A stretch of 58,768 nucleotides of DNA from an uncultured virus (IMG/VR IMGVR_UViG_3300034091_000431). Taxonomy: Duplodnaviria > Heunggongvirae > Uroviricota > Caudoviricetes. The notes beneath the pieces were generated by a model. It did not search any database, was not told where the DNA came from, and was given only the letters and a program-made list of their open reading frames with translations. Made by a program: the position numbers and the translations under genes. Location of the stretch: the IMG/VR virus record IMGVR_UViG_3300034091_000431. One strand, 5' to 3'. Shown here in pieces: positions 1 through 58,768 of this stretch (positions are counted from its first letter, which is position 1; each line of letters opens with the position of its first letter).

Positions 1-581
1 TCGATGCTGGCGATTTCGATGGCGTGTTTTGCAGCCTCGTCGCCGTAGATGTCTTCGAGGTACCGCATGGGGTCCTCGAGTTCGACTTCGATCTGCTTTT
101 CGGCGAGCTCCTCGATTTCCGTGCTTGTGGGCTCCGGACGTTCCCCGTCTTCGTCTTCTTCCGGGGCATCGAACCCTTCTCGTTCGTAGTCCTTCCAGAA
201 GTTTTCCGGGTTTCGCTCAGCCTCGTAGGTCAGATCGTCGATGCGCGAGTTGAGTGAATCTCCTTTCAATTCATCGCGCAGCTTATCCGTGTTGATGTGG
301 CTCTCGATGAAGTCCTTGTTGAACAGTTCCGGTTCCTGTTCCAGGTCCTGCTTCACGACCGCCACTGCCAGGGCGTACGCCTGGTCGTAGTTCTGGGCGA
401 CGTGGTACTCCTCGACGCCCCACTCGACCTGGTACACGGTACCCTCGCCGAAGCTCGACATGCCGCGATCCTCCCCGATCACGCACTCCTCGATGTCGGC
501 CTCCATGTCGGCCGCGACATCGACCAGGACCGCCTCCTCGTCGCCGTAATCGATCTCGGTCTTCTTTTTCTGACGGGGCAT
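1..581 (-). CDS. Highly acidic protein (3' end beyond window), possible DNA-mimic/antirestriction protein
   Basis: Not in the ORF track; hand-translated MPRQKKKTEIDYGDEEAVLVDVAADMEADIEE..., open to the window edge; about 57 of 193 residues D/E; ATG overlaps upstream stop (TGATG). Confidence 0.75.
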   Translation of the reverse strand, partial: MPRQKKKTEIDYGDEEAVLVDVAADMEADIEECVIGEDRGMSSFGEGTVYQVEWGVEEYHVAQNYDQAYALAVAVVKQDLEQEPELFNKDFIESHINTDKLRDELKGDSLNSRIDDLTYEAERNPENFWKDYEREGFDAPEEDEDGERPEPTSTEIEELAEKQIEVELEDPMRYLEDIYGDEAAKHAIEIASI

Positions 582-862
582 CACTCTCCTCCTTCGACGG
601 GTTCGGTTGCGACGATCTGACCGCTCGCGAGGTCGACGAACCCCACGTGCCTGAACTTCCAGCCGATGCCGACTTCCGTGTCGGGCATCGCCTCGGGCGG
701 CGCCTTGAACGTGCAGTCCGGGCCGTACTTCAAGAACTGGACCGCTCCCAGCTGGGAGCTATCGAGCGCCACGCACTGGTACGCGGCCCACTTGCCGCCC
801 CGGCGAGCGATCGCCGTAAACGTCTGCCGGTTGATCTTGCCGTCACCGATAAGCCTGTCCAT
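581..862 (-). CDS. Hypothetical protein
   Basis: MDRLIGDGKINRQTF...; TGATG coupling at both ends. Confidence 0.7.
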   Translation of the reverse strand: MDRLIGDGKINRQTFTAIARRGGKWAAYQCVALDSSQLGAVQFLKYGPDCTFKAPPEAMPDTEVGIGWKFRHVGFVDLASGQIVATEPVEGGE

Positions 863-1254
863 CACGCCCTCCACTCTATCTCGCCCTGAAACGCTTGCGG
901 GAGCTCCGACGTCGGCACGCCGATCGTCTTCAAGATCTTCCGGAGCTCCTCGTACTCTTGGACGGCGACCTCCTCGAGATATTCTTTCTCCGAGTCGCTT
1001 TCAATCCCCCAGAGCCCACCGCTCGTCAGGGTCTGGACGACCCCCTCGATGACGACGTCGGCCTCGGCGTGGACGCCGACGAACGAGAACTCGCCGGCCT
1101 GAAACGCCGCCAGGCGCTCCTCGAAGTCCTCTTGCTCGAGGTACGAGACGTCCGGGTCGGGGTCGTGCTCGACGACCACGCGTACCTGTTCCAGCTTGGC
1201 CGGCGCCCGCCGAGCGGGAGCCTCGACGACGCCCGGGCGGCGCGTAGCACTCAT
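862..1254 (-). CDS. Acidic hypothetical protein
   Basis: MSATRRPGVVEA...DPDPDVSYLEQEDFEER...SGGLWGIESDSEKEYLEE; start chosen at ATG 1254 because the longer ORF overlaps hicB. Confidence 0.7.
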   Translation of the reverse strand: MSATRRPGVVEAPARRAPAKLEQVRVVVEHDPDPDVSYLEQEDFEERLAAFQAGEFSFVGVHAEADVVIEGVVQTLTSGGLWGIESDSEKEYLEEVAVQEYEELRKILKTIGVPTSELPQAFQGEIEWRA

Positions 1255-1300
1255 CTTGTACGCGGAGTGTCGCTCAGTTTTAGCGGGGGTGCAACCGTCC

Positions 1301-1329
1301 TTGACCGAGACCACAACCGGGACTACATT
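1301..1329 (+). promoter_or_regulatory. sigma70-type promoter of the hicBA operon
   Basis: TTGACC-17 bp-TACATT, 9 nt before the hicB ATG. Confidence 0.65.
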
Positions 1330-1338
1330 TTTCACATC

Positions 1339-1548
1339 ATGCAGCTTACGGTTGAATTCGATCGCGAAGTGGACGGGCGCCACATCGCCGAGGTGCTGGA
1401 GCTTCCAGGCTGCCTCGTCTATGGCCGAACGCGTTCAGAAGCGGAAACTCGTGTGCGCGCATTGGCGCTTCACATCCTTGCCGATCAGGTGGATCACGGC
1501 GAGCGGGACGCGCAAGACATCGAGGAGCTCTTCTTCGAGGCGGCATGA
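1339..1548 (+). CDS. hicB: HicB-family antitoxin (short form, no DNA-binding domain)
   Basis: EVDGRHIAEVLELPGCLVYGRTRSEA matches the HicB core; ATGA overlap with hicA. Confidence 0.85.
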   Translation: MQLTVEFDREVDGRHIAEVLELPGCLVYGRTRSEAETRVRALALHILADQVDHGERDAQDIEELFFEAA

Positions 1549-1760
1549 GTCGTCGTTGGCCGGCAACGAAAGCCACGCGTGTACTTGCGGCGCTCAAACG
1601 GATCGGTTGGCGAGAGACCAGAGTTGTTGGCTCGCACCGAACTCTTGAACGCGAAGGGTGGGAACCGTATTCGTTTTCGTTTCACGACAAGGAAGAGATT
1701 GGTCCTCGCATGCTTGCGAGGATCGCCAAGCTGACCGGGCTGGAGCCGGGGGATCTATGA
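1545..1760 (+). CDS. hicA: HicA-family mRNA interferase toxin
   Basis: VLAALKRIGW...GSHRTL...HDKEEIGPRMLARIAKLTGL; typical GSH motif, 71 aa. Confidence 0.9.
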   Translation: MSRRWPATKATRVLAALKRIGWRETRVVGSHRTLEREGWEPYSFSFHDKEEIGPRMLARIAKLTGLEPGDL

Positions 1761-1954
1761 AGCGGCAGTCGCGCACTATGTCGCTCCGCGATGTCAAAGC
1801 GAGATTGAGTGAAGCGATCGACTCTTCGCAGGGCAGCTACGTGCTCGTGACCCGTCACGGTAAGCCGGCGGCCGTAATTGTGGGAGTAGAAGGTGCCGAC
1901 GTACTGGATGTGCTTAGGCGTTTTGAAAAACATGCTCACCCGATTCCGCGCTGA
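1757..1954 (+). CDS. Phd/YefM-family antitoxin
   Basis: SLRDVKARLSEAID...VLVTRHGKPAAVIV. Confidence 0.8.
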   Translation: MKRQSRTMSLRDVKARLSEAIDSSQGSYVLVTRHGKPAAVIVGVEGADVLDVLRRFEKHAHPIPR

Positions 1955-2171
1955 CCCGCGCAAGGTGAGGGTCGCTATCCGGCGCGACGGGGCCGAGTGG
2001 GTGGCGACCGTGTCATTACGTCACGGTTTTGGTTCCTACTCTGCTCGGGCTACCGGACCGCGAAAGGCGCTCGTGAAGGCCCTGCGGAAGGCGGACAGGT
2101 ACGGTTTGGATGGGGTGGACCTGTCGATGGGCTGGGCGTACGAACATCCGCAACATGTGGGTGTCCAGTGA
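1932..2171 (+). CDS. Hypothetical protein
   Basis: MLTRFRADPRKVRVAIRRDGAEWVATV...; within the operon. Confidence 0.55.
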   Translation: MLTRFRADPRKVRVAIRRDGAEWVATVSLRHGFGSYSARATGPRKALVKALRKADRYGLDGVDLSMGWAYEHPQHVGVQ

Positions 2172-2395
2172 TTCGCAATGATGCGCAAGCAAAACAGCTT
2201 CGGCGCGAGCAGGCCGTCATCCAGGCCATGCACCATCGTCCGTGGTGGAGGATTGGAGTCCTCAATCGAAGACCCTGGCGGGCTTCGTGGCGCCCTCGTT
2301 CGCTTCGAGAGGTGTGGCTTTGGCTGACGACGGCGCACGACTGTCAGGACCCGGTAGTCGGGTGCTCGTGCTCCGGCGGGTTCGGATTCCCCTAG
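2168..2395 (+). CDS. Hypothetical Trp/Cys-rich protein
   Basis: GTGA overlap with previous gene; ends convergently at CTAG with the next gene. Confidence 0.5.
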   Translation: MIRNDAQAKQLRREQAVIQAMHHRPWWRIGVLNRRPWRASWRPRSLREVWLWLTTAHDCQDPVVGCSCSGGFGFP

Positions 2396-3801
2396 GCGAA
2401 CGCAATCGCCGCCGGCACGACCGGCACTCCCGCGAGCGCTAGCTGAAGTGTCTGCGTGAAGAAACCGCTGAGTAGCGTCGGCGCTGGAGACATCGTTGCG
2501 GGCGCGAGCGGCTGCCTGGGGGGCGGCACGGCGTTCCCCGGGTTGACGAACTGCGCGAGCGGCGCCGCGAGCTGCGCGGCGAGCGGCGGGTAGGCCGGCG
2601 ACGGGGTGACGAGCGTTGCGGCGGTCGCTAGGTTCTGAACCGTGTCGCCGCGTGTGCTCTTTGTGCCCTCGTCGGGCCGCACGGGGCGGTGCAGGAAGTC
2701 GAAGCCGCTGAATGGCGTCGAGAGGATGATCATCTTCGGTCCCACGTAGAGGACCTCGTAGGTCACCGGTTCGGAGCCGAACGGCGTGTCGATCTCCTCC
2801 TGCGCGGCGAACTGAATGACGTCGCCCGGCGACAGAGCTGTCTGGTCGACCGTCGTAGGCACGTTCGGCGAGTTCGTCGTGACAAGGAAGTCCCCCTCGA
2901 GCTGCGGCGCGCTCGTCGTCGGTTGCGCGATCGCGAAGTACGAGTTGGGGAGGTAGACGAGCGGCGTATCGAGCTTGAGCTGCGCCTCGTCCTGGTCGTC
3001 ATCTTCGAGGATCGCTTCCGACAGCGAGCTCAAAGTGATCTGCCCGACGCTGTTACCAAAGCCTCCGACGCTCGCGACGTGCATGTCGGTCACGATCGCG
3101 ATGTTGATGGTCCCTCCGGCGAGCGTCACGGGAACCGGGTAGCCTCCGTCGAGGTCGACGACGACGGTTCCGGGGGCGCCGAGCGTGTCCTCGTACGAGA
3201 TGGAAACGGTTCGAGCTCCGCTCCCCGTCAAGCTATCGAGCGGGCAAGTCGAGTAGACCGCTGCGAGCGTGACCGGTGCGGGCACGAGCTCGACGACTGC
3301 CGAAGGTCCCGTCGGTCCGGTGAATGCGGGCGCGACGGTGATCGTTCCAGCCCCGAGACCGATGACGGTGTAGCTGACGCCGATTTCGGTCGAGAACTGG
3401 ACGACGTCGCCGTCCGCGTAACGGTTCTGGGCCACCTGCACCACCGGCGAACCGTTCGTCAGGAAGGCGTCGTCGCCTTCGATGGGCGTCGGAGTGCTGA
3501 GGGTGTACGGGGGCGTCGGTGGGGCCGAAGTGTTCGGCTGGCAGGGGAAAGGTGCCGGAGCTCGCGGCGCACCGACGGCGGAGTCCATGTTCAAGGTCAA
3601 AACGCGCATCGCGCCGGTTGCCGTCGCGCTTGTTACGTCGCTGGCGACGGTCAAGCCGAAAAACGCCCCGAGTACGGGATCGTTCGTCGCGTTCGCGTAG
3701 AGCGGCGCGTTGGCCTGGGACATCGCGGAAGCGGCTTGCGCGGGCGTTCGAGAGGTGCCCGCGACGCTCACGGTCCAGGAGAGGATGATCTGGTTCGCCA
3801 T
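2392..3801 (-). CDS. Beta-rich putative virion structural protein with an internal repeat
   Basis: 469 aa rich in T/P/A/V/G; two similar segments LTNGSPVV..GDVVQF..YTV..ITVAPAFTG and VTTNSPNV..GDVIQF..YEV..IILSTPFSG. Confidence 0.7.
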   Translation of the reverse strand: MANQIILSWTVSVAGTSRTPAQAASAMSQANAPLYANATNDPVLGAFFGLTVASDVTSATATGAMRVLTLNMDSAVGAPRAPAPFPCQPNTSAPPTPPYTLSTPTPIEGDDAFLTNGSPVVQVAQNRYADGDVVQFSTEIGVSYTVIGLGAGTITVAPAFTGPTGPSAVVELVPAPVTLAAVYSTCPLDSLTGSGARTVSISYEDTLGAPGTVVVDLDGGYPVPVTLAGGTINIAIVTDMHVASVGGFGNSVGQITLSSLSEAILEDDDQDEAQLKLDTPLVYLPNSYFAIAQPTTSAPQLEGDFLVTTNSPNVPTTVDQTALSPGDVIQFAAQEEIDTPFGSEPVTYEVLYVGPKMIILSTPFSGFDFLHRPVRPDEGTKSTRGDTVQNLATAATLVTPSPAYPPLAAQLAAPLAQFVNPGNAVPPPRQPLAPATMSPAPTLLSGFFTQTLQLALAGVPVVPAAIAFA

Positions 3802-3816
3802 GCAGCCAGGCTACCA

Positions 3817-3856
3817 GAAAGACGAACGCCCCGGCCCCACCATTGGAGCCGGGGCG
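3817..3856 (-). terminator. Possible intrinsic terminator hairpin
   Basis: CGCCCCGGCCCCA/TGGAGCCGGGGCG stem (one mismatch) followed on the minus strand by TTCGTCTTTC. Confidence 0.4.
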
Positions 3857-3978
3857 CTAGCCCGGAGGTGACCAACATGAACGACGCCGCTACCCGTAAC
3901 CGCAGCCCTGAGGAGCCGCTGAGAACCTGAGCCTACGATCTGGTCGTGCGCTTTGCAAGGGGGTAGGCTCTACCTCCG

Positions 3979-4755
3979 ATGTTCGAGATGACGCAGGCGC
4001 AGATCGCGCGAGCTGTCGACGTTCTTCGCAGCGGACCGGTGAAGGCAGACGTCTTCGCCACGAGGATGTGGCCAGACAAGAAGTTCGATAAGGGGAATGC
4101 TGGCCGAGCAGGTCACTCGATACTCAGGCGGCTAGGGGCTCTCGGGTACGTCGAAAGGGTCGGCGATTTGTGGATGACTAGGGCTTTTTCGCAGTCGCTC
4201 CCAGTCGTCTCTCGGGAGGAGACTCGAGTGGCTCTAGGAGCGGGACCGGGAGAGCCTCTCCGAGAGTCTCTCAGAGAGCATCCGTCAGTGCCTCTCTCAG
4301 AGCCTCTACGAGAGGGACAGCGAGAGGAACAGGAAGCGCGACAGAGACTGCAACAGTTAGTCGGTCTTGCGGACGAACCGGTGCCTACCGTGACGCACGA
4401 TAGGACGTTCGGGGACTTGCGGATCCGTGGGCGCTCCGTGGATGACTGCCTCGCAGAAGCGTGTGCTTTCGCGGTCTTGCGCGGTCGCAGCCTCAACGTT
4501 TATTTGCCGATCGGCGAGATGCTAGTCGCCCTGACGCCCATCGAGGGGGGTCGAGCGCTGCATGTCCGCTGGCGCCAGAGCGGCATTCCCCCAGAACCGC
4601 CGTTCCGCGGAGGAGTCCTCTGGATCAACGTCGAAGACGGCATCGCGAGCGCTCCAAATTGCTGGCAGCCCGAAGGGGCTGACCGCTACTGGACCGAGGA
4701 GCCCACCCTCCAGCGCATCGCGCGCCAGCGGGCGGAGGCGGGGCTGGGGCGGTGA
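3979..4755 (+). CDS. Hypothetical protein, possible N-terminal winged-helix domain
   Basis: 258-aa ORF; GHSILRRLGALGYVERVGDLW resembles a wHTH wing; EPLRE-type linker repeats. Confidence 0.65.
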   Translation: MFEMTQAQIARAVDVLRSGPVKADVFATRMWPDKKFDKGNAGRAGHSILRRLGALGYVERVGDLWMTRAFSQSLPVVSREETRVALGAGPGEPLRESLREHPSVPLSEPLREGQREEQEARQRLQQLVGLADEPVPTVTHDRTFGDLRIRGRSVDDCLAEACAFAVLRGRSLNVYLPIGEMLVALTPIEGGRALHVRWRQSGIPPEPPFRGGVLWINVEDGIASAPNCWQPEGADRYWTEEPTLQRIARQRAEAGLGR

Positions 4756-5024
4756 CGAAGGACGAGCAGCTAGCCGCCTTGTTGGCCGAGGGGTGGGCGT
4801 CGAACGACCTCGTGTGGATGGAGCCAGGCAGCCCCGTTTCCGTCGAGCTCGTCTACGTGAAGGGACAAGACGCCGCCGAGGAGCTGCGCAAGGCACTCGA
4901 CCAGTGGCTCGTCAGGGCTGAAGCCGTCGAGCGGCGAATCCGCGCCATCCCAGGATGCGAGAAATACAGCCTAAAACGGCTCGACATCCCGGAGTGCTGC
5001 GAGGTGGTGCGAGGAAGCCGATGA
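4752..5024 (+). CDS. Hypothetical protein
   Basis: GTGA overlap; 90 aa. Confidence 0.6.
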   Translation: MTKDEQLAALLAEGWASNDLVWMEPGSPVSVELVYVKGQDAAEELRKALDQWLVRAEAVERRIRAIPGCEKYSLKRLDIPECCEVVRGSR

Positions 5025-5245
5025 GGCGCCTGACCGACCAGGAGCGCGTCGCCCTACGCGAAGTTGGCCCGCCCGGCGAGGGTCCGGTCTCGCCCGAGAC
5101 CTTCAACGAGCTCATTCGCCTCGGCTGGGGGTGCTGGGCGCCGCGCGAGGGCCTGGTGAACCGTCTCCTCGGCCGGCGCTACTGGCACGTCCTGCCGGCG
5201 GGGCGGAAGGCGCTGGAACTAGACGATCTGGCGAGGCAGAGCTAG
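5021..5245 (+). CDS. Small winged-helix-like hypothetical protein
   Basis: MRRLTDQERVAL...FNELIRLGW...WHVLPAGRKAL; ATGA overlap. Confidence 0.6.
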   Translation: MRRLTDQERVALREVGPPGEGPVSPETFNELIRLGWGCWAPREGLVNRLLGRRYWHVLPAGRKALELDDLARQS

Positions 5246-5254
5246 TTTCAGCAG

Positions 5255-5587
5255 ATGGAAATCTCCCGTCGAGCCGTCGTTCAAGCTGTCGCCGTCGTCC
5301 CCGCGGTGGCGGCGATCCCTCAGACGCCGTTGTCGTCCGACGAGCTGCGTGTGCTCGCCATGACGGCCACACCCAGCGAAGCGTGGAGAGGGCGTCATGA
5401 GGAATACGAGGCTACCCACGTTTTCAAGCAGACTTCGGACACGATCGAGATCGCTAGGGGTCTCGAAGCACGGGGGCTAGTCGAGTTCAGGCCCACATAC
5501 GGCTGGGCTTCGCAAATTTGCGAAGATAGCGTTCACGCGACCCCCGCAGGGCTCGAGGAGCTCCGAAAGCTCGGCGTGGAGGTCTAA
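5255..5587 (+). CDS. Hypothetical protein with twin-arginine-like N-terminus and wHTH-like C-terminus
   Basis: MEISRRAVVQAVAVVPAVAA...; ARGLEARGLVE...ATPAGLEEL. Confidence 0.6.
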   Translation: MEISRRAVVQAVAVVPAVAAIPQTPLSSDELRVLAMTATPSEAWRGRHEEYEATHVFKQTSDTIEIARGLEARGLVEFRPTYGWASQICEDSVHATPAGLEELRKLGVEV

Positions 5588-5676
5588 TGGCCCACCACAA
5601 GCGTCGCCGCCTGAAGAATCGCCGAGCCGGCTGCCTGATGTGCAAGCCGATGAAGCGTCGGGATCCTGAGTCGTGA
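5587..5676 (+). CDS. 29-aa basic CxxC peptide
   Basis: Hand-translated MAHHKRRRLKNRRAGCLMCKPMKRRDPES; TAATG coupling to the upstream gene. Confidence 0.5.
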   Translation: MAHHKRRRLKNRRAGCLMCKPMKRRDPES

Positions 5677-5741
5677 ACCGGGTCGTGGATCCCTCCACGT
5701 TGCTGGCTAGAAGTGACCTTTTAGGTAGTAAACTTAGGTAG

Positions 5742-6407
5742 ATGACCAAGCGCGCTGCGGTCTACCTCCGCGTGAGCACCGACCGGCAGACCGTCGAGAA
5801 CCAGCGGCCGGAGGTCGACCGCGTCATCGCCGAGCGCGAGCTCGAGGTCGTTCGCGCGTACGAAGAGAGCGAGAGCGCTGTGAAGCGACGGCCCGAGTTC
5901 GACCGGATGCTGGCGGAAGCCAAAGCGGGAGCCTTCGACGTCCTTGTCGTGTGGGCGCTCGACCGGTTCGGGCGCGCCGCCGTCGACAACCTCCTCGCCG
6001 TCCGGGACCTCGACGCTGCCGGCGTCACCGTCGTTTCCGCGCGAGAACCGTGGCTCGACACCTCCGGCCCCTTCCGGGAGCCGATGATGTTCCTGGTGAG
6101 CTGGCTGGGGGAGCAGGAGCGCAAGCGCCTCATCGAGCGGACGCACGCCGGCATCGCGCGGGCCCGCGAGAAGGGGACCAAAAGCGGCAGGGCGATCGGA
6201 CGTCCGAAGCGCCTCGCGCGGGTCGACGTCGAGCGCATCCTGGAGTTGCACCAGGACGGCCGCAGCGGGCGCGAAATCGCCCAAGCCCTCAAGGTACCCA
6301 GGACGACGGTCCGGCGCGCCCTGGAGGCGCTGGCGGGCCAAAACGGGGGTCTTCCAGAACACGCTCCGTCGTCGAAGAAATTGACCTCCGAGCCCCCCTC
6401 GCCGTAG
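5742..6407 (+). CDS. Small serine recombinase (resolvase/invertase) with C-terminal HTH
   Basis: YLRVST catalytic motif, RPEFDRML, LDRFGR, ERKRLIERTHAG, GRPKR, GRSGREIAQALKVPRTTVRR. Confidence 0.95.
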   Translation: MTKRAAVYLRVSTDRQTVENQRPEVDRVIAERELEVVRAYEESESAVKRRPEFDRMLAEAKAGAFDVLVVWALDRFGRAAVDNLLAVRDLDAAGVTVVSAREPWLDTSGPFREPMMFLVSWLGEQERKRLIERTHAGIARAREKGTKSGRAIGRPKRLARVDVERILELHQDGRSGREIAQALKVPRTTVRRALEALAGQNGGLPEHAPSSKKLTSEPPSP

Positions 6408-6645
6408 GTGGACCGCAAGGGAGCGGTTGTGGCCATGGTAGAAAGCGCATTTGGACGTCAACGAGGACGGAGATCAGCTCGAATTTGATCGGATGTGGTA
6501 CATTGTACTACCTAAGCGCCGTTACCGTTCTCGATTCGAATGCACGACATGGTGGCGATTCGATGTACTCGGTGCTCCTGATCGTTTTTCATTGCCATTG
6601 CCGTTCGTTCCGAGGTCGCAGCAGTCGAACCTTCGGCTTACCTCG

Positions 6646-6900
6646 ATGAGGGTCTATTTCGTTCAGGAGAGCGGAACGGGTGCCATCAAGATAGGGGTAG
6701 CCAAAGACGTGAAGGCGCGCATGGCCTCGTTAGGCACCGGAACGCCGCACGTGTTGACCGTCTTAGGTGTCATCGATGGTGACGTGGTCTTAGAGGAGAC
6801 GCTGCACGAGCAGTTTCGCCACGCCCGCATCCGAGGTGAATGGTTTCGGCCCGTGCCCGAGCTTTTGGAGTACATCGCTACGAAAACGAGACTCGAGTGA
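6646..6900 (+). CDS. T5orf172/Mug113 GIY-YIG-like domain protein
   Basis: VYFVQ..G.IKIG..R...L.TG.P..L...E..LH..F...RIRGEWF. Confidence 0.85.
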   Translation: MRVYFVQESGTGAIKIGVAKDVKARMASLGTGTPHVLTVLGVIDGDVVLEETLHEQFRHARIRGEWFRPVPELLEYIATKTRLE

Positions 6901-7124
6901 TCGACCGCTCCCGCTGCATGGCCCCTTCCAACCCGAGCACCCTCGGCGGCCCTCGCTGCCAGGCGCCTGCGGCGTACAGCACGGTCCTCGGCCGTCGCTG
7001 CACTCGATGCGCGGAGGAGCTCCGGCGTGCGATGCGCGATCCGCACACGTTCATCAACGTCGCTCTTCAGCGTGCGCGCACCGAGGAAGAGATCGCGCGC
7101 TTGGTCACGCCTCTGCCGTCCTGA
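6897..7124 (+). CDS. Small Cys-containing hypothetical protein
   Basis: GTGA overlap; C..C..CTRC. Confidence 0.5.
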   Translation: MIDRSRCMAPSNPSTLGGPRCQAPAAYSTVLGRRCTRCAEELRRAMRDPHTFINVALQRARTEEEIARLVTPLPS

Positions 7125-7213
7125 TGAGATCGGTAGACCGGACGCCGGCGGTACGGTACGTTCAGCTTACAAGATGACGACGCTAGAGGTCTCCACCGCC
7201 CTCCCCCGTCCCC

Positions 7214-7981
7214 ATGCCCGGCGATAACGGAGGTTGGCCCGACATGGAGCAGCTCACCTCGGACGAAGGCAGGATCGTCCGAAAGGCGCTCGGATCGCTG
7301 GGAGGACAGCAGCTCGAGATCCTGGGCTCGATCGAGGGCATCCGTCAGAAGGTCGACGGCATCGAGAGTCAGGTCAGCGAAGCGGTGTCGGGGGTGACCG
7401 ACATCCGCGCCGAGCAGCGCAGCGAGTTCAAGGGCGTTCGTCAGCAGCTCAGCGCCAGCCATCGGGCGATCGAGAGTCTCGACGAACGCATCGGTGTCGT
7501 CGGCGAGACCGCGAACCAGACACGAGAGACCGTCGACAGCGTGCGTAAGCTTCTGAAGGATCTCCAGCTCTCCGACCGCTTTGTGTCCTCGCCACCGCCA
7601 TCGGGCGCGGAGATGCCGTCGATCCCCCCACCTCGCATGTCGCTCGGCGTCCAGACCCCCATGGGCGGTATCAAGCTCGACCCGAAAGACCAGGCCATGC
7701 TCGCACAACGGATGGCCAAGCTCGAGGAGGAGCGGCGAATCGCGGACGCTGTCGCGAAGGAGCGCGCCGACATCATCGCTACCCAGAAGAGGGAAGCCGA
7801 AGAGAAACGGCTGGCGGACGAAAAGCGTCAAGCGGACGAGAAAGAAACCAAGAGAGTAAACGACGAGCTCGCTCTCAAGAAGTCGCAGGAGCGGCGGGCA
7901 TGGCTAGCCGCCATCGTGGCGGCGTGCCTCGCTGCCGGCGGCGGGCTTCACTGGCTCGTCCAGACACTGACGCACCACTGA
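7214..7981 (+). CDS. Coiled-coil protein with C-terminal transmembrane helix
   Basis: Two heptad-rich regions separated by a Pro-rich linker; AWLAAIVAACLAAGGGLHWLV. Confidence 0.7.
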   Translation: MPGDNGGWPDMEQLTSDEGRIVRKALGSLGGQQLEILGSIEGIRQKVDGIESQVSEAVSGVTDIRAEQRSEFKGVRQQLSASHRAIESLDERIGVVGETANQTRETVDSVRKLLKDLQLSDRFVSSPPPSGAEMPSIPPPRMSLGVQTPMGGIKLDPKDQAMLAQRMAKLEEERRIADAVAKERADIIATQKREAEEKRLADEKRQADEKETKRVNDELALKKSQERRAWLAAIVAACLAAGGGLHWLVQTLTHH

Positions 7982-8003
7982 GTTTTGCGGTACGCTCCGG
8001 GGC

Positions 8004-8177
8004 ATGAAGACTGGATCGATGCCCTGCCGGGTCTGCCACCGCCTCAAGCCCACCGACATCACCCGCTGCTGCGCGGGTTGCACCGAGAGACTTCGCAACA
8101 TGGAGAAGCGCCGGCCCGCTCCTCAGGAGACAGGGCCGAAGAACTCGACCGTCTTTATCGAGCCGAACCTCGACTAG
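8004..8177 (+). CDS. 57-aa zinc-finger-like protein
   Basis: Hand-translated MKTGSMPCRVCHRLKPTDITRCCAGCTERLRN...; TACGCT box 7 nt upstream. Confidence 0.55.
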   Translation: MKTGSMPCRVCHRLKPTDITRCCAGCTERLRNMEKRRPAPQETGPKNSTVFIEPNLD

Positions 8178-8515
8178 CGCGCGAGCGGCGGCAAGGGTCC
8201 AGCGCACTTGTCGGCCGCGTAGTCGAGCGCGCCGAGCGCGATGAGACCGACGCTCGCGAGCCCTACGGCCCCCGCGACGAGTCCGACGTCGGCCAGCGTC
8301 TGAGGGGTGTTGCCCGTTGCAGGGACCTCGAGCGACGCCCACGCGAAGCCAAGGCTCGCTACCGCGCCCGTGGCGGCGCCGATGACGCCCGCGCCGTGGA
8401 TGGTCGCGTCGGCCGCGCAGTTACTGGGCGCGGACGCGATGTTCGGCGTCGGCATCGCCGCGGGTACAGGCAGGCACCCGACGGCGAGAAGGAGGGGGAA
8501 GAGCGAGAGCCTCAT
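8174..8515 (-). CDS. Membrane protein/lipoprotein
   Basis: LLLAVGC lipobox-like signal plus two hydrophobic helices. Confidence 0.6.
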   Translation of the reverse strand: MRLSLFPLLLAVGCLPVPAAMPTPNIASAPSNCAADATIHGAGVIGAATGAVASLGFAWASLEVPATGNTPQTLADVGLVAGAVGLASVGLIALGALDYAADKCAGPLPPLAR

Positions 8516-8799
8516 GACTCGTCACAATACTCGAAGACGTGCCCCGGGTCCCATCCGACGAGCCGCACCATCTCGTGGAACGTGCAGCCGGTGGCGACGC
8601 AGACGTAGCTCGGGGTGACGGTCCCGTCGGCCGCGATCGTGTGGACGTCGCCAGTCATGCGGAGCGTGTGACCGCTCCTGCACGTGGTGAGAGCGAGATC
8701 CTTATCCCACGGCGGCTTGCGACGGATGCGCTTCGCGTAGTCCCAGCTGAGTGGAGGGACCGGCTCGACGTGCTGGTCGGCGTGGGTGAAGTCGGTCAC
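8512..8799 (-). CDS. Small Cys/His protein, DUF6527-like
   Basis: C..GH...HTIAADGTVTPSYVC...C.FH.MVRL.GW; GTGA overlap. Confidence 0.55.
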   Translation of the reverse strand: MTDFTHADQHVEPVPPLSWDYAKRIRRKPPWDKDLALTTCRSGHTLRMTGDVHTIAADGTVTPSYVCVATGCTFHEMVRLVGWDPGHVFEYCDES

Positions 8800-9173
8800 G
8801 GTTCGCCGCCGAGCTGCCAGCGCTCGAGGTCGGGAACGTTCACGAGCGCCGGCGTCTGGTGCCACATGGAACGCCCGCTCGAGTGGTGTCCCTGGCAGAT
8901 TTCATTGGTCTCGAGGACGTTGATGCTCGGGGCGATCTGCCAGCGATTCAGTCCCGATCGACAGAGTCCCCAGGTCTTGCCCCCTGGACCTTCGCCGCCA
9001 CCGACGACGTTGGGCGCGACAGGCACGCAGAAGACGAGAGGCCTTGTCCCCACGACCCGAACCCACATGTGCCAGTACCGGATGCCGTTCTCGGCGAGGC
9101 ACGTCTTGATCGTGCACTCGTCGACCTCTAGGTCGTCGGGCTCGACGAAGGAACGGTAGCGGAGCTCGGTCAT
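8796..9173 (-). CDS. Hypothetical protein, possibly DUF6527-like
   Basis: TWGL...WQIAPSINV...WH; coupled to both neighbours. Confidence 0.55.
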   Translation of the reverse strand: MTELRYRSFVEPDDLEVDECTIKTCLAENGIRYWHMWVRVVGTRPLVFCVPVAPNVVGGGEGPGGKTWGLCRSGLNRWQIAPSINVLETNEICQGHHSSGRSMWHQTPALVNVPDLERWQLGGEP

Positions 9174-10105
9174 CGGGGGTACGGCGCGTACTTGCCCTGA
9201 TGGGGAGCCTGGGGTCGATGCGGACGGTGTTCGGGGCGCGGGTGGGGGCCTACCGGCGGCGCCGCAGGTACGGGCGCAGGCGGCGCGGTCGAGGCGACCA
9301 CGGGCGGCGGCGCTGCATGCGCGACCGGCGGTGCCGTATGCGGTCCTCCCTTCCTGACGCCGACGTGCTTGACGATGAGGTGCGCGAGGCTTCCGGCGAC
9401 ACCGCGTGGATTGATCTTTCCGAAGCTGGGCTTGTCCGGCACATTCCGCAGGATGCCGTCGAGGACGGTGTCCGCCACGGGCTCATGCTTCATGGCGCCC
9501 GAGACGAGGCCGAGGAGGGTCGCCTTGACCGGGTCTAGGACATGTCTGAGGGCGTCTGCACCCGGCACGGCCGCGAGCGAGCCGTTGTAAGCCGCGTCGA
9601 TGGCGGCTTCGATGGGGTTATGGTGCGCGAGCGCGACGGCGCTGTCGTATGCGCTCTCGCCGATGGCGACCGCTTCGCTCACGATCGTCCCGAGACCTGG
9701 GATGGTGGAGATGGCGGCTTGCACGTCGTGCACGATGTCACCCCACGGAAGGTTACCGAGAACCTTACCGATCTTATTGACCTCCGGACCGACCTTCTTG
9801 ATGACATCGTTCGCGACGTGCTCGACATCGCGCGTCGCTTTCGCGACGTCGTTGGCGACCTTGAAGAGGTCGAAGCCGCCGACCCCGGTAGACGGCGTCG
9901 TCTGCGACTTGAGCGTTGCCAGGTGCGTCTCGAACGACGTTCCGGTGCTCGCTGCGTGTTGCTTCAGATCGCTGACGATCTGTTGCTGGAGGAGGTCTTT
10001 GACCTGCCCAGGGGTCTTGCCCTGCTTGCCGGCAGCGAGCGCGATTGCTTTGTAGTGTTCGAGAGATGGAGCGCCCAGAGAAAACGACTCGCCGGCGAGG
10101 TACAT
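9170..10105 (-). CDS. Helical amphipathic putative virion protein (full-length copy)
   Basis: Close paralogue of 15635-16258; FSLGAPS and GVGGFDLF motifs; Pro-rich tail. Confidence 0.75.
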   Translation of the reverse strand: MYLAGESFSLGAPSLEHYKAIALAAGKQGKTPGQVKDLLQQQIVSDLKQHAASTGTSFETHLATLKSQTTPSTGVGGFDLFKVANDVAKATRDVEHVANDVIKKVGPEVNKIGKVLGNLPWGDIVHDVQAAISTIPGLGTIVSEAVAIGESAYDSAVALAHHNPIEAAIDAAYNGSLAAVPGADALRHVLDPVKATLLGLVSGAMKHEPVADTVLDGILRNVPDKPSFGKINPRGVAGSLAHLIVKHVGVRKGGPHTAPPVAHAAPPPVVASTAPPAPVPAAPPVGPHPRPEHRPHRPQAPHQGKYAPYPR

Positions 10106-10108
10106 GAG

Positions 10109-10525
10109 TCAGATTCTACCGCTGGCAACCATCGCGCGAAAGTGTTCGTTTGTGAGGCCATCTCTCAGGCGCCGGATGCGACCGACCACCTGAATGGGGT
10201 GCACACCGAGGTCGACGAGCGCGAGCCCTGAGAGGACCCCGGAACGGTTGCGACCCTGCCAGCAGGTGACAAGTACGCGCTGACCCAGACGCACGCGATC
10301 GGCGATCTCGCGCGCCGCGTGCCGGATGCGCATTCTCGTCACCTTGTCGGGCGGTGGCCCGTCGTCGAGCGGCACGTAGATCACGTGGTAGCCCGGTAGC
10401 TCGGGCTGGTACTCCATCGCGGCGAGCACGATGACGTCGAACGGGATGAGCACGTCGGGAGGCGGCGCCTTGCCCTGCGCAAGCCGGCGGTTCGAGAGCA
10501 GGTACGTGTAGTCGCCGCCGCTCAC
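10109..10525 (-). CDS. Dual-specificity (Cys-based) phosphatase, copy 1
   Basis: VLVTCWQGRNRSG CX5R motif and PLDDG acid loop; GTGA overlap with the upstream stop. Confidence 0.9.
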   Translation of the reverse strand: MSGGDYTYLLSNRRLAQGKAPPPDVLIPFDVIVLAAMEYQPELPGYHVIYVPLDDGPPPDKVTRMRIRHAAREIADRVRLGQRVLVTCWQGRNRSGVLSGLALVDLGVHPIQVVGRIRRLRDGLTNEHFRAMVASGRI

Positions 10526-11457
10526 GCCCAATAGATGACCTGGAGAAACCCGGAACCGCCCGCGCCACCGGGGCCGCCATTGCCTGGCGTGGTCGCAGCA
10601 TTGCCGCCTTGACCGCCGCCGCCGCCGCCAGCTCCCGAGTTGGCCGCCGCCGAGGCTCCGGTGCCGCCGACACTACCAGCACCGGCCCCGGTTGCGCCGG
10701 TCCCACCAGTAGCTCCGACGCCGCCCGCTCCGTCAGGACCGCCGCCGCCACCGCCGCCGCCGAGGCCGCCCGGATGAGTAGACGGCATGCCGATACTTCC
10801 ACCGACACCACCAGCGAAGGGGGCGCCTGCCAGACCGATAGCTTGCCCGAGGCCTGCGCACGCGAAGCCCGCGTTGATGCTGCTCCCACCGGAGCCGGGC
10901 ACGCCAGCTCCGACGCTGGCGGATTCGGTGTTGAAGTTGCTCGTGTACGTCTGGACGCCGAACGGATTCGTATTCAGGTTTCGAACTGGAGTGCCGGCGG
11001 CTCCGTTCAGGTTCGCAGAGACGGGGCCTTGATTATTTCCGGCCGCGCCGCCGCCTGCGCCCGTGAACGCGAGCAGACTGCCGAAAGTCGTGTCGCCACC
11101 GGGACTGCCCTGCGTGGACCCTGCGCCCGTGTCTGCGGCGCCGCCCGCTCCTCCGGCCCCGATGCCCACCGCGACGCCGACTCCTGGGGTGATGGGCACG
11201 AAGGCTGATCCCCAGACCGCTCCGCCCCCTCCGCCCCCGCCGACGCCAGCAGCTACGTTGCCCTGGCTGCCCCCGCCGCCGCCAGCTCCGCCGCCGAAGC
11301 CCTGAACGAGTACAGAGGTGACACCTGGCGGCGGGGTGAAGGTTCCGGGGGCATCGAAGGGCACGATGTGCGGGGTCGTACCGGTTCCGCCGCCCGCCCT
11401 CGCCGCGCTCGGGTAGGTCTCGCGCCCTTTGGACCCTCTGCCGATGAGAAACCCCAT
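10522..11457 (-). CDS. Glycine-rich adhesin-like fibre protein with ETYP leader
   Basis: MGFLIGRGSKGRETYP; F..PGTFTPPPGVTSVLVQGFGGG...GGSGFLQVIYW glycine-rich domain. Confidence 0.8.
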   Translation of the reverse strand: MGFLIGRGSKGRETYPSAARAGGGTGTTPHIVPFDAPGTFTPPPGVTSVLVQGFGGGAGGGGGSQGNVAAGVGGGGGGGAVWGSAFVPITPGVGVAVGIGAGGAGGAADTGAGSTQGSPGGDTTFGSLLAFTGAGGGAAGNNQGPVSANLNGAAGTPVRNLNTNPFGVQTYTSNFNTESASVGAGVPGSGGSSINAGFACAGLGQAIGLAGAPFAGGVGGSIGMPSTHPGGLGGGGGGGGPDGAGGVGATGGTGATGAGAGSVGGTGASAAANSGAGGGGGGQGGNAATTPGNGGPGGAGGSGFLQVIYWA

Positions 11458-11514
11458 GCCGATCGACGGTACCAGTGGAACGGTTGCGGGACAATCGGTC
11501 AGCCAGCTCAGACG

Positions 11515-13110
11515 TTAGCCGCTACTGATACTCATTCCGGTGAGCGGCCAGAAGAGGCCGCCCTTCGCGTCGATGTTCGCTGGCGTGATCTCGATCCCGG
11601 TCGTGATCGCGCCGGTTACCTGATTGAACGCGGCAGCGGCCAAGCTCGTACCGGAATTTCCCAAGAAGAGCGCGAACGCGCCCGTTTGCAGGAACGAGTC
11701 GGTGTAGGTAGTAAAGCTCACGTTGATGTTGCTCTGCAACCCGAGGGTGATTTGACCAGGCCCCCATACAATCAGTTCGCCGCTGGCTAGCTCGTCGATC
11801 GTCAGTTGGCCGCCGCCGTAGAACGTGGCAAGGCCGCTGTTCGAGACGTTCCCGATGTAGAGCGCCGCCCCGATATAGTAGAGGCCGGCGACGATCGTGC
11901 CGCTCGAGATGTTGGCGTTGACCACCTGAACATCGAAGTCCAAGCCGCAGAACCCTGCGACGATGAGGTACTCGATAAAGCCGCCGAGGAACGCAGGGCC
12001 GAAAGAGGACGATTCACCGACGCCGGGCGGCTCACTCGATGCGAACCCCCCGATGAAGACGCCGGGCTGCCCCGTATTGAAGTTGCGGTTGAGAAAGCTC
12101 GAGAAGTTCACGGCGACGTAGCTTGCCGCCTGGCTCTCGAGCGAGGCCGCGGACGTGACGTCCTGTACGACGCCGCACTCGACGTTGAGGGTCACGCTCC
12201 CGTTACCGTTGCCGCTCGAGTCGAGGAAGTTTAGCGCTTGAAGGGTCGGAGTCTTGTTCGTGATGTCGAGGTTTCCGGCAGACACCGTCAGGCGCGTCAG
12301 GTTGATCGAGAGCGGGATCTCAACCTGCACGTGATCCGTCGCCGCCCACGTGTCGTCCTCAGCCGGCACGGCGAAGACGTTTCCGATGGCCGCTGCGGTG
12401 AGCGGCTGGCTCATCGTGAGAACCGCTCCCGCGATGGCGACAATCGTTGCGCGGCTCCCCTTGGTCGTGTTGTGGATGAACTGGCCGATAGCAAGCCCTG
12501 CGGGCGGCGCCGTAAGATGTACGCTCAAACGCGTCGCAGTCGCTCGGTTCTTCGCGGTGACAGAGCTGAGCGTCGTCGCAGCGCCGTGCGGGACGTACGC
12601 GCCGAGGATGCCGAAGACCGTCGCGCCATCCGTCAGCGTGATATCGAGGGCGATGTTCTCCTGGTTGACCGTCTCGCTGTTCAGAAACGTGATGTTCGTG
12701 TTCTGCGGCAGGTTCGGACGGTTGGTCCCCCACTTCGGGACGATGCCGCCCATGACCGTCTTGACGGGCGACGCGAGCGTCCCGGGGTTCGTGTCCTTGC
12801 CACCGACAGGGTCCACGTACCACGCGGCCTGCGTGAGCAAGACCAGGATGTCACTCTCGGTGAGCGGCCGGATGTCGTACTCGCCAGCCGCCACATCGAA
12901 TACCGGCACCGCGGATTGCACCGGCGGGGTCGCTGCGACGGGGACCGTCTGGATCCCTTGCATGGTCGCCGGGACGCTCCCGGAGCCGGGACCGGCCTTC
13001 ACGTCCTGGGTGAGCTGGGTGATTCCGGCGCCCCCGCCTCCCGGCGATCGAGCCACCGCTGGATACGTCTCGTGCCCGCCGCGCGCTCGTCGGCCGATGA
13101 GGAAGCCCAT
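11515..13110 (-). CDS. Fibre/spike protein with ETYP leader and probable beta-helix
   Basis: MGFLIGRRARGGHETYP; GITQLTQDVKAGPGSG; WYVDPVGGKDTNPGT..PVKT (DUF1565-like cap). Confidence 0.8.
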   Translation of the reverse strand: MGFLIGRRARGGHETYPAVARSPGGGGAGITQLTQDVKAGPGSGSVPATMQGIQTVPVAATPPVQSAVPVFDVAAGEYDIRPLTESDILVLLTQAAWYVDPVGGKDTNPGTLASPVKTVMGGIVPKWGTNRPNLPQNTNITFLNSETVNQENIALDITLTDGATVFGILGAYVPHGAATTLSSVTAKNRATATRLSVHLTAPPAGLAIGQFIHNTTKGSRATIVAIAGAVLTMSQPLTAAAIGNVFAVPAEDDTWAATDHVQVEIPLSINLTRLTVSAGNLDITNKTPTLQALNFLDSSGNGNGSVTLNVECGVVQDVTSAASLESQAASYVAVNFSSFLNRNFNTGQPGVFIGGFASSEPPGVGESSSFGPAFLGGFIEYLIVAGFCGLDFDVQVVNANISSGTIVAGLYYIGAALYIGNVSNSGLATFYGGGQLTIDELASGELIVWGPGQITLGLQSNINVSFTTYTDSFLQTGAFALFLGNSGTSLAAAAFNQVTGAITTGIEITPANIDAKGGLFWPLTGMSISSG

Positions 13111-13122
13111 GAGCGGAGCGTA

Positions 13123-13272
13123 TCAGAGCAACGCAGCGATTACACCCACCACCACGCCGCCCACGACCGCTCCAGCTAGCGCTGGCACAAGCGGGCTCGG
13201 TGGCGGCGGCGGACAGCCGGGACACGGCGGCGGCAGCGGCGGACAGCTCCCGGCCTGCGGATCACCAGGACC
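13123..13272 (-). pseudogene. Orphan 3' fragment of a tail-anchored membrane protein gene
   Basis: GPGDPQAGSCPPLPPPCPGCPPPPPSPLVPALAGAVVGGVVVGVIAALL*, out of frame with the GT gene it is joined to. Confidence 0.6.
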
Positions 13273-14060
13273 GCAGTCCACGCGCACTCGCCGTAGAAGA
13301 CGCTCGCGCCGAGGCCCCGCCCTGCGGCAGCGATCGCCTCCTCGTGTCGCCCGAGCACATGAAGCTGCTCGGCTTGCTTGTACGCCGCCCATGCAGCCTC
13401 GTCGCCGTACTTGCGCCGCGTCACGCACTGGCCGAAGGCCTCGGCGGCGCGAGCGTGCTTGCCGAGGCCCTCGAAGGACTGGCCGAGGTAAAACCACCAC
13501 CTCGGATCGTCGGGATGCTCGGCAACGTAGTCGCCAAGCAGCTCCGCGTCGCGGGAGAACTTGTGCGCGAGCTGCGCTTGCGTCTTGGAGAGTTCGGAGA
13601 AGGTCACGCCGCGAAGGGTTTCGCGCGAGCCGCCGAGCGGCACCTCGTGCGTCGGACCGACGTACCGGACGGCAGCCACTGCGCGGATGATCTTCTCCTT
13701 CGGGTAGTGCCCATCCGAGGACTCGACGTAGAGCACCTCGGAGGTCGTGCGCGAAAGCGCCTCGCGGAGATCAATCCCGTTCCAGTGAAAGCGCTCATCG
13801 GAATCAACGATCACAATCCAGTCGGCCCCGAGCTTCTTCGCCTCATCGAGCGAGACGTTCCGGGCGGCCGAGAAGTCTTTCCACGCGTGCTTGACGATGA
13901 CGAGCTTGTCCCTGGCAACCTCCAAGGCCCGCGCGATGGTGCGGTCGGTGATTCCCGTGTCGACGATGAGGACCTTGTCCACGTGGGGGGCCACGCTGCC
14001 GATGGCGTCGGAGATCTCGTCCTCACGGCTGCCCGTGATGGTCGCGCTGACGATCAGCAT
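13176..14060 (-). pseudogene. Truncated GT2 + TPR glycosyltransferase (paralogue of 42979-44934)
   Basis: VDTG, DFSAARN, VDSDE, GPTHE, DDPRWWFYLGQS; similarity to the paralogue stops abruptly after ECAW (~13275). Confidence 0.75.
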
Positions 14061-14120
14061 CGGCCCGTAGCCTACACGTGTATTGCAACCGTTGACACCG
14101 TTGACAATGGGTGACGTAGC

Positions 14121-15587
14121 TCAGGATAGGACCCAAGACAATCGCACCCAGCCGGACATACCGGCGGCGCCGTTGCCGCCCGTGCCACCTGTAGTCGAAC
14201 CGTTGCCGCCAGCGCCGCCGCCACCACCGCCCGAGGAGCTATTGACCGTTCCTCCTCCGCCAGCCGTACCGTTGCCGCCGGCCCCTGCATCGTTGCCCGC
14301 ACCGCCGTTGCCGCCAGTGCCGCCGCCGCCCGGACCGCCGCCGCCGCCGCCTCCGCCGCCGCCTCCCCCACCGCCTGCATTCGCGGCCCCGTTGGCTCCA
14401 GGGTTTCCGAAGCCGCCACCGCCGTTGACCCCGCCCTGCGTCGAGAGGCCCATATTGTCGTTGCCATGACCTGCCGCGGTCGAGGTTGTAGTTGTTTGGA
14501 AGCCTCCGTTGGCTCCGCTGCCCGGTGCTGCGTTGGACCTCTGGACTGCCGTTCCACCCTGAGCCGTGACGGGAGCGCCGCCCTCGCCAGTTCCGGCTGC
14601 GTTGGAGATTCCGCCGCCGCCGCCGCCGCTGCCGCCGGGAGCCCAGATGCCGTTACCAGTCGTGTTCGTGAATGCGTTCGACGTACCTCCGATGGCGCCA
14701 GCCGATCCGGCCACACCAGCAGCACCGCCGCCGCCGCCTCCGCCTCCGACTCCAATGCCTACGCTGATCGTCGTATCGCCTGTACCGACGGTTATCCAAC
14801 CACTGAAGTGCGTAGCGCCTCCGCCGCCGCCCCCGCCAACCGATCCGGTCACGCTCCCCGTAGAGCCTCCCGCACCACCACCGCCGCCGCCTCCGCCGCC
14901 GGCCCCCTCGAAGAAGACCATGGTAACGCGCGCGGGGATAGGCCATGCGGCATTGCTAGCCGTGAAGATTTGCGAGCTTCCGGTAGTAAGCCCCGACACG
15001 CCGGATGGTCCGGTGGGCCCCGTCGGTCCCGTGGGCCCGGTGCTCCCTTGAGGGCCAGTCGGCCCGGTAATCGAAGCGCCAGTCGCGCCCGTGGGCCCTG
15101 TACTACCCTGCGGCCCGGTCGGTCCCGTGATCGAAGCGCCGGTGGGTCCGGTCGGACCCGTGATGCTTGCACCTGTCGGTCCTGTAGGTCCGGTGATGCT
15201 CGCGCCGGTCGGTCCCGTGCTCCCTTGAGGGCCCGTCGGACCTGTAATGCTCGCACCCGTGGGGCCGGTGCTTCCTTGAGAACCGGTCGGTCCGGTGATG
15301 CTCGCACCCGTTGCGCCCGTCGGTCCGGTGCCGCCCTGCGGACCCGTTGGTCCCGTGATGCTCGCACCAGTCGCGCCTGTCGGACCCGTGCTTCCTTGCG
15401 GCCCGGTCGGACCCGTAATGCTGGCGCCAGTTGCGCCCGAAGGCCCCGTGCTTCCTTGCGGTCCCGTGGGGCCAGTGATGCCCGGACCAGTCGGACCTTG
15501 CGGTCCAGTCGGGCCTGATCCACCTGGATGACGCGTCGTCGGATAGGTCTCGCGCGCGTATTTCCCACGGCCAATTATGTGCGCCAC
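14121..15587 (-). CDS. Collagen-like fibre with ETYP leader and C-terminal glycine-rich domain
   Basis: [16 protein letters not shown]; ([20 protein letters not shown])n at ~15000-15520; poly-Gly domain ending GWVRLSW. Confidence 0.85.
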
Positions 15588-15634
15588 GGCTCACCTGCTT
15601 TCGGGCGCAACGAGTTGGGTGGGGAAGGTCATGT

Positions 15635-16258
15635 TCAGTTGATACCCTGATAGATGTATCCAGACCCCGAGAACGGGTTCGTCATGCTGTTGTAATTTAT
15701 GAGGTTAGCAGTTGAAAGAGTGTTCGTCAGTCCACTGGTAGACGCTCGTGTCGCCAGCGGAACGAGAGCGACGGCGCTGTCGTATGCGCTCTCGCCGATG
15801 GCGATGGCCTCGCTCACGATCGTCCCGAGACCTGGGATGGTCGAGATGGCGGCCTGCACGTCGTGCACGATGTCACCCCACGGGATATTGCCGGCAAACT
15901 TGCCGACGGCGTCGACGATGGGGCCGACCTTCTTGACGACGTCGTTCGCGACGTGCTCGATGTCGCGCGCCGCCTTCGCGACGTCGTTCGTCGCGTGCGA
16001 GATCTCCCTGAAGAGGTCGAAGCCGCCAACGCCGGCAGTCGGTGTCGTCTGCGCCTTGAGCGTCGCGAGGTGCTGCGTGAACGGCATACCGGTCTTCGCC
16101 GCGTGCGCCTTCAGGTCCTGCGCGATCTGCTGCTTGAGGAGCTGCTTGACTTGCCCCGGGGTCTTACCCGCCTTGCCTGCCTGAATCGCGATCGCCTTGT
16201 AGTGCTCGAGGTCGGTGGGTGAGGACGGGGCCGCGCCCAGGGAGAAGAGCTCGTACAT
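15635..16258 (-). CDS. Chimeric truncated paralogue of 9170-10105
   Basis: Closely similar up to ESAYDSAVAL, then switches at ~15763 to an unrelated N/S/T-rich tail. Confidence 0.7.
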   Translation of the reverse strand: MYELFSLGAAPSSPTDLEHYKAIAIQAGKAGKTPGQVKQLLKQQIAQDLKAHAAKTGMPFTQHLATLKAQTTPTAGVGGFDLFREISHATNDVAKAARDIEHVANDVVKKVGPIVDAVGKFAGNIPWGDIVHDVQAAISTIPGLGTIVSEAIAIGESAYDSAVALVPLATRASTSGLTNTLSTANLINYNSMTNPFSGSGYIYQGIN

Positions 16259-16261
16259 GAC

Positions 16262-16672
16262 TCAGATCCTACCACTCGCGACCATCGCTCGGAAATGGTG
16301 GTTGGTCAGGCCGTTGCGCAGGCGCCGGATGCGTCGAACAGCGTGCTCGGGCGGCACACCGAGGTTGACGAGCGCCAGGCCTGCAAGCACTCCGGAACGG
16401 TTGCGACCCTGCAAGCACGTCACGAGCACGCGCTGGCCAGCGCGTACGAGCCGAGCGATCTCGCGCGCCGTCGCGCGGATGGTCGCCCGCTCGAGGGGGC
16501 TCGGCGGCGGCCCGTCGTCGAGCGGCGCGCGGATGACCCGGTAACCCGGCATCGCCGGCTGATACTCCATCGCCGCGAGCACGATGACGTCGAACGGGAT
16601 GCCTGGGGCGTTTGGCGGAGCGCTGCCCTGCGCGAGGAGGCGGCTCGGCAGGAGGTAGTGGTAGTCGGGCAC
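16262..16672 (-). CDS. Dual-specificity phosphatase, copy 2
   Basis: VLVTCLQGRNRSG, PLDDG; same C-terminus HFRAMVASGRI as copy 1. Confidence 0.9.
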   Translation of the reverse strand: MPDYHYLLPSRLLAQGSAPPNAPGIPFDVIVLAAMEYQPAMPGYRVIRAPLDDGPPPSPLERATIRATAREIARLVRAGQRVLVTCLQGRNRSGVLAGLALVNLGVPPEHAVRRIRRLRNGLTNHHFRAMVASGRI

Positions 16673-16674
16673 GA

Positions 16675-18336
16675 CTACGGGCCGTAGTTGCACACCTGGC
16701 CGCCGCCAGGTGCGCCTAGACAGCCGCTCGTCGCGCCGAGCTTCGTGTCGAGTTCCGTGGCCGACATGGTCAGGTTGCAGGCGCCCGCCGTCGAGCCAGG
16801 GTAGGAGCTACAGACGAGCGTCTGTCCGTCGACACCCATGCCGCCCGTGTTCTTGAACAGGCTGGCTGCTTCCCCGGCGCCGGGGTTGTAGAAGAACCGC
16901 GAGACCCCCTCGAAGTCGATCGCGCCCGGACCCCAGATGACCTTCTGCGCGCAGTACGTCGGGGCGGGCAGCGATTGCTCCTGGGAGGAACCGCCCATCA
17001 CGAGGGTGACGCCCGTGCCGATGTAGGACGAGCACATGACGCTGTTCCAGAGGTACGGGTCGCTCGTGTACGACCAGTTGAGGATGGTGTTGTGGTCGAC
17101 CTGGACGCCCTGCATGTTGACGATGCCGCCGTAAGGAGATCCCGCCCAGGTCCCTACGATGCCTCCGTCGATCGCGTACACGCTCGCGTCGTTGTAGATC
17201 GTCGGGTAAGGGAATCCCGAAGCGCCGTACGCGTTGAAGCCTCCGACGTAGTACATGCCGCCCGATGCCGCGGAGGCGCCAGCGTTGGTGTTCGCGTAGT
17301 TGAAGGCGCGGAAACTGAGGTCGTTGATGAACCCGACGCTGCCGATGACGTTGATGACGTCGTTTACGTACGTGTTCGAGCTCGTCGAGTTCGGCCCGTA
17401 TATGGCGACGTTCTGGACGAGCATGTTGAGGTTGACCGGCGCGTCGTAGCCGGACCCGAGGGTGCCAGCAGTGGGCGTGAGCAGTGCGATGTTGATGAGC
17501 GGGATACCGGTCGTCGTCCCTGGAGTGAAGACCGAAACGCTGTCGCCGTTCGCCCACGTGGTGACCTCACTCTCCAGGCCCCCGGCCGTCCAGTATAGCG
17601 GCGTGGAGAACGACCAGATTGCGCCGCTCGTGTTGCGGTACGCCCACGCGTACGACGGGTTGGTCCTGTCGTAGACGAGCGATGTCTGCGAGAGCGTGCA
17701 GCCGGTCACGCTCGCCTGCGCGAGTGAAGTGCCGGACGAGTAGGCGGTCAGGTTGGCCATCGTTCCGATGCACGACGCCGTCAGCTTGCCGTCGATGATC
17801 AGTGCGACGTCGCCGCTAGGGGCTTCCGCGAATGGCGAGAGGTACCACGGGTCGGCGAGCGCCTGCGCCGCGGTCTGTCCGCTTAGGGCGGTAATCGTCG
17901 TCTGCTGCTGGAGGCGCGGCGAGTAGGTCCCCCAGTACGACGCGACCTGCTGGTAGGTGACGACCGGCCCGACGCCCGCCCCGCCGCAGGTGGAGGACGT
18001 CCCGTTGTTGGAGTCCGAGGCGCAGCCGGAGGTGTTGGCCGGGTCGATGTACCAGTTGGCCACCGTCCAGGAAGACGGGATAGTGAAGTTCGGCCGGATC
18101 GCTTTGAGGGCTGTCTTGGCCGAGCTATTCGTCTTGACGATCGGGTTGTGTGCGAACCGGTTGCCTTCCTTGTGCAGCGTCACGGGCCGCTCGCGCGATA
18201 CACGCATGAGAGCTGGCGGCGTCGCCGTGGATGCCGCTTGCGGTTCGGCGTCGACTTGTTTCAGGCCGCCAGAATCGCAGGCCGCCGCAACGACCCACAC
18301 GAACAGCAAGAGGGAGAGGTGCCGGATCGATGTCAT
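16675..18336 (-). CDS. Lipoprotein with spike-like domain related to 11515-13110
   Basis: MTSIRHLSLLLFVWVVAAAC lipobox; WYIDP...DSNNGT...PVVT...WGTYSPRLQQQTTITAL. Confidence 0.75.
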   Translation of the reverse strand: MTSIRHLSLLLFVWVVAAACDSGGLKQVDAEPQAASTATPPALMRVSRERPVTLHKEGNRFAHNPIVKTNSSAKTALKAIRPNFTIPSSWTVANWYIDPANTSGCASDSNNGTSSTCGGAGVGPVVTYQQVASYWGTYSPRLQQQTTITALSGQTAAQALADPWYLSPFAEAPSGDVALIIDGKLTASCIGTMANLTAYSSGTSLAQASVTGCTLSQTSLVYDRTNPSYAWAYRNTSGAIWSFSTPLYWTAGGLESEVTTWANGDSVSVFTPGTTTGIPLINIALLTPTAGTLGSGYDAPVNLNMLVQNVAIYGPNSTSSNTYVNDVINVIGSVGFINDLSFRAFNYANTNAGASAASGGMYYVGGFNAYGASGFPYPTIYNDASVYAIDGGIVGTWAGSPYGGIVNMQGVQVDHNTILNWSYTSDPYLWNSVMCSSYIGTGVTLVMGGSSQEQSLPAPTYCAQKVIWGPGAIDFEGVSRFFYNPGAGEAASLFKNTGGMGVDGQTLVCSSYPGSTAGACNLTMSATELDTKLGATSGCLGAPGGGQVCNYGP

Positions 18337-18374
18337 GTTAAGTGTTCCTTCCTGAGAGAGGGCCCATCCTAGCA

Positions 18375-19433
18375 TCAGGTGTGCCGGTCAGTGGTCGATC
18401 TTCCAGTCGTCCCGGGTCGGCGGACCGGCGAGTCCACGCGCGCCTGGCGGAGTTCGCCGAAAGAGCCGCGGGACGGTTGCAAGTCGCTGCGACACGAAGC
18501 TCTCCGCCTCGGCCTGGGTGTCGAACGTCTCGACGAGCACGCCGCGACACGAGACGCGAAACGGTTTCTCGGGCGTGACGGTCCAGCCGGTTCCTCGCTC
18601 GGGAGCGGCGATCCACGCCGCTGCCTCCGCTTCGGTGTCGAATGCTTCGACGCGCCGAGGAACGAATTACTAAACGTAATGTTTATATTTCCTTGAAAGA
18701 CAGACGCGCTCGGTGGGAGCGTCTGACTTATGTTGACGTTGATGAAGTAAACGTTCCAGGCCGTGGTTGTAGTGTTCGATGCGAGTGCGGAGGCTGCCGG
18801 TCCAGTGAAGTGTAGATTCTCGAATGTGATTGTCGAGAAGCTGATACTTGCTCCTGGCCCAAACTTGAGAATAGATGCGGGCGTTAGCCCTAGAAACGTA
18901 GGAGCGTCACCAAGTGCGTACGCTCCTGCCGGCACGGTCGCAGTGCCGTGCGTCGTGTCAACGACGATCGTATACGCCCCGGAAATAGCCGAGATTGCCT
19001 CATAGAGGCTCGCCCATGTCGTGTAGACGTTGCCACCGGCTGTCCCTCCGGGTTGCCACACGAAAGAGCTGACGACGCCACCCGACTGCGGGTTGTAGTT
19101 CGTCCCGTCGCACACGACGCTGACGGTCGCGCCGTTCGGAACGGTTACACCCGTTCCGGACGGCCCGATGATCTCGATCGCCTGACCGCCGGTCGTGTTG
19201 TTCTGGACCGTGTACTGCTGCCCGAAAGACAGGGGCACGATCAGCTTACGTGTTGTCGTAAGCGACACCCCTGACGTCACCTGGAGCGCGTTGTTCGTGC
19301 TCTGCGGCGTCGCTCCTGAGGACGTGAGCGTCAAGTCGGCGTCGCTCGGGTAGACAACAGCGAGCTGCCCCAGGATCCATCCGGCCGTTGTACCAACGGG
19401 CGCGCCGAGCTCGAGTTGTGAGGGGAAGGTCAT
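18375..19433 (-). CDS. Tail-fibre-like protein, truncated or chimeric near 18655
   Basis: Beta-rich LTTTRKLIVP..YTVQNNTTGGQAI..GTGVTVPNG..VVCDGTNY; composition changes to an Arg-rich off-frame tail after FSNSFLG. Confidence 0.7.
   Translation of the reverse strand: MTFPSQLELGAPVGTTAGWILGQLAVVYPSDADLTLTSSGATPQSTNNALQVTSGVSLTTTRKLIVPLSFGQQYTVQNNTTGGQAIEIIGPSGTGVTVPNGATVSVVCDGTNYNPQSGGVVSSFVWQPGGTAGGNVYTTWASLYEAISAISGAYTIVVDTTHGTATVPAGAYALGDAPTFLGLTPASILKFGPGASISFSTITFENLHFTGPAASALASNTTTTAWNVYFINVNISQTLPPSASVFQGNINITFSNSFLGASKHSTPKRRQRRGSPLPSEEPAGPSRPRNRFASRVAACSSRRSTPRPRRRASCRSDLQPSRGSFGELRQARVDSPVRRPGTTGRSTTDRHT
18388..18654 (-). pseudogene. Orphan 3' gene fragment with internal repeat
   Basis: Alternative frame reads RVEAFDTEAEAAAWI...LVETFDTQAEAESFV...DDWKIDH*, with no convincing start. 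Confidence 0.6.
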
Positions 19434-20306
19434 GACGCCACCGTGACTGTAAATGGAGAGCTCAGGGTGTTGGACGCCCAGAGGGTCATGGACACCGTCG
19501 CTCCCTCCTGGTTGACGAAGCCGAACGTCGCGACCGACGTCATCGGGAAGCCGAAACCATTCTGGTCCTTGAACGTGTGCGCCCCGGCGGGCAAGAGGAT
19601 GTAGATCACCTGGCTGACGGGGCTAAACGGACCGAAGCTCGTGCCGACGAAGTTCGCCGCGAGGAAGCTGTCCGAGAGTGTTCCTGCGCCGCCGTTCAAG
19701 ATGGCCGTGTTGACCCCGGCCGTGGCGCTCGTCGCACCCGCGGTGCCGATGCCGCCGAAGCCTCGGTCCTGGAACGCGATGGTCTGCGTCGCCGTCTTGG
19801 TGGTCGGGCCCACAGCCGTCAGCGTGAAGGTGACGTTTGCGGGCGACGAGTGCGTGAAGGCTCCGGTGACGGTCCCTGAAGTGAACGGCGTCGTCAGGAC
19901 CAGCGGTGAGTCGATCCCGTCGGAGTTCGTGATCTGGGCGCTCGTCGGCAAGCTCGAGTAGCTCGCCGAGAAGGTGGGGTTGGTAACCGTTGCACCGGTC
20001 TCGACCGTGCTTCCGCCCGTGAAGCTCGTGATCGAGAACCCCGCCGCGATGTCGTCGGCGGTGAGCTGCCGCGCCACCCACTCGGTCCCGTTCCAGACAT
20101 ACACGTTGCTGTCGTTCGTTCGTAGGTGCTCCAGGATCTACGGGGAGGTCCTGAAAGCCCGCTACGGTCGCTGCAACGTTTCCACTTCCGGGACCGGCGA
20201 CGACGTCTTGGTGAAGCTGGGTGATTCCACCGCCGCCTCCGCCCGCCTTGGCAGAGGTCGGATACGTCTCACGCCCCTGCCCTTTTCGACCGATGAGGTA
20301 TCCCAC
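19430..20306 (-). pseudogene. ETYP-leader fibre protein split by a +1 frameshift near 20115
   Basis: MGYLIGRKGQGRETYP..GITQLHQDVVAGPGSG..PGAPTN continues as DSNVYVWNGTEWVARQLTADDI in another frame; both halves align with the N-terminus of 11515-13110. Confidence 0.75.
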
Positions 20307-20351
20307 GGCCCCAAGTGTATCAGTGCGCGAGTGTCAAGACTATCGTGAAGG

Positions 20352-21494
20352 TCAGCTGTTGACTGCGTGTAGCAGTGCCGGTTCGGTCTGCGGCAGAGTC
20401 AAATGCTCCCGTTCGTAGAGCGGCGTCTCCTCGTAATACCCCGTTCCCCAGAGGTCGTAGAGCCTGTTGAAGTAGCGTTCGTAGAGCGGTGCGACGGCCT
20501 CGAGACTGTACCGACCGACCGCTCGGTCCCGGAGCGCGCTTCTGTCCTTTCGGGTGAGCGTCTTCGCCGCCTCTGCCGCCGCCACAAACTCGCGCATGTT
20601 CGCGCAGCGCCAGCGCGACTCGACGGTCTCGACGAACGCGCCGTGGTCGGTCGTGATGCACGGCGTGCCGAGGAGCTGCGCCTCGACCGCCACTCCACCG
20701 AACGGTTCGCGGTACGCCGTCGGTGCGAACGTCGCGACGACCGAGTTCATGAGCTTCGCGCGCTCCTCCATCCCGACGTGCCCCACGAAGGTCACGTGCG
20801 GCGGCAAGATGCCTGGGTCGCCCTGGTGCCCCGCCAGAATGAGCTTCGCGCCGATCCGCTCGGTCGCCCGCACTGCGACGCCCCAGCCCTTGCTGTTCAC
20901 GATGCGGCCGACGAATAGGTACCCGTCGCGCTTGGCGTGCGGGTCGTACGGGAAGTCTCGCACGTCGAAGTAGTTCGGGATGACGGCGTCCTTGTAGTTC
21001 TCCATCGTGCTGTTCACGCGCCCGTGGTGCCACTCGCGGAAGATCTCGCTCTCGTACACCCGGTACTGGCTGAAGGTGTCGTAGTACCCGATGCCGTACT
21101 CGACCACCATGTTGTCCGGGAACGCCTGGACGACGGGCGAGGTCAGGTTTCCGCCCGCGAGGGTCAGAATGAAGTCGCGCGGCCGAACGCGACCGCGCAT
21201 GCGTGCGGCGGCCCGCTGCATGAAGATGCGCCAGTACGGCTGCGAGAGCTCCCACCCGAGCTCGGCGACCGGCGCATCGGGGTTCACGGGACCGAAGAAC
21301 CGTTCGCGGTCCTTGAGGGACATCACTTCCACGTGCTCGCAGTCAATGGTGCTCCCCTCTAGGCCGTAATGGATAAGTTCGTGGCCGCGCGGGGCCATCA
21401 TGGCGGCGAACTTCAGGACCTTCTGCGTGTACGCGCACGCGCAAAAGAGCTTGCTCGTCGCCGTGTGGGGGAAACCGAGGAGGTGAAAGCGCAT
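20352..21494 (-). CDS. GT4-family glycosyltransferase
   Basis: LFVGRIVNSKG, EPFGGVAVEAQLLGTPCITTDHGAFVE (EX7E). Confidence 0.9.
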   Translation of the reverse strand: MRFHLLGFPHTATSKLFCACAYTQKVLKFAAMMAPRGHELIHYGLEGSTIDCEHVEVMSLKDRERFFGPVNPDAPVAELGWELSQPYWRIFMQRAAARMRGRVRPRDFILTLAGGNLTSPVVQAFPDNMVVEYGIGYYDTFSQYRVYESEIFREWHHGRVNSTMENYKDAVIPNYFDVRDFPYDPHAKRDGYLFVGRIVNSKGWGVAVRATERIGAKLILAGHQGDPGILPPHVTFVGHVGMEERAKLMNSVVATFAPTAYREPFGGVAVEAQLLGTPCITTDHGAFVETVESRWRCANMREFVAAAEAAKTLTRKDRSALRDRAVGRYSLEAVAPLYERYFNRLYDLWGTGYYEETPLYEREHLTLPQTEPALLHAVNS

Positions 21495-21534
21495 TTTCTA
21501 GGATGTTACGAGCAGGCTCAAAACTGTTCAACCG

Positions 21535-22596
21535 TCAAAAGTTCATGCTGAAGAAGATGCCGTCAGCGGGCGCTTTGCTGGAAGACGGAATTTCGCCGTT
21601 TGAGACCTGACCGATCGTCGGGATGCCAAGCCCTCCTCCCGGGTTAGCTGTCACGTAAAGCAGAGCCTGCTGGGACGTTGTCGATCCGTAAGAGTCGGTG
21701 ACGATGCACGTGTACGCGCCCGAGTCTCCAACGCCAAGCGTTCCCGTTGTGTAGCTCGAACTCGTTGCGCCACCGATGTTCGAACCGTTCAGCTGCCACT
21801 GGTAGGAGAGGCTTCCGGCGCTCGCGACTGCCGTGACGCTGAAGGTCGCAGTCTGGCCGACGTTGACCGTCTGACTACTCGGCTGCGACGAGATGAAGAG
21901 AGCTTTGCTCTGGAACGTGACGATTCCGCAACCCCACGCGTCGCTCCCGCCATTATGAAACGTAGCAGTAGACTGTACGGATCCCGGTGCGCCTAGAACG
22001 AGATCGACCTCGGTCTGCTCGCTGTCGGACGCCGCGTCTCGAACGTTCCACTCGCTGTTCCACGACGTCGCAGAGAACTGCGGGTACATGGGAGCGCCGG
22101 TAGTCCACGCGGCGAACACGAGCTCGTTCGGGAAGAGTGTCGTGACGCTGGGGGTCTGCCCGCTGGTGCCGCTGGTCGCAGGTGTGTAGGCCGCTTGGTC
22201 AAGTAGAACCTTGCGTGCCAGCTCCCGTCGCTCCGGTTGCTCCCGGTGTGCCCGCTCCTGTAGCCCCGGTGGCTCCTGAAGCCCCTACACCGGTGGCTCC
22301 GGTCGTTCCAACACCGGTCGCGCCGGTCGACCCCGCAGTGCCTACTCCTGTCGCTCCTGTCGCACCGGCGCCGGTCGCACCTGTTGCGCCTGGCGCGGTC
22401 GGTCCCGTGGCTCCGGTCGCTCCTGAAGCCCCGAATCCAGTGGCGCCTGTTGCGCCTTGGGTGGCCGCTCCCGTCGATCCCGCGGCGCCGGTAGCGCCCG
22501 TAGCCCCGTGGATCCACTAGCGGAGCCGCCGCCGAACGACGGAACGCTGGGATAGACCTCCCGCGCATACCTGCCCCTGCCGATTAGGTACGCCAC
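21535..22596 (-). pseudogene. Disrupted ETYP-leader collagen fibre joined to an Ig-like-domain gene end
   Basis: [16 protein letters not shown]; frameshift at GGGG (~22505); (GAT)n collagen to a TGA at ~22200; then LDQAAY...ISSQPSSQTVNVGQTATFSVTA..YQWQLNG..DSGAYTCIVT (Ig I-set-like) in another frame. Confidence 0.7.
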
Positions 22597-22663
22597 CGCT
22601 AGAGATCGAGCTTACCAGCTACCGCTTGACACCACCAAGGGCAGAACTTATGGCCGGCAGAGC

Positions 22664-24400
22664 CTACGACCAGTAGACGATCTCGACGAAGCCCGATCCG
22701 CCGTTGCCGCCCGTGCCGCCGTTCGTCAAAATGTCTGCGTTGCTCGAACCGCCTGCGCCGCCCCCACCTCCGCCTGCTCCAGAGTTGGCTGCGGCGCTGC
22801 CGCCGGCCTGACCATCGACGCCAGCTCCGGCATCATTACCGTTGCCACCATTGCCCCCGCCGCCACCTGCGCCGTCGGGACCTCCTCCGCCGCCACCGCC
22901 TCCTCCGCCGCCTAGGAAACCGAGACTATTGGAACCGTTATCCCCGCCAACTCCGCCTCCGTAAGGTGATCCGGAACCGTCATTCGTCCCCTGCCCGATG
23001 CCGTAGCCGCCGTTGATATTGATCGTTGCATTCGCGAATTGCCCTGACCCGCCAGCACCAGGAACGGCGATCCCAAGATTGGAACCTGTCCCCGTACTCA
23101 GCCTGCTATTGGTGTAATTGTTGACGAGAGCAAAGGTCGTGTTGTTCGGCGCGCCGCCGAAACTTGAACCGCCACTACTTCCGGGGGTACTACCGGCATC
23201 GCCGCCGCCGCCTCCATTGAACGTGGCCAGCGTGGAACCGCTCTGAGCGATAATGCTGTTGCCGCCGGCAGTGCCTGGCCCGGCCTGAGTAACGGTGCCT
23301 CCATCTCCTCTAGGGCCACCTGCTCCCCCTAAGCCTACGGTCACGTCTACGACGGTGCCGGCTACAACGGTGATGAATGTGGTACCTTCGATGGCAGCCC
23401 CGCCACCTCCGCCGCCTGCTGCACCGCCATCCGAATCGTATCCGTAACCGCCGCCTCCCCCTCCGCCGCCACCTCCCGCGCCTCGAACGATCGCGAAGGT
23501 GACTCCCGCGGGAGGCGTCCAGGTTCCGGTCGACGTGAAGGGAACGGTTGTGGGAGTGCCTGCGGATCCGGTCGCTCCCGTCGCTCCCGTGTGTCCGGTT
23601 GCGCCCGTTGCTCCGGTTGCGCCCGTGGTTCCAGCGCCTGTACTTCCGGCCGATCCGCTTGCGCCTGTCGTCCCCGTGCTGCCGGAGGCTCCGCTTGCGC
23701 CAACGCTTCCTGCTGCTCCGCTCGCACCAGTGCTTCCGGTTGTTCCAGCGTTTCCTGTCACACCGGTTACTCCGGTGTGTCCAGTCGCTCCAGTCGATCC
23801 CGTCGCTCCAGTCGATCCCGTACTGCCGGTGACGCCTGCGCCCGTCGCTCCGGTAATGCCGGTCGACCCCGTATTTCCGGTGGCACCCGTGACTCCAGCG
23901 CCGGTGGTTCCGGTGATTCCAACCGGTCCGGTGATTCCCGTCGCCCCCGTGCTGCCCGTCGCTCCGCTAGCACCGCCGCCAGGACCGATCGGCCCAGTCA
24001 CACCTGTGGATCCGGTGACGCCAGCGCCGGTGATCCCGGTAGCGCCGGTCACACCCATATTTCCGGTGGCTCCAGTGCTGCCTGTCGAGCCGGTGACGCC
24101 GGCGCCTGTAACCCCCGTCGCCCCCGTGGCGCCGGTCGCTCCGGTCACTCCACTAACACCCGTCGAACCCGTCGCCCCAGTCACCCCCGCCCCGGTGATG
24201 CCGGTGACGCCAGAAGCCCCGGTGGAGCCAGGACTTCCTGTCGCTCCCGTAGAACCAGTCACTCCAGCGCCAGTGATCCCCGTGGCTCCTGAGGGGCCAG
24301 TAATTCCGGTCGATCCCGTGGTTCCGGCGGTACCACCCGTCTGCGGGGCGTTCGGATACGCCTCGCGGGCGTACCGGCCTCGGCCGACGATGTATGCCAC
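22664..24400 (-). CDS. Collagen-like fibre with EAYP leader and C-terminal glycine-rich domain
   Basis: [16 protein letters not shown]; long G-X-T repeats ~23560-24330; [14 protein letters not shown]...[11 protein letters not shown]. Confidence 0.85.
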
Positions 24401-24462
24401 AGCTGGAGCGTATCAGCAGAAGGCTGCGACGACACCTGCAAATAGAACGCCAGCTCTACCGG

Positions 24463-26454
24463 TCAAGGAGACACGGTTTCCGACCCGTTCTGGACCGGAT
24501 GCAGCATCTTTCTGCAACGCTCGAGGTACGCGTCACACTCGGGGTTGTCGCTGCGAGCGACGCCGATTGGCTCCGGACCGACGAGCTTGACTGCTCGCTC
24601 GTACGCATCACGGAGCGTCGCAGCCTCAGCGCTGTAGGACGCGTCAACGTTGCCGTCGAAAAACCACGGGTCGTTGTGCCAGTACGGCTTGACCTCGCCC
24701 AAGCGGCTCGCGTGAACGAACGCTGCATCGTCCGGGACCTCCTCGAGCACGAAGTCGCTCGGGAACATCGGCACCTCCCAGAAATCTTGCTTGACGAAGT
24801 GCCGGAGGCAGTTAGACGCGTACGGCTCACGCCCCTCCGTGCCGTCCGGTGAGCGGTGAGGGACGTTGAGGGCGCGAGAATCCTGGAGCGACCAGTCACG
24901 CCCGTTGATCCAGCGGATGAACCCCGGCGTCGCCACGAAGTCGCTGTCCCACTTGAAGCGCCACGCCGACGACGCCTGGCTGAAAGCCCAGTTGTAGTAG
25001 CTCATGATGCTATACGGACTATCCACCGGCGTGACGAACGTCTCCAGACCGGCGCGGGAGATGGGTGTCTCGTACTCGACGATCTTCACCCGATGGCGCG
25101 GAGGCGCTTCAGCCTGACAGTTGAGCGCGATCTCTTTGCTGCCGTCCGTGCATCGGTGCAGGATGACCACGATCTCGATCGGCTTCTCGATCGGGAAGAG
25201 ACTCGTGATGCTTTCGCGCAGCGTCGCCTCCTCGTTGTGTACCCTCACCACGAACGAAATCTGCGGCATTTCCTTGGGGGGCGTAACGGAAGGCGCAGGA
25301 CCTTCAAAGGCGCCCGGGTAGTACCTCTTGAGCCAGTCGAGCTCCGTGCGCTCCGGGTTGGCTCCGTAGAACCCGGTCGGCTCCTTGATGGGACCCGTCA
25401 TGTCCCTTACGCGCAAACACTGGTCGAAGAACTCCTCGTACTGGAGAACCACGCGCTCCATCGCGAAATTGTCACGCGCCCACTTCGCCGCGACGCGACC
25501 ATCGATGCGGTCGATGTTCCTCGCAGCCCAAGCAAACTGCTCCATGGTGCGGCAGCGGTAGCCGGTGATTCCGTGGAGGTTCGTTTCCGGAAACACGCCG
25601 AAGTCGCTCGTGATGACCGGAACGCCAGAAAGCATGGCCTCCACGTGCGTCGATCCAAATGGCTCGATGTAAATCGTGGGAGCGAAGAGAGCACGCGCGT
25701 TCGCTAGGAGCTCCTTCCGCTCCTCGATCCCGACCGGTGGACGATACGTCACGTGCGGCGCCAGGTATGGCGTCGGGTCGCCCTGGCCGACGATCGTGAT
25801 TCGGGCGCCAACGGCCTTCGCCGTGTCGCAGGCAATGCCCACGCCCTTGTCGAAGTTGAGGCGTCCCAGGTACAGGAAGTCGCCGCTCCGCTGACTCCTG
25901 GGCTCCGAAAACATCGACAAGTCGAAAGCGTTCGGGATAACCGACCAGTACCACCGGCCACCGTCCCACGCGCCCATCTCGCCTAGGTGCATGTGAAGCC
26001 ACGCGTAGCTCTCGTAGACGCGCCAAGGGGCCCACGCACCCCGATACCCAATGCCGCTCTCCACTCGATACTGGGGAATCCCGTCGGTGGCCTGCGGCTG
26101 CGTACCATTCCACGGGTGGCAAATGATCTCGGTGAACGGGTCGCCGGTCCGATCAAGTATCGCTGCGCGCAGGTTCGCGGCGTAGCGCGCGTGGTACGGG
26201 GCGTACTGCCCGGAGACGTCCACCTTGTAGAACTCTTTCCCCGGGTGACCAAACTGCTTGGCCCATACCTCGTACCGCATCACGGAGACGTTTTCCGTGC
26301 ACTCAGGATTGGAGCCCTCCACGCCGTAGTGGATCACGTGGTGGCCCCTACGCGTCAGCATCTTGCAGAGGGTGAGGGTCTTCTGGGTGAAGGCGCAGGT
26401 CGAGAACTCGGGCGTGGTGAGTGTGTGGGGGACGCCGAGGACGTGGATTTTCAT
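24463..26454 (-). CDS. GT4-GT2 fusion glycosyltransferase
   Basis: N-terminal half paralogous to 20352-21494 (EPFGSTHVEA); C-terminal ISFVVRVHNEE..CTDGS..KWDSD. Confidence 0.9.
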   Translation of the reverse strand: MKIHVLGVPHTLTTPEFSTCAFTQKTLTLCKMLTRRGHHVIHYGVEGSNPECTENVSVMRYEVWAKQFGHPGKEFYKVDVSGQYAPYHARYAANLRAAILDRTGDPFTEIICHPWNGTQPQATDGIPQYRVESGIGYRGAWAPWRVYESYAWLHMHLGEMGAWDGGRWYWSVIPNAFDLSMFSEPRSQRSGDFLYLGRLNFDKGVGIACDTAKAVGARITIVGQGDPTPYLAPHVTYRPPVGIEERKELLANARALFAPTIYIEPFGSTHVEAMLSGVPVITSDFGVFPETNLHGITGYRCRTMEQFAWAARNIDRIDGRVAAKWARDNFAMERVVLQYEEFFDQCLRVRDMTGPIKEPTGFYGANPERTELDWLKRYYPGAFEGPAPSVTPPKEMPQISFVVRVHNEEATLRESITSLFPIEKPIEIVVILHRCTDGSKEIALNCQAEAPPRHRVKIVEYETPISRAGLETFVTPVDSPYSIMSYYNWAFSQASSAWRFKWDSDFVATPGFIRWINGRDWSLQDSRALNVPHRSPDGTEGREPYASNCLRHFVKQDFWEVPMFPSDFVLEEVPDDAAFVHASRLGEVKPYWHNDPWFFDGNVDASYSAEAATLRDAYERAVKLVGPEPIGVARSDNPECDAYLERCRKMLHPVQNGSETVSP

Positions 26455-26458
26455 GGAA

Positions 26459-29113
26459 TCACCAGGCTTCTCGCTTATACGGGGTTAGCGGTTGTGCGTA
26501 TATCACGCATAGATTGTTTCTTATTCCGGTGAAAAAGTATTCGTTGTGCCCCACAATGGAACCAACGAGGTGCGGCGTATCTCTTACGGCGTTACCTGGA
26601 TGAATGTCCTCGATCACATAGAACCCACCGGGACGCAACCGACTGTAAAGATTGCGAAGTGTACTGAATTGATTTACGTCGACATGGCTCCCGTCATCGA
26701 CAATGAAATCAAACATCTTGTCGCCAACAGCGCGTTGCACGGCTGAAGCGTCAGTTGAGTCGCACAACACGGTCTGGATACGCTCTTCGCTGAATTGCGT
26801 GTCTGGCTGCACGTCCATACCCACAACCGAAGCGTTCCGGAAATAATCTCGCCATGCTCGCAGTGATCCGCCGGGTGAATACCCGGCACCGGCGTAACCG
26901 ACCATGCTGGAGTGGACGCCAGGGATCATTGTACCTATGCCGACCTCCAGTACGGACCGCACTTGCTCTCGTCGACCGTCTAGTAGTGTGTGGTATAGCG
27001 GCGCGTAGCCGTTGACGAGCTTGTCGGTCCCGTATTTTTGGAAAAGCTGTACGAGGTCCATGTCCCTTCCGGCGACCCTGTTTACTCGAGTTTGTCCCTC
27101 GACAGCGTATCGCGCACGGACCTCCTTTTTCAGTACCGCCGGTGTGAGAGAGTCCGTTCGAGCATAGGAGGTGAAGCCTCGAACGCGCTCGAATTCGATC
27201 GCTACCTGATTCAGTTCCTCGGCCGAAGCCCTGGAGAAGAACGCGTTGCCCCAGTTGTAGAGATAAAGGATGTCCGGCATGAAGACCGATCGGTCTCGGC
27301 CAGCCAATTCCAGGACGCCAAACATGACGCGGGCATCGGGAACCGCACCAGCGTAGCTCCCGTCCACTTCCCGGAAGTCTTCATCGCGCATCTGCTTGAC
27401 CAAGCCGGCGCGGAAGGTCTTCAGGTGCGTGGCGTGCCAGTCCTCGTGTCGGGGGTTGTCCCCGACCGGCGCTGCAAACCCCATGCGTCCGTCGACCGAG
27501 AACTGCCCGTAGGTGACCCAGGCTCCTTTGCGATGGGCGTCCAAGACGCGCTCCAAAGCGTGGGGAGTCAACTCGTCGTCGCCGTCGAGCCACACGATGA
27601 TCTCGTCGTCGGGCAGATTCCTCCAGACGGATAGAAGGTTCGCTAATACCGAAGCGTCGGGCGCCACCGGAGACCGGACGTCGATGCGGTCGTCGTCGCT
27701 AGCCTCCTTGGTCGCCGCCTCCAGCGTCTCGTCGCCGAGAGCGAACAGGACGTGGCGGAACGAGGCGTGAGTCTGCGCTCGCACGCTCTTCACTGACCGC
27801 GCTGCGGCCGACGGTGCGTTCTTCACGGTCCCTGTGATGGTTACGCCTGGTCCGACCACGTCGCGTACAAACCTCAAGATGCCGAAGCGTTTCGACGGCG
27901 CCAGGCGGAGACCTGCCGCTTCAGCAATCTCCGTGATGCATCGAATCTGTCCCCCGAGGTCTCCGCCGACCGGATGCGCCTCGACGAGCAGGACCTTCAC
28001 GACCGAGAGGTGTCGGAAGCCGGTCAGGATGTCCACCTCGGCGCCTTCGGTGTCGACCTTCAGGACGTCGCACGGCGGCAACTCGGTCGCGTCCATGGTC
28101 GGCACGTCCACCCACGTGTCGAGCTTCTGGCTAACATGCGGCCAACTCACATCGTTACGAGTCGAGCACTCCTCGCGGTTGTTTACGCCTTCGTAGAGCC
28201 GGATGGTCTCGGCAGTCTTAGGATGCACGATCGCTGCTTGACAACACCTGATTTCGAGATTGCTGCGCGTGTTTGACTTGAGTAGCTCGAACGTCTCCGG
28301 ATGCGGCTCAAAAGCGAGAGCCTTGACGTTCGCCCATCGTTGGCACGCGTACCATAGGAACCCACCGACGTTTGAACCAACGTCGAGTACCTGCGGAGCG
28401 CTGAGGTTCGGCAGAGACTCGAGGTCGTACTCCTCACGCAGAAGTGTCAAGACATCGGATGGAGGCGGCAAGTCAAGCTTTTTATCTCGCTGAAAAATCA
28501 AGTTTCTATCACCAGCATACTGGCCGCCGGTGTCGTCACGAACCAACCTGAATCCCATGCTGGGCATCATCTTCAACAACGCGTGATAATCCGCCAACCC
28601 GTGCCACTCCAGCATGAGTGCTTGCACACCAGACATGTGCTGGTAGTCGGTAATTATCTCTATTTCGCAACCTTCGGTATCGAGCTTGATGATGTCGGCC
28701 GGCGGCAGGTCTCTCGCGCGCAGGGTCTTGACCATCAGACCGTCGGAACGCTGCTCACCCAGCATGTGGATGCTCCGCTGACCCGTGTTCCGGATGCCCT
28801 CGTGGAGCAAGAGCATCTCGGGTCGACCGGAGCCAACGACCGCACGTTCAACGACTGTAGAAAGCCCCTCAGTGTTCAGGCGACAGAACGCCGCACTCTC
28901 CGGGTGCGGCTCGTAGGTTGTGATCTGGGCTCCGGGCCACCGGGAGGCGGCCCACACGGAAAAGCTCCCGACGTGCCCCCCGATGTCAAGAATTCGCGCT
29001 GGGGCCGAGAACTCGAGGCCGGGAATGTCGTACGAGCCGCTCAGGACGACGGCCAGACCCTCAGCAACGCCGTCGGAGGCGGGGGGATAGACACGAAGTT
29101 TGAGCTCGTTCAT
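26459..29113 (-). CDS. Four-domain protein: FkbM methyltransferase x2 + GT2 + class I methyltransferase
   Basis: ILDIGGHVG..EPHP..KLDTEGCE; VLDVGSNVG..EPHP..KVDTEGAE; WLDGDD; GTDK..LEVGIG..GGSLRAW..IVDDGSH. Confidence 0.9.
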   Translation of the reverse strand: MNELKLRVYPPASDGVAEGLAVVLSGSYDIPGLEFSAPARILDIGGHVGSFSVWAASRWPGAQITTYEPHPESAAFCRLNTEGLSTVVERAVVGSGRPEMLLLHEGIRNTGQRSIHMLGEQRSDGLMVKTLRARDLPPADIIKLDTEGCEIEIITDYQHMSGVQALMLEWHGLADYHALLKMMPSMGFRLVRDDTGGQYAGDRNLIFQRDKKLDLPPPSDVLTLLREEYDLESLPNLSAPQVLDVGSNVGGFLWYACQRWANVKALAFEPHPETFELLKSNTRSNLEIRCCQAAIVHPKTAETIRLYEGVNNREECSTRNDVSWPHVSQKLDTWVDVPTMDATELPPCDVLKVDTEGAEVDILTGFRHLSVVKVLLVEAHPVGGDLGGQIRCITEIAEAAGLRLAPSKRFGILRFVRDVVGPGVTITGTVKNAPSAAARSVKSVRAQTHASFRHVLFALGDETLEAATKEASDDDRIDVRSPVAPDASVLANLLSVWRNLPDDEIIVWLDGDDELTPHALERVLDAHRKGAWVTYGQFSVDGRMGFAAPVGDNPRHEDWHATHLKTFRAGLVKQMRDEDFREVDGSYAGAVPDARVMFGVLELAGRDRSVFMPDILYLYNWGNAFFSRASAEELNQVAIEFERVRGFTSYARTDSLTPAVLKKEVRARYAVEGQTRVNRVAGRDMDLVQLFQKYGTDKLVNGYAPLYHTLLDGRREQVRSVLEVGIGTMIPGVHSSMVGYAGAGYSPGGSLRAWRDYFRNASVVGMDVQPDTQFSEERIQTVLCDSTDASAVQRAVGDKMFDFIVDDGSHVDVNQFSTLRNLYSRLRPGGFYVIEDIHPGNAVRDTPHLVGSIVGHNEYFFTGIRNNLCVIYAQPLTPYKREAW

Positions 29114-29148
29114 CTTTTTCCTGGATTGTTCGCCAGATACGCGGGCAG

Positions 29149-29187
29149 ATTATGTGCCAACGAAAAAGACACGTCAAGGGCCTTGCG
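29149..29187 (-). promoter_or_regulatory. sigma70 promoter, copy A of a 37-bp direct repeat
   Basis: Minus strand TTGACG-17 bp-CATAAT upstream of the 884-aa gene. Confidence 0.75.
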
Positions 29188-29228
29188 TGGAACTTCGGCC
29201 CCCCAATAGCGTCAGTAGCGCCCGACCC

Positions 29229-29462
29229 ATGCTTTTTCTGAGCGAACTCATTGCTGCCCTCCGTTTGGCCCAGTCCGTGGGCGAGCGTCCGCATGGTCAC
29301 TTCGACCACGATGTGAACGCGGTGTGCGGTCCAGCGAAGCCAGAGTCGACACGGCCTCGAGCTCAGGGCCGCACTACGTCGGCCGCTCCGGCTTCGATCG
29401 ATGGCTTCGAGGTGACGGAGGATCCCGTTACTGGTGAGCTCCTCTATTCCGTCCGACGTTAG
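29229..29462 (+). CDS. Hypothetical protein
   Basis: MLFLSELIAAL...EDPVTGELLYSVRR. Confidence 0.45.
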   Translation: MLFLSELIAALRLAQSVGERPHGHFDHDVNAVCGPAKPESTRPRAQGRTTSAAPASIDGFEVTEDPVTGELLYSVRR

Positions 29463-29475
29463 CCTCCCTCCGCCT

Positions 29476-29892
29476 ATGCTGAAGCTGGCGGGGGGAACGC
29501 ACTTCCTTGTCGTGAGCAGGTCGGTGGGCAGCCCTCACCGATTGTGGATGTTTCGTCGTTTCGACGACGCCCTTACAAAGTGGGATGGCGGGTCGCGTCT
29601 GAGCCCGCTGATCGCCTTTCAAGGCGCAGAGGTTCCCACATTCACTGAGGGAACTGAAACTTGGTTGCTGTTCGCGGGGCCGGTCTTCCCCGGCGAACTA
29701 GATCCCGAGGAACTGCCGCCACAGCTGTTCTTGAGCCTTGGGCTCTACAATCTCGTCATCATCACCTCCGACCCCGGTTGGCGAGAGCGTGCGAGGACAT
29801 ACGTGGATGCTCGCCATGTCCCCTGGGAGGAATGGCATCTCAAAGGCTCTAAACACAATGGAATCGTTTGTGGATTGCATTCAAACGCGTGA
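29476..29892 (+). CDS. Hypothetical protein
   Basis: MLKLAGGTHFLVVSR...; globular composition. Confidence 0.55.
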   Translation: MLKLAGGTHFLVVSRSVGSPHRLWMFRRFDDALTKWDGGSRLSPLIAFQGAEVPTFTEGTETWLLFAGPVFPGELDPEELPPQLFLSLGLYNLVIITSDPGWRERARTYVDARHVPWEEWHLKGSKHNGIVCGLHSNA

Positions 29893-29922
29893 ATGCTCGA
29901 CTGCGGAAACGCCGCTGCATGG

Positions 29923-30105
29923 TTACGCCTTTATCTTTCGTGCCGCCGTCAGCGCTAGCTGACGCACCCACGCCGAAGCTCCACCCGCGCCCGCCCTCTC
30001 TGCTGCCGCTGTAATCTCCCCCTTCTCGGAAGACGTCACACGCAGGACTAGGGCCTCGTCCTTGACGGTACCCTTAGGCTTTTTCGGTCGTCCGCGTCCG
30101 GCCAC
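29923..30105 (-). CDS. Ribbon-helix-helix DNA-binding protein
   Basis: GRGRPKK..LVLRVTSSEKGEITAAAERAG..SAWVRQLAL. Confidence 0.75.
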   Translation of the reverse strand: MAGRGRPKKPKGTVKDEALVLRVTSSEKGEITAAAERAGAGGASAWVRQLALTAARKIKA

Positions 30106-30112
30106 GGCCGAT

Positions 30113-30151
30113 AATATGTGCCAACGGAAAAGATACGTCAAGGGCCTTGCG
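30113..30151 (-). promoter_or_regulatory. sigma70 promoter, copy B of the 37-bp direct repeat
   Basis: TTGACG-17 bp-CATATT immediately upstream of the RHH gene; 35/37 identical to copy A. Confidence 0.75.
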
Positions 30152-30194
30152 CGGTCCTTTATCGTTGCTACGATAAGTGGTGAAGGAGACCAAC

Positions 30195-30962
30195 ATGTAC
30201 GTCAAGACGGTGGTTGCGGTTTCGGCTATCCTGCTCGCCGGTTGCGGCGGCTCGGCGTTCTCAATGGGAACAGAGCTCGTGGACGATGCCGGCGAGGCGG
30301 GAGACGTCGTTGCCAGGGTGGACGCGGACGATGCAGGGATGCAGGTCGTCACGACCGATGCGGACGCCGGCAAGATGCCGATGGACGCAGCGCTGGAGGC
30401 GCAAGTCGATGCGGACGCCGGCGAAACACCGGAAGCCGCAACGCATGCAGACGCGGCTCCGGACGCCCACGTTTCAGCGTGCACTTGCGGCGACGCTGGC
30501 ACCTCCTGCTTCTATTCAGTGTCCGAGCCCCCGTCTGGCTACGGCGCACCCTATCCAGTGACGACGGTGGTGCTGACGCCGAGCGCTCCTACCGCAACGT
30601 TCACCGCAACAGTTGCCGGCCTGCCGCAGCCATATCACGATCCCGTATTGTACGACCTCGACCTCAGCACCTTCGTCAACGGCGGAACCATCTACATCCA
30701 AGGGCAGGTCGGCGACGGAAGTTGCAGCGTGTCGTCCTACCTAATGGCACAATGCGGAGAGATATCCACCACAGGTTCGTTTCCGTCTACTCCATTGGAG
30801 CAAATCGGAGGCGTAGCAGCGAGCAGTGCCTGGACGTTCCCAAGCTACCAGTTTCCCGCGGGCACGATCGTGCTTCACTTTGGCACTGAAGGCGCTTGGG
30901 GCTTTCCGGCTGGCTCCACGAACACGAACAAGGTCACGGTGCTCGTACAGCCAGCGTCCTAG
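30195..30962 (+). CDS. Lipoprotein with DAG-rich linker and beta-sandwich domain, copy 1
   Basis: AAGGAG RBS; ILLAGC lipobox; paralogue of 38298-39005. Confidence 0.8.
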   Translation: MYVKTVVAVSAILLAGCGGSAFSMGTELVDDAGEAGDVVARVDADDAGMQVVTTDADAGKMPMDAALEAQVDADAGETPEAATHADAAPDAHVSACTCGDAGTSCFYSVSEPPSGYGAPYPVTTVVLTPSAPTATFTATVAGLPQPYHDPVLYDLDLSTFVNGGTIYIQGQVGDGSCSVSSYLMAQCGEISTTGSFPSTPLEQIGGVAASSAWTFPSYQFPAGTIVLHFGTEGAWGFPAGSTNTNKVTVLVQPAS

Positions 30963-31459
30963 CGCCCCGCCGCCCGGATCCCCCACACGAACCCGCCCGA
31001 AACCGTTGCGAGCGCCGCCGCGCAAACCAGCACGAGCCCCCAGTCGGTGCGCTCGGGCGGCCGGGTCGCCGAGACCGAGTAGAGCGCCAGCTCGGGGTCG
31101 GGGGTCGCGAGCGCGGGGTCGGTGGCGTCGGCGGCGCTGAGGCCGCTCGAGGGGGATGATGGTTTGTAGAGCGTGATTCCGGCCCAGCAGATGTCGGTCA
31201 GGAGTGTCGTTGTACCGTCCGGATTGTGCTGGAAATGCCAGTTGTGATGATCCTTCCGAGCCAAGACAGGCGTTCCGCCCCACATCATCGTAAACGTCTG
31301 CCCGTACGGGTAGCTCGCGATTCGGTCGCGAAGTGCGATCGCCCATTGCGTGAGCTCCTGCGGCACCGGTCCCTTCCAGACTACGTACCCCGCCGGCGGT
31401 GGGGGATTGCTCGGGCAGGCCTCCCCGAAGACGACCGGCTGACCGTTGCGGTAGATCAC
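30959..31459 (-). CDS. Tail-anchored membrane protein
   Basis: C-terminal WGLVLVCAAALATVSGGFVWGI; GTGA overlap. Confidence 0.7.
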   Translation of the reverse strand: MIYRNGQPVVFGEACPSNPPPPAGYVVWKGPVPQELTQWAIALRDRIASYPYGQTFTMMWGGTPVLARKDHHNWHFQHNPDGTTTLLTDICWAGITLYKPSSPSSGLSAADATDPALATPDPELALYSVSATRPPERTDWGLVLVCAAALATVSGGFVWGIRAAGR

Positions 31460-32142
31460 GCGAACCTCGCTCGCGCTTCGTCGGCGGCGACCGCAGCGAT
31501 GACGGCCAAGAGGGCGACGCCGAAGACGGCGGTGGCGCCGCTTGGGGGCGTCGCAGGAGGACGGACACGAGAGAAGTCGGTGTAGTCGTCGCCGTACACC
31601 TGCTCGCGAGGATACTCACCTGGCCGCATCGCGTACACACGAGCCAAAGCGTCGCGTACGTCAGCTCGTTGCGCCTGCTGCACCATCACGTTTGCGATGT
31701 CCCGCACCGTAAAATAGCCCTTCTTACAGCCGGGATCGAACACGTGACAATTACCGCGGTACCCAGAACTGGGAGCAGCGTAGACGACACTATCCAGCGA
31801 GGGCATGCTCTTGAGCAGAGCGGCTCTCAGCTGCGACACCATGAGCTTGGTCGACGAACCGATCGGTCCCTGCCCGAGTGCGGACTTCCAGTACGCGAAT
31901 ATCGGACCGGAGAGCTGCTGGGAAGCCGACCACGTCTGGTACTCGTTGACCGGCACATTGACGTAAAGCTCGTAGGTGCCAGGACAGAACTGGTTGAGTC
32001 CCACGCAACCGCCGGAATTTAGGATCGCCGGATTGAATCCGCTCTCCAGCGCCAGGACGGGGAGCTGCCACTCCGGCCGGATGCCCAGCTGATCGCTCAC
32101 CTTCCAGAGCGCATCACCAAAGGCAGGCCAGTCGAGCGCCAC
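31456..32142 (-). CDS. Lytic transglycosylase (SLT-like) with C-terminal membrane anchor
   Basis: LALESGFNPAILNSGGCVGLNQFCPGT (catalytic ES and GLxQ motifs); AVFGVALLAVIAAV. Confidence 0.8.
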   Translation of the reverse strand: MALDWPAFGDALWKVSDQLGIRPEWQLPVLALESGFNPAILNSGGCVGLNQFCPGTYELYVNVPVNEYQTWSASQQLSGPIFAYWKSALGQGPIGSSTKLMVSQLRAALLKSMPSLDSVVYAAPSSGYRGNCHVFDPGCKKGYFTVRDIANVMVQQAQRADVRDALARVYAMRPGEYPREQVYGDDYTDFSRVRPPATPPSGATAVFGVALLAVIAAVAADEARARFA

Positions 32143-32151
32143 CGGCGCCTC

Positions 32152-32631
32152 TCAGACGGGGGTCGTGATGAGGACCAGGCTGCCGTTTGTCGCTGTTGCT
32201 CCAGTGGCAGTCGTACAATTCGCCTTGATGTCCACTTCGTGAGCACCGTCCGTCGGCGTCTCCCAGAACAGACTGAACGGAACTGGCTGGGGCGGGCTCG
32301 GGAAAATTCCACCGGAACTAGGCACGAAGGCGACAATGGAATAGGCTGGCGTCGGGGAACCGTCCAGATAGATGCCCACAGCAACTGTCGAATTGCCTGG
32401 CACCTCGGAACTGTTTGGCCACTGAAGCTGCCCGGAAAACATGACGATGATGCGCTCTTCCGCGCTACCAGCGTCGATGGGGCCATCCGGGAGAAGGCTA
32501 ACCGGAGGGGTATTGATAAAGTTGACAGGGGTCTTATTGACCACACTTTGCGAACTGATGGTCGGCTGACCGGAAAAATCCGGCGGATACGCTTCCGGAG
32601 ATTTGCCCTTGATTCCAGCGAGCTTGCCCAT
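32152..32631 (-). CDS. Small beta-sandwich virion protein, paralogue 3 (SPEAYP leader)
   Basis: MGKLAGIKGKSPEAYP; FSG..P(V)PFSL..H.VDIKA. Confidence 0.75.
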   Translation of the reverse strand: MGKLAGIKGKSPEAYPPDFSGQPTISSQSVVNKTPVNFINTPPVSLLPDGPIDAGSAEERIIVMFSGQLQWPNSSEVPGNSTVAVGIYLDGSPTPAYSIVAFVPSSGGIFPSPPQPVPFSLFWETPTDGAHEVDIKANCTTATGATATNGSLVLITTPV

Positions 32632-32641
32632 GAAATCCTCC

Positions 32642-33073
32642 TTAGGTGGTAACGATGTTGAGACTGCCACCCGCTGCGGCACTGGCTGTACCAGAAACCG
32701 TCGCGGCCTTGATGTCGAGGGCGCCACTGAGGGCCGTCTCAACGACCAGGCTGAACGGCGTCGGAGAGTTTGCCAGACCTCCCGAGGAGGCGGTCTCGAC
32801 AGAAATCGTGTAGACGACCACCCCGCCGACCACCACCTCTACGTTTACCGTCACGCCAGCGCTTGGACTGGGACTGACGAGCGTACCCGAGAACGCGATG
32901 ATGTTCTTGTGACCCGCCGCCAAAGCGATGGGATCAATGAGAAGGCTCGCGAGAACGGTCGAGAGACTCACCGGCGAACCATTTACTTGAGCCGTCGTGG
33001 TCACGATGCCCGAACGGTGAGGACTGTCGTACGTTTCCGGCGACCGACCCTTCAATCCAGCTACCTTGCTCAT
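32642..33073 (-). CDS. Small beta-sandwich virion protein, paralogue 2 (SPETYD leader)
   Basis: MSKVAGLKGRSPETYD; FSG..NVEVVV..PTPFSL..LDIKA. Confidence 0.75.
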   Translation of the reverse strand: MSKVAGLKGRSPETYDSPHRSGIVTTTAQVNGSPVSLSTVLASLLIDPIALAAGHKNIIAFSGTLVSPSPSAGVTVNVEVVVGGVVVYTISVETASSGGLANSPTPFSLVVETALSGALDIKAATVSGTASAAAGGSLNIVTT

Positions 33074-33081
33074 GGTTTTCC

Positions 33082-33528
33082 TTAGGCCGAGGTGACGACG
33101 ACAACGGCACTACCGTCTATCGCCTGGGATGTTCCGGAAGTTGCTTGAGCCTGGATGTCGATGGTGTGAGGACTCGCGGAGAGTCCACCAGTGACGTCGA
33201 AAGCGATGCCGAACGGCACCGGTGCGCCCGCCGTTTTGACATCCACTGCGTACGTGTAGACGGGAGTGCCGTCCACGATAACCTCCACGTTGGTGGCGGC
33301 GGCGCTCGGACTGGCAGTCTGCAAGACGCCGGAAAAGAGAACGAGAGCCTTGGCCGACACTGCGGGAGTAAAGCTGATCGGTGAGCTGAGAAGACTGGTG
33401 GGAGAGCTACTGTTGATAGCGACCGGCGAACCGGGCCCCACCTTCGGCAGCGTCTCCAGAACGTTCGACTTGATCGGTGCAGACGGATACGTCTCCGGCG
33501 ACCTGTTCTTCATACCTGCAATCTTCAT
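33082..33528 (-). CDS. Small beta-sandwich virion protein, paralogue 1 (SPETYP leader)
   Basis: GAGGAG RBS; MKIAGMKNRSPETYP; FSG..NVEVIVDG..PVPFGI..HTIDIQA. Confidence 0.75.
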   Translation of the reverse strand: MKIAGMKNRSPETYPSAPIKSNVLETLPKVGPGSPVAINSSSPTSLLSSPISFTPAVSAKALVLFSGVLQTASPSAAATNVEVIVDGTPVYTYAVDVKTAGAPVPFGIAFDVTGGLSASPHTIDIQAQATSGTSQAIDGSAVVVVTSA

Positions 33529-33538
33529 GGTCTTCTCC

Positions 33539-34078
33539 TCAGCTAACAGCCTTTGCGATGACGGCAGCCCACGGGGCGTACGACGCAGGATGAACGCCAT
33601 CGGCCGCCAACGACACGTTCGCGCCTGGCACCACCTCTACCCCGAGCGACTCAATCGCGGCCCGAACGAGCGGCGCGTTCACCCCCGCCGGAGGCTCGAT
33701 CCACACGACCCGCGAACCGATGCCGTGCAGGGCGCTGACGACGGCGTGGTAGTTCGCACCGTTCGGAGCGTTGCCGTCGTTCACGCCGAGAGCGACGAGG
33801 GTCAGGGTCGGCTGGTAGGTTGTCAGCCAACCCGGGAGCCATCCAGCCCACCGGGACGTAGGCGCACCGACCTGCCCCGTGTACGTGAAGTTCGGCAGGA
33901 GCTTCGCGAGCTCCGGACCGAGACCGACTGCGTAGGAGTCGCCGATGAGGGCGATGCGGCGCGCGGCGAGAACCGTTCGCTGTTCCGATCGTTGTCTCGC
34001 AACGCTCGCGGTGGCGACGCCGATCGCGCCGAGCGCGAGCCCGGCGACCGCCAGCCACGGAACGAAGCGCTTGTCCAC
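33539..34078 (-). CDS. SGNH/GDSL hydrolase with N-terminal membrane anchor
   Basis: LIGDS, LGVND, DGVHP blocks. Confidence 0.9.
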   Translation of the reverse strand: MDKRFVPWLAVAGLALGAIGVATASVARQRSEQRTVLAARRIALIGDSYAVGLGPELAKLLPNFTYTGQVGAPTSRWAGWLPGWLTTYQPTLTLVALGVNDGNAPNGANYHAVVSALHGIGSRVVWIEPPAGVNAPLVRAAIESLGVEVVPGANVSLAADGVHPASYAPWAAVIAKAVS

Positions 34079-34116
34079 CTCGGAGAGGTTACCCGAGATC
34101 TGCTCTGGTGTCGCTC

Positions 34117-34518
34117 TTACCGTATCAGCTCTGACTCTGCCGCCTCAAGCGCCTTCATGGCGTAGGTCTCTCGTCTCTCGGCTCGCTTCGGGCTCGAGTC
34201 GAGCGATGCGAGGCCAGCGGCGCGGAGCTCCCGCAGCCAGTACCTGGCCTGGTCAGCGAGAGAAAGGCGTCGAGCGACAGCGCAGGGGATCTGGAGGTAG
34301 GAGCAGCTGACGTTCGCCTTCGCGTCCCACGACCACGGGCGCGGCTGCACTTTCGCTCGGGACTCGAGCCACGCGTACGTCGTAAGGAGAGCCACTTCTC
34401 GCAGCGTTGCTTCGTCACCGACCGATACGATCGCGTCGACCACCGCGGGTTCTGCGGCGCGATCGGCACCAGGGGTGAGGTGGGTGAGTATGGCGAGAAC
34501 TAGGGCTTTGGTCAGCAT
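34117..34518 (-). CDS. Hypothetical protein, possibly lysozyme-like fold
   Basis: MLTKALVLAIL...LLTTYAWLESR...YLQI. Confidence 0.5.
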   Translation of the reverse strand: MLTKALVLAILTHLTPGADRAAEPAVVDAIVSVGDEATLREVALLTTYAWLESRAKVQPRPWSWDAKANVSCSYLQIPCAVARRLSLADQARYWLRELRAAGLASLDSSPKRAERRETYAMKALEAAESELIR

Positions 34519-34615
34519 TGCGCGGACCGTAGACCGACCCGTTGACGCCACGCTAGCGTTTTCGACACCGTCCTGACGCAATGCGCCAGTACAGTGGGAG
34601 CATGAAGCTCGGTCT

Positions 34616-34942
34616 CTAACCGCCGAGGTCGACCCTGTAGCGTCGGTCACCGACGACGACGGCGACCTCGACCTTGCCGCCGAGAGCCTCCACGTACCGC
34701 TCCAGCGTCGAGAGCTTCACGTCCTGACGTGCCTCGAGCTTCGATACGTCGCCTTGCGCCATCCCCGTCTCACGCGAGACGTCGGCTTGCGTCTTGCCGA
34801 AAGCCACGCGAAGCAGCTTCAGGTTGTAGAGACGACCCGACTTCGAGCCTCGCGCTCCGACGGGTCTGACGCGGCTCCAGTCGATGTCCTCGGGACCGTT
34901 GATCTCCGGGTCTGCAACGGATTTTGTGTGCGGTTTGCTCAA
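34616..34942 (-). CDS. XRE-family HTH regulator/antitoxin
   Basis: LKLLR...TQADVSRETGMAQGDVSKLE..DVKLSTLERYVEALGG. Confidence 0.85.
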   Translation of the reverse strand: MSKPHTKSVADPEINGPEDIDWSRVRPVGARGSKSGRLYNLKLLRVAFGKTQADVSRETGMAQGDVSKLEARQDVKLSTLERYVEALGGKVEVAVVVGDRRYRVDLGG

Positions 34943-35511
34943 AATCGCACCGATCGACCATGTCGCAGGTCGTCGAGGAACACGACAAAATCTTTCTCAG
35001 CACCTGGATAAACGAGTGCCGCGATGCGACGCGCGTCCGTTTCGTCACCACTGGTGAGCCTCTTGATGACGTGCCCAATGTCGGCGATGTCCTGGTACTT
35101 GTCCTCGATCTTTCGCGACGGTGAGACGGCCGCGTGAAACTTCAAGGCGCAAAGCGCTCCTAGCCGCACAACATTCAGCTGCTGACCAAGAACAGTTGCT
35201 GGTTCGGCTTCTTTGAACGCTGCACGAAGGACCGGGTTGGCGTCCGAGGACACGATGTCGGCAAACGATTTCTCGGCACCGGGAGCGTAGATGCGGAGCA
35301 TGCCTGGAAACGATCGCACGACGTAACCGCTGTTCTGCGCGGCGCTAGCGACCCGCTTGAGAAACCGGGCAGGCACGAGCATGTCGACGTCGATCGTGGC
35401 ACGCTGGTAACCGTGGTAGCCGACCGCCAAACCGCCGATGAGCGTGCAATCGGCACCAACATCCTCCAGGATGTCGAGCACCACTTGAAGGTCTTCTGCT
35501 CGATCGTCCAT
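34939..35511 (-). CDS. Pol-beta superfamily nucleotidyltransferase (AbiEii/DUF6036-like)
   Basis: LIGGLAVGYHG..RATIDVD...LK...KYQDIADI. Confidence 0.8.
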   Translation of the reverse strand: MDDRAEDLQVVLDILEDVGADCTLIGGLAVGYHGYQRATIDVDMLVPARFLKRVASAAQNSGYVVRSFPGMLRIYAPGAEKSFADIVSSDANPVLRAAFKEAEPATVLGQQLNVVRLGALCALKFHAAVSPSRKIEDKYQDIADIGHVIKRLTSGDETDARRIAALVYPGAEKDFVVFLDDLRHGRSVRF

Positions 35512-35580
35512 GACCTCGGTGAAGAAGGCTGCGTGAGCCATCCGACACAATATAGACCAAAGCCTATAAGTCGTCCAGCT

Positions 35581-35832
35581 CTAGCGCTTGCTCGCGAGCT
35601 CTTCCGACGCCCGATGGACGTCCATCAGGCGAGAGATCGCCGCTGCACGCTCCTCGGGGTTCGGCGCACGGACCTTCCAGGACCGGAAGAGAGCGAGCAA
35701 GGCGCCCGCATCGCGCCGCAACTCTTCAGCCTCAGGTAGCCCCTCGAGCCGCGCGATCGCCTCGACGAGCGTCTGCTCGAAGACGGCGACGGTTCCTGAA
35801 GGGCGTACGGTGGGCGTCTCGTCGCTCGGCAC
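35581..35832 (-). CDS. Hypothetical helical protein
   Basis: 83-aa ORF filling the gap in the minus-strand run. Confidence 0.55.
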   Translation of the reverse strand: MPSDETPTVRPSGTVAVFEQTLVEAIARLEGLPEAEELRRDAGALLALFRSWKVRAPNPEERAAAISRLMDVHRASEELASKR

Positions 35833-35835
35833 GGG

Positions 35836-35988
35836 TCAGAAGCGTACTCGACCGCCGTACGCGAGCAACACGGCGAGGAGCCCCGCGAAGAACATGATGC
35901 GCCCGAGCTCGATGACTTTCGGGTGCCCACTGAAGCAGTAGAGGACCGCTCCCAGAGCGCAGATGAACGGTGCCAGGTAGATGGTCAT
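35836..35988 (-). CDS. 50-aa two-TM membrane protein
   Basis: AGGAG RBS; MTIYLAPFICALGAVLY..ELGRIMFFAGLLAVLL. Confidence 0.65.
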   Translation of the reverse strand: MTIYLAPFICALGAVLYCFSGHPKVIELGRIMFFAGLLAVLLAYGGRVRF

Positions 35989-36102
35989 GGTTTGTCTCCT
36001 AGGAAAATTCACCGTCGGCCAGTGTTTCATGCCCACAACAGGACGAAGTACCCGGGGTGACGGGATCTCCCCGCCCACCATGCTGCACCGACGGTGAACT
36101 TT

Positions 36103-36594
36103 TCACGCCGCCCCCGGCGGCTTCTTCGGCGGCGGAGGCAGCGGGATCACGTCCTTGCCGGACAACGTGACCGCTTCTCTATCGACCGCGTTCGTCTTGG
36201 GTTGCGGAGGCGTCGCGATGAACGCGAGCCAGTTCACCCACTTCGGCGGCTGACCGTTCCAAGCAGCCTTGACGATCAGGGCCCAAAGACCGAGCGTCCA
36301 CACGGACGTCCGCAGACCGAGCAGGACCGCGTGCACCCAATCCATGTGCTTCTCGAAGTGGCTGGCAATGATCGCCTGGAACATGCTGGCGAGGAGAACG
36401 ACGACCGGCTTCCAAACGTTCTGGTTCCAGCTCGCTGGCATCTGGATCGGAAACTTCGAGTCCTGAGTGAGAATCTGCACAATCCAGCCGCTGAGGAGGA
36501 TCATGATCGGCCCCCACTTGGAGCCAACGGCGTCCTCGACGATCTGGAGGATGTAGGGGAGGAGCGTAGAGATGTTCAGCTGGAGGAGAATCAT
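36103..36594 (-). CDS. Holin-like multi-pass membrane protein
   Basis: Three to four hydrophobic segments, charged Pro-rich tail; coupled directly downstream of the endolysin. Confidence 0.6.
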   Translation of the reverse strand: MILLQLNISTLLPYILQIVEDAVGSKWGPIMILLSGWIVQILTQDSKFPIQMPASWNQNVWKPVVVLLASMFQAIIASHFEKHMDWVHAVLLGLRTSVWTLGLWALIVKAAWNGQPPKWVNWLAFIATPPQPKTNAVDREAVTLSGKDVIPLPPPPKKPPGAA

Positions 36595-37259
36595 GCGGCT
36601 GCGGCTCCAAAAATGGCGTTGTCCTTGAGAACGGTGTTGTAGTCGATCTTGACGCCCGCAATGACGCCAGCATCCTCTTGCTTCAGCGCGTAGCCGCGCG
36701 AGATCTTCGGTCGGAGGTCATACGGACCGGCGTCGCACCAGAACGCGACCTCGGGCAGCATGGCGTCGCAGTCTCCGCCGGAGAGACCACACAGATAACC
36801 GAGGTATGTCACCGGCCCGAACGGATTCCCGCCAACACCGAGAGCGACGAGGTTGACCCACGTCATCCCGTGCGCTGCACTGTTCGGGCCCGGGTTGCGG
36901 ACGCCTTCCATGTCACTCGAGAGCGACAGCGGAGGGCCGGCGACGACCGCGGGGTCGTACCCCGCAGCAAGTGCATTCGTCATCGCCCACTGCGCATCGC
37001 TCTTGCCTGTTTCAACCGAGAGGATGTTGTTCTCCGGCAGACGCGGGTGCTGCACGACGCAGACGATGAGATCCTCGCTCGTGCAGTCGATAAGCTCCTT
37101 GTTGTCGAGATCTTCAGCTCGCGGCTCGCCGTAGAAGACGTAGCGAAACACCGCATCGATCCCGGCAGCGCGCAGAGCTCTTGCCTGCGCACGACTGAGC
37201 TTCTCCCCCGTATCCACCACCTTCATGTTCTTGGTGAGCGGACGAGAGATGAGGCTCAC
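36591..37259 (-). CDS. DUF1906 (Rv2525c-like) glycoside hydrolase, probable endolysin
   Basis: VDT..LS.AQARALRAAG...VFRY..L...E..G..DA..A..; ends Q....GVKIDYN. Confidence 0.75.
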   Translation of the reverse strand: MSLISRPLTKNMKVVDTGEKLSRAQARALRAAGIDAVFRYVFYGEPRAEDLDNKELIDCTSEDLIVCVVQHPRLPENNILSVETGKSDAQWAMTNALAAGYDPAVVAGPPLSLSSDMEGVRNPGPNSAAHGMTWVNLVALGVGGNPFGPVTYLGYLCGLSGGDCDAMLPEVAFWCDAGPYDLRPKISRGYALKQEDAGVIAGVKIDYNTVLKDNAIFGAAAA

Positions 37260-37462
37260 GGCTGCCTCCCCTCTTCGGCCAGCTTCCGGCGCTTGGCGGC
37301 CAGCGCGAGGCCTCCCTTGCGTCCAGCCTCCCTAGCCTTCGAGCTCGTGAACTTGTACGCCTTGCCGGCGGCGTGCACCGCATGGCCGCCCTTGCGCGAG
37401 ATTTCCTCGAGCGCCGTGCGTTCCATGCTCGCGAACCCGGTGGTCTTCTTCGTCTCGTCCAT
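37256..37462 (-). CDS. KGG-repeat general stress protein-like
   Basis: GFASM...EISRKGG..H....FTSSKAREAGRKGG. Confidence 0.85.
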   Translation of the reverse strand: MDETKKTTGFASMERTALEEISRKGGHAVHAAGKAYKFTSSKAREAGRKGGLALAAKRRKLAEEGRQP

Positions 37463-37464
37463 GA

Positions 37465-37749
37465 CTACGCTCCCTTGATCGCGGTGATCGCGCCAGCGAC
37501 CCCCGTAACGGTTCCGGCGATGATCCCGAGCGGCGTCGCCCACTGCGCGATGGTGTTCAGGACCGAGAGGACCTCGTCGGCGATCGACTGCTCCCTCGCC
37601 CAGGACATCTTGCCTAGGGCTTCCAAATCCTGAATCTCCTGCTTCGCATCAGCGGGAGACAACGACAGGATGTTGCGCCACTGACGCTCCTGGATGCCAG
37701 AAACCTGCGCTAGACGCGCGTACTTATCGTCCAGTTCCTGGATCGTCAT
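37465..37749 (-). CDS. Small protein with hydrophobic C-terminal helix
   Basis: ATGA overlap; PLGIIAGTVTGVAGAITAI. Confidence 0.6.
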   Translation of the reverse strand: MTIQELDDKYARLAQVSGIQERQWRNILSLSPADAKQEIQDLEALGKMSWAREQSIADEVLSVLNTIAQWATPLGIIAGTVTGVAGAITAIKGA

Positions 37750-37991
37750 GGTCGACATGGCACACCAGAATCGACCGGATTGGCGTGCGCTGAGAGCTCG
37801 CGGGCGTTGGCGCAGTAACTTGTGAAAGTGAACGCACTAACGCGCGACGGCGTACATTCCCCGGCGTCGCTCGCGCACATGTCGAGCACCCTCGCCTCGT
37901 TCCTAACAGCGATCACATTCGCCTGCGTGTCGGCGTCGGTCCAGCTCGTGGCACAAGCAGGGAGTAGAAGCGCGAGAAGAGCTAGCCTCAT
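37746..37991 (-). CDS. Small Cys-rich lipoprotein
   Basis: MRLALLALLLPAC lipobox-like; four further Cys. Confidence 0.65.
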   Translation of the reverse strand: MRLALLALLLPACATSWTDADTQANVIAVRNEARVLDMCASDAGECTPSRVSAFTFTSYCANARELSAHANPVDSGVPCRP

Positions 37992-38069
37992 GCGAGCTCA
38001 AGTGTAACACGGTCGGACAGGTTGAATAGATGGCGCCGGTGCTACGTCCTACAGGCGAGGAGACCTCCC

Positions 38070-39005
38070 ATGACCGAATGCTTCCACTGCGAGATCGAGC
38101 TACCTGTAGGCGCCCCGCACCCCCCGTGGCGCTGCCTGAGCAACCTCGTGGGTATGCTCCACGCGGAACGCCAGAAGTCCAAGAACTTGAAGAACGCGAT
38201 CGAGCAGGCCGCCGAGCAGCTCCTCGACGGCATGAACGGCATCGAAGAGGACCTGCCGCAGGCCTTCGTGAAGCTGTCCAAGGGGCACGCTGCGGCCATG
38301 AAAACGCTCCTGGCGGTGCTGGCGATGGTGCTGGCGATGGTGCTGGTCGGGTGCGGAGGGTCGGCGTTCTCGGTGGGCGAAGGGGACGATGGGGGCGGGG
38401 ATGTCGTCGTTCGGGGGGATGGGGATGATGCGGGGATGCACGTGGTCGTGCCGGAGGCGGGGACGGAGGCCGGCGAGGCAGAAACGTCGCCGCCAGACGC
38501 TACACCTGAAGCGACGCCGCAAGAAGCTGCCGCCACATCGTGTACCTGCGGCGATGCGAGCTCCTGCTTCTATTCGGCGTCCGAACCTGCATCCGGTTAC
38601 GGGACACCATATCCGGTGACAACGGTTGTGCTGACACCGAGCGCCCCAGGCGCCACGTTCACCGCCTCCGTTGAAGCCATTCCGCAGCCGTACCATAATT
38701 CTGCGTGGTACGACCTCGACCTTAGCGCCTTCGCCAACGGCGGAACCCTATACATCAACGGTCAAGTCGGAGACGGCAGCAGTACCGTGTCCTCGTATCT
38801 ACTCGCACAGTGCGTGACCATGCCGCCATCCGGTTCAACTCCGTCCCTAGAAATCAACGGGGGCGTGATTGACGGCGCCTGGACGTTCCCTAGCTACCAA
38901 TTCCCCGCCGGCACGACCGTGCTCCACTTCGGCACCGAGGGTAGCTGGGGGAATGTGGCTAATGCCGTGAACACGAACAAGGTCACGGTTCTAGTGCAAC
39001 CGTAA
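38070..39005 (+). CDS. Lipoprotein copy 2 (signal from 38298), fused in frame to a 76-aa CxxC/coiled-coil N-terminal segment
   Basis: GAGGAG RBS before MTECFHC; internal MKTLLAVLAMVLAMVLVGCGGSAFS; C-terminal domain paralogous to 30195-30962. Confidence 0.75.
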   Translation: MTECFHCEIELPVGAPHPPWRCLSNLVGMLHAERQKSKNLKNAIEQAAEQLLDGMNGIEEDLPQAFVKLSKGHAAAMKTLLAVLAMVLAMVLVGCGGSAFSVGEGDDGGGDVVVRGDGDDAGMHVVVPEAGTEAGEAETSPPDATPEATPQEAAATSCTCGDASSCFYSASEPASGYGTPYPVTTVVLTPSAPGATFTASVEAIPQPYHNSAWYDLDLSAFANGGTLYINGQVGDGSSTVSSYLLAQCVTMPPSGSTPSLEINGGVIDGAWTFPSYQFPAGTTVLHFGTEGSWGNVANAVNTNKVTVLVQP

Positions 39006-39010
39006 GCTGC

Positions 39011-39544
39011 TCAGCCGACTCTGGTACACCACACGGGCCAATGCTTTCCATCGCCTGGGTACCTGATCCCGCTGAACACCTCGACCCGCTTGAAAGTCTC
39101 GCTCACCGCCTCGATCACGCCGGAGAGTAAGAAATCGTGTCCGGCGATGATGCCGCCGGGTTTGACCTTGGGAAGCCACGCGTCGATATCGCCTCGGACG
39201 GACGGATAGGAATGATCTGCGTCGATAAAGGCTGCACCAAGCGAAGCGTCGGCATACTTGGCGGCCACCTTCACTGACTCGCCCACGTGTATCTCACCGA
39301 GTAGATGCTTGACCGGAGCCAGGTACGACGTTCCGATCAGAGCGATGTCCACCGTGTCGACCAAGTCGAGCCGGCAATTCAACTTGTTGGCATTGTGGAG
39401 CTCCACCAAGAGACACGCAGCGGACTGCCCGCTGTAGACTCCAACCTCGACCAAGCGTTCGCCGTCAGGTAGCTCACGCGCGAGCCAGGCGTAGAAGTCC
39501 GGGAAAGTGAAGTAGCCTGGAACTCCCTGCCAAAAATGCTCCAT
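39011..39544 (-). CDS. Class I SAM methyltransferase (Methyltransf_24-like)
   Basis: VEVGVYSGQS, FIDADHSY, WLPKVKPGGIIAGHD. Confidence 0.9.
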   Translation of the reverse strand: MEHFWQGVPGYFTFPDFYAWLARELPDGERLVEVGVYSGQSAACLLVELHNANKLNCRLDLVDTVDIALIGTSYLAPVKHLLGEIHVGESVKVAAKYADASLGAAFIDADHSYPSVRGDIDAWLPKVKPGGIIAGHDFLLSGVIEAVSETFKRVEVFSGIRYPGDGKHWPVWCTRVG

Positions 39545-40110
39545 CACGGTCTCCATTCTCGGTTACGAAAGAACGTCAAGGTACGACGCCCCCACGTCTC
39601 CCCCTTACTTGTCGCACGCAGTTTCGCTGTCTCCTCTGGCACGTGATCAAAGCCAGCCGTGCTGAACCGTTCCAACCAGAACGCTTCATCACGCTCGCAC
39701 ACGTGGTGATGCCCACCCTGCCCGGGCGTCGCGAACGTGATGCAAGCGTACTGACAAGCCTGGAGCGCTCGCATCCAGTTGGAGATGAACTGCTCCTCGA
39801 CGTGCTCGACGAATTCAGAGGACCACCCGAAGCTGTATCGATCTCGCGGCTCCCACGGACCTGTCGTGAAGTCGTGAGAGATGATGGGATCGCAGCAGCG
39901 CGCCGCTAAAGCTCCAGGATCCCCCTCGATGCCGAGCGCATGTACGCCATGATCCAGAAACCATTGCGTGGTCCAGCCGGCTCCACAACCGATGTCGAGC
40001 ATGCTCTTGATGCCGTACTCCACGATCAAACGCTCCCAGATGTCGGGCATCCACGTGAAGGCATCCGCATGCGAGAGTGAAGCGCCACCGAGATGGGGAG
40101 GGGTCGTCAT
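39544..40110 (-). CDS. Class I SAM methyltransferase
   Basis: MLDIGCGAG, EFVEHVEE, ATPGQGGHHHV. Confidence 0.85.
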   Translation of the reverse strand: MTTPPHLGGASLSHADAFTWMPDIWERLIVEYGIKSMLDIGCGAGWTTQWFLDHGVHALGIEGDPGALAARCCDPIISHDFTTGPWEPRDRYSFGWSSEFVEHVEEQFISNWMRALQACQYACITFATPGQGGHHHVCERDEAFWLERFSTAGFDHVPEETAKLRATSKGETWGRRTLTFFRNREWRP

Positions 40111-40904
40111 GTGCCGATCAGTTCGCAAAGCATACGCACATGTGCATCGTTTGGGAACCACTCGCGGCGTTTGAGAATTCTGTCCCGCTGCACACCGCCA
40201 ACCTGCCGAAGACTTTCGCGATCCGCATCCGACAGTGAGCCGTAAACAGTCGGGTTGAGCGCTCGAATCATCGCCATGAGATGTCCGTGGTTGCCGCAGG
40301 CGCTGCCGCCGTTGTCCTCGTGCCGCCTGTAAAAGTAGAGCAGCTCCTGGATCACGTGCACGTGCGGGTTGAACTGGGAACACTTGGCCCAGAACTCCCA
40401 GTCCTCGTAACAGGGGAGCGCGTTCTCGAAACCGCCTGACCTCTCCCAAAGTTCTCGATCGAATAGAGCCATCGCCGGAAGCACGTTGTGGTGCCAGTGC
40501 GCGAGCATGTGAACCGTTATCTCCCCGATCTCCCACGTGCTCGTTTCGGTCCCGAACTTTTGCAGCTGCGCACTGATGATGTTGTGTCCACGCTCCATCC
40601 TCGCGAGCGCCTTACTCAGGAACTCGGCACCGATCTTGTCGTCGGCATCGAGCGTGACAATCCACGGACTATGAGCTGCCTCAATCGCGACGTTTCGCGC
40701 GTTCGCGTTCCCCTTCGCGCCATCGTCAATGACTCGGATCCGGGGCTCGTGAGAGTACGAATTAGCGACCGAGCGGCACCCCTCGTCACCAGCTGCGACA
40801 ATAATCTCCCAATCCCTAAACGTTTGACCCAACACACTGTTGATCGCGTCGCCCAGAAACGCTGCCTGACGGAAGGCTGGAATGACGACGGATATGTACG
40901 GCAT
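40107..40904 (-). CDS. GT2 glycosyltransferase
   Basis: ISVVIPAF, ARNVAI, LDADD, EDWEFW. Confidence 0.9.
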   Translation of the reverse strand: MPYISVVIPAFRQAAFLGDAINSVLGQTFRDWEIIVAAGDEGCRSVANSYSHEPRIRVIDDGAKGNANARNVAIEAAHSPWIVTLDADDKIGAEFLSKALARMERGHNIISAQLQKFGTETSTWEIGEITVHMLAHWHHNVLPAMALFDRELWERSGGFENALPCYEDWEFWAKCSQFNPHVHVIQELLYFYRRHEDNGGSACGNHGHLMAMIRALNPTVYGSLSDADRESLRQVGGVQRDRILKRREWFPNDAHVRMLCELIGT

Positions 40905-40908
40905 CTCT

Positions 40909-41523
40909 TTACTCAGGTATTCCCGTGTTATGTTGACCGACGAGACGAGGAAGAACCGTATAGACCTTCAGCTTCGGGTAAGAGTGCAACATCAAACTAA
41001 TATCGACCGGCGCATAGGTGCCGACCTCGTCTTGCGTCTTCATGAGGACCGGTAACGCCTTACGAGCAAGCACCATCGCGTGCGTGCAGAGTGGGTAGCG
41101 TACGTCCCATACATCGCCCTGAACGAACGTTTTTGGTTTGCCCTGCGTGCAGCAGCTGCCAATCAAGAGCACGTCAAAGTCGCCTGGCGTATCTCTGAGC
41201 GCAACATCGAATCGTGCACGCCAGTCCGCAGGCAGCTCTGCATCGTCTTCCAAAACGAGCACGTGCTCATCTGGCCAACATGCGAGCATCGCCCAAAGAG
41301 CCCGGTGAGACAGCCAGCAGCCCGTCGGCATTTCTCCCATGCACCAGTCGTTGTCCGGGCGATCGATGGTGTACGGTTTTCGTGTAGTTACCCCAAGTCG
41401 GCTCGCATGTAGACCGTGGAAAAATTGCGCCTCGATACCGCGCTCCGCAAAGTGTTGGCGCGTCTGCAACGGACCTCTTTCCCCGTACGAGTCATCCGCG
41501 ACTGTGATGCAAACCGTTTTCAT
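40909..41523 (-). CDS. GT25-family glycosyltransferase
   Basis: GCWLSHRALW, LVLEDDA, CTHAM, PVD. Confidence 0.85.
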   Translation of the reverse strand: MKTVCITVADDSYGERGPLQTRQHFAERGIEAQFFHGLHASRLGVTTRKPYTIDRPDNDWCMGEMPTGCWLSHRALWAMLACWPDEHVLVLEDDAELPADWRARFDVALRDTPGDFDVLLIGSCCTQGKPKTFVQGDVWDVRYPLCTHAMVLARKALPVLMKTQDEVGTYAPVDISLMLHSYPKLKVYTVLPRLVGQHNTGIPE

Positions 41524-42146
41524 TCCGGCAGCCCCGGCAAATCGACCTGCCCCACGATCCGAGGGAGCACCGTCAGCGCACGCATGGTCGGCAACGAGTA
41601 AAAGTACGTGGAGATGTCCATATGGGTGTGGGCTTTGACGGCATCCTGCGTAGAGATGAGGCGCCTAAGCACGCGGTGACCGTTCACCACGTAAGCGTGC
41701 ATGCACATCGGATAACGCACCTCCCAAACCTGGCCTCGGACATGTTCTTTTGGCTTGTCGGTAGTACAACATGACCCAACGTAGAGGAGGTCGAAGTCTC
41801 CCGCGTCGACCATGGCCTGCTCGACACGCGGGCGCCAGTCTTCTGGAAAATTCGCGTCGTCCTCGAGCAAGAAGAACCGATCATCGGGGAGTAGTAAACA
41901 TGCCGCCCAAAGCGCACGCTGCGACAACCAATTACCAAGCCGGCGCGTATCCATCACCGAACTGGTATTTTCGTCAAACGGTGCGGTCGCAACGATTCCA
42001 GCACGTGGAGCGTCGATGCCGTAGAAAAAATCAGCTTCGAGCCCTCGCTCGACAAAGTGCGCGTGGGCCCTGTCTCTGGATCGCATCAATCCGGGCTGCC
42101 AGACAGACTCGTACGGGATGCTGGTCGTCAGACAGATCGTTTTCAT
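41520..42146 (-). CDS. GT25-family glycosyltransferase (tandem paralogue)
   Basis: GNWLSQRALW, LLEDDA, shared GSCC..KPK..V.G.VW.VRYP.C.HA. Confidence 0.85.
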   Translation of the reverse strand: MKTICLTTSIPYESVWQPGLMRSRDRAHAHFVERGLEADFFYGIDAPRAGIVATAPFDENTSSVMDTRRLGNWLSQRALWAACLLLPDDRFFLLEDDANFPEDWRPRVEQAMVDAGDFDLLYVGSCCTTDKPKEHVRGQVWEVRYPMCMHAYVVNGHRVLRRLISTQDAVKAHTHMDISTYFYSLPTMRALTVLPRIVGQVDLPGLPE

Positions 42147-42772
42147 GCCGGCAACCGATACACGCCCCATTTACCGTACGTCTCGACAAGACGAGCGCCC
42201 AACTCGAGCAACTTCTGCTGAGCCTTGACAGTGCTTGGCCAATCGATGTCATCCATCACCCATATGCCGCCGGGCACCACCTTTGGAATGAAGGCATCGA
42301 TTTCCGCGCAAGACACCGCGGGCGAGTGATTGCTGTCCTGATGCAGGATGTCGATCGACCCATCCGCGTACCTCGACACGGAATCAAGTGATTTAGAACG
42401 CAGAATGGTTGCGTGCCGGCTGACCCCATACTTTTCGAGTGAATCGGTGGCACTCCGCAGAATCTTCTCGTAGTCAATATTTCGCCAGTACTCGATGTGG
42501 CTTGGATCCATCTCAGATTCAAGCGCCGCATCGACCGTGTACGCATCAATTCCCTCGACTCGGCCTCGTCCGGCAGACGCGCAGCCTAGCGCCATAGCGA
42601 GCAATGACCGACCACCGAAGACTCCGAGTTCGACACCAAGACGCGGACAGTGCTCTGCGCATAGCTGCACCAGTCTCACGGCCTTCTCGACCGTGCACCA
42701 ACCATCCATTAGCGGCGAAGCCGACGGTCCCATCGCCTGGTCGATGACAGAGTAAGCGTGCTTGAAATTCAT
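42143..42772 (-). CDS. Class I SAM methyltransferase (Methyltransf_24-like)
   Basis: GWCT..KA, VELGVFGGRS, ILHQDSNHS, PGGIWVMDD. Confidence 0.85.
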   Translation of the reverse strand: MNFKHAYSVIDQAMGPSASPLMDGWCTVEKAVRLVQLCAEHCPRLGVELGVFGGRSLLAMALGCASAGRGRVEGIDAYTVDAALESEMDPSHIEYWRNIDYEKILRSATDSLEKYGVSRHATILRSKSLDSVSRYADGSIDILHQDSNHSPAVSCAEIDAFIPKVVPGGIWVMDDIDWPSTVKAQQKLLELGARLVETYGKWGVYRLPA

Positions 42773-42960
42773 TGGCGTTCGCCCTTCCCCGATCTCAGTA
42801 TCGACAGCTCCTTTTCGATGCCGGCGACCCGAACGATCTCTGCGGCCGGCGTTCCGAGACGCTTGGCTGCCTTCATGAGCAGCTTCTTCTGGTTGATCGT
42901 CAACCGCACGAGCACCCGCTCGCTCAACTTGTCCTTGAGAAGCTTCGGCGGGCGACCCAC
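42769..42960 (-). CDS. Ribbon-helix-helix DNA-binding protein
   Basis: MGRPPK..VLVRLT..QKKLL..AA..LG...AEIVR. Confidence 0.7.
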   Translation of the reverse strand: MGRPPKLLKDKLSERVLVRLTINQKKLLMKAAKRLGTPAAEIVRVAGIEKELSILRSGKGERQ

Positions 42961-42978
42961 GAATTGCGAGACTACTCG

Positions 42979-44934
42979 TTACGGCTTGCAAAGCAAGCCT
43001 TCGACCTCTCCAACGTCCACCCTCAGAATCCACGCCTGCTTGTCTTCGATGCCGAAGGACACCACAATCTTACCGTCGTCAACGACCAATCCCGCCGCGA
43101 ACTCAATTCCGTAGTGGTCGAACACAAACGCCGGCGAGACGGCCGTCACGTTGAACCGTTCGTCGAGCCGCACGAACCGATGGAGGTAGATGCGCCCGTC
43201 GACCTCGTCGACCACCTCGTGCGTGATGCACAAGTACCCATCCTCGAACTCCGTGACCGCGCCGCCACGCAGGTGCTCCAGCCGGAACGGGCAGCTTCGC
43301 TTGATGCCGATCGGCAAGATGACCGTGGGATCGAGCGAATAAATCCACACGAGCTTCCCGTCCTTCGAGAAGGGCATCCAGTTCTTTTCATGCTTTTGAA
43401 AGCTGGGCTGAAACCTCGCACGCGCGACGTCTCCTCCCTTGAACTGGAGCGACGCGATCCTTACGCCTTCCGAGTATTTGGTTCCGCACACGGTGGAGCT
43501 CCCAACAAGCTTCCCACCCACCGATGCGAGGCGAACGTCCTCGTACCCGAACGGCTTCTGGTAGCGCGCATCAAGGTCCTTCATCCTCCTCATCCCCGTG
43601 AGCCGTCCATCCCTCTTGAACCGACCCAGGTAGTTCTCCGTCCGCGTGATGCCGTCCTTGTCGAGAATGCCGTACCGGCGACCCTTCACCCAGTAGTTGA
43701 CCGTCCGGACGACGCACCAGAGCTCCCCGTCGTGCACGCAGATGCTCGGGTTCATCGCGCGCCTGTTCTTCTTGGGCGGCTTGAAGTCGAGCGGGGTGAA
43801 GCGCGCGCTTGGACACATCTTGCCGATCGCGTCCGGCCGAAGGAGCTGCCTCGCTTCCTCGCACCGCGCGAGCGGCGCCTCTCGCGAGACGCTCAGTCGA
43901 TCGAGCTCGGCAGCGCTCGAAACACCCAGCCGCGCGTGCTGCGCGGCCTGGTAGTCAAGGTCCGCCTTCTCGCGCCCTTCCTTGTCCGGCAGCGCAAATC
44001 TCAGTACATCGTACGGCAACTCAAACAAGGCCGGCGGGTGCCGAAAGAAGCTCCGCGGCTTTCCGCAACCGTTGTGCATCCCGACGGCTTCCGCCATCCG
44101 TGCCCACGCCACCGCCTCCTCGTTCCGGCCGAGCTTGTGCGCCACGACGGCTGCCATCCACGCGCACTCGGCGAGCGGACTCGATCCCATCCCCTTCGCG
44201 GCGACGGCGATCGCTTCATCGTGTCGTCCGAGACGATAGAGCTGGTCCGCCTGCCGGTAGGCTGCCCACGCCGCCTCGTCGCCGACCCTCCGGAGGTCCG
44301 CGCAGCGCCTGTAGGCTTCCACCGCGCGAGCGTGCTTGCCGACGCCCTCGAGCGACTGCCCGAGGTAAAACCACCACCTCGGGTCGTCGCGTTCGGCCGC
44401 GTAGTCAGTCAGGATGCCGACGTCGCGATCGCACTTCTCTGCGAGCTCCATCTTCGACTTGGGGAGCTCGTCGAAGACAACGCCGGCGAGCTTCTCGCGG
44501 AGACGCCCCCCGACGAGGACCTCGTGCGTCGGCCCTTCGAACCAAACTTTGGCGGCGGCGCGTACGATCTTCGGCTTCTCGTAGGTGCCCTCGACCGACT
44601 CGAGCGAGAGCACGTCAGCCCGCGTCTTCTTGAGAGCCGACCGCAGGTCCACGGAGCCGAAGTCGAAGCGTTCGTCAGAGTCGACGATGACGATCCACTT
44701 GGCTCCGAGCGAGCGCGCCTCGTCGAGCGCGGCATTGCGGGCGGTCGAGAAGTCCACCCACTCGTGCTCCGCGACGAGGAGCTTCTCGCCCGCGACCTTC
44801 TTCGCGTACCGGATCGTCTTGTCTTCGATCCCGGTGTCGACGAGAAGAACACGGTCGACGTGCGGCGCTACGCTCCCGAGCGCGTCAGCAATCTCAGCCT
44901 CGCGGCTGTTTGACAGCGTGACGCTGACGATCAC
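42979..44934 (-). CDS. GT2 + TPR + beta-propeller glycosidase-like fusion
   Basis: GT2 motifs (VDTG, DFSTARN, DSDE); TPR; C-terminal NPSI, GYEDVRL, EKNWMPF, IEFAAGL, SFGIED. Confidence 0.85.
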   Translation of the reverse strand: MIVSVTLSNSREAEIADALGSVAPHVDRVLLVDTGIEDKTIRYAKKVAGEKLLVAEHEWVDFSTARNAALDEARSLGAKWIVIVDSDERFDFGSVDLRSALKKTRADVLSLESVEGTYEKPKIVRAAAKVWFEGPTHEVLVGGRLREKLAGVVFDELPKSKMELAEKCDRDVGILTDYAAERDDPRWWFYLGQSLEGVGKHARAVEAYRRCADLRRVGDEAAWAAYRQADQLYRLGRHDEAIAVAAKGMGSSPLAECAWMAAVVAHKLGRNEEAVAWARMAEAVGMHNGCGKPRSFFRHPPALFELPYDVLRFALPDKEGREKADLDYQAAQHARLGVSSAAELDRLSVSREAPLARCEEARQLLRPDAIGKMCPSARFTPLDFKPPKKNRRAMNPSICVHDGELWCVVRTVNYWVKGRRYGILDKDGITRTENYLGRFKRDGRLTGMRRMKDLDARYQKPFGYEDVRLASVGGKLVGSSTVCGTKYSEGVRIASLQFKGGDVARARFQPSFQKHEKNWMPFSKDGKLVWIYSLDPTVILPIGIKRSCPFRLEHLRGGAVTEFEDGYLCITHEVVDEVDGRIYLHRFVRLDERFNVTAVSPAFVFDHYGIEFAAGLVVDDGKIVVSFGIEDKQAWILRVDVGEVEGLLCKP

Positions 44935-44937
44935 GGC

Positions 44938-45144
44938 CTACGCCGTGGGACCGCGCGATCGGAGACTGATGGCCTGGTCGCGAGGGCGCGAAGCGTTCCG
45001 CCAGCCCGAGAAGCCGGTGTCGTAGGCGTGGTGCACGGGACTCGCCGCGCGCCTCTCGCGGTAGAGCGCGAGGTCCAGGATGGAGCGAGGCGCCGTGAGG
45101 GGGTTGCCCGTCTTTGCCCGCAAATTTTTGAGCTTCCGCCTCAT
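44938..45144 (-). CDS. Small basic hypothetical protein
   Basis: Fills the gap in the minus-strand run. Confidence 0.4.
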   Translation of the reverse strand: MRRKLKNLRAKTGNPLTAPRSILDLALYRERRAASPVHHAYDTGFSGWRNASRPRDQAISLRSRGPTA

Positions 45145-45151
45145 GATCGAA

Positions 45152-45424
45152 TCAACCTTTCGGATCGCCCAGCAGGGCTAATAGTACCCCATCCGCAGCC
45201 ATCGCGAGAAAACTTGTCGCGCAGCCGACCACGAGCGCGTCCACGACGCGCCCATGGCCGGTCGTCACAAGGCCGCCTGCCCCTGCCGCGATACCGACCC
45301 AGGTCCCCGTACACTGGCTGCATCCGAGAAGTGCCGGGTAGAGTTTCTGGATCGGCCGGAAGAGGGTCGAGCGCGAGACGATGAGCGTCGCGCCGATGCA
45401 GGCGGAGAGGAGGAGGAAGAGCAT
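45152..45424 (-). CDS. DUF1360-like small membrane protein
   Basis: T.IVSRSTLFRP.....LLGCSQCTGTWVG; three hydrophobic segments. Confidence 0.65.
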   Translation of the reverse strand: MLFLLLSACIGATLIVSRSTLFRPIQKLYPALLGCSQCTGTWVGIAAGAGGLVTTGHGRVVDALVVGCATSFLAMAADGVLLALLGDPKG

Positions 45425-45618
45425 CAGACGTTGACGACTTGAGCGACAAGCCAGCAGTTGTTTGCAACACCCGAACTCGATCCGGTCGATCCAGTGACAC
45501 CGGTTACCCCGGTCGGACCACCGGCAGGACCCGTGGCGCCCGTGGACCCTGCTCTCCCCGGAGAACTCGGATAGGTCTCACCACCCCCGCGTCGCGGACC
45601 CTTGATGACGAAACCCAT
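45424..45618 (-). CDS. Miniature ETYP-leader collagen-like protein, possibly internally deleted
   Basis: MGFVIKGPRRGGGETYP, a few G-X-T triplets, then NNCWLVAQVVNV*. Confidence 0.65.
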   Translation of the reverse strand: MGFVIKGPRRGGGETYPSSPGRAGSTGATGPAGGPTGVTGVTGSTGSSSGVANNCWLVAQVVNV

Positions 45619-45619
45619 T

Positions 45620-45814
45620 TTACTTGTTCCTTCCGAAGAGTTCCACGAACCGAGCGACTTGCTCCGGACGGAGCTTGATCGTGCCGACCGACCCGCCCTC
45701 GGCGTCGTCGTCGGTCAAGACGGCGCTGCCGTCGTCGAAGACTTCGACGACAGGGCACCGCCGGTACCCGCAGCACGGCAAACGTTCTTCGTGAACCCTC
45801 TTGGGCTGCTCCAT
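45620..45814 (-). CDS. Small hypothetical protein
   Basis: GAGGT RBS; MEQPKRVHEERLPCCGYRRCPVVEV... Confidence 0.55.
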   Translation of the reverse strand: MEQPKRVHEERLPCCGYRRCPVVEVFDDGSAVLTDDDAEGGSVGTIKLRPEQVARFVELFGRNK

Positions 45815-45816
45815 GA

Positions 45817-46899
45817 CTACCTCTTCTTGTGAGCACTCCGATTGTGCTTGCGCCTCTTCGGCGCCTTCCTCGTGATGTAGCGGGTCTTCCCCTTCTTCGT
45901 CCGATAGCGCGTCGTCGTCTTCTTGCCGCTCGTCGCCGCGATGGCGACGATGCCGACGAGAGCCGCGACGCCGATGGCGCCGGCGACGATCATCCCGGTC
46001 GAGATGCCGTGCTTCTTCTCGTGCGGCGTGGGCATCGGAGCCGGCATGGGCATCGGAGCCGGCATGTGCATCGGAGCCGGCATGGGCATCGGAGCCGGCA
46101 TGGGCATCGGAGCCGGCATGGGCATCGGAGCCGGCATGGGCATCGGTACCGGCATCGGGACCACCGTCACCGGAGTCGGTGTCGGCGAAGGCGCAGAAAT
46201 CGAACCGCAGTTGCTCTGCCCGACCGGAGCCCACCAAGACGGGCGAGGGCTGCACGGAGACGGCGCGCTGAGCCCTCGCGCCTTGGCAGCACCGTAAGAG
46301 CCGGTACCCCACTTGCCGTCAGGGTTGAGACCGAGCACGGACTGCGCGGAGCAGACCATGCCGACGTAGAGCTGGTTGCACGGGTCGACCTGGGAGAGCG
46401 CGTTCATCGTGTCGGACACGACGTCACCCACACCCGCGGCACCAGCAATGGTTCCGCCGGTCTGGCCGTACGTGTTCCACCAGTTCTGGTAGTCCGAGTA
46501 GGACGACCCAGGATGAACCTGCTGCCAGCGCTGCCAGCTCTGGTCATGCCGCGGATGACTCTCGCGGTGTCGAAGAGACTTGGCGATCTCCATCGGCGTC
46601 CCCCAAGGCAAGAGAGCCGCCTTGAAGAAGTTGAACCCCACGCCGATGGCGTCCGCGCCACTCAGGCCGACCGTCGGGACGTTGAGCTTCTCGCCGATAT
46701 GGAGCTCCCGGAAGGTCCGGACGCCCGCCGTGATCGTCGTGGGCTTCTGCGGGTTCGCCGCGAGCAGATCCGACAACGAGATGCCGAACTTCTTCGCGAC
46801 GCTCGCCGGGCTGTCGCCGTACGCGATCGTGTAATCGCGGGTGTTGACGAGGTCGAGGAGCGGATCCTGATCAACCCCGACCTTGGATGCTCCGTTCAT
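45817..46899 (-). CDS. LysM + peptidoglycan-binding-like tail-anchored membrane protein
   Basis: YTIAYGDSPASVAKKFGISLSDLLAANP; Q..LGLNPDGKWG..S; TM followed by K/R tail. Confidence 0.85.
   Translation of the reverse strand: MNGASKVGVDQDPLLDLVNTRDYTIAYGDSPASVAKKFGISLSDLLAANPQKPTTITAGVRTFRELHIGEKLNVPTVGLSGADAIGVGFNFFKAALLPWGTPMEIAKSLRHRESHPRHDQSWQRWQQVHPGSSYSDYQNWWNTYGQTGGTIAGAAGVGDVVSDTMNALSQVDPCNQLYVGMVCSAQSVLGLNPDGKWGTGSYGAAKARGLSAPSPCSPRPSWWAPVGQSNCGSISAPSPTPTPVTVVPMPVPMPMPAPMPMPAPMPMPAPMPMPAPMHMPAPMPMPAPMPTPHEKKHGISTGMIVAGAIGVAALVGIVAIAATSGKKTTTRYRTKKGKTRYITRKAPKRRKHNRSAHKKR
46031..46156. repeat. 18-bp coding tandem repeat (PMPAPM), six copies plus a degenerate seventh
   Basis: GGCATCGGAGCCGGCATG units counted directly. 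Confidence 0.9.
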
Positions 46900-48200
46900 C
46901 GACGACTCCTACGCTTTCCGCGACCCTTCTTCTTGTGCGTCGCGAGGTAGACGCCGGTTCCGACGGCCACCACCGGCACCGCCGCGACGCCGATCTTGGC
47001 GGGCGTGCTGAGGTGATGCCACCAGCCGGCCCACGTATGGCGCGCGGCCATCGCTGCCTTTCCTGAGGCATCGGCTGCCGCTCCTGCGGCCTGAGCCTGA
47101 GCGACAGGATCGGGCACTACCGGCGGCGCTGCCGCGGGCGGAGCCGCAGGGTCTTGACCGAGCCCGAGCCCGGCAATGGGTGCACCGTTCAAACGAATTC
47201 CGCTCATGGCTCCTGATCCTTCCCTCAACCTTTTCAACTCTGCGAGTGCTTTCTTCGCGTCTACGAGCACCTGATTCGGAGTAGGCGCGCAAGCGCCGTA
47301 GCCCGCTGGTGGCCACCACGCGGGGCGTGGCTGACATGGTGGCGGCGCCTGCGGATTGAAGCCGAGGGCCGCGATGTACGTATCCTCGCCCCACTTGCCG
47401 TCCGGGCGAAAGCCCATGGCCGCCTGCGCTGCGCAGACCCGCCGGACGTTCTCTCGAGCGCACGGGTCGAAGCCGGAAACGGCGCGCACCGTGTCGGTTG
47501 CGTAGTCGCCGACGCCCGCGCCGTTGACAGTCCCCTTCGGGGCGTTCAGCCAAGGCCACTTCCCATCCGACTCGATCTTGGCCATGAGCGCGTCGGCTTG
47601 CGCGTCCGTTGATCCCTGGTTCTTGAACCAGATTCGCGTACCGCGCTTCACCGCCGCCTTGAGCCACTCGGGGTACCAGGCGGCCCCATACGACCCGTAC
47701 TCTTCGCCAAAAGCGGCTGCATGAATATCAGCCGCGAGTGCGTTACGCAGGTTCCCAGCACCGAGCCCACGGACCTTTCGATAAACTTCGATGCTGATCT
47801 TCGTCGGGTCGCTCATGACCCCGTCTTCGGCGACCGTTGGCCAAGGGGGCGGCAGATCGACGTCAGCCTGCGCGTACTCACCGATCTTGTTGAGCGCCCG
47901 TTGGATCCACTGCACATCGGCTGTACCGTCGCCGACACCAGTCACGTACCCCAACCTCACTCCTGCCTTCGGCAGATTCAGCCCCTCATTGATGCTGAGG
48001 TCCGTCCAGGTCCGCACTCCCTTGACGACCGTCGTGGCCTTCTGAGGGTTCGCGTTGAGGAGCTGATCCAGCGAGACGCCGAACTTCTTCGCGATGCTCG
48101 CGGGGCTGTCTCCGCGCACGACGGTGTAATCGCGACCAGCGTTCGCGTTCAACACGTCCTCGAGAGCGTCCTGGCCGACGCCGATAGGAGCCGCACTCAT
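46896..48200 (-). CDS. LysM + two PG-binding-like domains, tail-anchored membrane protein
   Basis: YTVVRGDSPASIAKKFGVSLDQLLNANP; VQWIQRALN..EDGVM; AQAAMGFRPDGKWG; TM then HKKKGRGKRRSRR. Confidence 0.85.
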   Translation of the reverse strand: MSAAPIGVGQDALEDVLNANAGRDYTVVRGDSPASIAKKFGVSLDQLLNANPQKATTVVKGVRTWTDLSINEGLNLPKAGVRLGYVTGVGDGTADVQWIQRALNKIGEYAQADVDLPPPWPTVAEDGVMSDPTKISIEVYRKVRGLGAGNLRNALAADIHAAAFGEEYGSYGAAWYPEWLKAAVKRGTRIWFKNQGSTDAQADALMAKIESDGKWPWLNAPKGTVNGAGVGDYATDTVRAVSGFDPCARENVRRVCAAQAAMGFRPDGKWGEDTYIAALGFNPQAPPPCQPRPAWWPPAGYGACAPTPNQVLVDAKKALAELKRLREGSGAMSGIRLNGAPIAGLGLGQDPAAPPAAAPPVVPDPVAQAQAAGAAADASGKAAMAARHTWAGWWHHLSTPAKIGVAAVPVVAVGTGVYLATHKKKGRGKRRSRR

Positions 48201-48982
48201 CGCCGACGCCTCCTCTTCTTCTTGCCACCGCCGCGCGTAGCGAGGTAGACGCCGGTCCCAAGCACTCCCGCGATGCCGACGCCGATGCCGACCTTTGCGG
48301 CCGTGCTGAGGCCGTGATCCTTGCGCACCACCGGCTTCCCCTCCGGAGTGAGCGGCGCCGCAGCCGCTGGCGTCGGGCTCACTGCCACCGCTGCTGCTCC
48401 CGCAGACTGCGCGGCAGCCTGCACCGGAGCCGTCGCCGGCGTCGCAGGGAACGGCGTCGGGAAGTCCTCCGGATGAATCTGCGTAGCGAGCGCCAGGAGC
48501 GCCGTCAGCGTAGCCGGGTCGATGACTCCGTCGGTGCGGAGCGCCCCACCGGGCGAGAGCGGCACCTGGAGGCTGTTCGCCCACGACTGGAAGCAGGCGA
48601 CCGCCGCCGGGAGGTTCACCGTCGGGCTCGCCCACGTCGCGCAGGGCTTGCTCGCCGCCAGGATCTTCGAGTTCAGCGTGCCCAGCGTCGTCTGCACCCA
48701 GGACTGCTGCGCGGGCGTCAGCGTCGAGAAGACATCGGGCACCTGACCGACGCCGAACCCGGGCACGCACCTACCGTTGTAGCGAACTCCGCTGAGCATC
48801 CCCGACGGGTAGTTCGTGATCCACGAGGGCAAGATACCGCTGCACGGACCGCCCGGACGCTTTGCAGTGATCTCCGCCGCGTTCCGGCACGCCGAACGAC
48901 GCTCGCCTTCGCCGTAGCCGCCGTCCCACGGGTAGTCGTCCCGGAAACGCGGATGGCCGTACACCTGCGCGGGAGTTCTCAT
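48197..48982 (-). CDS. Tail-anchored membrane protein with PG-binding-like segment
   Basis: FQSWAN...LRTDGVIDPATL; GLSTAAKVGIGVGIAGVLGTGVYLAT-RGGGKKKRRRRR. Confidence 0.8.
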   Translation of the reverse strand: MRTPAQVYGHPRFRDDYPWDGGYGEGERRSACRNAAEITAKRPGGPCSGILPSWITNYPSGMLSGVRYNGRCVPGFGVGQVPDVFSTLTPAQQSWVQTTLGTLNSKILAASKPCATWASPTVNLPAAVACFQSWANSLQVPLSPGGALRTDGVIDPATLTALLALATQIHPEDFPTPFPATPATAPVQAAAQSAGAAAVAVSPTPAAAAPLTPEGKPVVRKDHGLSTAAKVGIGVGIAGVLGTGVYLATRGGGKKKRRRRR

Positions 48983-50013
48983 GCTGCCACCCTCTTCGGC
49001 ACTGCTGTCGGCGCGGGCACCTGCGTGGGTGCGGGAACAGACGCGGGCAGAGGTACGCCGACTTCGGACGTCACCGGTTCGACCGGCTCCGGCTTCGGCT
49101 CCGAGCCTCCGGCGAAGGAGCCCTCCGGCGACCACCCGGAGAAGTTCCTGTCGCGCGTCGTGCCGTACTCGACGTTCTGGCTGAAGGCGAGCGCTCCGTA
49201 GATGACGCCGTACTGCGCGACCGTGCTGAAGGCCGCGAGGAACTGATCCTCGGGGCTGAGCGCAGTGAACTGATACGTCGAGAGACCCGACACGGGGGGG
49301 TTGGTCGCGGGGTTATTCTGCCGCACGCTCACGAAGAGCCCGACATCGCAGCCGGCCGGAACGATGATGTCGAGCTGCCTCTCGCTCTGGTCGAAGCGCG
49401 TCCGGTACCGGAGGTCGTGCATGTTGCCGAGGCTCGCGGCGATGGGCGTTCCCCACGGACGTCCGCCGTTCGGCGGCGTGTACGCGACCGGCGTGAGCAG
49501 CGGCCCCGTGAACGTCTGGTAGAGGAGCGCGGGTGAGAGCGCGTCCTGGTAGATGACCCCGTCGGCGTTGGCGGGATTGCGAAAGTCCCGCTGCACCTTG
49601 TTCATCACCATCACGTGCCAGGAGATGTCCCCGTCCGGCGGGTGCCAGAGAGGCGACTCGATCTCGCGGCGGTAAACGGTTACCTGCCCCGTCGACCCGA
49701 TCGGGACCCGCGCGATGAGCTCCGCGTACATGCGCATCCCGACGAGCCGCACTCCCGCCTCGGAAGCGTTGAAGCTCGCGCGAGCGAGGAGCATGAGGTA
49801 CCGCGCACCCCCGATCATCGAGCTCGGAGTCGTCGGCACGACGAGACCCGTGCCGACGTTTGTCTCGTAGGGATCGCTACCGATGAAAGAGAGCTCGGGG
49901 TTGGGGCCGGCGGTGACGATCTCGAAACGGCCGCCGCGAAAGGGCGTACGTAGCTCCTGCGCCACGCCGTCGCGAGTGCGCTGAAGAGAGAGGAGCTGGC
50001 TCTCTTTGATCAC
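48979..50013 (-). CDS. Beta-rich putative minor capsid/vertex protein
   Basis: 344 aa in the structural operon two genes below the capsid candidate; alternating-strand pattern. Confidence 0.55.
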   Translation of the reverse strand: MIKESQLLSLQRTRDGVAQELRTPFRGGRFEIVTAGPNPELSFIGSDPYETNVGTGLVVPTTPSSMIGGARYLMLLARASFNASEAGVRLVGMRMYAELIARVPIGSTGQVTVYRREIESPLWHPPDGDISWHVMVMNKVQRDFRNPANADGVIYQDALSPALLYQTFTGPLLTPVAYTPPNGGRPWGTPIAASLGNMHDLRYRTRFDQSERQLDIIVPAGCDVGLFVSVRQNNPATNPPVSGLSTYQFTALSPEDQFLAAFSTVAQYGVIYGALAFSQNVEYGTTRDRNFSGWSPEGSFAGGSEPKPEPVEPVTSEVGVPLPASVPAPTQVPAPTAVPKRVAA

Positions 50014-50171
50014 GGGGAGACCTCTACTCGGGGTTCGAGGAGGTTGAAGAGGAGGCGGGGGTGCTGGGCGGCGAGGAGAGCTTCCCTCACTTCTCTCGCG
50101 CGGCGATGGCCTTCCCGAACTTTGCGTCCGAGTACGGAGAGCAGCTCGATTCGATTACGTAGTGCGTCCAT
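50010..50171 (-). CDS. 53-aa helical protein
   Basis: Hand-translated MDALRNRIELLSVLGRKVREGHRRAREVREALL...; stop overlaps the next GTG (GTGA). Confidence 0.55.
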   Translation of the reverse strand: MDALRNRIELLSVLGRKVREGHRRAREVREALLAAQHPRLLFNLLEPRVEVSP

Positions 50172-50176
50172 TCGAA

Positions 50177-50785
50177 TTACTGTCGCAGAAGGACCTTCGG
50201 ATCGGGTACGGTAAATCCGAGCTTGCGAAGACGATCGCGAGCGTCGTCATCGCTCAGGCCGTCCAAGCTCGAATCGACACACTGCCACCCTGTCCAGGTT
50301 GTGGTGATATTGTAAGGCACACTGATTGGAGTCTGAGTCAGTATTGCCGACAACTTTATATTTCCCTGTTTCGGGATCTCGAATCCATTTGGCCACGTAC
50401 TGGCAAGTGCGTCAAACAAATTGCCTAGATCCGTATTGGTCAAATTCCAGGAAAATCTGGGCGCACCGTATACGTCAATCTGAACGCCTACGCCCGTAGC
50501 CCCACTCTGCTTCATCTGGTTGAAGTAGAGGCTCCGGAAAGGGCTTCCGGGGAATGTATTCGGCTGATCGAGGTTGTAGGTCACCCGCTCGATGAGCGTG
50601 TCGAGCGACACATTGTTCTGGAAACTCTGCACGACCGGCGGAGCGTTCACAGTCGAGGAAGAGAACTGGATCGGGATATCGATCGTGTACGGTGCGCGCC
50701 GCACGCCGATGACCATCCCATACGCCAGGCGAGGGGCCGTGAGTATAAGGTCGGCAATCCGGGCGTCTCGTGAGTCGGGCAGCAT
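50177..50785 (-). CDS. Putative single jelly-roll minor capsid/penton protein
   Basis: 202 aa, beta-strand pattern (YTIDIPIQF, LIERVTY, VGVQIDVY, IKLSAIL, NITTTWTGW); immediately after the capsid candidate. Confidence 0.55.
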   Translation of the reverse strand: MLPDSRDARIADLILTAPRLAYGMVIGVRRAPYTIDIPIQFSSSTVNAPPVVQSFQNNVSLDTLIERVTYNLDQPNTFPGSPFRSLYFNQMKQSGATGVGVQIDVYGAPRFSWNLTNTDLGNLFDALASTWPNGFEIPKQGNIKLSAILTQTPISVPYNITTTWTGWQCVDSSLDGLSDDDARDRLRKLGFTVPDPKVLLRQ

Positions 50786-50805
50786 CTCTTTCTCTTCTCC
50801 TCTGG

Positions 50806-50846
50806 AAAACGAAAACGGGCGGCGAGACTTCCGTCACCGCCGCCCG
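50806..50846 (-). terminator. Intrinsic terminator after the capsid candidate
   Basis: CGGGCGGCG...CGCCGCCCG stem followed by TTTTCGTTTT on the minus strand. Confidence 0.8.
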
Positions 50847-50885
50847 AATACGCAACCGTTCGCGTTCGACGGCTGACTTCTTCGA

Positions 50886-52181
50886 TCAGGCCCCGACCGA
50901 CGGCGCCATGCCGGCGATGGCGTTGGTCTGGCAGTACGACTTCCAGCCGCCCGGCATCTCCCAGCCCTTCAGCTTGATGGCGAGCTTGAGGATGCCGCCC
51001 TTGAAGACCTGGTTGCCGACGAAGACCGACTGCGGAGCGTAGACCGGCGTCGTGTCGAGCGTCTGCTCCAGCATCGTGCTGGTGTTGAGCGTGAGCGAGC
51101 CGCCCGCCGGACCCGCGGTCACGTTCACGTCCGGAAGAACGTTCGTGCCGAACGGTTCGTTGTTGATGGTCAAGGCCTCCAACATCGAAGCCTGGTGGAC
51201 GGCGTCCTGCACCACGAACTGCATCCCGATGGGGATGCCGCGCTCGAGGAAGCAGGGGCTCTCGACGGGCCGGTACATCTGCCCGCGGCAACCGTACCCC
51301 TGCCACCGGAGACCGCCCCAGGTGACCGGCGCGAGGTCGAAGTCGCGTGTCGGGTGGAAGATGCCGATGTTGAGGCCGCCGGGGCCTGCGGTCGTGACGC
51401 TCCCGACTCGCCGGAAGTTGACCGGCAAGAAGATCGTCGCGCTGTCCTTGCTCCGGTAGGTCGCGTTGACCGTCGCGACGTACTCGATGATGGCAACCTC
51501 GCTCGTGCCGGCCGCCTCGGCGTCCGCGAAGGACCCGAAGTACGAGATGTCCGCCGCAAGCTCGTTCAGCACCAGCTCACGCTGCGAGGTCCTCCACTGG
51601 AACTGGTAGGCGTTGATGAAGTTCCAGCCCGCCCGCCACACGTCCGCACCCCACTCGAGGGAGGCGGGGAAATACGTCTCCGCGTCGACGCCGGGGGGCG
51701 ACGTCGTGGTGAGGGCGCCGTTCTCGATGTCGTTGACCGTCCAGACGTCCGGCGACGGAGGAGGCGCGATCGGCGTCGGAGGGGCGACCCACGCGTTGCC
51801 GATCGTGGAGAAGGACATCGGCTCGCAGAAGATGTGGACGCCCACGCCCTGCGTGAGGATGTCCGTCTGGAGGATGCCGTTGATGAGGAACGTGCTGTCG
51901 ATGCTGGCGACGCCAGGCACCGAAGACGAACCCGACAAGAGGTTGACCGTGTCGCCGAACGTGGCGGTCGCCTCTTCCACCGCGAGGGGGAGAGGAATCG
52001 TCCACACGACCTCCTCGATCACGGGGATGTTGCCGAAAGAGCACCGCAGGCACTTCTGCGCTGCGTCCGGCGAAGGCGCCTGTCCGAGACCGAACGGAAT
52101 TCGCTTCACGCGATCCTGCGAGTCTCCGTACACGTGCCTGCCCTTCGTTGCGATGCTCCGATTGCTTCCTCGAGTTGCCAT
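50886..52181 (-). CDS. Major capsid protein candidate (jelly-roll type inferred)
   Basis: 431 aa, beta-rich, strongly biased GC3 codons, GGAG RBS, followed by a terminator, preceded by the basic core-like protein. Confidence 0.55.
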   Translation of the reverse strand: MATRGSNRSIATKGRHVYGDSQDRVKRIPFGLGQAPSPDAAQKCLRCSFGNIPVIEEVVWTIPLPLAVEEATATFGDTVNLLSGSSSVPGVASIDSTFLINGILQTDILTQGVGVHIFCEPMSFSTIGNAWVAPPTPIAPPPSPDVWTVNDIENGALTTTSPPGVDAETYFPASLEWGADVWRAGWNFINAYQFQWRTSQRELVLNELAADISYFGSFADAEAAGTSEVAIIEYVATVNATYRSKDSATIFLPVNFRRVGSVTTAGPGGLNIGIFHPTRDFDLAPVTWGGLRWQGYGCRGQMYRPVESPCFLERGIPIGMQFVVQDAVHQASMLEALTINNEPFGTNVLPDVNVTAGPAGGSLTLNTSTMLEQTLDTTPVYAPQSVFVGNQVFKGGILKLAIKLKGWEMPGGWKSYCQTNAIAGMAPSVGA

Positions 52182-52242
52182 TTTCTTTTCTCCAGTTGGG
52201 GCCGTTTATTAGGTCTGCCGCCCCGTTTGCCGTTGCTCTTGC

Positions 52243-55200
52243 TCAGCCGACGATCAGTCGGTCCGATGTGTCTTCCTTCTCGGGCTCACCAGCGAGACCG
52301 AGGAACATGTCGTTGGCTCCGCATCCGCAGTCCTCGCCGACCGGCTTACCGTTCGGCCCAGGAGTGGGCAGATCCGGCGGTCCGGGGGTGGGGAGCGGAG
52401 GCGGTTGATCCAGGCCGGCACCCGAGACTGTCGGGGGCGCGGGCCGCGCGTTCACGAAGTACGGATGCAGCTTCTGCGCGCGGTACTGGAGCAGGTACTC
52501 CGGCACGTTCGGAAGAACCTGCTGGAGGATCGCGATCATGTTGTACGGCGCGGCTTCGAGCTGAGTGATCAGCGCCTGAAGCTGCGTGGAGGGAACCTCC
52601 GGCAGGATCTGCTGGACGATGGAGAAGAGACCCCCACCGGCAGCTTGCTGACCGTACTGCTGGCCGTACTGCTGCTGGATGTACGGGTGCAGGCGCCGTG
52701 CGTACTCCCAGTGCTGCTGCTGCGTCGCACCCGGCATCCACCGCTGCGTGACGCCGGGAAGGTTCCACGGCTGGGCGTATGCGTGCGCGGCGAACTGCTG
52801 CGACTGGAGGGGGCTATACGGACGTCCGAACGAGGAGATTCCTCGCTGGATGTACCCGAGACCCGTGTCACCGAGACCGGCCACGTGACCCGGAATCTCG
52901 ACCTTCACCTCGGCGCCCGCGGGAGGAGGTACTCCCGGAGCCACCGCCTCGGCGACGTGCGCCACGTGCTTGTGCAGGTGTCGCGCGTGCTCCTTCAGCA
53001 CATGCTCGAGCTCACCCGGGAGGGCTCGCTTGAGCGCGCCGACGATGTTGTGGGGCTCCGTGAGGATGTGCCCCGCGATCTGCATGTGGTGGTGATGTCC
53101 CAGGTGCGGGAAGCGTCGGCGGACCTCCTCGGTGAGGCCACCGAACATCTCGGCAGGCGGAGGCGCTCCGGGCATTCCCGGATCGGGAGGCGGAGGCGCG
53201 CCCTCGTCACCACCGCGCATCCGGCGGTGATGGTGATGCACGTGCTGGTGCAGGCGCCGCCCAAACTCCTGCCGGTGCTCTTCCGGCATGTCCGGGAAAA
53301 CCTGCTGGATGGCGCCCGGGATGTCGTTCGGCTGAGTGAGCGCCGTGACGGCGATCTGTTCGGCTTGCGCGGGAGGAACTCCCGGCATGGCCGCCTGCAC
53401 CGCCGGTGCAAGCCCCTGGACCGCGGTCGTCGTGCGAACGAGCACGTCCTGGACGCTGGGACGGAATCCCGCGCTCGTGTCGCCGCCCGACGCCTGCCGC
53501 CAGAGCTCCTGCACGGTCGGGTAGTACCCGATGCCGGTCTCGAGGCGATTGGACTCGTGACCACCCTGGACTCCCGCCGCTTGGGCCTGAGCGCGAAGCG
53601 CCTCGACCGCGCTCGGATAGTAGGACGGTCCCTGGAGAGCGAACGGTCCCACATCGGGCTGTCCGACACCGGCCTGGGGCGCCGGCGCATCCGCCGGTGC
53701 ACCGGAGAGACCGGTCGCGTGACCGCCCGTGAGAGCCGGCGTCTGCGCGTTGATGTGCGCCGCGATCTCCGTCGGGTAGAGACGTGCAATGAAGCTCGTC
53801 TTGAGCCCCGCATCGCTCGTGTCCTTCGGAGCGAGGAGCGGGACGACGACGTTGCTCCAGAGCATCTGAAGCAGCTGCACGCTTGCGCCGACGGCTGCAC
53901 CCTCGAGCGAGCTCCGGAGGAGCGGGTGCTTGACGAAGACGCTCGCTCCCGCAGGCGCCGCCGCCATGGCGATGCCCGCACCGATGCGGAGCCAGCTCGG
54001 ATGCGCTCCGATGTTCAGGGCGTTGGCGAGGGTACCCGCGCCGTCGCTCGTGAACTTGTGCTTCGGGAGCTTCGCCGGATCCCCATTCGGGTTGTAGGTC
54101 GCGAGGAAGCGATCGAGCCCGTTGGCGAGGATGTACGCGAGCGAGCCGGTACCGATGGCGAGCGAGAGCTCGGCCAGGTAATGGCTGCGACCCGCACCGC
54201 CTCGACGCGCCTCGAACATGCTCCGGTGCCGGCGGCGACCGTGCTTGCGCCGACGACGCGACTCGGACACCACTCCGGTCGCTTCGCGCGCCCGATGACG
54301 ACGCCGACGGGGGCGGCGACGCGACTCTTCACGCGCCTCGTATCCGAAAGTCGTCCCCTTGCGGCGGCGCTTGCGCACCGGCCCGATGAATTTGCCTCGC
54401 GCGCTCCGGCGCCTCTTGGCCCAACCCTTCTTCGCTGCTGCTCGACGCGCTGCCTTGGTCCCCTTCCGGACGTGCGAACGCTTGCCGCGCTTGCGCTTCG
54501 CCTCCATCACCTGGCCGGAGACCCGACGATGCTTGCGGTGCCGACGCCGACGCGACTCGGTCGCGACGGGAGCCTCGCGCGACCGATGACGGCGGCGCTT
54601 GCGGCGCCTCGCCTCGGTGGCCACGGGGGCAGTCTCGCGAGCCTTGTGACGCCGGCGCTTACGGCGCCTCGCCTCGGTGGCCACGGGCGCTGCCGCTTCG
54701 CGCGTCTTGCGGTGCCGGCGGCGCTTGCGGCGCTTGGCCTCGGTCGCTACGGGCGCGGCTTCCCGCGTCCTACGGTGCCGGCGACGGCGCTTCGCCTCGG
54801 TCGCGACGGGGGCTGCCACTTCGCGCGCCCGACGACGGGAACGATGAGCTGCCTTCTTCGCGGTGGAACGATGGCGTCTACGCTTTGCACCCATGTTCTT
54901 CTCTTCCTCTCGCGCGACTACTGCGCGAATGCCGTGGCCGAATGTGATCGTCCGCTTGACCTTGAGACCCTTCGGGTCGAACTGCCGAATCCGGACGTAC
55001 TGGTCGGTGACGTGAACCTTGCCGTGCCGGTATCCGTGACCCTTCGCCCACGCCTTCGCTTTCGCTTCCGTCCAACCGGCACTCCGATCGAAGAGCAAGG
55101 ACTGGACGTCCATCGACGGCGGCTTCGAAGATTCACGTGCTGGGGGCTGCACGACGCCGCGCACGACCGGTCTCGCCGGCGCAAACGGTCCCCGACTGGC

Positions 55201-55251
55201 GACCCTGCGAGATTCGCTGAGGTCGGCGAGTCGATCGTCATACAAGCCCAC
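52243..55251 (-). CDS. Multidomain core/membrane protein with protamine-like repeats
   Basis: AAGGAG RBS before GTG 55251; QSLLFD..WT..RIRQFDP domain; Arg/His repeats; hydrophobic helices; four ~55-aa helical repeats. Confidence 0.8.
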   Translation of the reverse strand: MGLYDDRLADLSESRRVASRGPFAPARPVVRGVVQPPARESSKPPSMDVQSLLFDRSAGWTEAKAKAWAKGHGYRHGKVHVTDQYVRIRQFDPKGLKVKRTITFGHGIRAVVAREEEKNMGAKRRRHRSTAKKAAHRSRRRAREVAAPVATEAKRRRRHRRTREAAPVATEAKRRKRRRHRKTREAAAPVATEARRRKRRRHKARETAPVATEARRRKRRRHRSREAPVATESRRRRHRKHRRVSGQVMEAKRKRGKRSHVRKGTKAARRAAAKKGWAKRRRSARGKFIGPVRKRRRKGTTFGYEAREESRRRPRRRRHRAREATGVVSESRRRRKHGRRRHRSMFEARRGGAGRSHYLAELSLAIGTGSLAYILANGLDRFLATYNPNGDPAKLPKHKFTSDGAGTLANALNIGAHPSWLRIGAGIAMAAAPAGASVFVKHPLLRSSLEGAAVGASVQLLQMLWSNVVVPLLAPKDTSDAGLKTSFIARLYPTEIAAHINAQTPALTGGHATGLSGAPADAPAPQAGVGQPDVGPFALQGPSYYPSAVEALRAQAQAAGVQGGHESNRLETGIGYYPTVQELWRQASGGDTSAGFRPSVQDVLVRTTTAVQGLAPAVQAAMPGVPPAQAEQIAVTALTQPNDIPGAIQQVFPDMPEEHRQEFGRRLHQHVHHHHRRMRGGDEGAPPPPDPGMPGAPPPAEMFGGLTEEVRRRFPHLGHHHHMQIAGHILTEPHNIVGALKRALPGELEHVLKEHARHLHKHVAHVAEAVAPGVPPPAGAEVKVEIPGHVAGLGDTGLGYIQRGISSFGRPYSPLQSQQFAAHAYAQPWNLPGVTQRWMPGATQQQHWEYARRLHPYIQQQYGQQYGQQAAGGGLFSIVQQILPEVPSTQLQALITQLEAAPYNMIAILQQVLPNVPEYLLQYRAQKLHPYFVNARPAPPTVSGAGLDQPPPLPTPGPPDLPTPGPNGKPVGEDCGCGANDMFLGLAGEPEKEDTSDRLIVG
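54540..54830. repeat. Coding tandem repeat, five APVATE(A/S)-RRRRRH units
   Basis: Repeated CTCGGT(C/G)GC.ACGGG in the DNA; visible in the translation. Confidence 0.85.
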
Positions 55252-55536
55252 TCTTGCTCCTTCGTCGGACGCAGCGGATATCTGAAGGTGCGTACCACGG
55301 TGCAGATCAAGATTTCCGGAGTGCCGTAGGCAGATCAAGCCTTTCGCATGAGCCGCTACCTGCGGCGTGCTGGGAATAACGACGCACGCGCGATAAGAAC
55401 GACCTCGGCGTGTCGCAAGGCCGAGTCAAAAAGCGTAGTAATTTTCGACACTTACAAAGGTAGTTCCGAATGACACGGCCGCAACCGTTTCGGGCGGACC
55501 GTTCGTCGTCAGAAGACGCTCGTCAGATATACAGAC

Positions 55537-55571
55537 GTAGTACCTACGTACTACTCACGTACGACGTACGT
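55537..55571. promoter_or_regulatory. Two adjacent palindromes in the intergenic region
   Basis: GTAGTAC-ctac-GTACTAC and ACGTACG-a-CGTACGT. Confidence 0.5.
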
Positions 55572-55577
55572 ATTCTG

Positions 55578-56231
55578 TCAGCGCAAACCGGGATAGCGGA
55601 AGTCGAAGAGATCGGGAGCTCCACTGAGCCCCGTCTCCGTCATTCCGACGAAATCGCCTTCGCCGCGATCTTTCGCTTCCTTGCCGGGTTCGATCCACCA
55701 CTCACGCGCGTGGTGCGGCGTCTGTCCGGCCGCATGCTTGGTCGTCCCGTCCATCCGAACCCAGCGCTTGAACTCGTCCTGGAACGCCATGAAGACGTGC
55801 GTCGGGGTGTCGTACGGCTCCTTGTGGCTGGAGCCGACGATCATGGCTGGAACGCCGAGAGACAGCATGACGGCGACGAGCAAAATGCTGGCCTCATCGC
55901 AATCAGCGCCCATCATGCAAAGCCCTCCCTCATCGAGACAGAGAAGCTGATCGGGCGTCGCCATGAACTCACCCATCACGGGATCGTTCACGTAGGGGAC
56001 TGCTTTCCTGTACGCGTCGAGGATGCACTGACCCCACTCTTTGCGCGATCCGCGCGAAACGCCGCACTCGGCGAGCTGCTTGAGGGCCCAGGCGCGAAGG
56101 CGCGGCGACATCCTTGCCTTCCAAGCGCGCTCCGCGCACTCGTTGAGCGAGAGAAGAGCACCCTTACGCCCCGCCGGATGCGGGCGAGCGTCGATAACGT
56201 GACCTTCGACGGGCTTCTCCTGGAGACTCAC
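55578..56231 (-). CDS. Transglutaminase-like (Cys-His-Asp) protein, candidate protease
   Basis: YVNDP..GE...TP; GADCDE; THVF; WVRMDGT; GTG start overlaps the upstream stop. Confidence 0.85.
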   Translation of the reverse strand: MSLQEKPVEGHVIDARPHPAGRKGALLSLNECAERAWKARMSPRLRAWALKQLAECGVSRGSRKEWGQCILDAYRKAVPYVNDPVMGEFMATPDQLLCLDEGGLCMMGADCDEASILLVAVMLSLGVPAMIVGSSHKEPYDTPTHVFMAFQDEFKRWVRMDGTTKHAAGQTPHHAREWWIEPGKEAKDRGEGDFVGMTETGLSGAPDLFDFRYPGLR

Positions 56232-56911
56232 CGGCGACGCCGCCTTTGCTTGGTAGCCGCGTACGTGATGCCGCCCACAACGGTTGCGGCGACAAGGCCG
56301 ATGCCGACTACGGCGCCAGTTGAGAGACCCTTCTTCTCGATCGGGGCCGAAAACGGTTGCGGCGCCGAAACCGGCACTCCGGCTGCCGTACACCCTGGCG
56401 GCGAGGGCTTCTTGCCGAGCGCCAAGGAGAGCGCGGCAGCGGTCGCCGGCTCGTACCTACTGGTTCCGATCGGCACGGGAAAGTCCGGGTTGTCGGCGTT
56501 CCACGCGGCTTTGAAGTCGTGTACCGCCCGGTTGACTGGACTCCCGGATTGCGAGACCGACACGCAGTAGTTGGGGTCGGCCGCGATAGCAGCGACGGCG
56601 GCCTTGGCGGAGCTGATGACGTCCGAGGGGGACTGACCGACGCCGGGGGTTACACCGTCGGCGTAGGGGAGAGCATTGAAATACGACTGCGGCATCCGGT
56701 CGAGCTCACCGTTGAACCACTTCTCCGGAAGAAGTAGCTGCTCACCGACCTGGAGCTCCCGAAACGAGCGGAAACCGTTGGGATGAACGACCGAAGGCTT
56801 GTGCGGATTGGCGTCGATGAGGTCTCTTGCGCACTTGGGACATCCGGCCATATCCGGCCTCGAAGCAATGCGCGCAGGACTGTCGCCAGGCTGAACGACG
56901 TACGTCCTCAC
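56228..56911 (-). CDS. LysM-like tail-anchored membrane protein
   Basis: YVVQPGDSPARIA..LIDANP..LQVGEQLLLP; GLSTGAVVGIGLVAATVVGGITYAAT-KQRRRRR. Confidence 0.85.
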   Translation of the reverse strand: MRTYVVQPGDSPARIASRPDMAGCPKCARDLIDANPHKPSVVHPNGFRSFRELQVGEQLLLPEKWFNGELDRMPQSYFNALPYADGVTPGVGQSPSDVISSAKAAVAAIAADPNYCVSVSQSGSPVNRAVHDFKAAWNADNPDFPVPIGTSRYEPATAAALSLALGKKPSPPGCTAAGVPVSAPQPFSAPIEKKGLSTGAVVGIGLVAATVVGGITYAATKQRRRRR

Positions 56912-56948
56912 GACCTCAGCCTACGCGGACCCGCCCCTCACGTCCAGA

Positions 56949-57599
56949 TCACCCTGACTTCACAGACACGTCCAGCTTCGACCACCACACGGTTTGTCTG
57001 ACCTCGTACGCAGACAGATTTTCGCTAACCGCACGCCGGACGCCGGGCCATGCCAGCGAATAGTCGTGTCCAGCCAGCAGTCCACCTGGGCGAATCTTCG
57101 GCTTCCACGCCCGAATGTCTGCTCGAACGCTTTCGATATCGTGTGCCCCATCGATAAAGACGAGCGCTAAACTAGCGTCATCGAAAAGCTTCGCGACCCC
57201 AGGGCTCTCGGCCCGAAGCGGGTAGATGAGATGTAGCTCCTCGTCAGTTGCAGCCCCGACGAGCACCCGAAGCTTCGGTCCACGAATACCTCTCGGCGCA
57301 GCGAGTGGCCGATCCGGCTCAAACCACCACGGATCAATGGTGTAGATCCTGGCTTTGTCGTTCCCGTGCGCGAGCAGGCGCGACGCCAGAAAGAGCGCCG
57401 ACCTTCCGCAATCGGTCCCAATCTCGACGATATGCGCCCCTCTGGGGAGAGTCATCGAAACACGATCGTAGAACTCAAGGATCCCGTAGGACCATCCAGG
57501 GAGCTCGGGACGCCACGCTACGAATGGTCTATTCCGTAGGCTCCAGCGAACCGACGCATACGCGAAAGCGTCTAGGGCGTCCCCAAAAAGAGACATCAC
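56949..57599 (-). CDS. Class I SAM methyltransferase (Methyltransf_24-like)
   Basis: VEIGTDCGRS, VFIDGAHD, WKPKIRPGGLLAGHDY. Confidence 0.9.
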   Translation of the reverse strand: MMSLFGDALDAFAYASVRWSLRNRPFVAWRPELPGWSYGILEFYDRVSMTLPRGAHIVEIGTDCGRSALFLASRLLAHGNDKARIYTIDPWWFEPDRPLAAPRGIRGPKLRVLVGAATDEELHLIYPLRAESPGVAKLFDDASLALVFIDGAHDIESVRADIRAWKPKIRPGGLLAGHDYSLAWPGVRRAVSENLSAYEVRQTVWWSKLDVSVKSG

Positions 57600-57790
57600 G
57601 CAATCTGCTGCGGCTTGTAAACGATCAGTTGCCCGTTTGCGATCTTGATGCCCTCGCTATCGATTCCCATCCGCACGAGTGGGTTCTCGAGGAGCTCCTT
57701 GAGCTTCTCCTTCAACTTGACCGCGTGCGCAAAAGCCTCTTCAGGGCTGCGCGCCTCAATCACGGTAGCCATGAGAACCTGATACTTCAT
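57596..57790 (-). CDS. Small hypothetical protein
   Basis: MKYQVLMATVIEARSPEEA...; purine-rich RBS. Confidence 0.6.
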   Translation of the reverse strand: MKYQVLMATVIEARSPEEAFAHAVKLKEKLKELLENPLVRMGIDSEGIKIANGQLIVYKPQQIA

Positions 57791-57848
57791 CCGCCTTCTC
57801 CAACAGGAGAGGCAGGCGGAGGCGTCTCGATCACGCAGAGCTTCGCCT

Positions 57849-58768
57849 TCACTGGCTACCTCCCGGAAACGTCGGCTGCCACGGCTGCCACGGCTGTTGC
57901 GGCTGCTCTTCGATGGGTACTGGCATCTGCGCGGGAGGATCGGGCAATACCACCGCCTGCGGAACGGCTTGCGCTGGGGCAACCTGAACCGGAGCGGCAT
58001 ACACCGGTTGCGGTTGCATCACCTGCGGCTGCATCACGACCGGCTGCGGTTGCGGCGAAGCACGGTGCGACACCTGGCCCACTGGCACCGCGACGAACCC
58101 TTCCGGTGGTACGTACCCCGGACCGACTTCGACGTATCCAGGTGGCAGTTGCGGCGCCTGCTGCTTTCTCGCCTCGCGCTCCAGGTTCATCTTGCGAATG
58201 GCGTCGAGCTGCTCGCCCATGAACTTGAACGCGCCCGGTGCGTTAGCGATGAGGCTCTCCCACACGCGGGTCGACCCGTCATCGGCGTTGATGATCATCT
58301 TTGCCGGACCGACGTCGACCACCCGCACGGGACTGTCGTCCCCGGGCGGCTCCGGCTCGGGAGGAGCGGCCGGCGCCACTGGCGGACGAATCTGATCGGC
58401 CATGTCGACGATCGCTTTCGAGAGGCCGAGAGCTTCGCGCATGACCTCCATGGGAGTCCTCTCTCGCTGGACCGGCTGCACCGGTTGAGGCTGTTGACCG
58501 TACATGGGCCTGGCGTACGCAGGCTGCTGCGGGTCGCCCGGAGGTGCTTCGCCAACACCGGCACCACGGTCGTAGTACGACGAGCGAGGGCCGGGCGGCA
58601 CACGATACCCCCCAGGACCTCCCGAAGGACGCCTGTCGTCCGCGATCGCACGGAGAAGCGCCTCCGCCGAAATGAACCCGATGTCGGTGCGCACCATGCC
58701 GGGAGGGGTCTGGACCTGCGGCTGCTGCGGCGCCGGAGGCGGTTGCTGTACTGGAGTGGGTTGAGGCT
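57849..58768 (-). CDS. Pro/Gln-rich protein (5' end beyond window)
   Basis: Frame is open from the window edge (PQPTPVQQPPPAPQQ...). Confidence 0.7.
   Translation of the reverse strand, partial: PQPTPVQQPPPAPQQPQVQTPPGMVRTDIGFISAEALLRAIADDRRPSGGPGGYRVPPGPRSSYYDRGAGVGEAPPGDPQQPAYARPMYGQQPQPVQPVQRERTPMEVMREALGLSKAIVDMADQIRPPVAPAAPPEPEPPGDDSPVRVVDVGPAKMIINADDGSTRVWESLIANAPGAFKFMGEQLDAIRKMNLEREARKQQAPQLPPGYVEVGPGYVPPEGFVAVPVGQVSHRASPQPQPVVMQPQVMQPQPVYAAPVQVAPAQAVPQAVVLPDPPAQMPVPIEEQPQQPWQPWQPTFPGGSQ

Follow-up and report, generated by a model that had tools for sequence, protein, structure and literature searches.

The window, a stretch of 58,768 nucleotides from an uncultured virus (IMG/VR IMGVR_UViG_3300034091_000431), carries ten genes whose products start with related short peptides, which we refer to as the tag. 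Its six-frame translation contained exactly 10 matches to the regular expression E[TAV]Y[PD], all of them N-terminal and on the minus strand, 12-14 residues downstream of the start codons named in the initial annotation. The mean over 50 base shuffles was 1.36 matches (sd 1.05). All ten N-termini proposed there were found at their starts, seven with a type-A tag and three with a type-B tag, and no other motif match occurred. The claim of a shared start peptide held for all ten genes, with the corrections that four type-A genes (starts 15587, 20306, 22596 and 24400) begin with GTG and not ATG, and that two (starts 13110 and 45618) have one additional residue ahead of ETYP. These two are missed by the 20-position tag profile described below. 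The 16-residue tag begins M-[S/G/A]-[H/Y/F]-[I/L]-[I/V] and is followed by a Gly/Ala/Pro/Ser linker, and a milder variant reads M-x-K-[I/L/V]-A-G-x-K-G-[K/R]-S-P-E-T-Y-P.

The seven type-A tags, on the minus strand like all features listed here, head bodies of different kinds. The tag MGFLIGRGSKGRETYP (11410..11457; 34.3 bits to the tag profile) opens gene 10522-11457, which encodes 311 aa with a Gly-rich body, and MGFLIGRRARGGHETYP, with its one extra residue (13060..13110), opens gene 11515-13110, whose 531-aa product matches no known family. Behind the tag at 15540..15587, gene 14121-15587 (488 aa) encodes collagen-like repeats and then a Gly-rich domain, matching tail-fibre PHROGs at 1.8e-26. 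The tag GYLIGRKGQGRETYP (20259..20306) belongs to gene 19430-20306, which in this assembly is read in two frames with one frameshift after about residue 63. In gene 21535-22596, also frame-disrupted in the assembly and headed by the tag at 22549..22596, the collagen part is out of frame with both the tag and the C-terminal Ig-like end, the Ig-like domain lying in 21535-22119 (Ig_3, 5.8e-8). Gene 22664-24400 (578 aa; tag at 24353..24400) encodes a collagen-like stalk followed by a Gly-rich domain (6.2e-28). The variant tag MGFVIKGPRRGGGETYP (45568..45618) starts ORF 45424-45618, a stub of 64 aa that includes a short run of collagen repeats; in all, two of the seven type-A genes are disrupted and a third is a stub. 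Both the collagen runs and the poly-Gly domains described earlier for these bodies were confirmed. The type-B tags MGKLAGIKGKSPEAYP (32584..32631), MSKVAGLKGRSPETYD (33026..33073) and MKIAGMKNRSPETYP (33484..33528) head a 159-aa protein (32152-32631), which has a strong Shine-Dalgarno sequence upstream of its gene, and 143-aa (32642-33073) and 148-aa (33082-33528) proteins; the three bodies are paralogues with 29-38% identity. The tagged genes share their strand with the capsid module described below, and glycosyl- and methyltransferase genes are interspersed among them.

A search of 1.84e9 cluster representatives with the tag profile returned 202 protein clusters at E<=1e-3. Among the best 150 of these, the match began at residue 1 in 147 and at residue 2 in two, both of them V-starts; in the remaining one it began at residue 6, where the motif opens on a Val that is perhaps the true start. 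The prediction that profile matches would be confined to N-termini was therefore borne out by 147 of the best 150. In the logo of the same 150, G6, E13, Y15 and P16 were present in 150/150 and R9 in 149/150, and the 12 residues after the tag were 63% G/A/P/S. At the nucleotide level, five same-length paralogues were 66% identical and used different synonymous codons in 48/94 same-residue codon pairs. Selection on the tag is at the level of protein and not of DNA.

The bodies behind the tag include collagen stalks, knobs and ice-binding-like helices, and the 136 representatives with 100 aa or more fell into 71 BLAST components. The tag is strictly N-terminal on at least 71 unrelated bodies. Collagen runs were present in 26/136. 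Pfam assigned Collagen to 10 of the 136, Ice_binding to two, and BclA_C and LbR_Ice_bind weakly to one each, with no family for 122; the single BclA_C match, at 28 bits, is under the 38-bit cut-off. PHROG matches were obtained for 31/136 representatives (22 'tail', three 'virion structural protein' and six of unknown category only), most of the 'tail fibre' matches being owed to collagen repeats of low information content. None of the 31 fell into a non-structural category. The description of the tagged genes as fibre-like agrees with these data, in that the bodies are highly diverse and every known PHROG category among them is tail or virion-structural. Their fibre-like character points to a putative role in receptor binding and host recognition.

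All 17 IMG/VR matches to the exact pattern were contigs of one virus clade, of which we found no description in the literature. As the initial annotation had predicted, the tag co-occurs with a homologue of gene 50886-52181: 16 of the 17 contigs carry one, and the remaining contig, a fragment, has a different core gene. The tag profile matched 24/30 clade records, with 1-8 matches each, and 16/20 records of >=90% completeness; a genome has up to 11 tagged genes. The profile matched 0/204 myxobacterial genomes (0/3 MAG genomes and 0/201 genomes of the presumed host order). Among the records and genomes searched, the tag is confined to this clade. Clade genomes reach 116-125 kb and come from soil and freshwater metagenomes, which we take to be the environment of the clade. 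A Polyangiaceae CRISPR spacer matches the 431-aa capsid-candidate gene (protospacer 51594-51631), and the hosts are probably Polyangiaceae-type myxobacteria. The complete relative G003 (116 kb, with terminal repeats) gave no terminase, portal, HK97, tail-tube or adaptor match when 109 of its proteins were scanned against Pfam and 56 against PHROGs. Its sole tail-category match was to the C-terminal part of phrog_196, a baseplate-hub family. The window likewise had no terminase, portal, tail-tube or adaptor family match in Pfam or PHROGs. In another complete relative, G005, the capsid module is kept, the tag is absent and collagen genes are present with other N-termini; fibres can therefore be managed without the tag.

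The conserved three-gene module, on the minus strand, supplies the candidate docking partners. No protein of the clade is more conserved than the 431-aa protein (50886..52181), which is the candidate for the major capsid protein. The predicted 202-aa single jelly-roll capsid-like protein (50177..50785) is a small capsid or penton candidate, and the third member (48979..50013) has 344 aa, with a core of about 290 aa followed by a Pro-rich tail. None of the module proteins had a family match, and a sequence search of a cultured-phage collection with the 431-aa protein gave no match. The capsid assignment leans on the 202-aa protein because the 431-aa protein gave a poor model (pLDDT 55) with generic fold matches, that to the PRD1 capsid protein P3 being weak (Z 4.3). 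The 202-aa protein was modelled as a jelly roll (pLDDT 84.5). Its best Foldseek match was the SPV1 capsid protein (6oj0_A, E 9e-4, TM 0.39/0.43), followed by HHIV-2 (prob 0.92-0.97) and SH1. In VIA, it reached Z 5.0-7.3 to many viral jelly-roll capsid proteins, mixed with non-viral beta-sandwiches. Profile comparison did not relate the 202-aa protein to P23-77 VP16 or VP17. Gene-presence profiles singled out no partner for the tag, every capsid-module protein being present in the tag-less G005 as well, and among the conserved columns of the three module proteins, none was altered in both rows treated as tag-less.

By analogy with known fibre systems, we consider it somewhat probable that the tag is a docking plug for interchangeable fibres. 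The first 16 residues would act as a self-contained address peptide, joined by the flexible Gly/Ala/Pro/Ser linker to any of many bodies. Most likely, the tag would anchor these fibres, knobs and collagen stalks at a single conserved position of the particle, with the 431-aa, the 202-aa and the ~290-aa module proteins as candidates for that position. The particle would be that of an undescribed clade of large viruses with a jelly-roll capsid and no tail genes shown. New bodies joined to an unchanged plug would let the virus exchange its surface proteins or gain further ones.

The closest analogy is with adenovirus, whose fibres attach by N-terminal tails that bind the cleft between penton-base monomers, as set out in PMC8156859. 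There, too, a conserved short peptide, FNPVYPY (PMC8156859), forms the very N-terminus of fibres that vary in shaft and head. The adenovirus fibre tail attaches to a jelly-roll capsid protein, whereas here the docking is putative and the partner a candidate; the predicted jelly-roll protein encoded beside the 431-aa gene suits the comparison. Tyr-Pro is common to FNPVYPY and ETYP, with no further sequence relation, and as the tag consensus shares only this pair we regard the likeness as analogy and not as membership of the FNPVYPY motif. Unlike the adenovirus peptide, the tag is basic, runs from residue 1, heads at least 71 unrelated bodies in up to 11 genes per genome and belongs to viruses of a bacterial host. 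Among tailed phages, Klebsiella podophages of the KP32, K11 and KP34 types reportedly carry conserved N-terminal docking peptides and anchor domains on their receptor-binding proteins. For secondary tailspikes, a conserved docking peptide is described as experimentally validated (PMC13352976). The tag resembles such peptides in being short, conserved and N-terminal on interchangeable, unrelated bodies in a plug-and-play arrangement, the common site being putative here. The KP32-type peptides dock onto a branching domain of the primary tailspike of tailed phages, and the tag is a different peptide; the absence of terminase, portal, tail-tube and adaptor matches in G003 and the window does not fit the context of a KP32-type podovirus.

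Outside viruses, a 19-residue N-terminal peptide of BclA, a glycoprotein of collagen-like filaments, binds trimeric BxpB (PMC10470788). According to the same source, this short peptide suffices to bind the trimeric beta-sandwich base protein. The order of parts in BclA, an N-terminal targeting peptide, a collagen-like Thr-rich stalk and a C-terminal knob, would be shared by collagen-bearing tagged proteins. The many sugar-modifying genes near the tagged genes also fit the BclA comparison. BclA differs in belonging to the exosporium of Bacillus spores and not to a virus, and in its motif, and collagen runs occur in only 26 of the 136 tagged representatives. A further parallel is the bacterial virus PRD1, which has a membrane, a jelly-roll capsid and a 15-kb genome but no tail. 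Its vertex spike P5, which contains a collagen-like stretch, is linked through the N-terminal portion to the penton protein P31. To our knowledge PRD1 has one or two such spike proteins, compared with up to 11 tagged genes per genome here. As many as 11 tagged proteins is a large number for 12 vertices, which speaks against docking, as does the retention of the capsid module and collagen genes in the tag-less G005.

An unlikely alternative is that an enzyme or assembly factor, and not the particle, recognises the tag as a handle. As a leader, the tag would then bring in the TPR-bearing glycosyltransferases of the virus, or a chaperone, for substrates in need of glycosylation or folding before use. 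The many glycosyl- and methyltransferase genes interleaved with the tagged genes are consistent with this, as are the TPR peptide-binding repeats on two glycosyltransferases (13176-14060 and 42979-44934) and the likeness of the Thr-rich collagen repeats to the glycosylated BclA stalk, covered in part by PMC10470788. However, the TPR-glycosyltransferase is also present in the tag-less G005, the tag-bearing G003 and G004 have no counterpart for most transferases of the window, and many small proteins without collagen also bear the tag. Moreover, the two roles, as handle and as dock, do not exclude each other.

Targeting of the tagged proteins to the cell surface or a viral membrane by the basic, partly hydrophobic N-terminus is, in our view, quite improbable. 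An export or membrane-targeting signal would accord with a strictly N-terminal, Arg-rich tag with a short hydrophobic pair, with several virus-encoded tail-anchored membrane proteins (45817-46899 and 46896-48770) and with a tagged 54-aa representative, P0002, that has a hydrophobic stretch resembling a membrane helix by eye. The logo nevertheless upholds the earlier view that the tag is neither a Sec nor a Tat signal, because two hydrophobic residues only are followed by Gly/Arg-rich and then Gly/Ala/Pro/Ser-rich sequence; it contains no Tat motif, and no hydrophobic core of signal-peptide length follows the tag. Nor was the tag found in the 204 cellular genomes searched, so that a host pathway able to recognise it is not known. 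Still less probable is a nucleus for the folding or trimerisation of fibres, such as the registration domain that collagen-like proteins need: collagen runs lie directly behind the linker in the 26 collagen-bearing representatives, but 110/136 have none, many are small single-domain proteins, and 16 residues with a flexible linker are short for a registration domain. Conservation of the 5' ends as DNA or RNA, as a cassette-swap recombination site or translation-initiation element with the peptide as a by-product, has only a very slight chance of being correct: common gene starts would favour the exchange of bodies, a short CTGATAC string lies upstream of three type-A genes and a serine recombinase is encoded at 5742-6407, but this reading is largely refuted by the codon differences, and start codons vary between ATG and GTG, upstream regions are otherwise unrelated and conservation across the 202 clusters is at the residue level. 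Even if the tag is not a dock, a peptide so conserved on so many proteins would still mark some recognition step.

If the tag is a docking plug, a single short profile finds the whole surface-protein repertoire of a widespread clade with genomes of up to ~125 kb, and the host-recognition genes of the clade could be found in any metagenome. The principle of many fibres on a single plug, known from adenoviruses, tailed phages and spores, would then have emerged once more, on a far larger scale, in a jelly-roll-capsid virus of bacteria. Such a tag, 16 residues long and able to load cargo onto particles, would also offer a simple handle for laboratory display. We further put forward, as a tentative and rather doubtful extension, that the virus is a 'hairy' myxobacterial one, tail-less and membrane-containing, with the tag as its universal plug. 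Its jelly-roll lattice would be covered, beyond the vertices as well, by glycosylated collagen fibres and knobs in their dozens to hundreds, each peptide sitting in the same kind of site as the capsid protein's own N-terminal arm, and the system would be an independently evolved counterpart of the adenovirus joint and the BclA nap with more than 200 surface proteins. The tag loosely resembles the N-terminal arm of the capsid protein (xRSI[I/V]GR...).

The initial annotation had reported ten genes in the window whose products share an N-terminal peptide, and a six-frame translation bore this out. The motif E[TAV]Y[PD] was found exactly ten times, each match lying 12-14 residues downstream of one of the ten reported start codons, compared to 1.36 ± 1.05 matches in 50 shuffles of the window. 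This 16-residue tag takes two forms: type A, M-[G/A]-[F/Y/H]-[L/I]-[I/V]-G-R...R-E-[T/A/V]-Y-P, on seven genes, and type B, M-x-K-[L/V/I]-A-G-x-K-G-[K/R]-S-P-E-[T/A]-Y-[P/D], on three small genes in tandem. Four type-A genes start with GTG, and one additional residue stands ahead of ETYP in two type-A genes. Behind the tag and its linker, 14121-15587 and 22664-24400 encode bodies with a collagen-like stalk and a Gly-rich domain, 10522-11457 a Gly-rich body only, and 21535-22596 a collagen part with an Ig-like end (all minus strand). The bodies of 11515-13110 and 19430-20104 (minus strand) matched nothing in any family library and have only a 30-residue segment behind the tag in common. The remaining type-A gene, 45424-45618, is a 64-residue stub, and the three type-B genes (minus strand) encode ~145-residue paralogues that are 29-38% identical. 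Searches of PDB and NCBIfam with the window's tagged bodies returned only collagen-like adhesins, far under the cut-offs. In this assembly the frame is disrupted in the type-A genes 19430-20306 and 21535-22596, the collagen part of the latter being out of frame with both ends. These two and 18375-19433 (all minus strand) are fibre-region genes that switch reading frame mid-gene, owing either to misassembly of repeats or to genuine decay. The fibre gene block also encodes a 566-aa protein without the tag (16675-18375, minus strand), the start of which resembles a lipoprotein-type signal (…VVAAAC), suggesting that some surface-type proteins of this virus do without the tag.

The 431-residue protein encoded at 50886-52181, a capsid candidate, has 32 relatives in IMG/VR (46-75% identical); tblastn against a cultured-phage collection gave no match. 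The same N-terminal peptide turns up again in the 10 kb of sequence flanking these relatives. Searching IMG/VR with a DNA pattern for [11 protein letters not shown] gave 17 places, and 16 of the 17 contigs hold the 431-residue protein, a co-occurrence that the initial annotation had expected. The 17th is a 65%-complete fragment with a homologue of another core gene, 2392-3801. When 30 clade records were scanned with a profile of 20 positions built from 42 type-A tags (A2), 24 matched, at 1-8 matches each; among the 20 records with a completeness of 90% or more, 16 matched. Four complete records gave no match to the profile: G005, G016, G026 and G028. In G016 a 486-residue ORF carries a type-B-like tag, looser variants were recognised by eye in G026 and G028, and no tag of any form was found in G005. 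The collagen genes that G005 (L066-L071) keeps have other N-termini; one, at ~14.1-17.8 kb (minus strand), is very long, and a second, at 61.6 kb (plus strand), starts with MSNPRETCP, which looks like a remnant of the tag's second half. Across the compared genomes, tagged genes behave like accessory insertions among the core genes. In the complete relative G003, for example, six of them lie between the homologues of 45623-45814 and 44938-45144, and G005 has none there.

The A2 profile was run against 1.84 billion representative proteins, of which 202 matched at E <= 0.001. Matches had been predicted at N-termini only, and 147 of the best 150 representatives indeed match from residue 1. Two others, both beginning with V, match from residue 2. 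In the last one the match starts at residue 6, and the Val that opens the motif there may be the real start of the protein. In the logo of these 150, which are the most consensus-like by construction, [17 protein letters not shown]6, E13, Y15 and P16 are present in 150/150 and R9 in 149/150. The linker behind the tag is 63% Gly/Ala/Pro/Ser. That the bodies differ, as the initial annotation had noted for the window, was evident from the 136 representatives with a length of 100 residues or more, whose bodies fall into 71 BLAST components. Collagen runs occur in 26 of the 136. Pfam assigned Collagen to 10, Ice_binding to 2, and BclA_C and LbR_Ice_bind weakly to 1 each, leaving 122 with no match. 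PHROGs matched 31 of the 136, 22 as 'tail', 3 as 'virion structural protein' and 6 as function unknown only, with none in a non-structural category; the 'tail' matches rest mostly on collagen repeats. In ten clusters looked up, all (10/10) were metagenome proteins, unnamed or 'hypothetical'.

Complete relatives of this virus are 116-125 kb long with direct terminal repeats. The window's exact 431-residue protein is also encoded on a 120.8-kb contig, and the window is therefore about half a genome. Annotated from a rough gene call, G003 encodes helicases, a primase, a PD-(D/E)XK nuclease, ThyX, ParB, an integrase, a rhomboid, a subtilase and glycosyltransferases; no match to terminase, portal, HK97 capsid or tail-tube families turned up in this annotation or in the window. 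In 32/32 loci, genes for ~200 and ~290 residues come after the 431-residue gene, in that order; in the window these are 50177-50785 (202 residues) and 48979-50013 (~290-residue core). The model of the 202-residue protein (pLDDT 84.5, pTM 0.78) shows one jelly roll with helices on its flanks. Foldseek ranked the Sulfolobus polyhedral virus 1 capsid first (E 9e-4, prob 0.99, TM 0.39/0.43), followed by HHIV-2 and SH1 chains. VIA gave Z 5.0-7.3 to the jelly-roll domains of many viral capsid proteins (EhV-201, PBCV-1, HHIV-2, the triple-jelly-roll turret protein of an archaeal virus (PDB 4ind), ASFV p72, FLiP, mavirus, SPV1 and HCIV-1), mixed with non-viral sandwiches of similar Z. From these models, we read the 202-residue protein as a putative jelly-roll capsid protein of a tail-less virus, with no family assigned. 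The model of the 431-residue protein was poor (pLDDT 55); its confident core resembles a beta-sandwich or jelly roll with generic matches, and VIA gave Z ~5 to generic beta-sandwiches including SPV1, HCIV-1, P23-77 VP16 and PRD1 P3. A Foldseek fold assignment for this protein was rejected, its matches being meaningless (TM about 0.09). ESM Atlas was uninformative for both proteins, profile searches with the three module proteins against PDB sequences found no match, and neither did hhalign against P23-77 VP16 and VP17. Clade-wide, the N-terminal arm of the 431-residue protein (residues 1-30) reads xRSI[I/V]G[R/K]-basic-[F/Y/W]-G and bears a loose resemblance to the tag; it obtains no score with the tag profile. 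A literature search, with supplementary files and subscription papers outside its range, found no description of this clade.

Just upstream of the capsid-candidate gene, 52243-55338 (minus strand) encodes a 1031-aa protein in which ~60-base tandem repeats encode Arg-rich units (RRRRHR..EAAPVATEA). The protein also has His-rich repeats and predicted membrane segments, and resembles a core protein that condenses DNA. Two LysM-domain proteins, 45817-46899 and 46896-48770 (minus strand), end in a membrane helix and a Lys/Arg tail, the former with seven 18-base tandem repeats encoding PMPMPA. These proteins, encoded next to the module, would be in keeping with a membrane-containing particle whose core is condensed. 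About a dozen glycosyl-/methyltransferase domains are encoded at 13176-14060, 20352-21494, 24463-29113, 39011-44934 and 56949-57599 (minus strand), some of them fused into 663- and 884-aa proteins; TPR repeats are present in two glycosyltransferases (13176-14060 and 42979-44934). Since most lack a counterpart in the three complete relatives compared, the sugar chemistry seems lineage-specific. Two paralogous plus-strand ORFs with Cys-containing products, 30062-30962 and 38022-39005, lie within an otherwise minus-strand block and share 76-78% identical DNA over about 460 bases; 38022-39005 had no match in Pfam, PHROGs or NCBIfam, and 30062-30889 none in NCBIfam. The left-end plus-strand block encodes a serine recombinase (5742-6407; Resolvase, 6e-35) and a protein with a weak EAD2 match (7214-7981; 22.3 bits vs a cut-off of 23.8), neither with a counterpart in the three complete relatives.

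A scan of a genome collection gave a match of 15 identical residues on a contig of 220 kb whose title is uncultured Polyangiaceae MAG. This match is a CRISPR array of 12 repeats and 11 spacers (L058 9890-10739). One 38-base spacer matches window 51594-51631 (minus strand), in the capsid-candidate gene, with one mismatch, compared to 0/100 matches against shuffles; against most members of the clade the spacer has 1-4 mismatches. Two further MAG contigs, one titled Candidatus Binatia and one Polyangiaceae, encode proteins related to the 431-residue one. Together, the spacer and these contigs make a Polyangiaceae-type myxobacterium the best guess for the host of the clade.

A fixed peptide at the very start, then a flexible linker, then any body: with this layout the tag could act as a docking plug that attaches fibre- and knob-like carriers to the particle. 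Collectively, the anatomy, the restriction to one clade, the fibre- and knob-like carriers and the putative jelly-roll capsid are best fitted by such a plug, by analogy with known systems. As a genome has up to 11 tagged genes, vertex-only attachment at 12 vertices seems crowded, and we speculate that ordinary capsomers are no less likely as attachment sites. Established precedents are the adenovirus fibre tail, which sits in a penton-base cleft (PMC8156859), the docking peptide of secondary tailspikes (PMC13352976), and the BclA N-terminal peptide, which sits on trimeric BxpB (PMC10470788). The layout is close to that of BclA, with a tag, a Thr-rich collagen stalk, a knob and many sugar-modifying genes nearby. 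The tag does not fit the sequence motif of the adenovirus fibre tail, and the tailed-phage context of the Klebsiella-phage docking system is absent here. The design principle is already known; the peptide itself, judged by its sequence, appears unrelated to known docking peptides.

Possibly, and compatibly with docking, the tag is a handle for TPR-glycosyltransferases or chaperones; however, the TPR enzyme is retained in tag-less G005, and the window's transferases are mostly not common to other tag-bearing genomes. For an export or membrane signal, the tag logo lacks the hydrophobic core, and there was no cellular occurrence among the genomes searched: the A2 profile had no match in three MAG genomes and none in 201 genomes of the CRISPR-bearing MAG's order, where first-pass candidates were scored in part. 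A trimerisation nucleus does not fit 110 of the 136 carriers, which are without collagen. A nucleic-acid element in the tag start region is contradicted by codon usage, as 48 of 94 same-residue codon pairs among five same-length type-A tags use different codons. These five tags are 66% identical in nucleotides and the regions upstream of tagged genes are mostly unrelated to each other; what has been conserved is the peptide rather than any DNA or RNA element. Adenain-type proteases cleave at (M/I/L)XGX-G. The I-I-G-R-G of the tag fits this consensus, a low-information match, and was rejected as a cleavage site, such a protease not being found in G003.

A partner for the docking plug was sought among the clade's genes. 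All module proteins persist in tag-less G005. Module columns kept in tag-bearers and changed in the two rows treated as tag-less included none common to both rows, one of which, L016, in fact carries a type-B-like tag. Of the window's genes, only one is shared with G003 and G004 and missing from G005, a dual-specificity-phosphatase-like gene (10109-10531, 16262-16693; loop VTCLQGRNRSG) that adjoins tagged genes; a gene-presence profile from G003 gave no other candidate. Over the 30 records, the distribution of the phosphatase-like gene does not follow that of the tag (12/30 vs 24/30 with the tag): tags occur without the gene in G007, G008 and G021, and the gene occurs without a profile match in G028. 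It was therefore dropped as an obligatory partner. The gene belongs to a duplicated two-gene cassette (9170-10531 and 15635-16693, minus strand; 76-86% nucleotide identity), each copy of which lies beside a tagged gene and encodes a helical protein (207 or 311 aa) and a 140-aa phosphatase-like protein with its C-x5-R loop intact.
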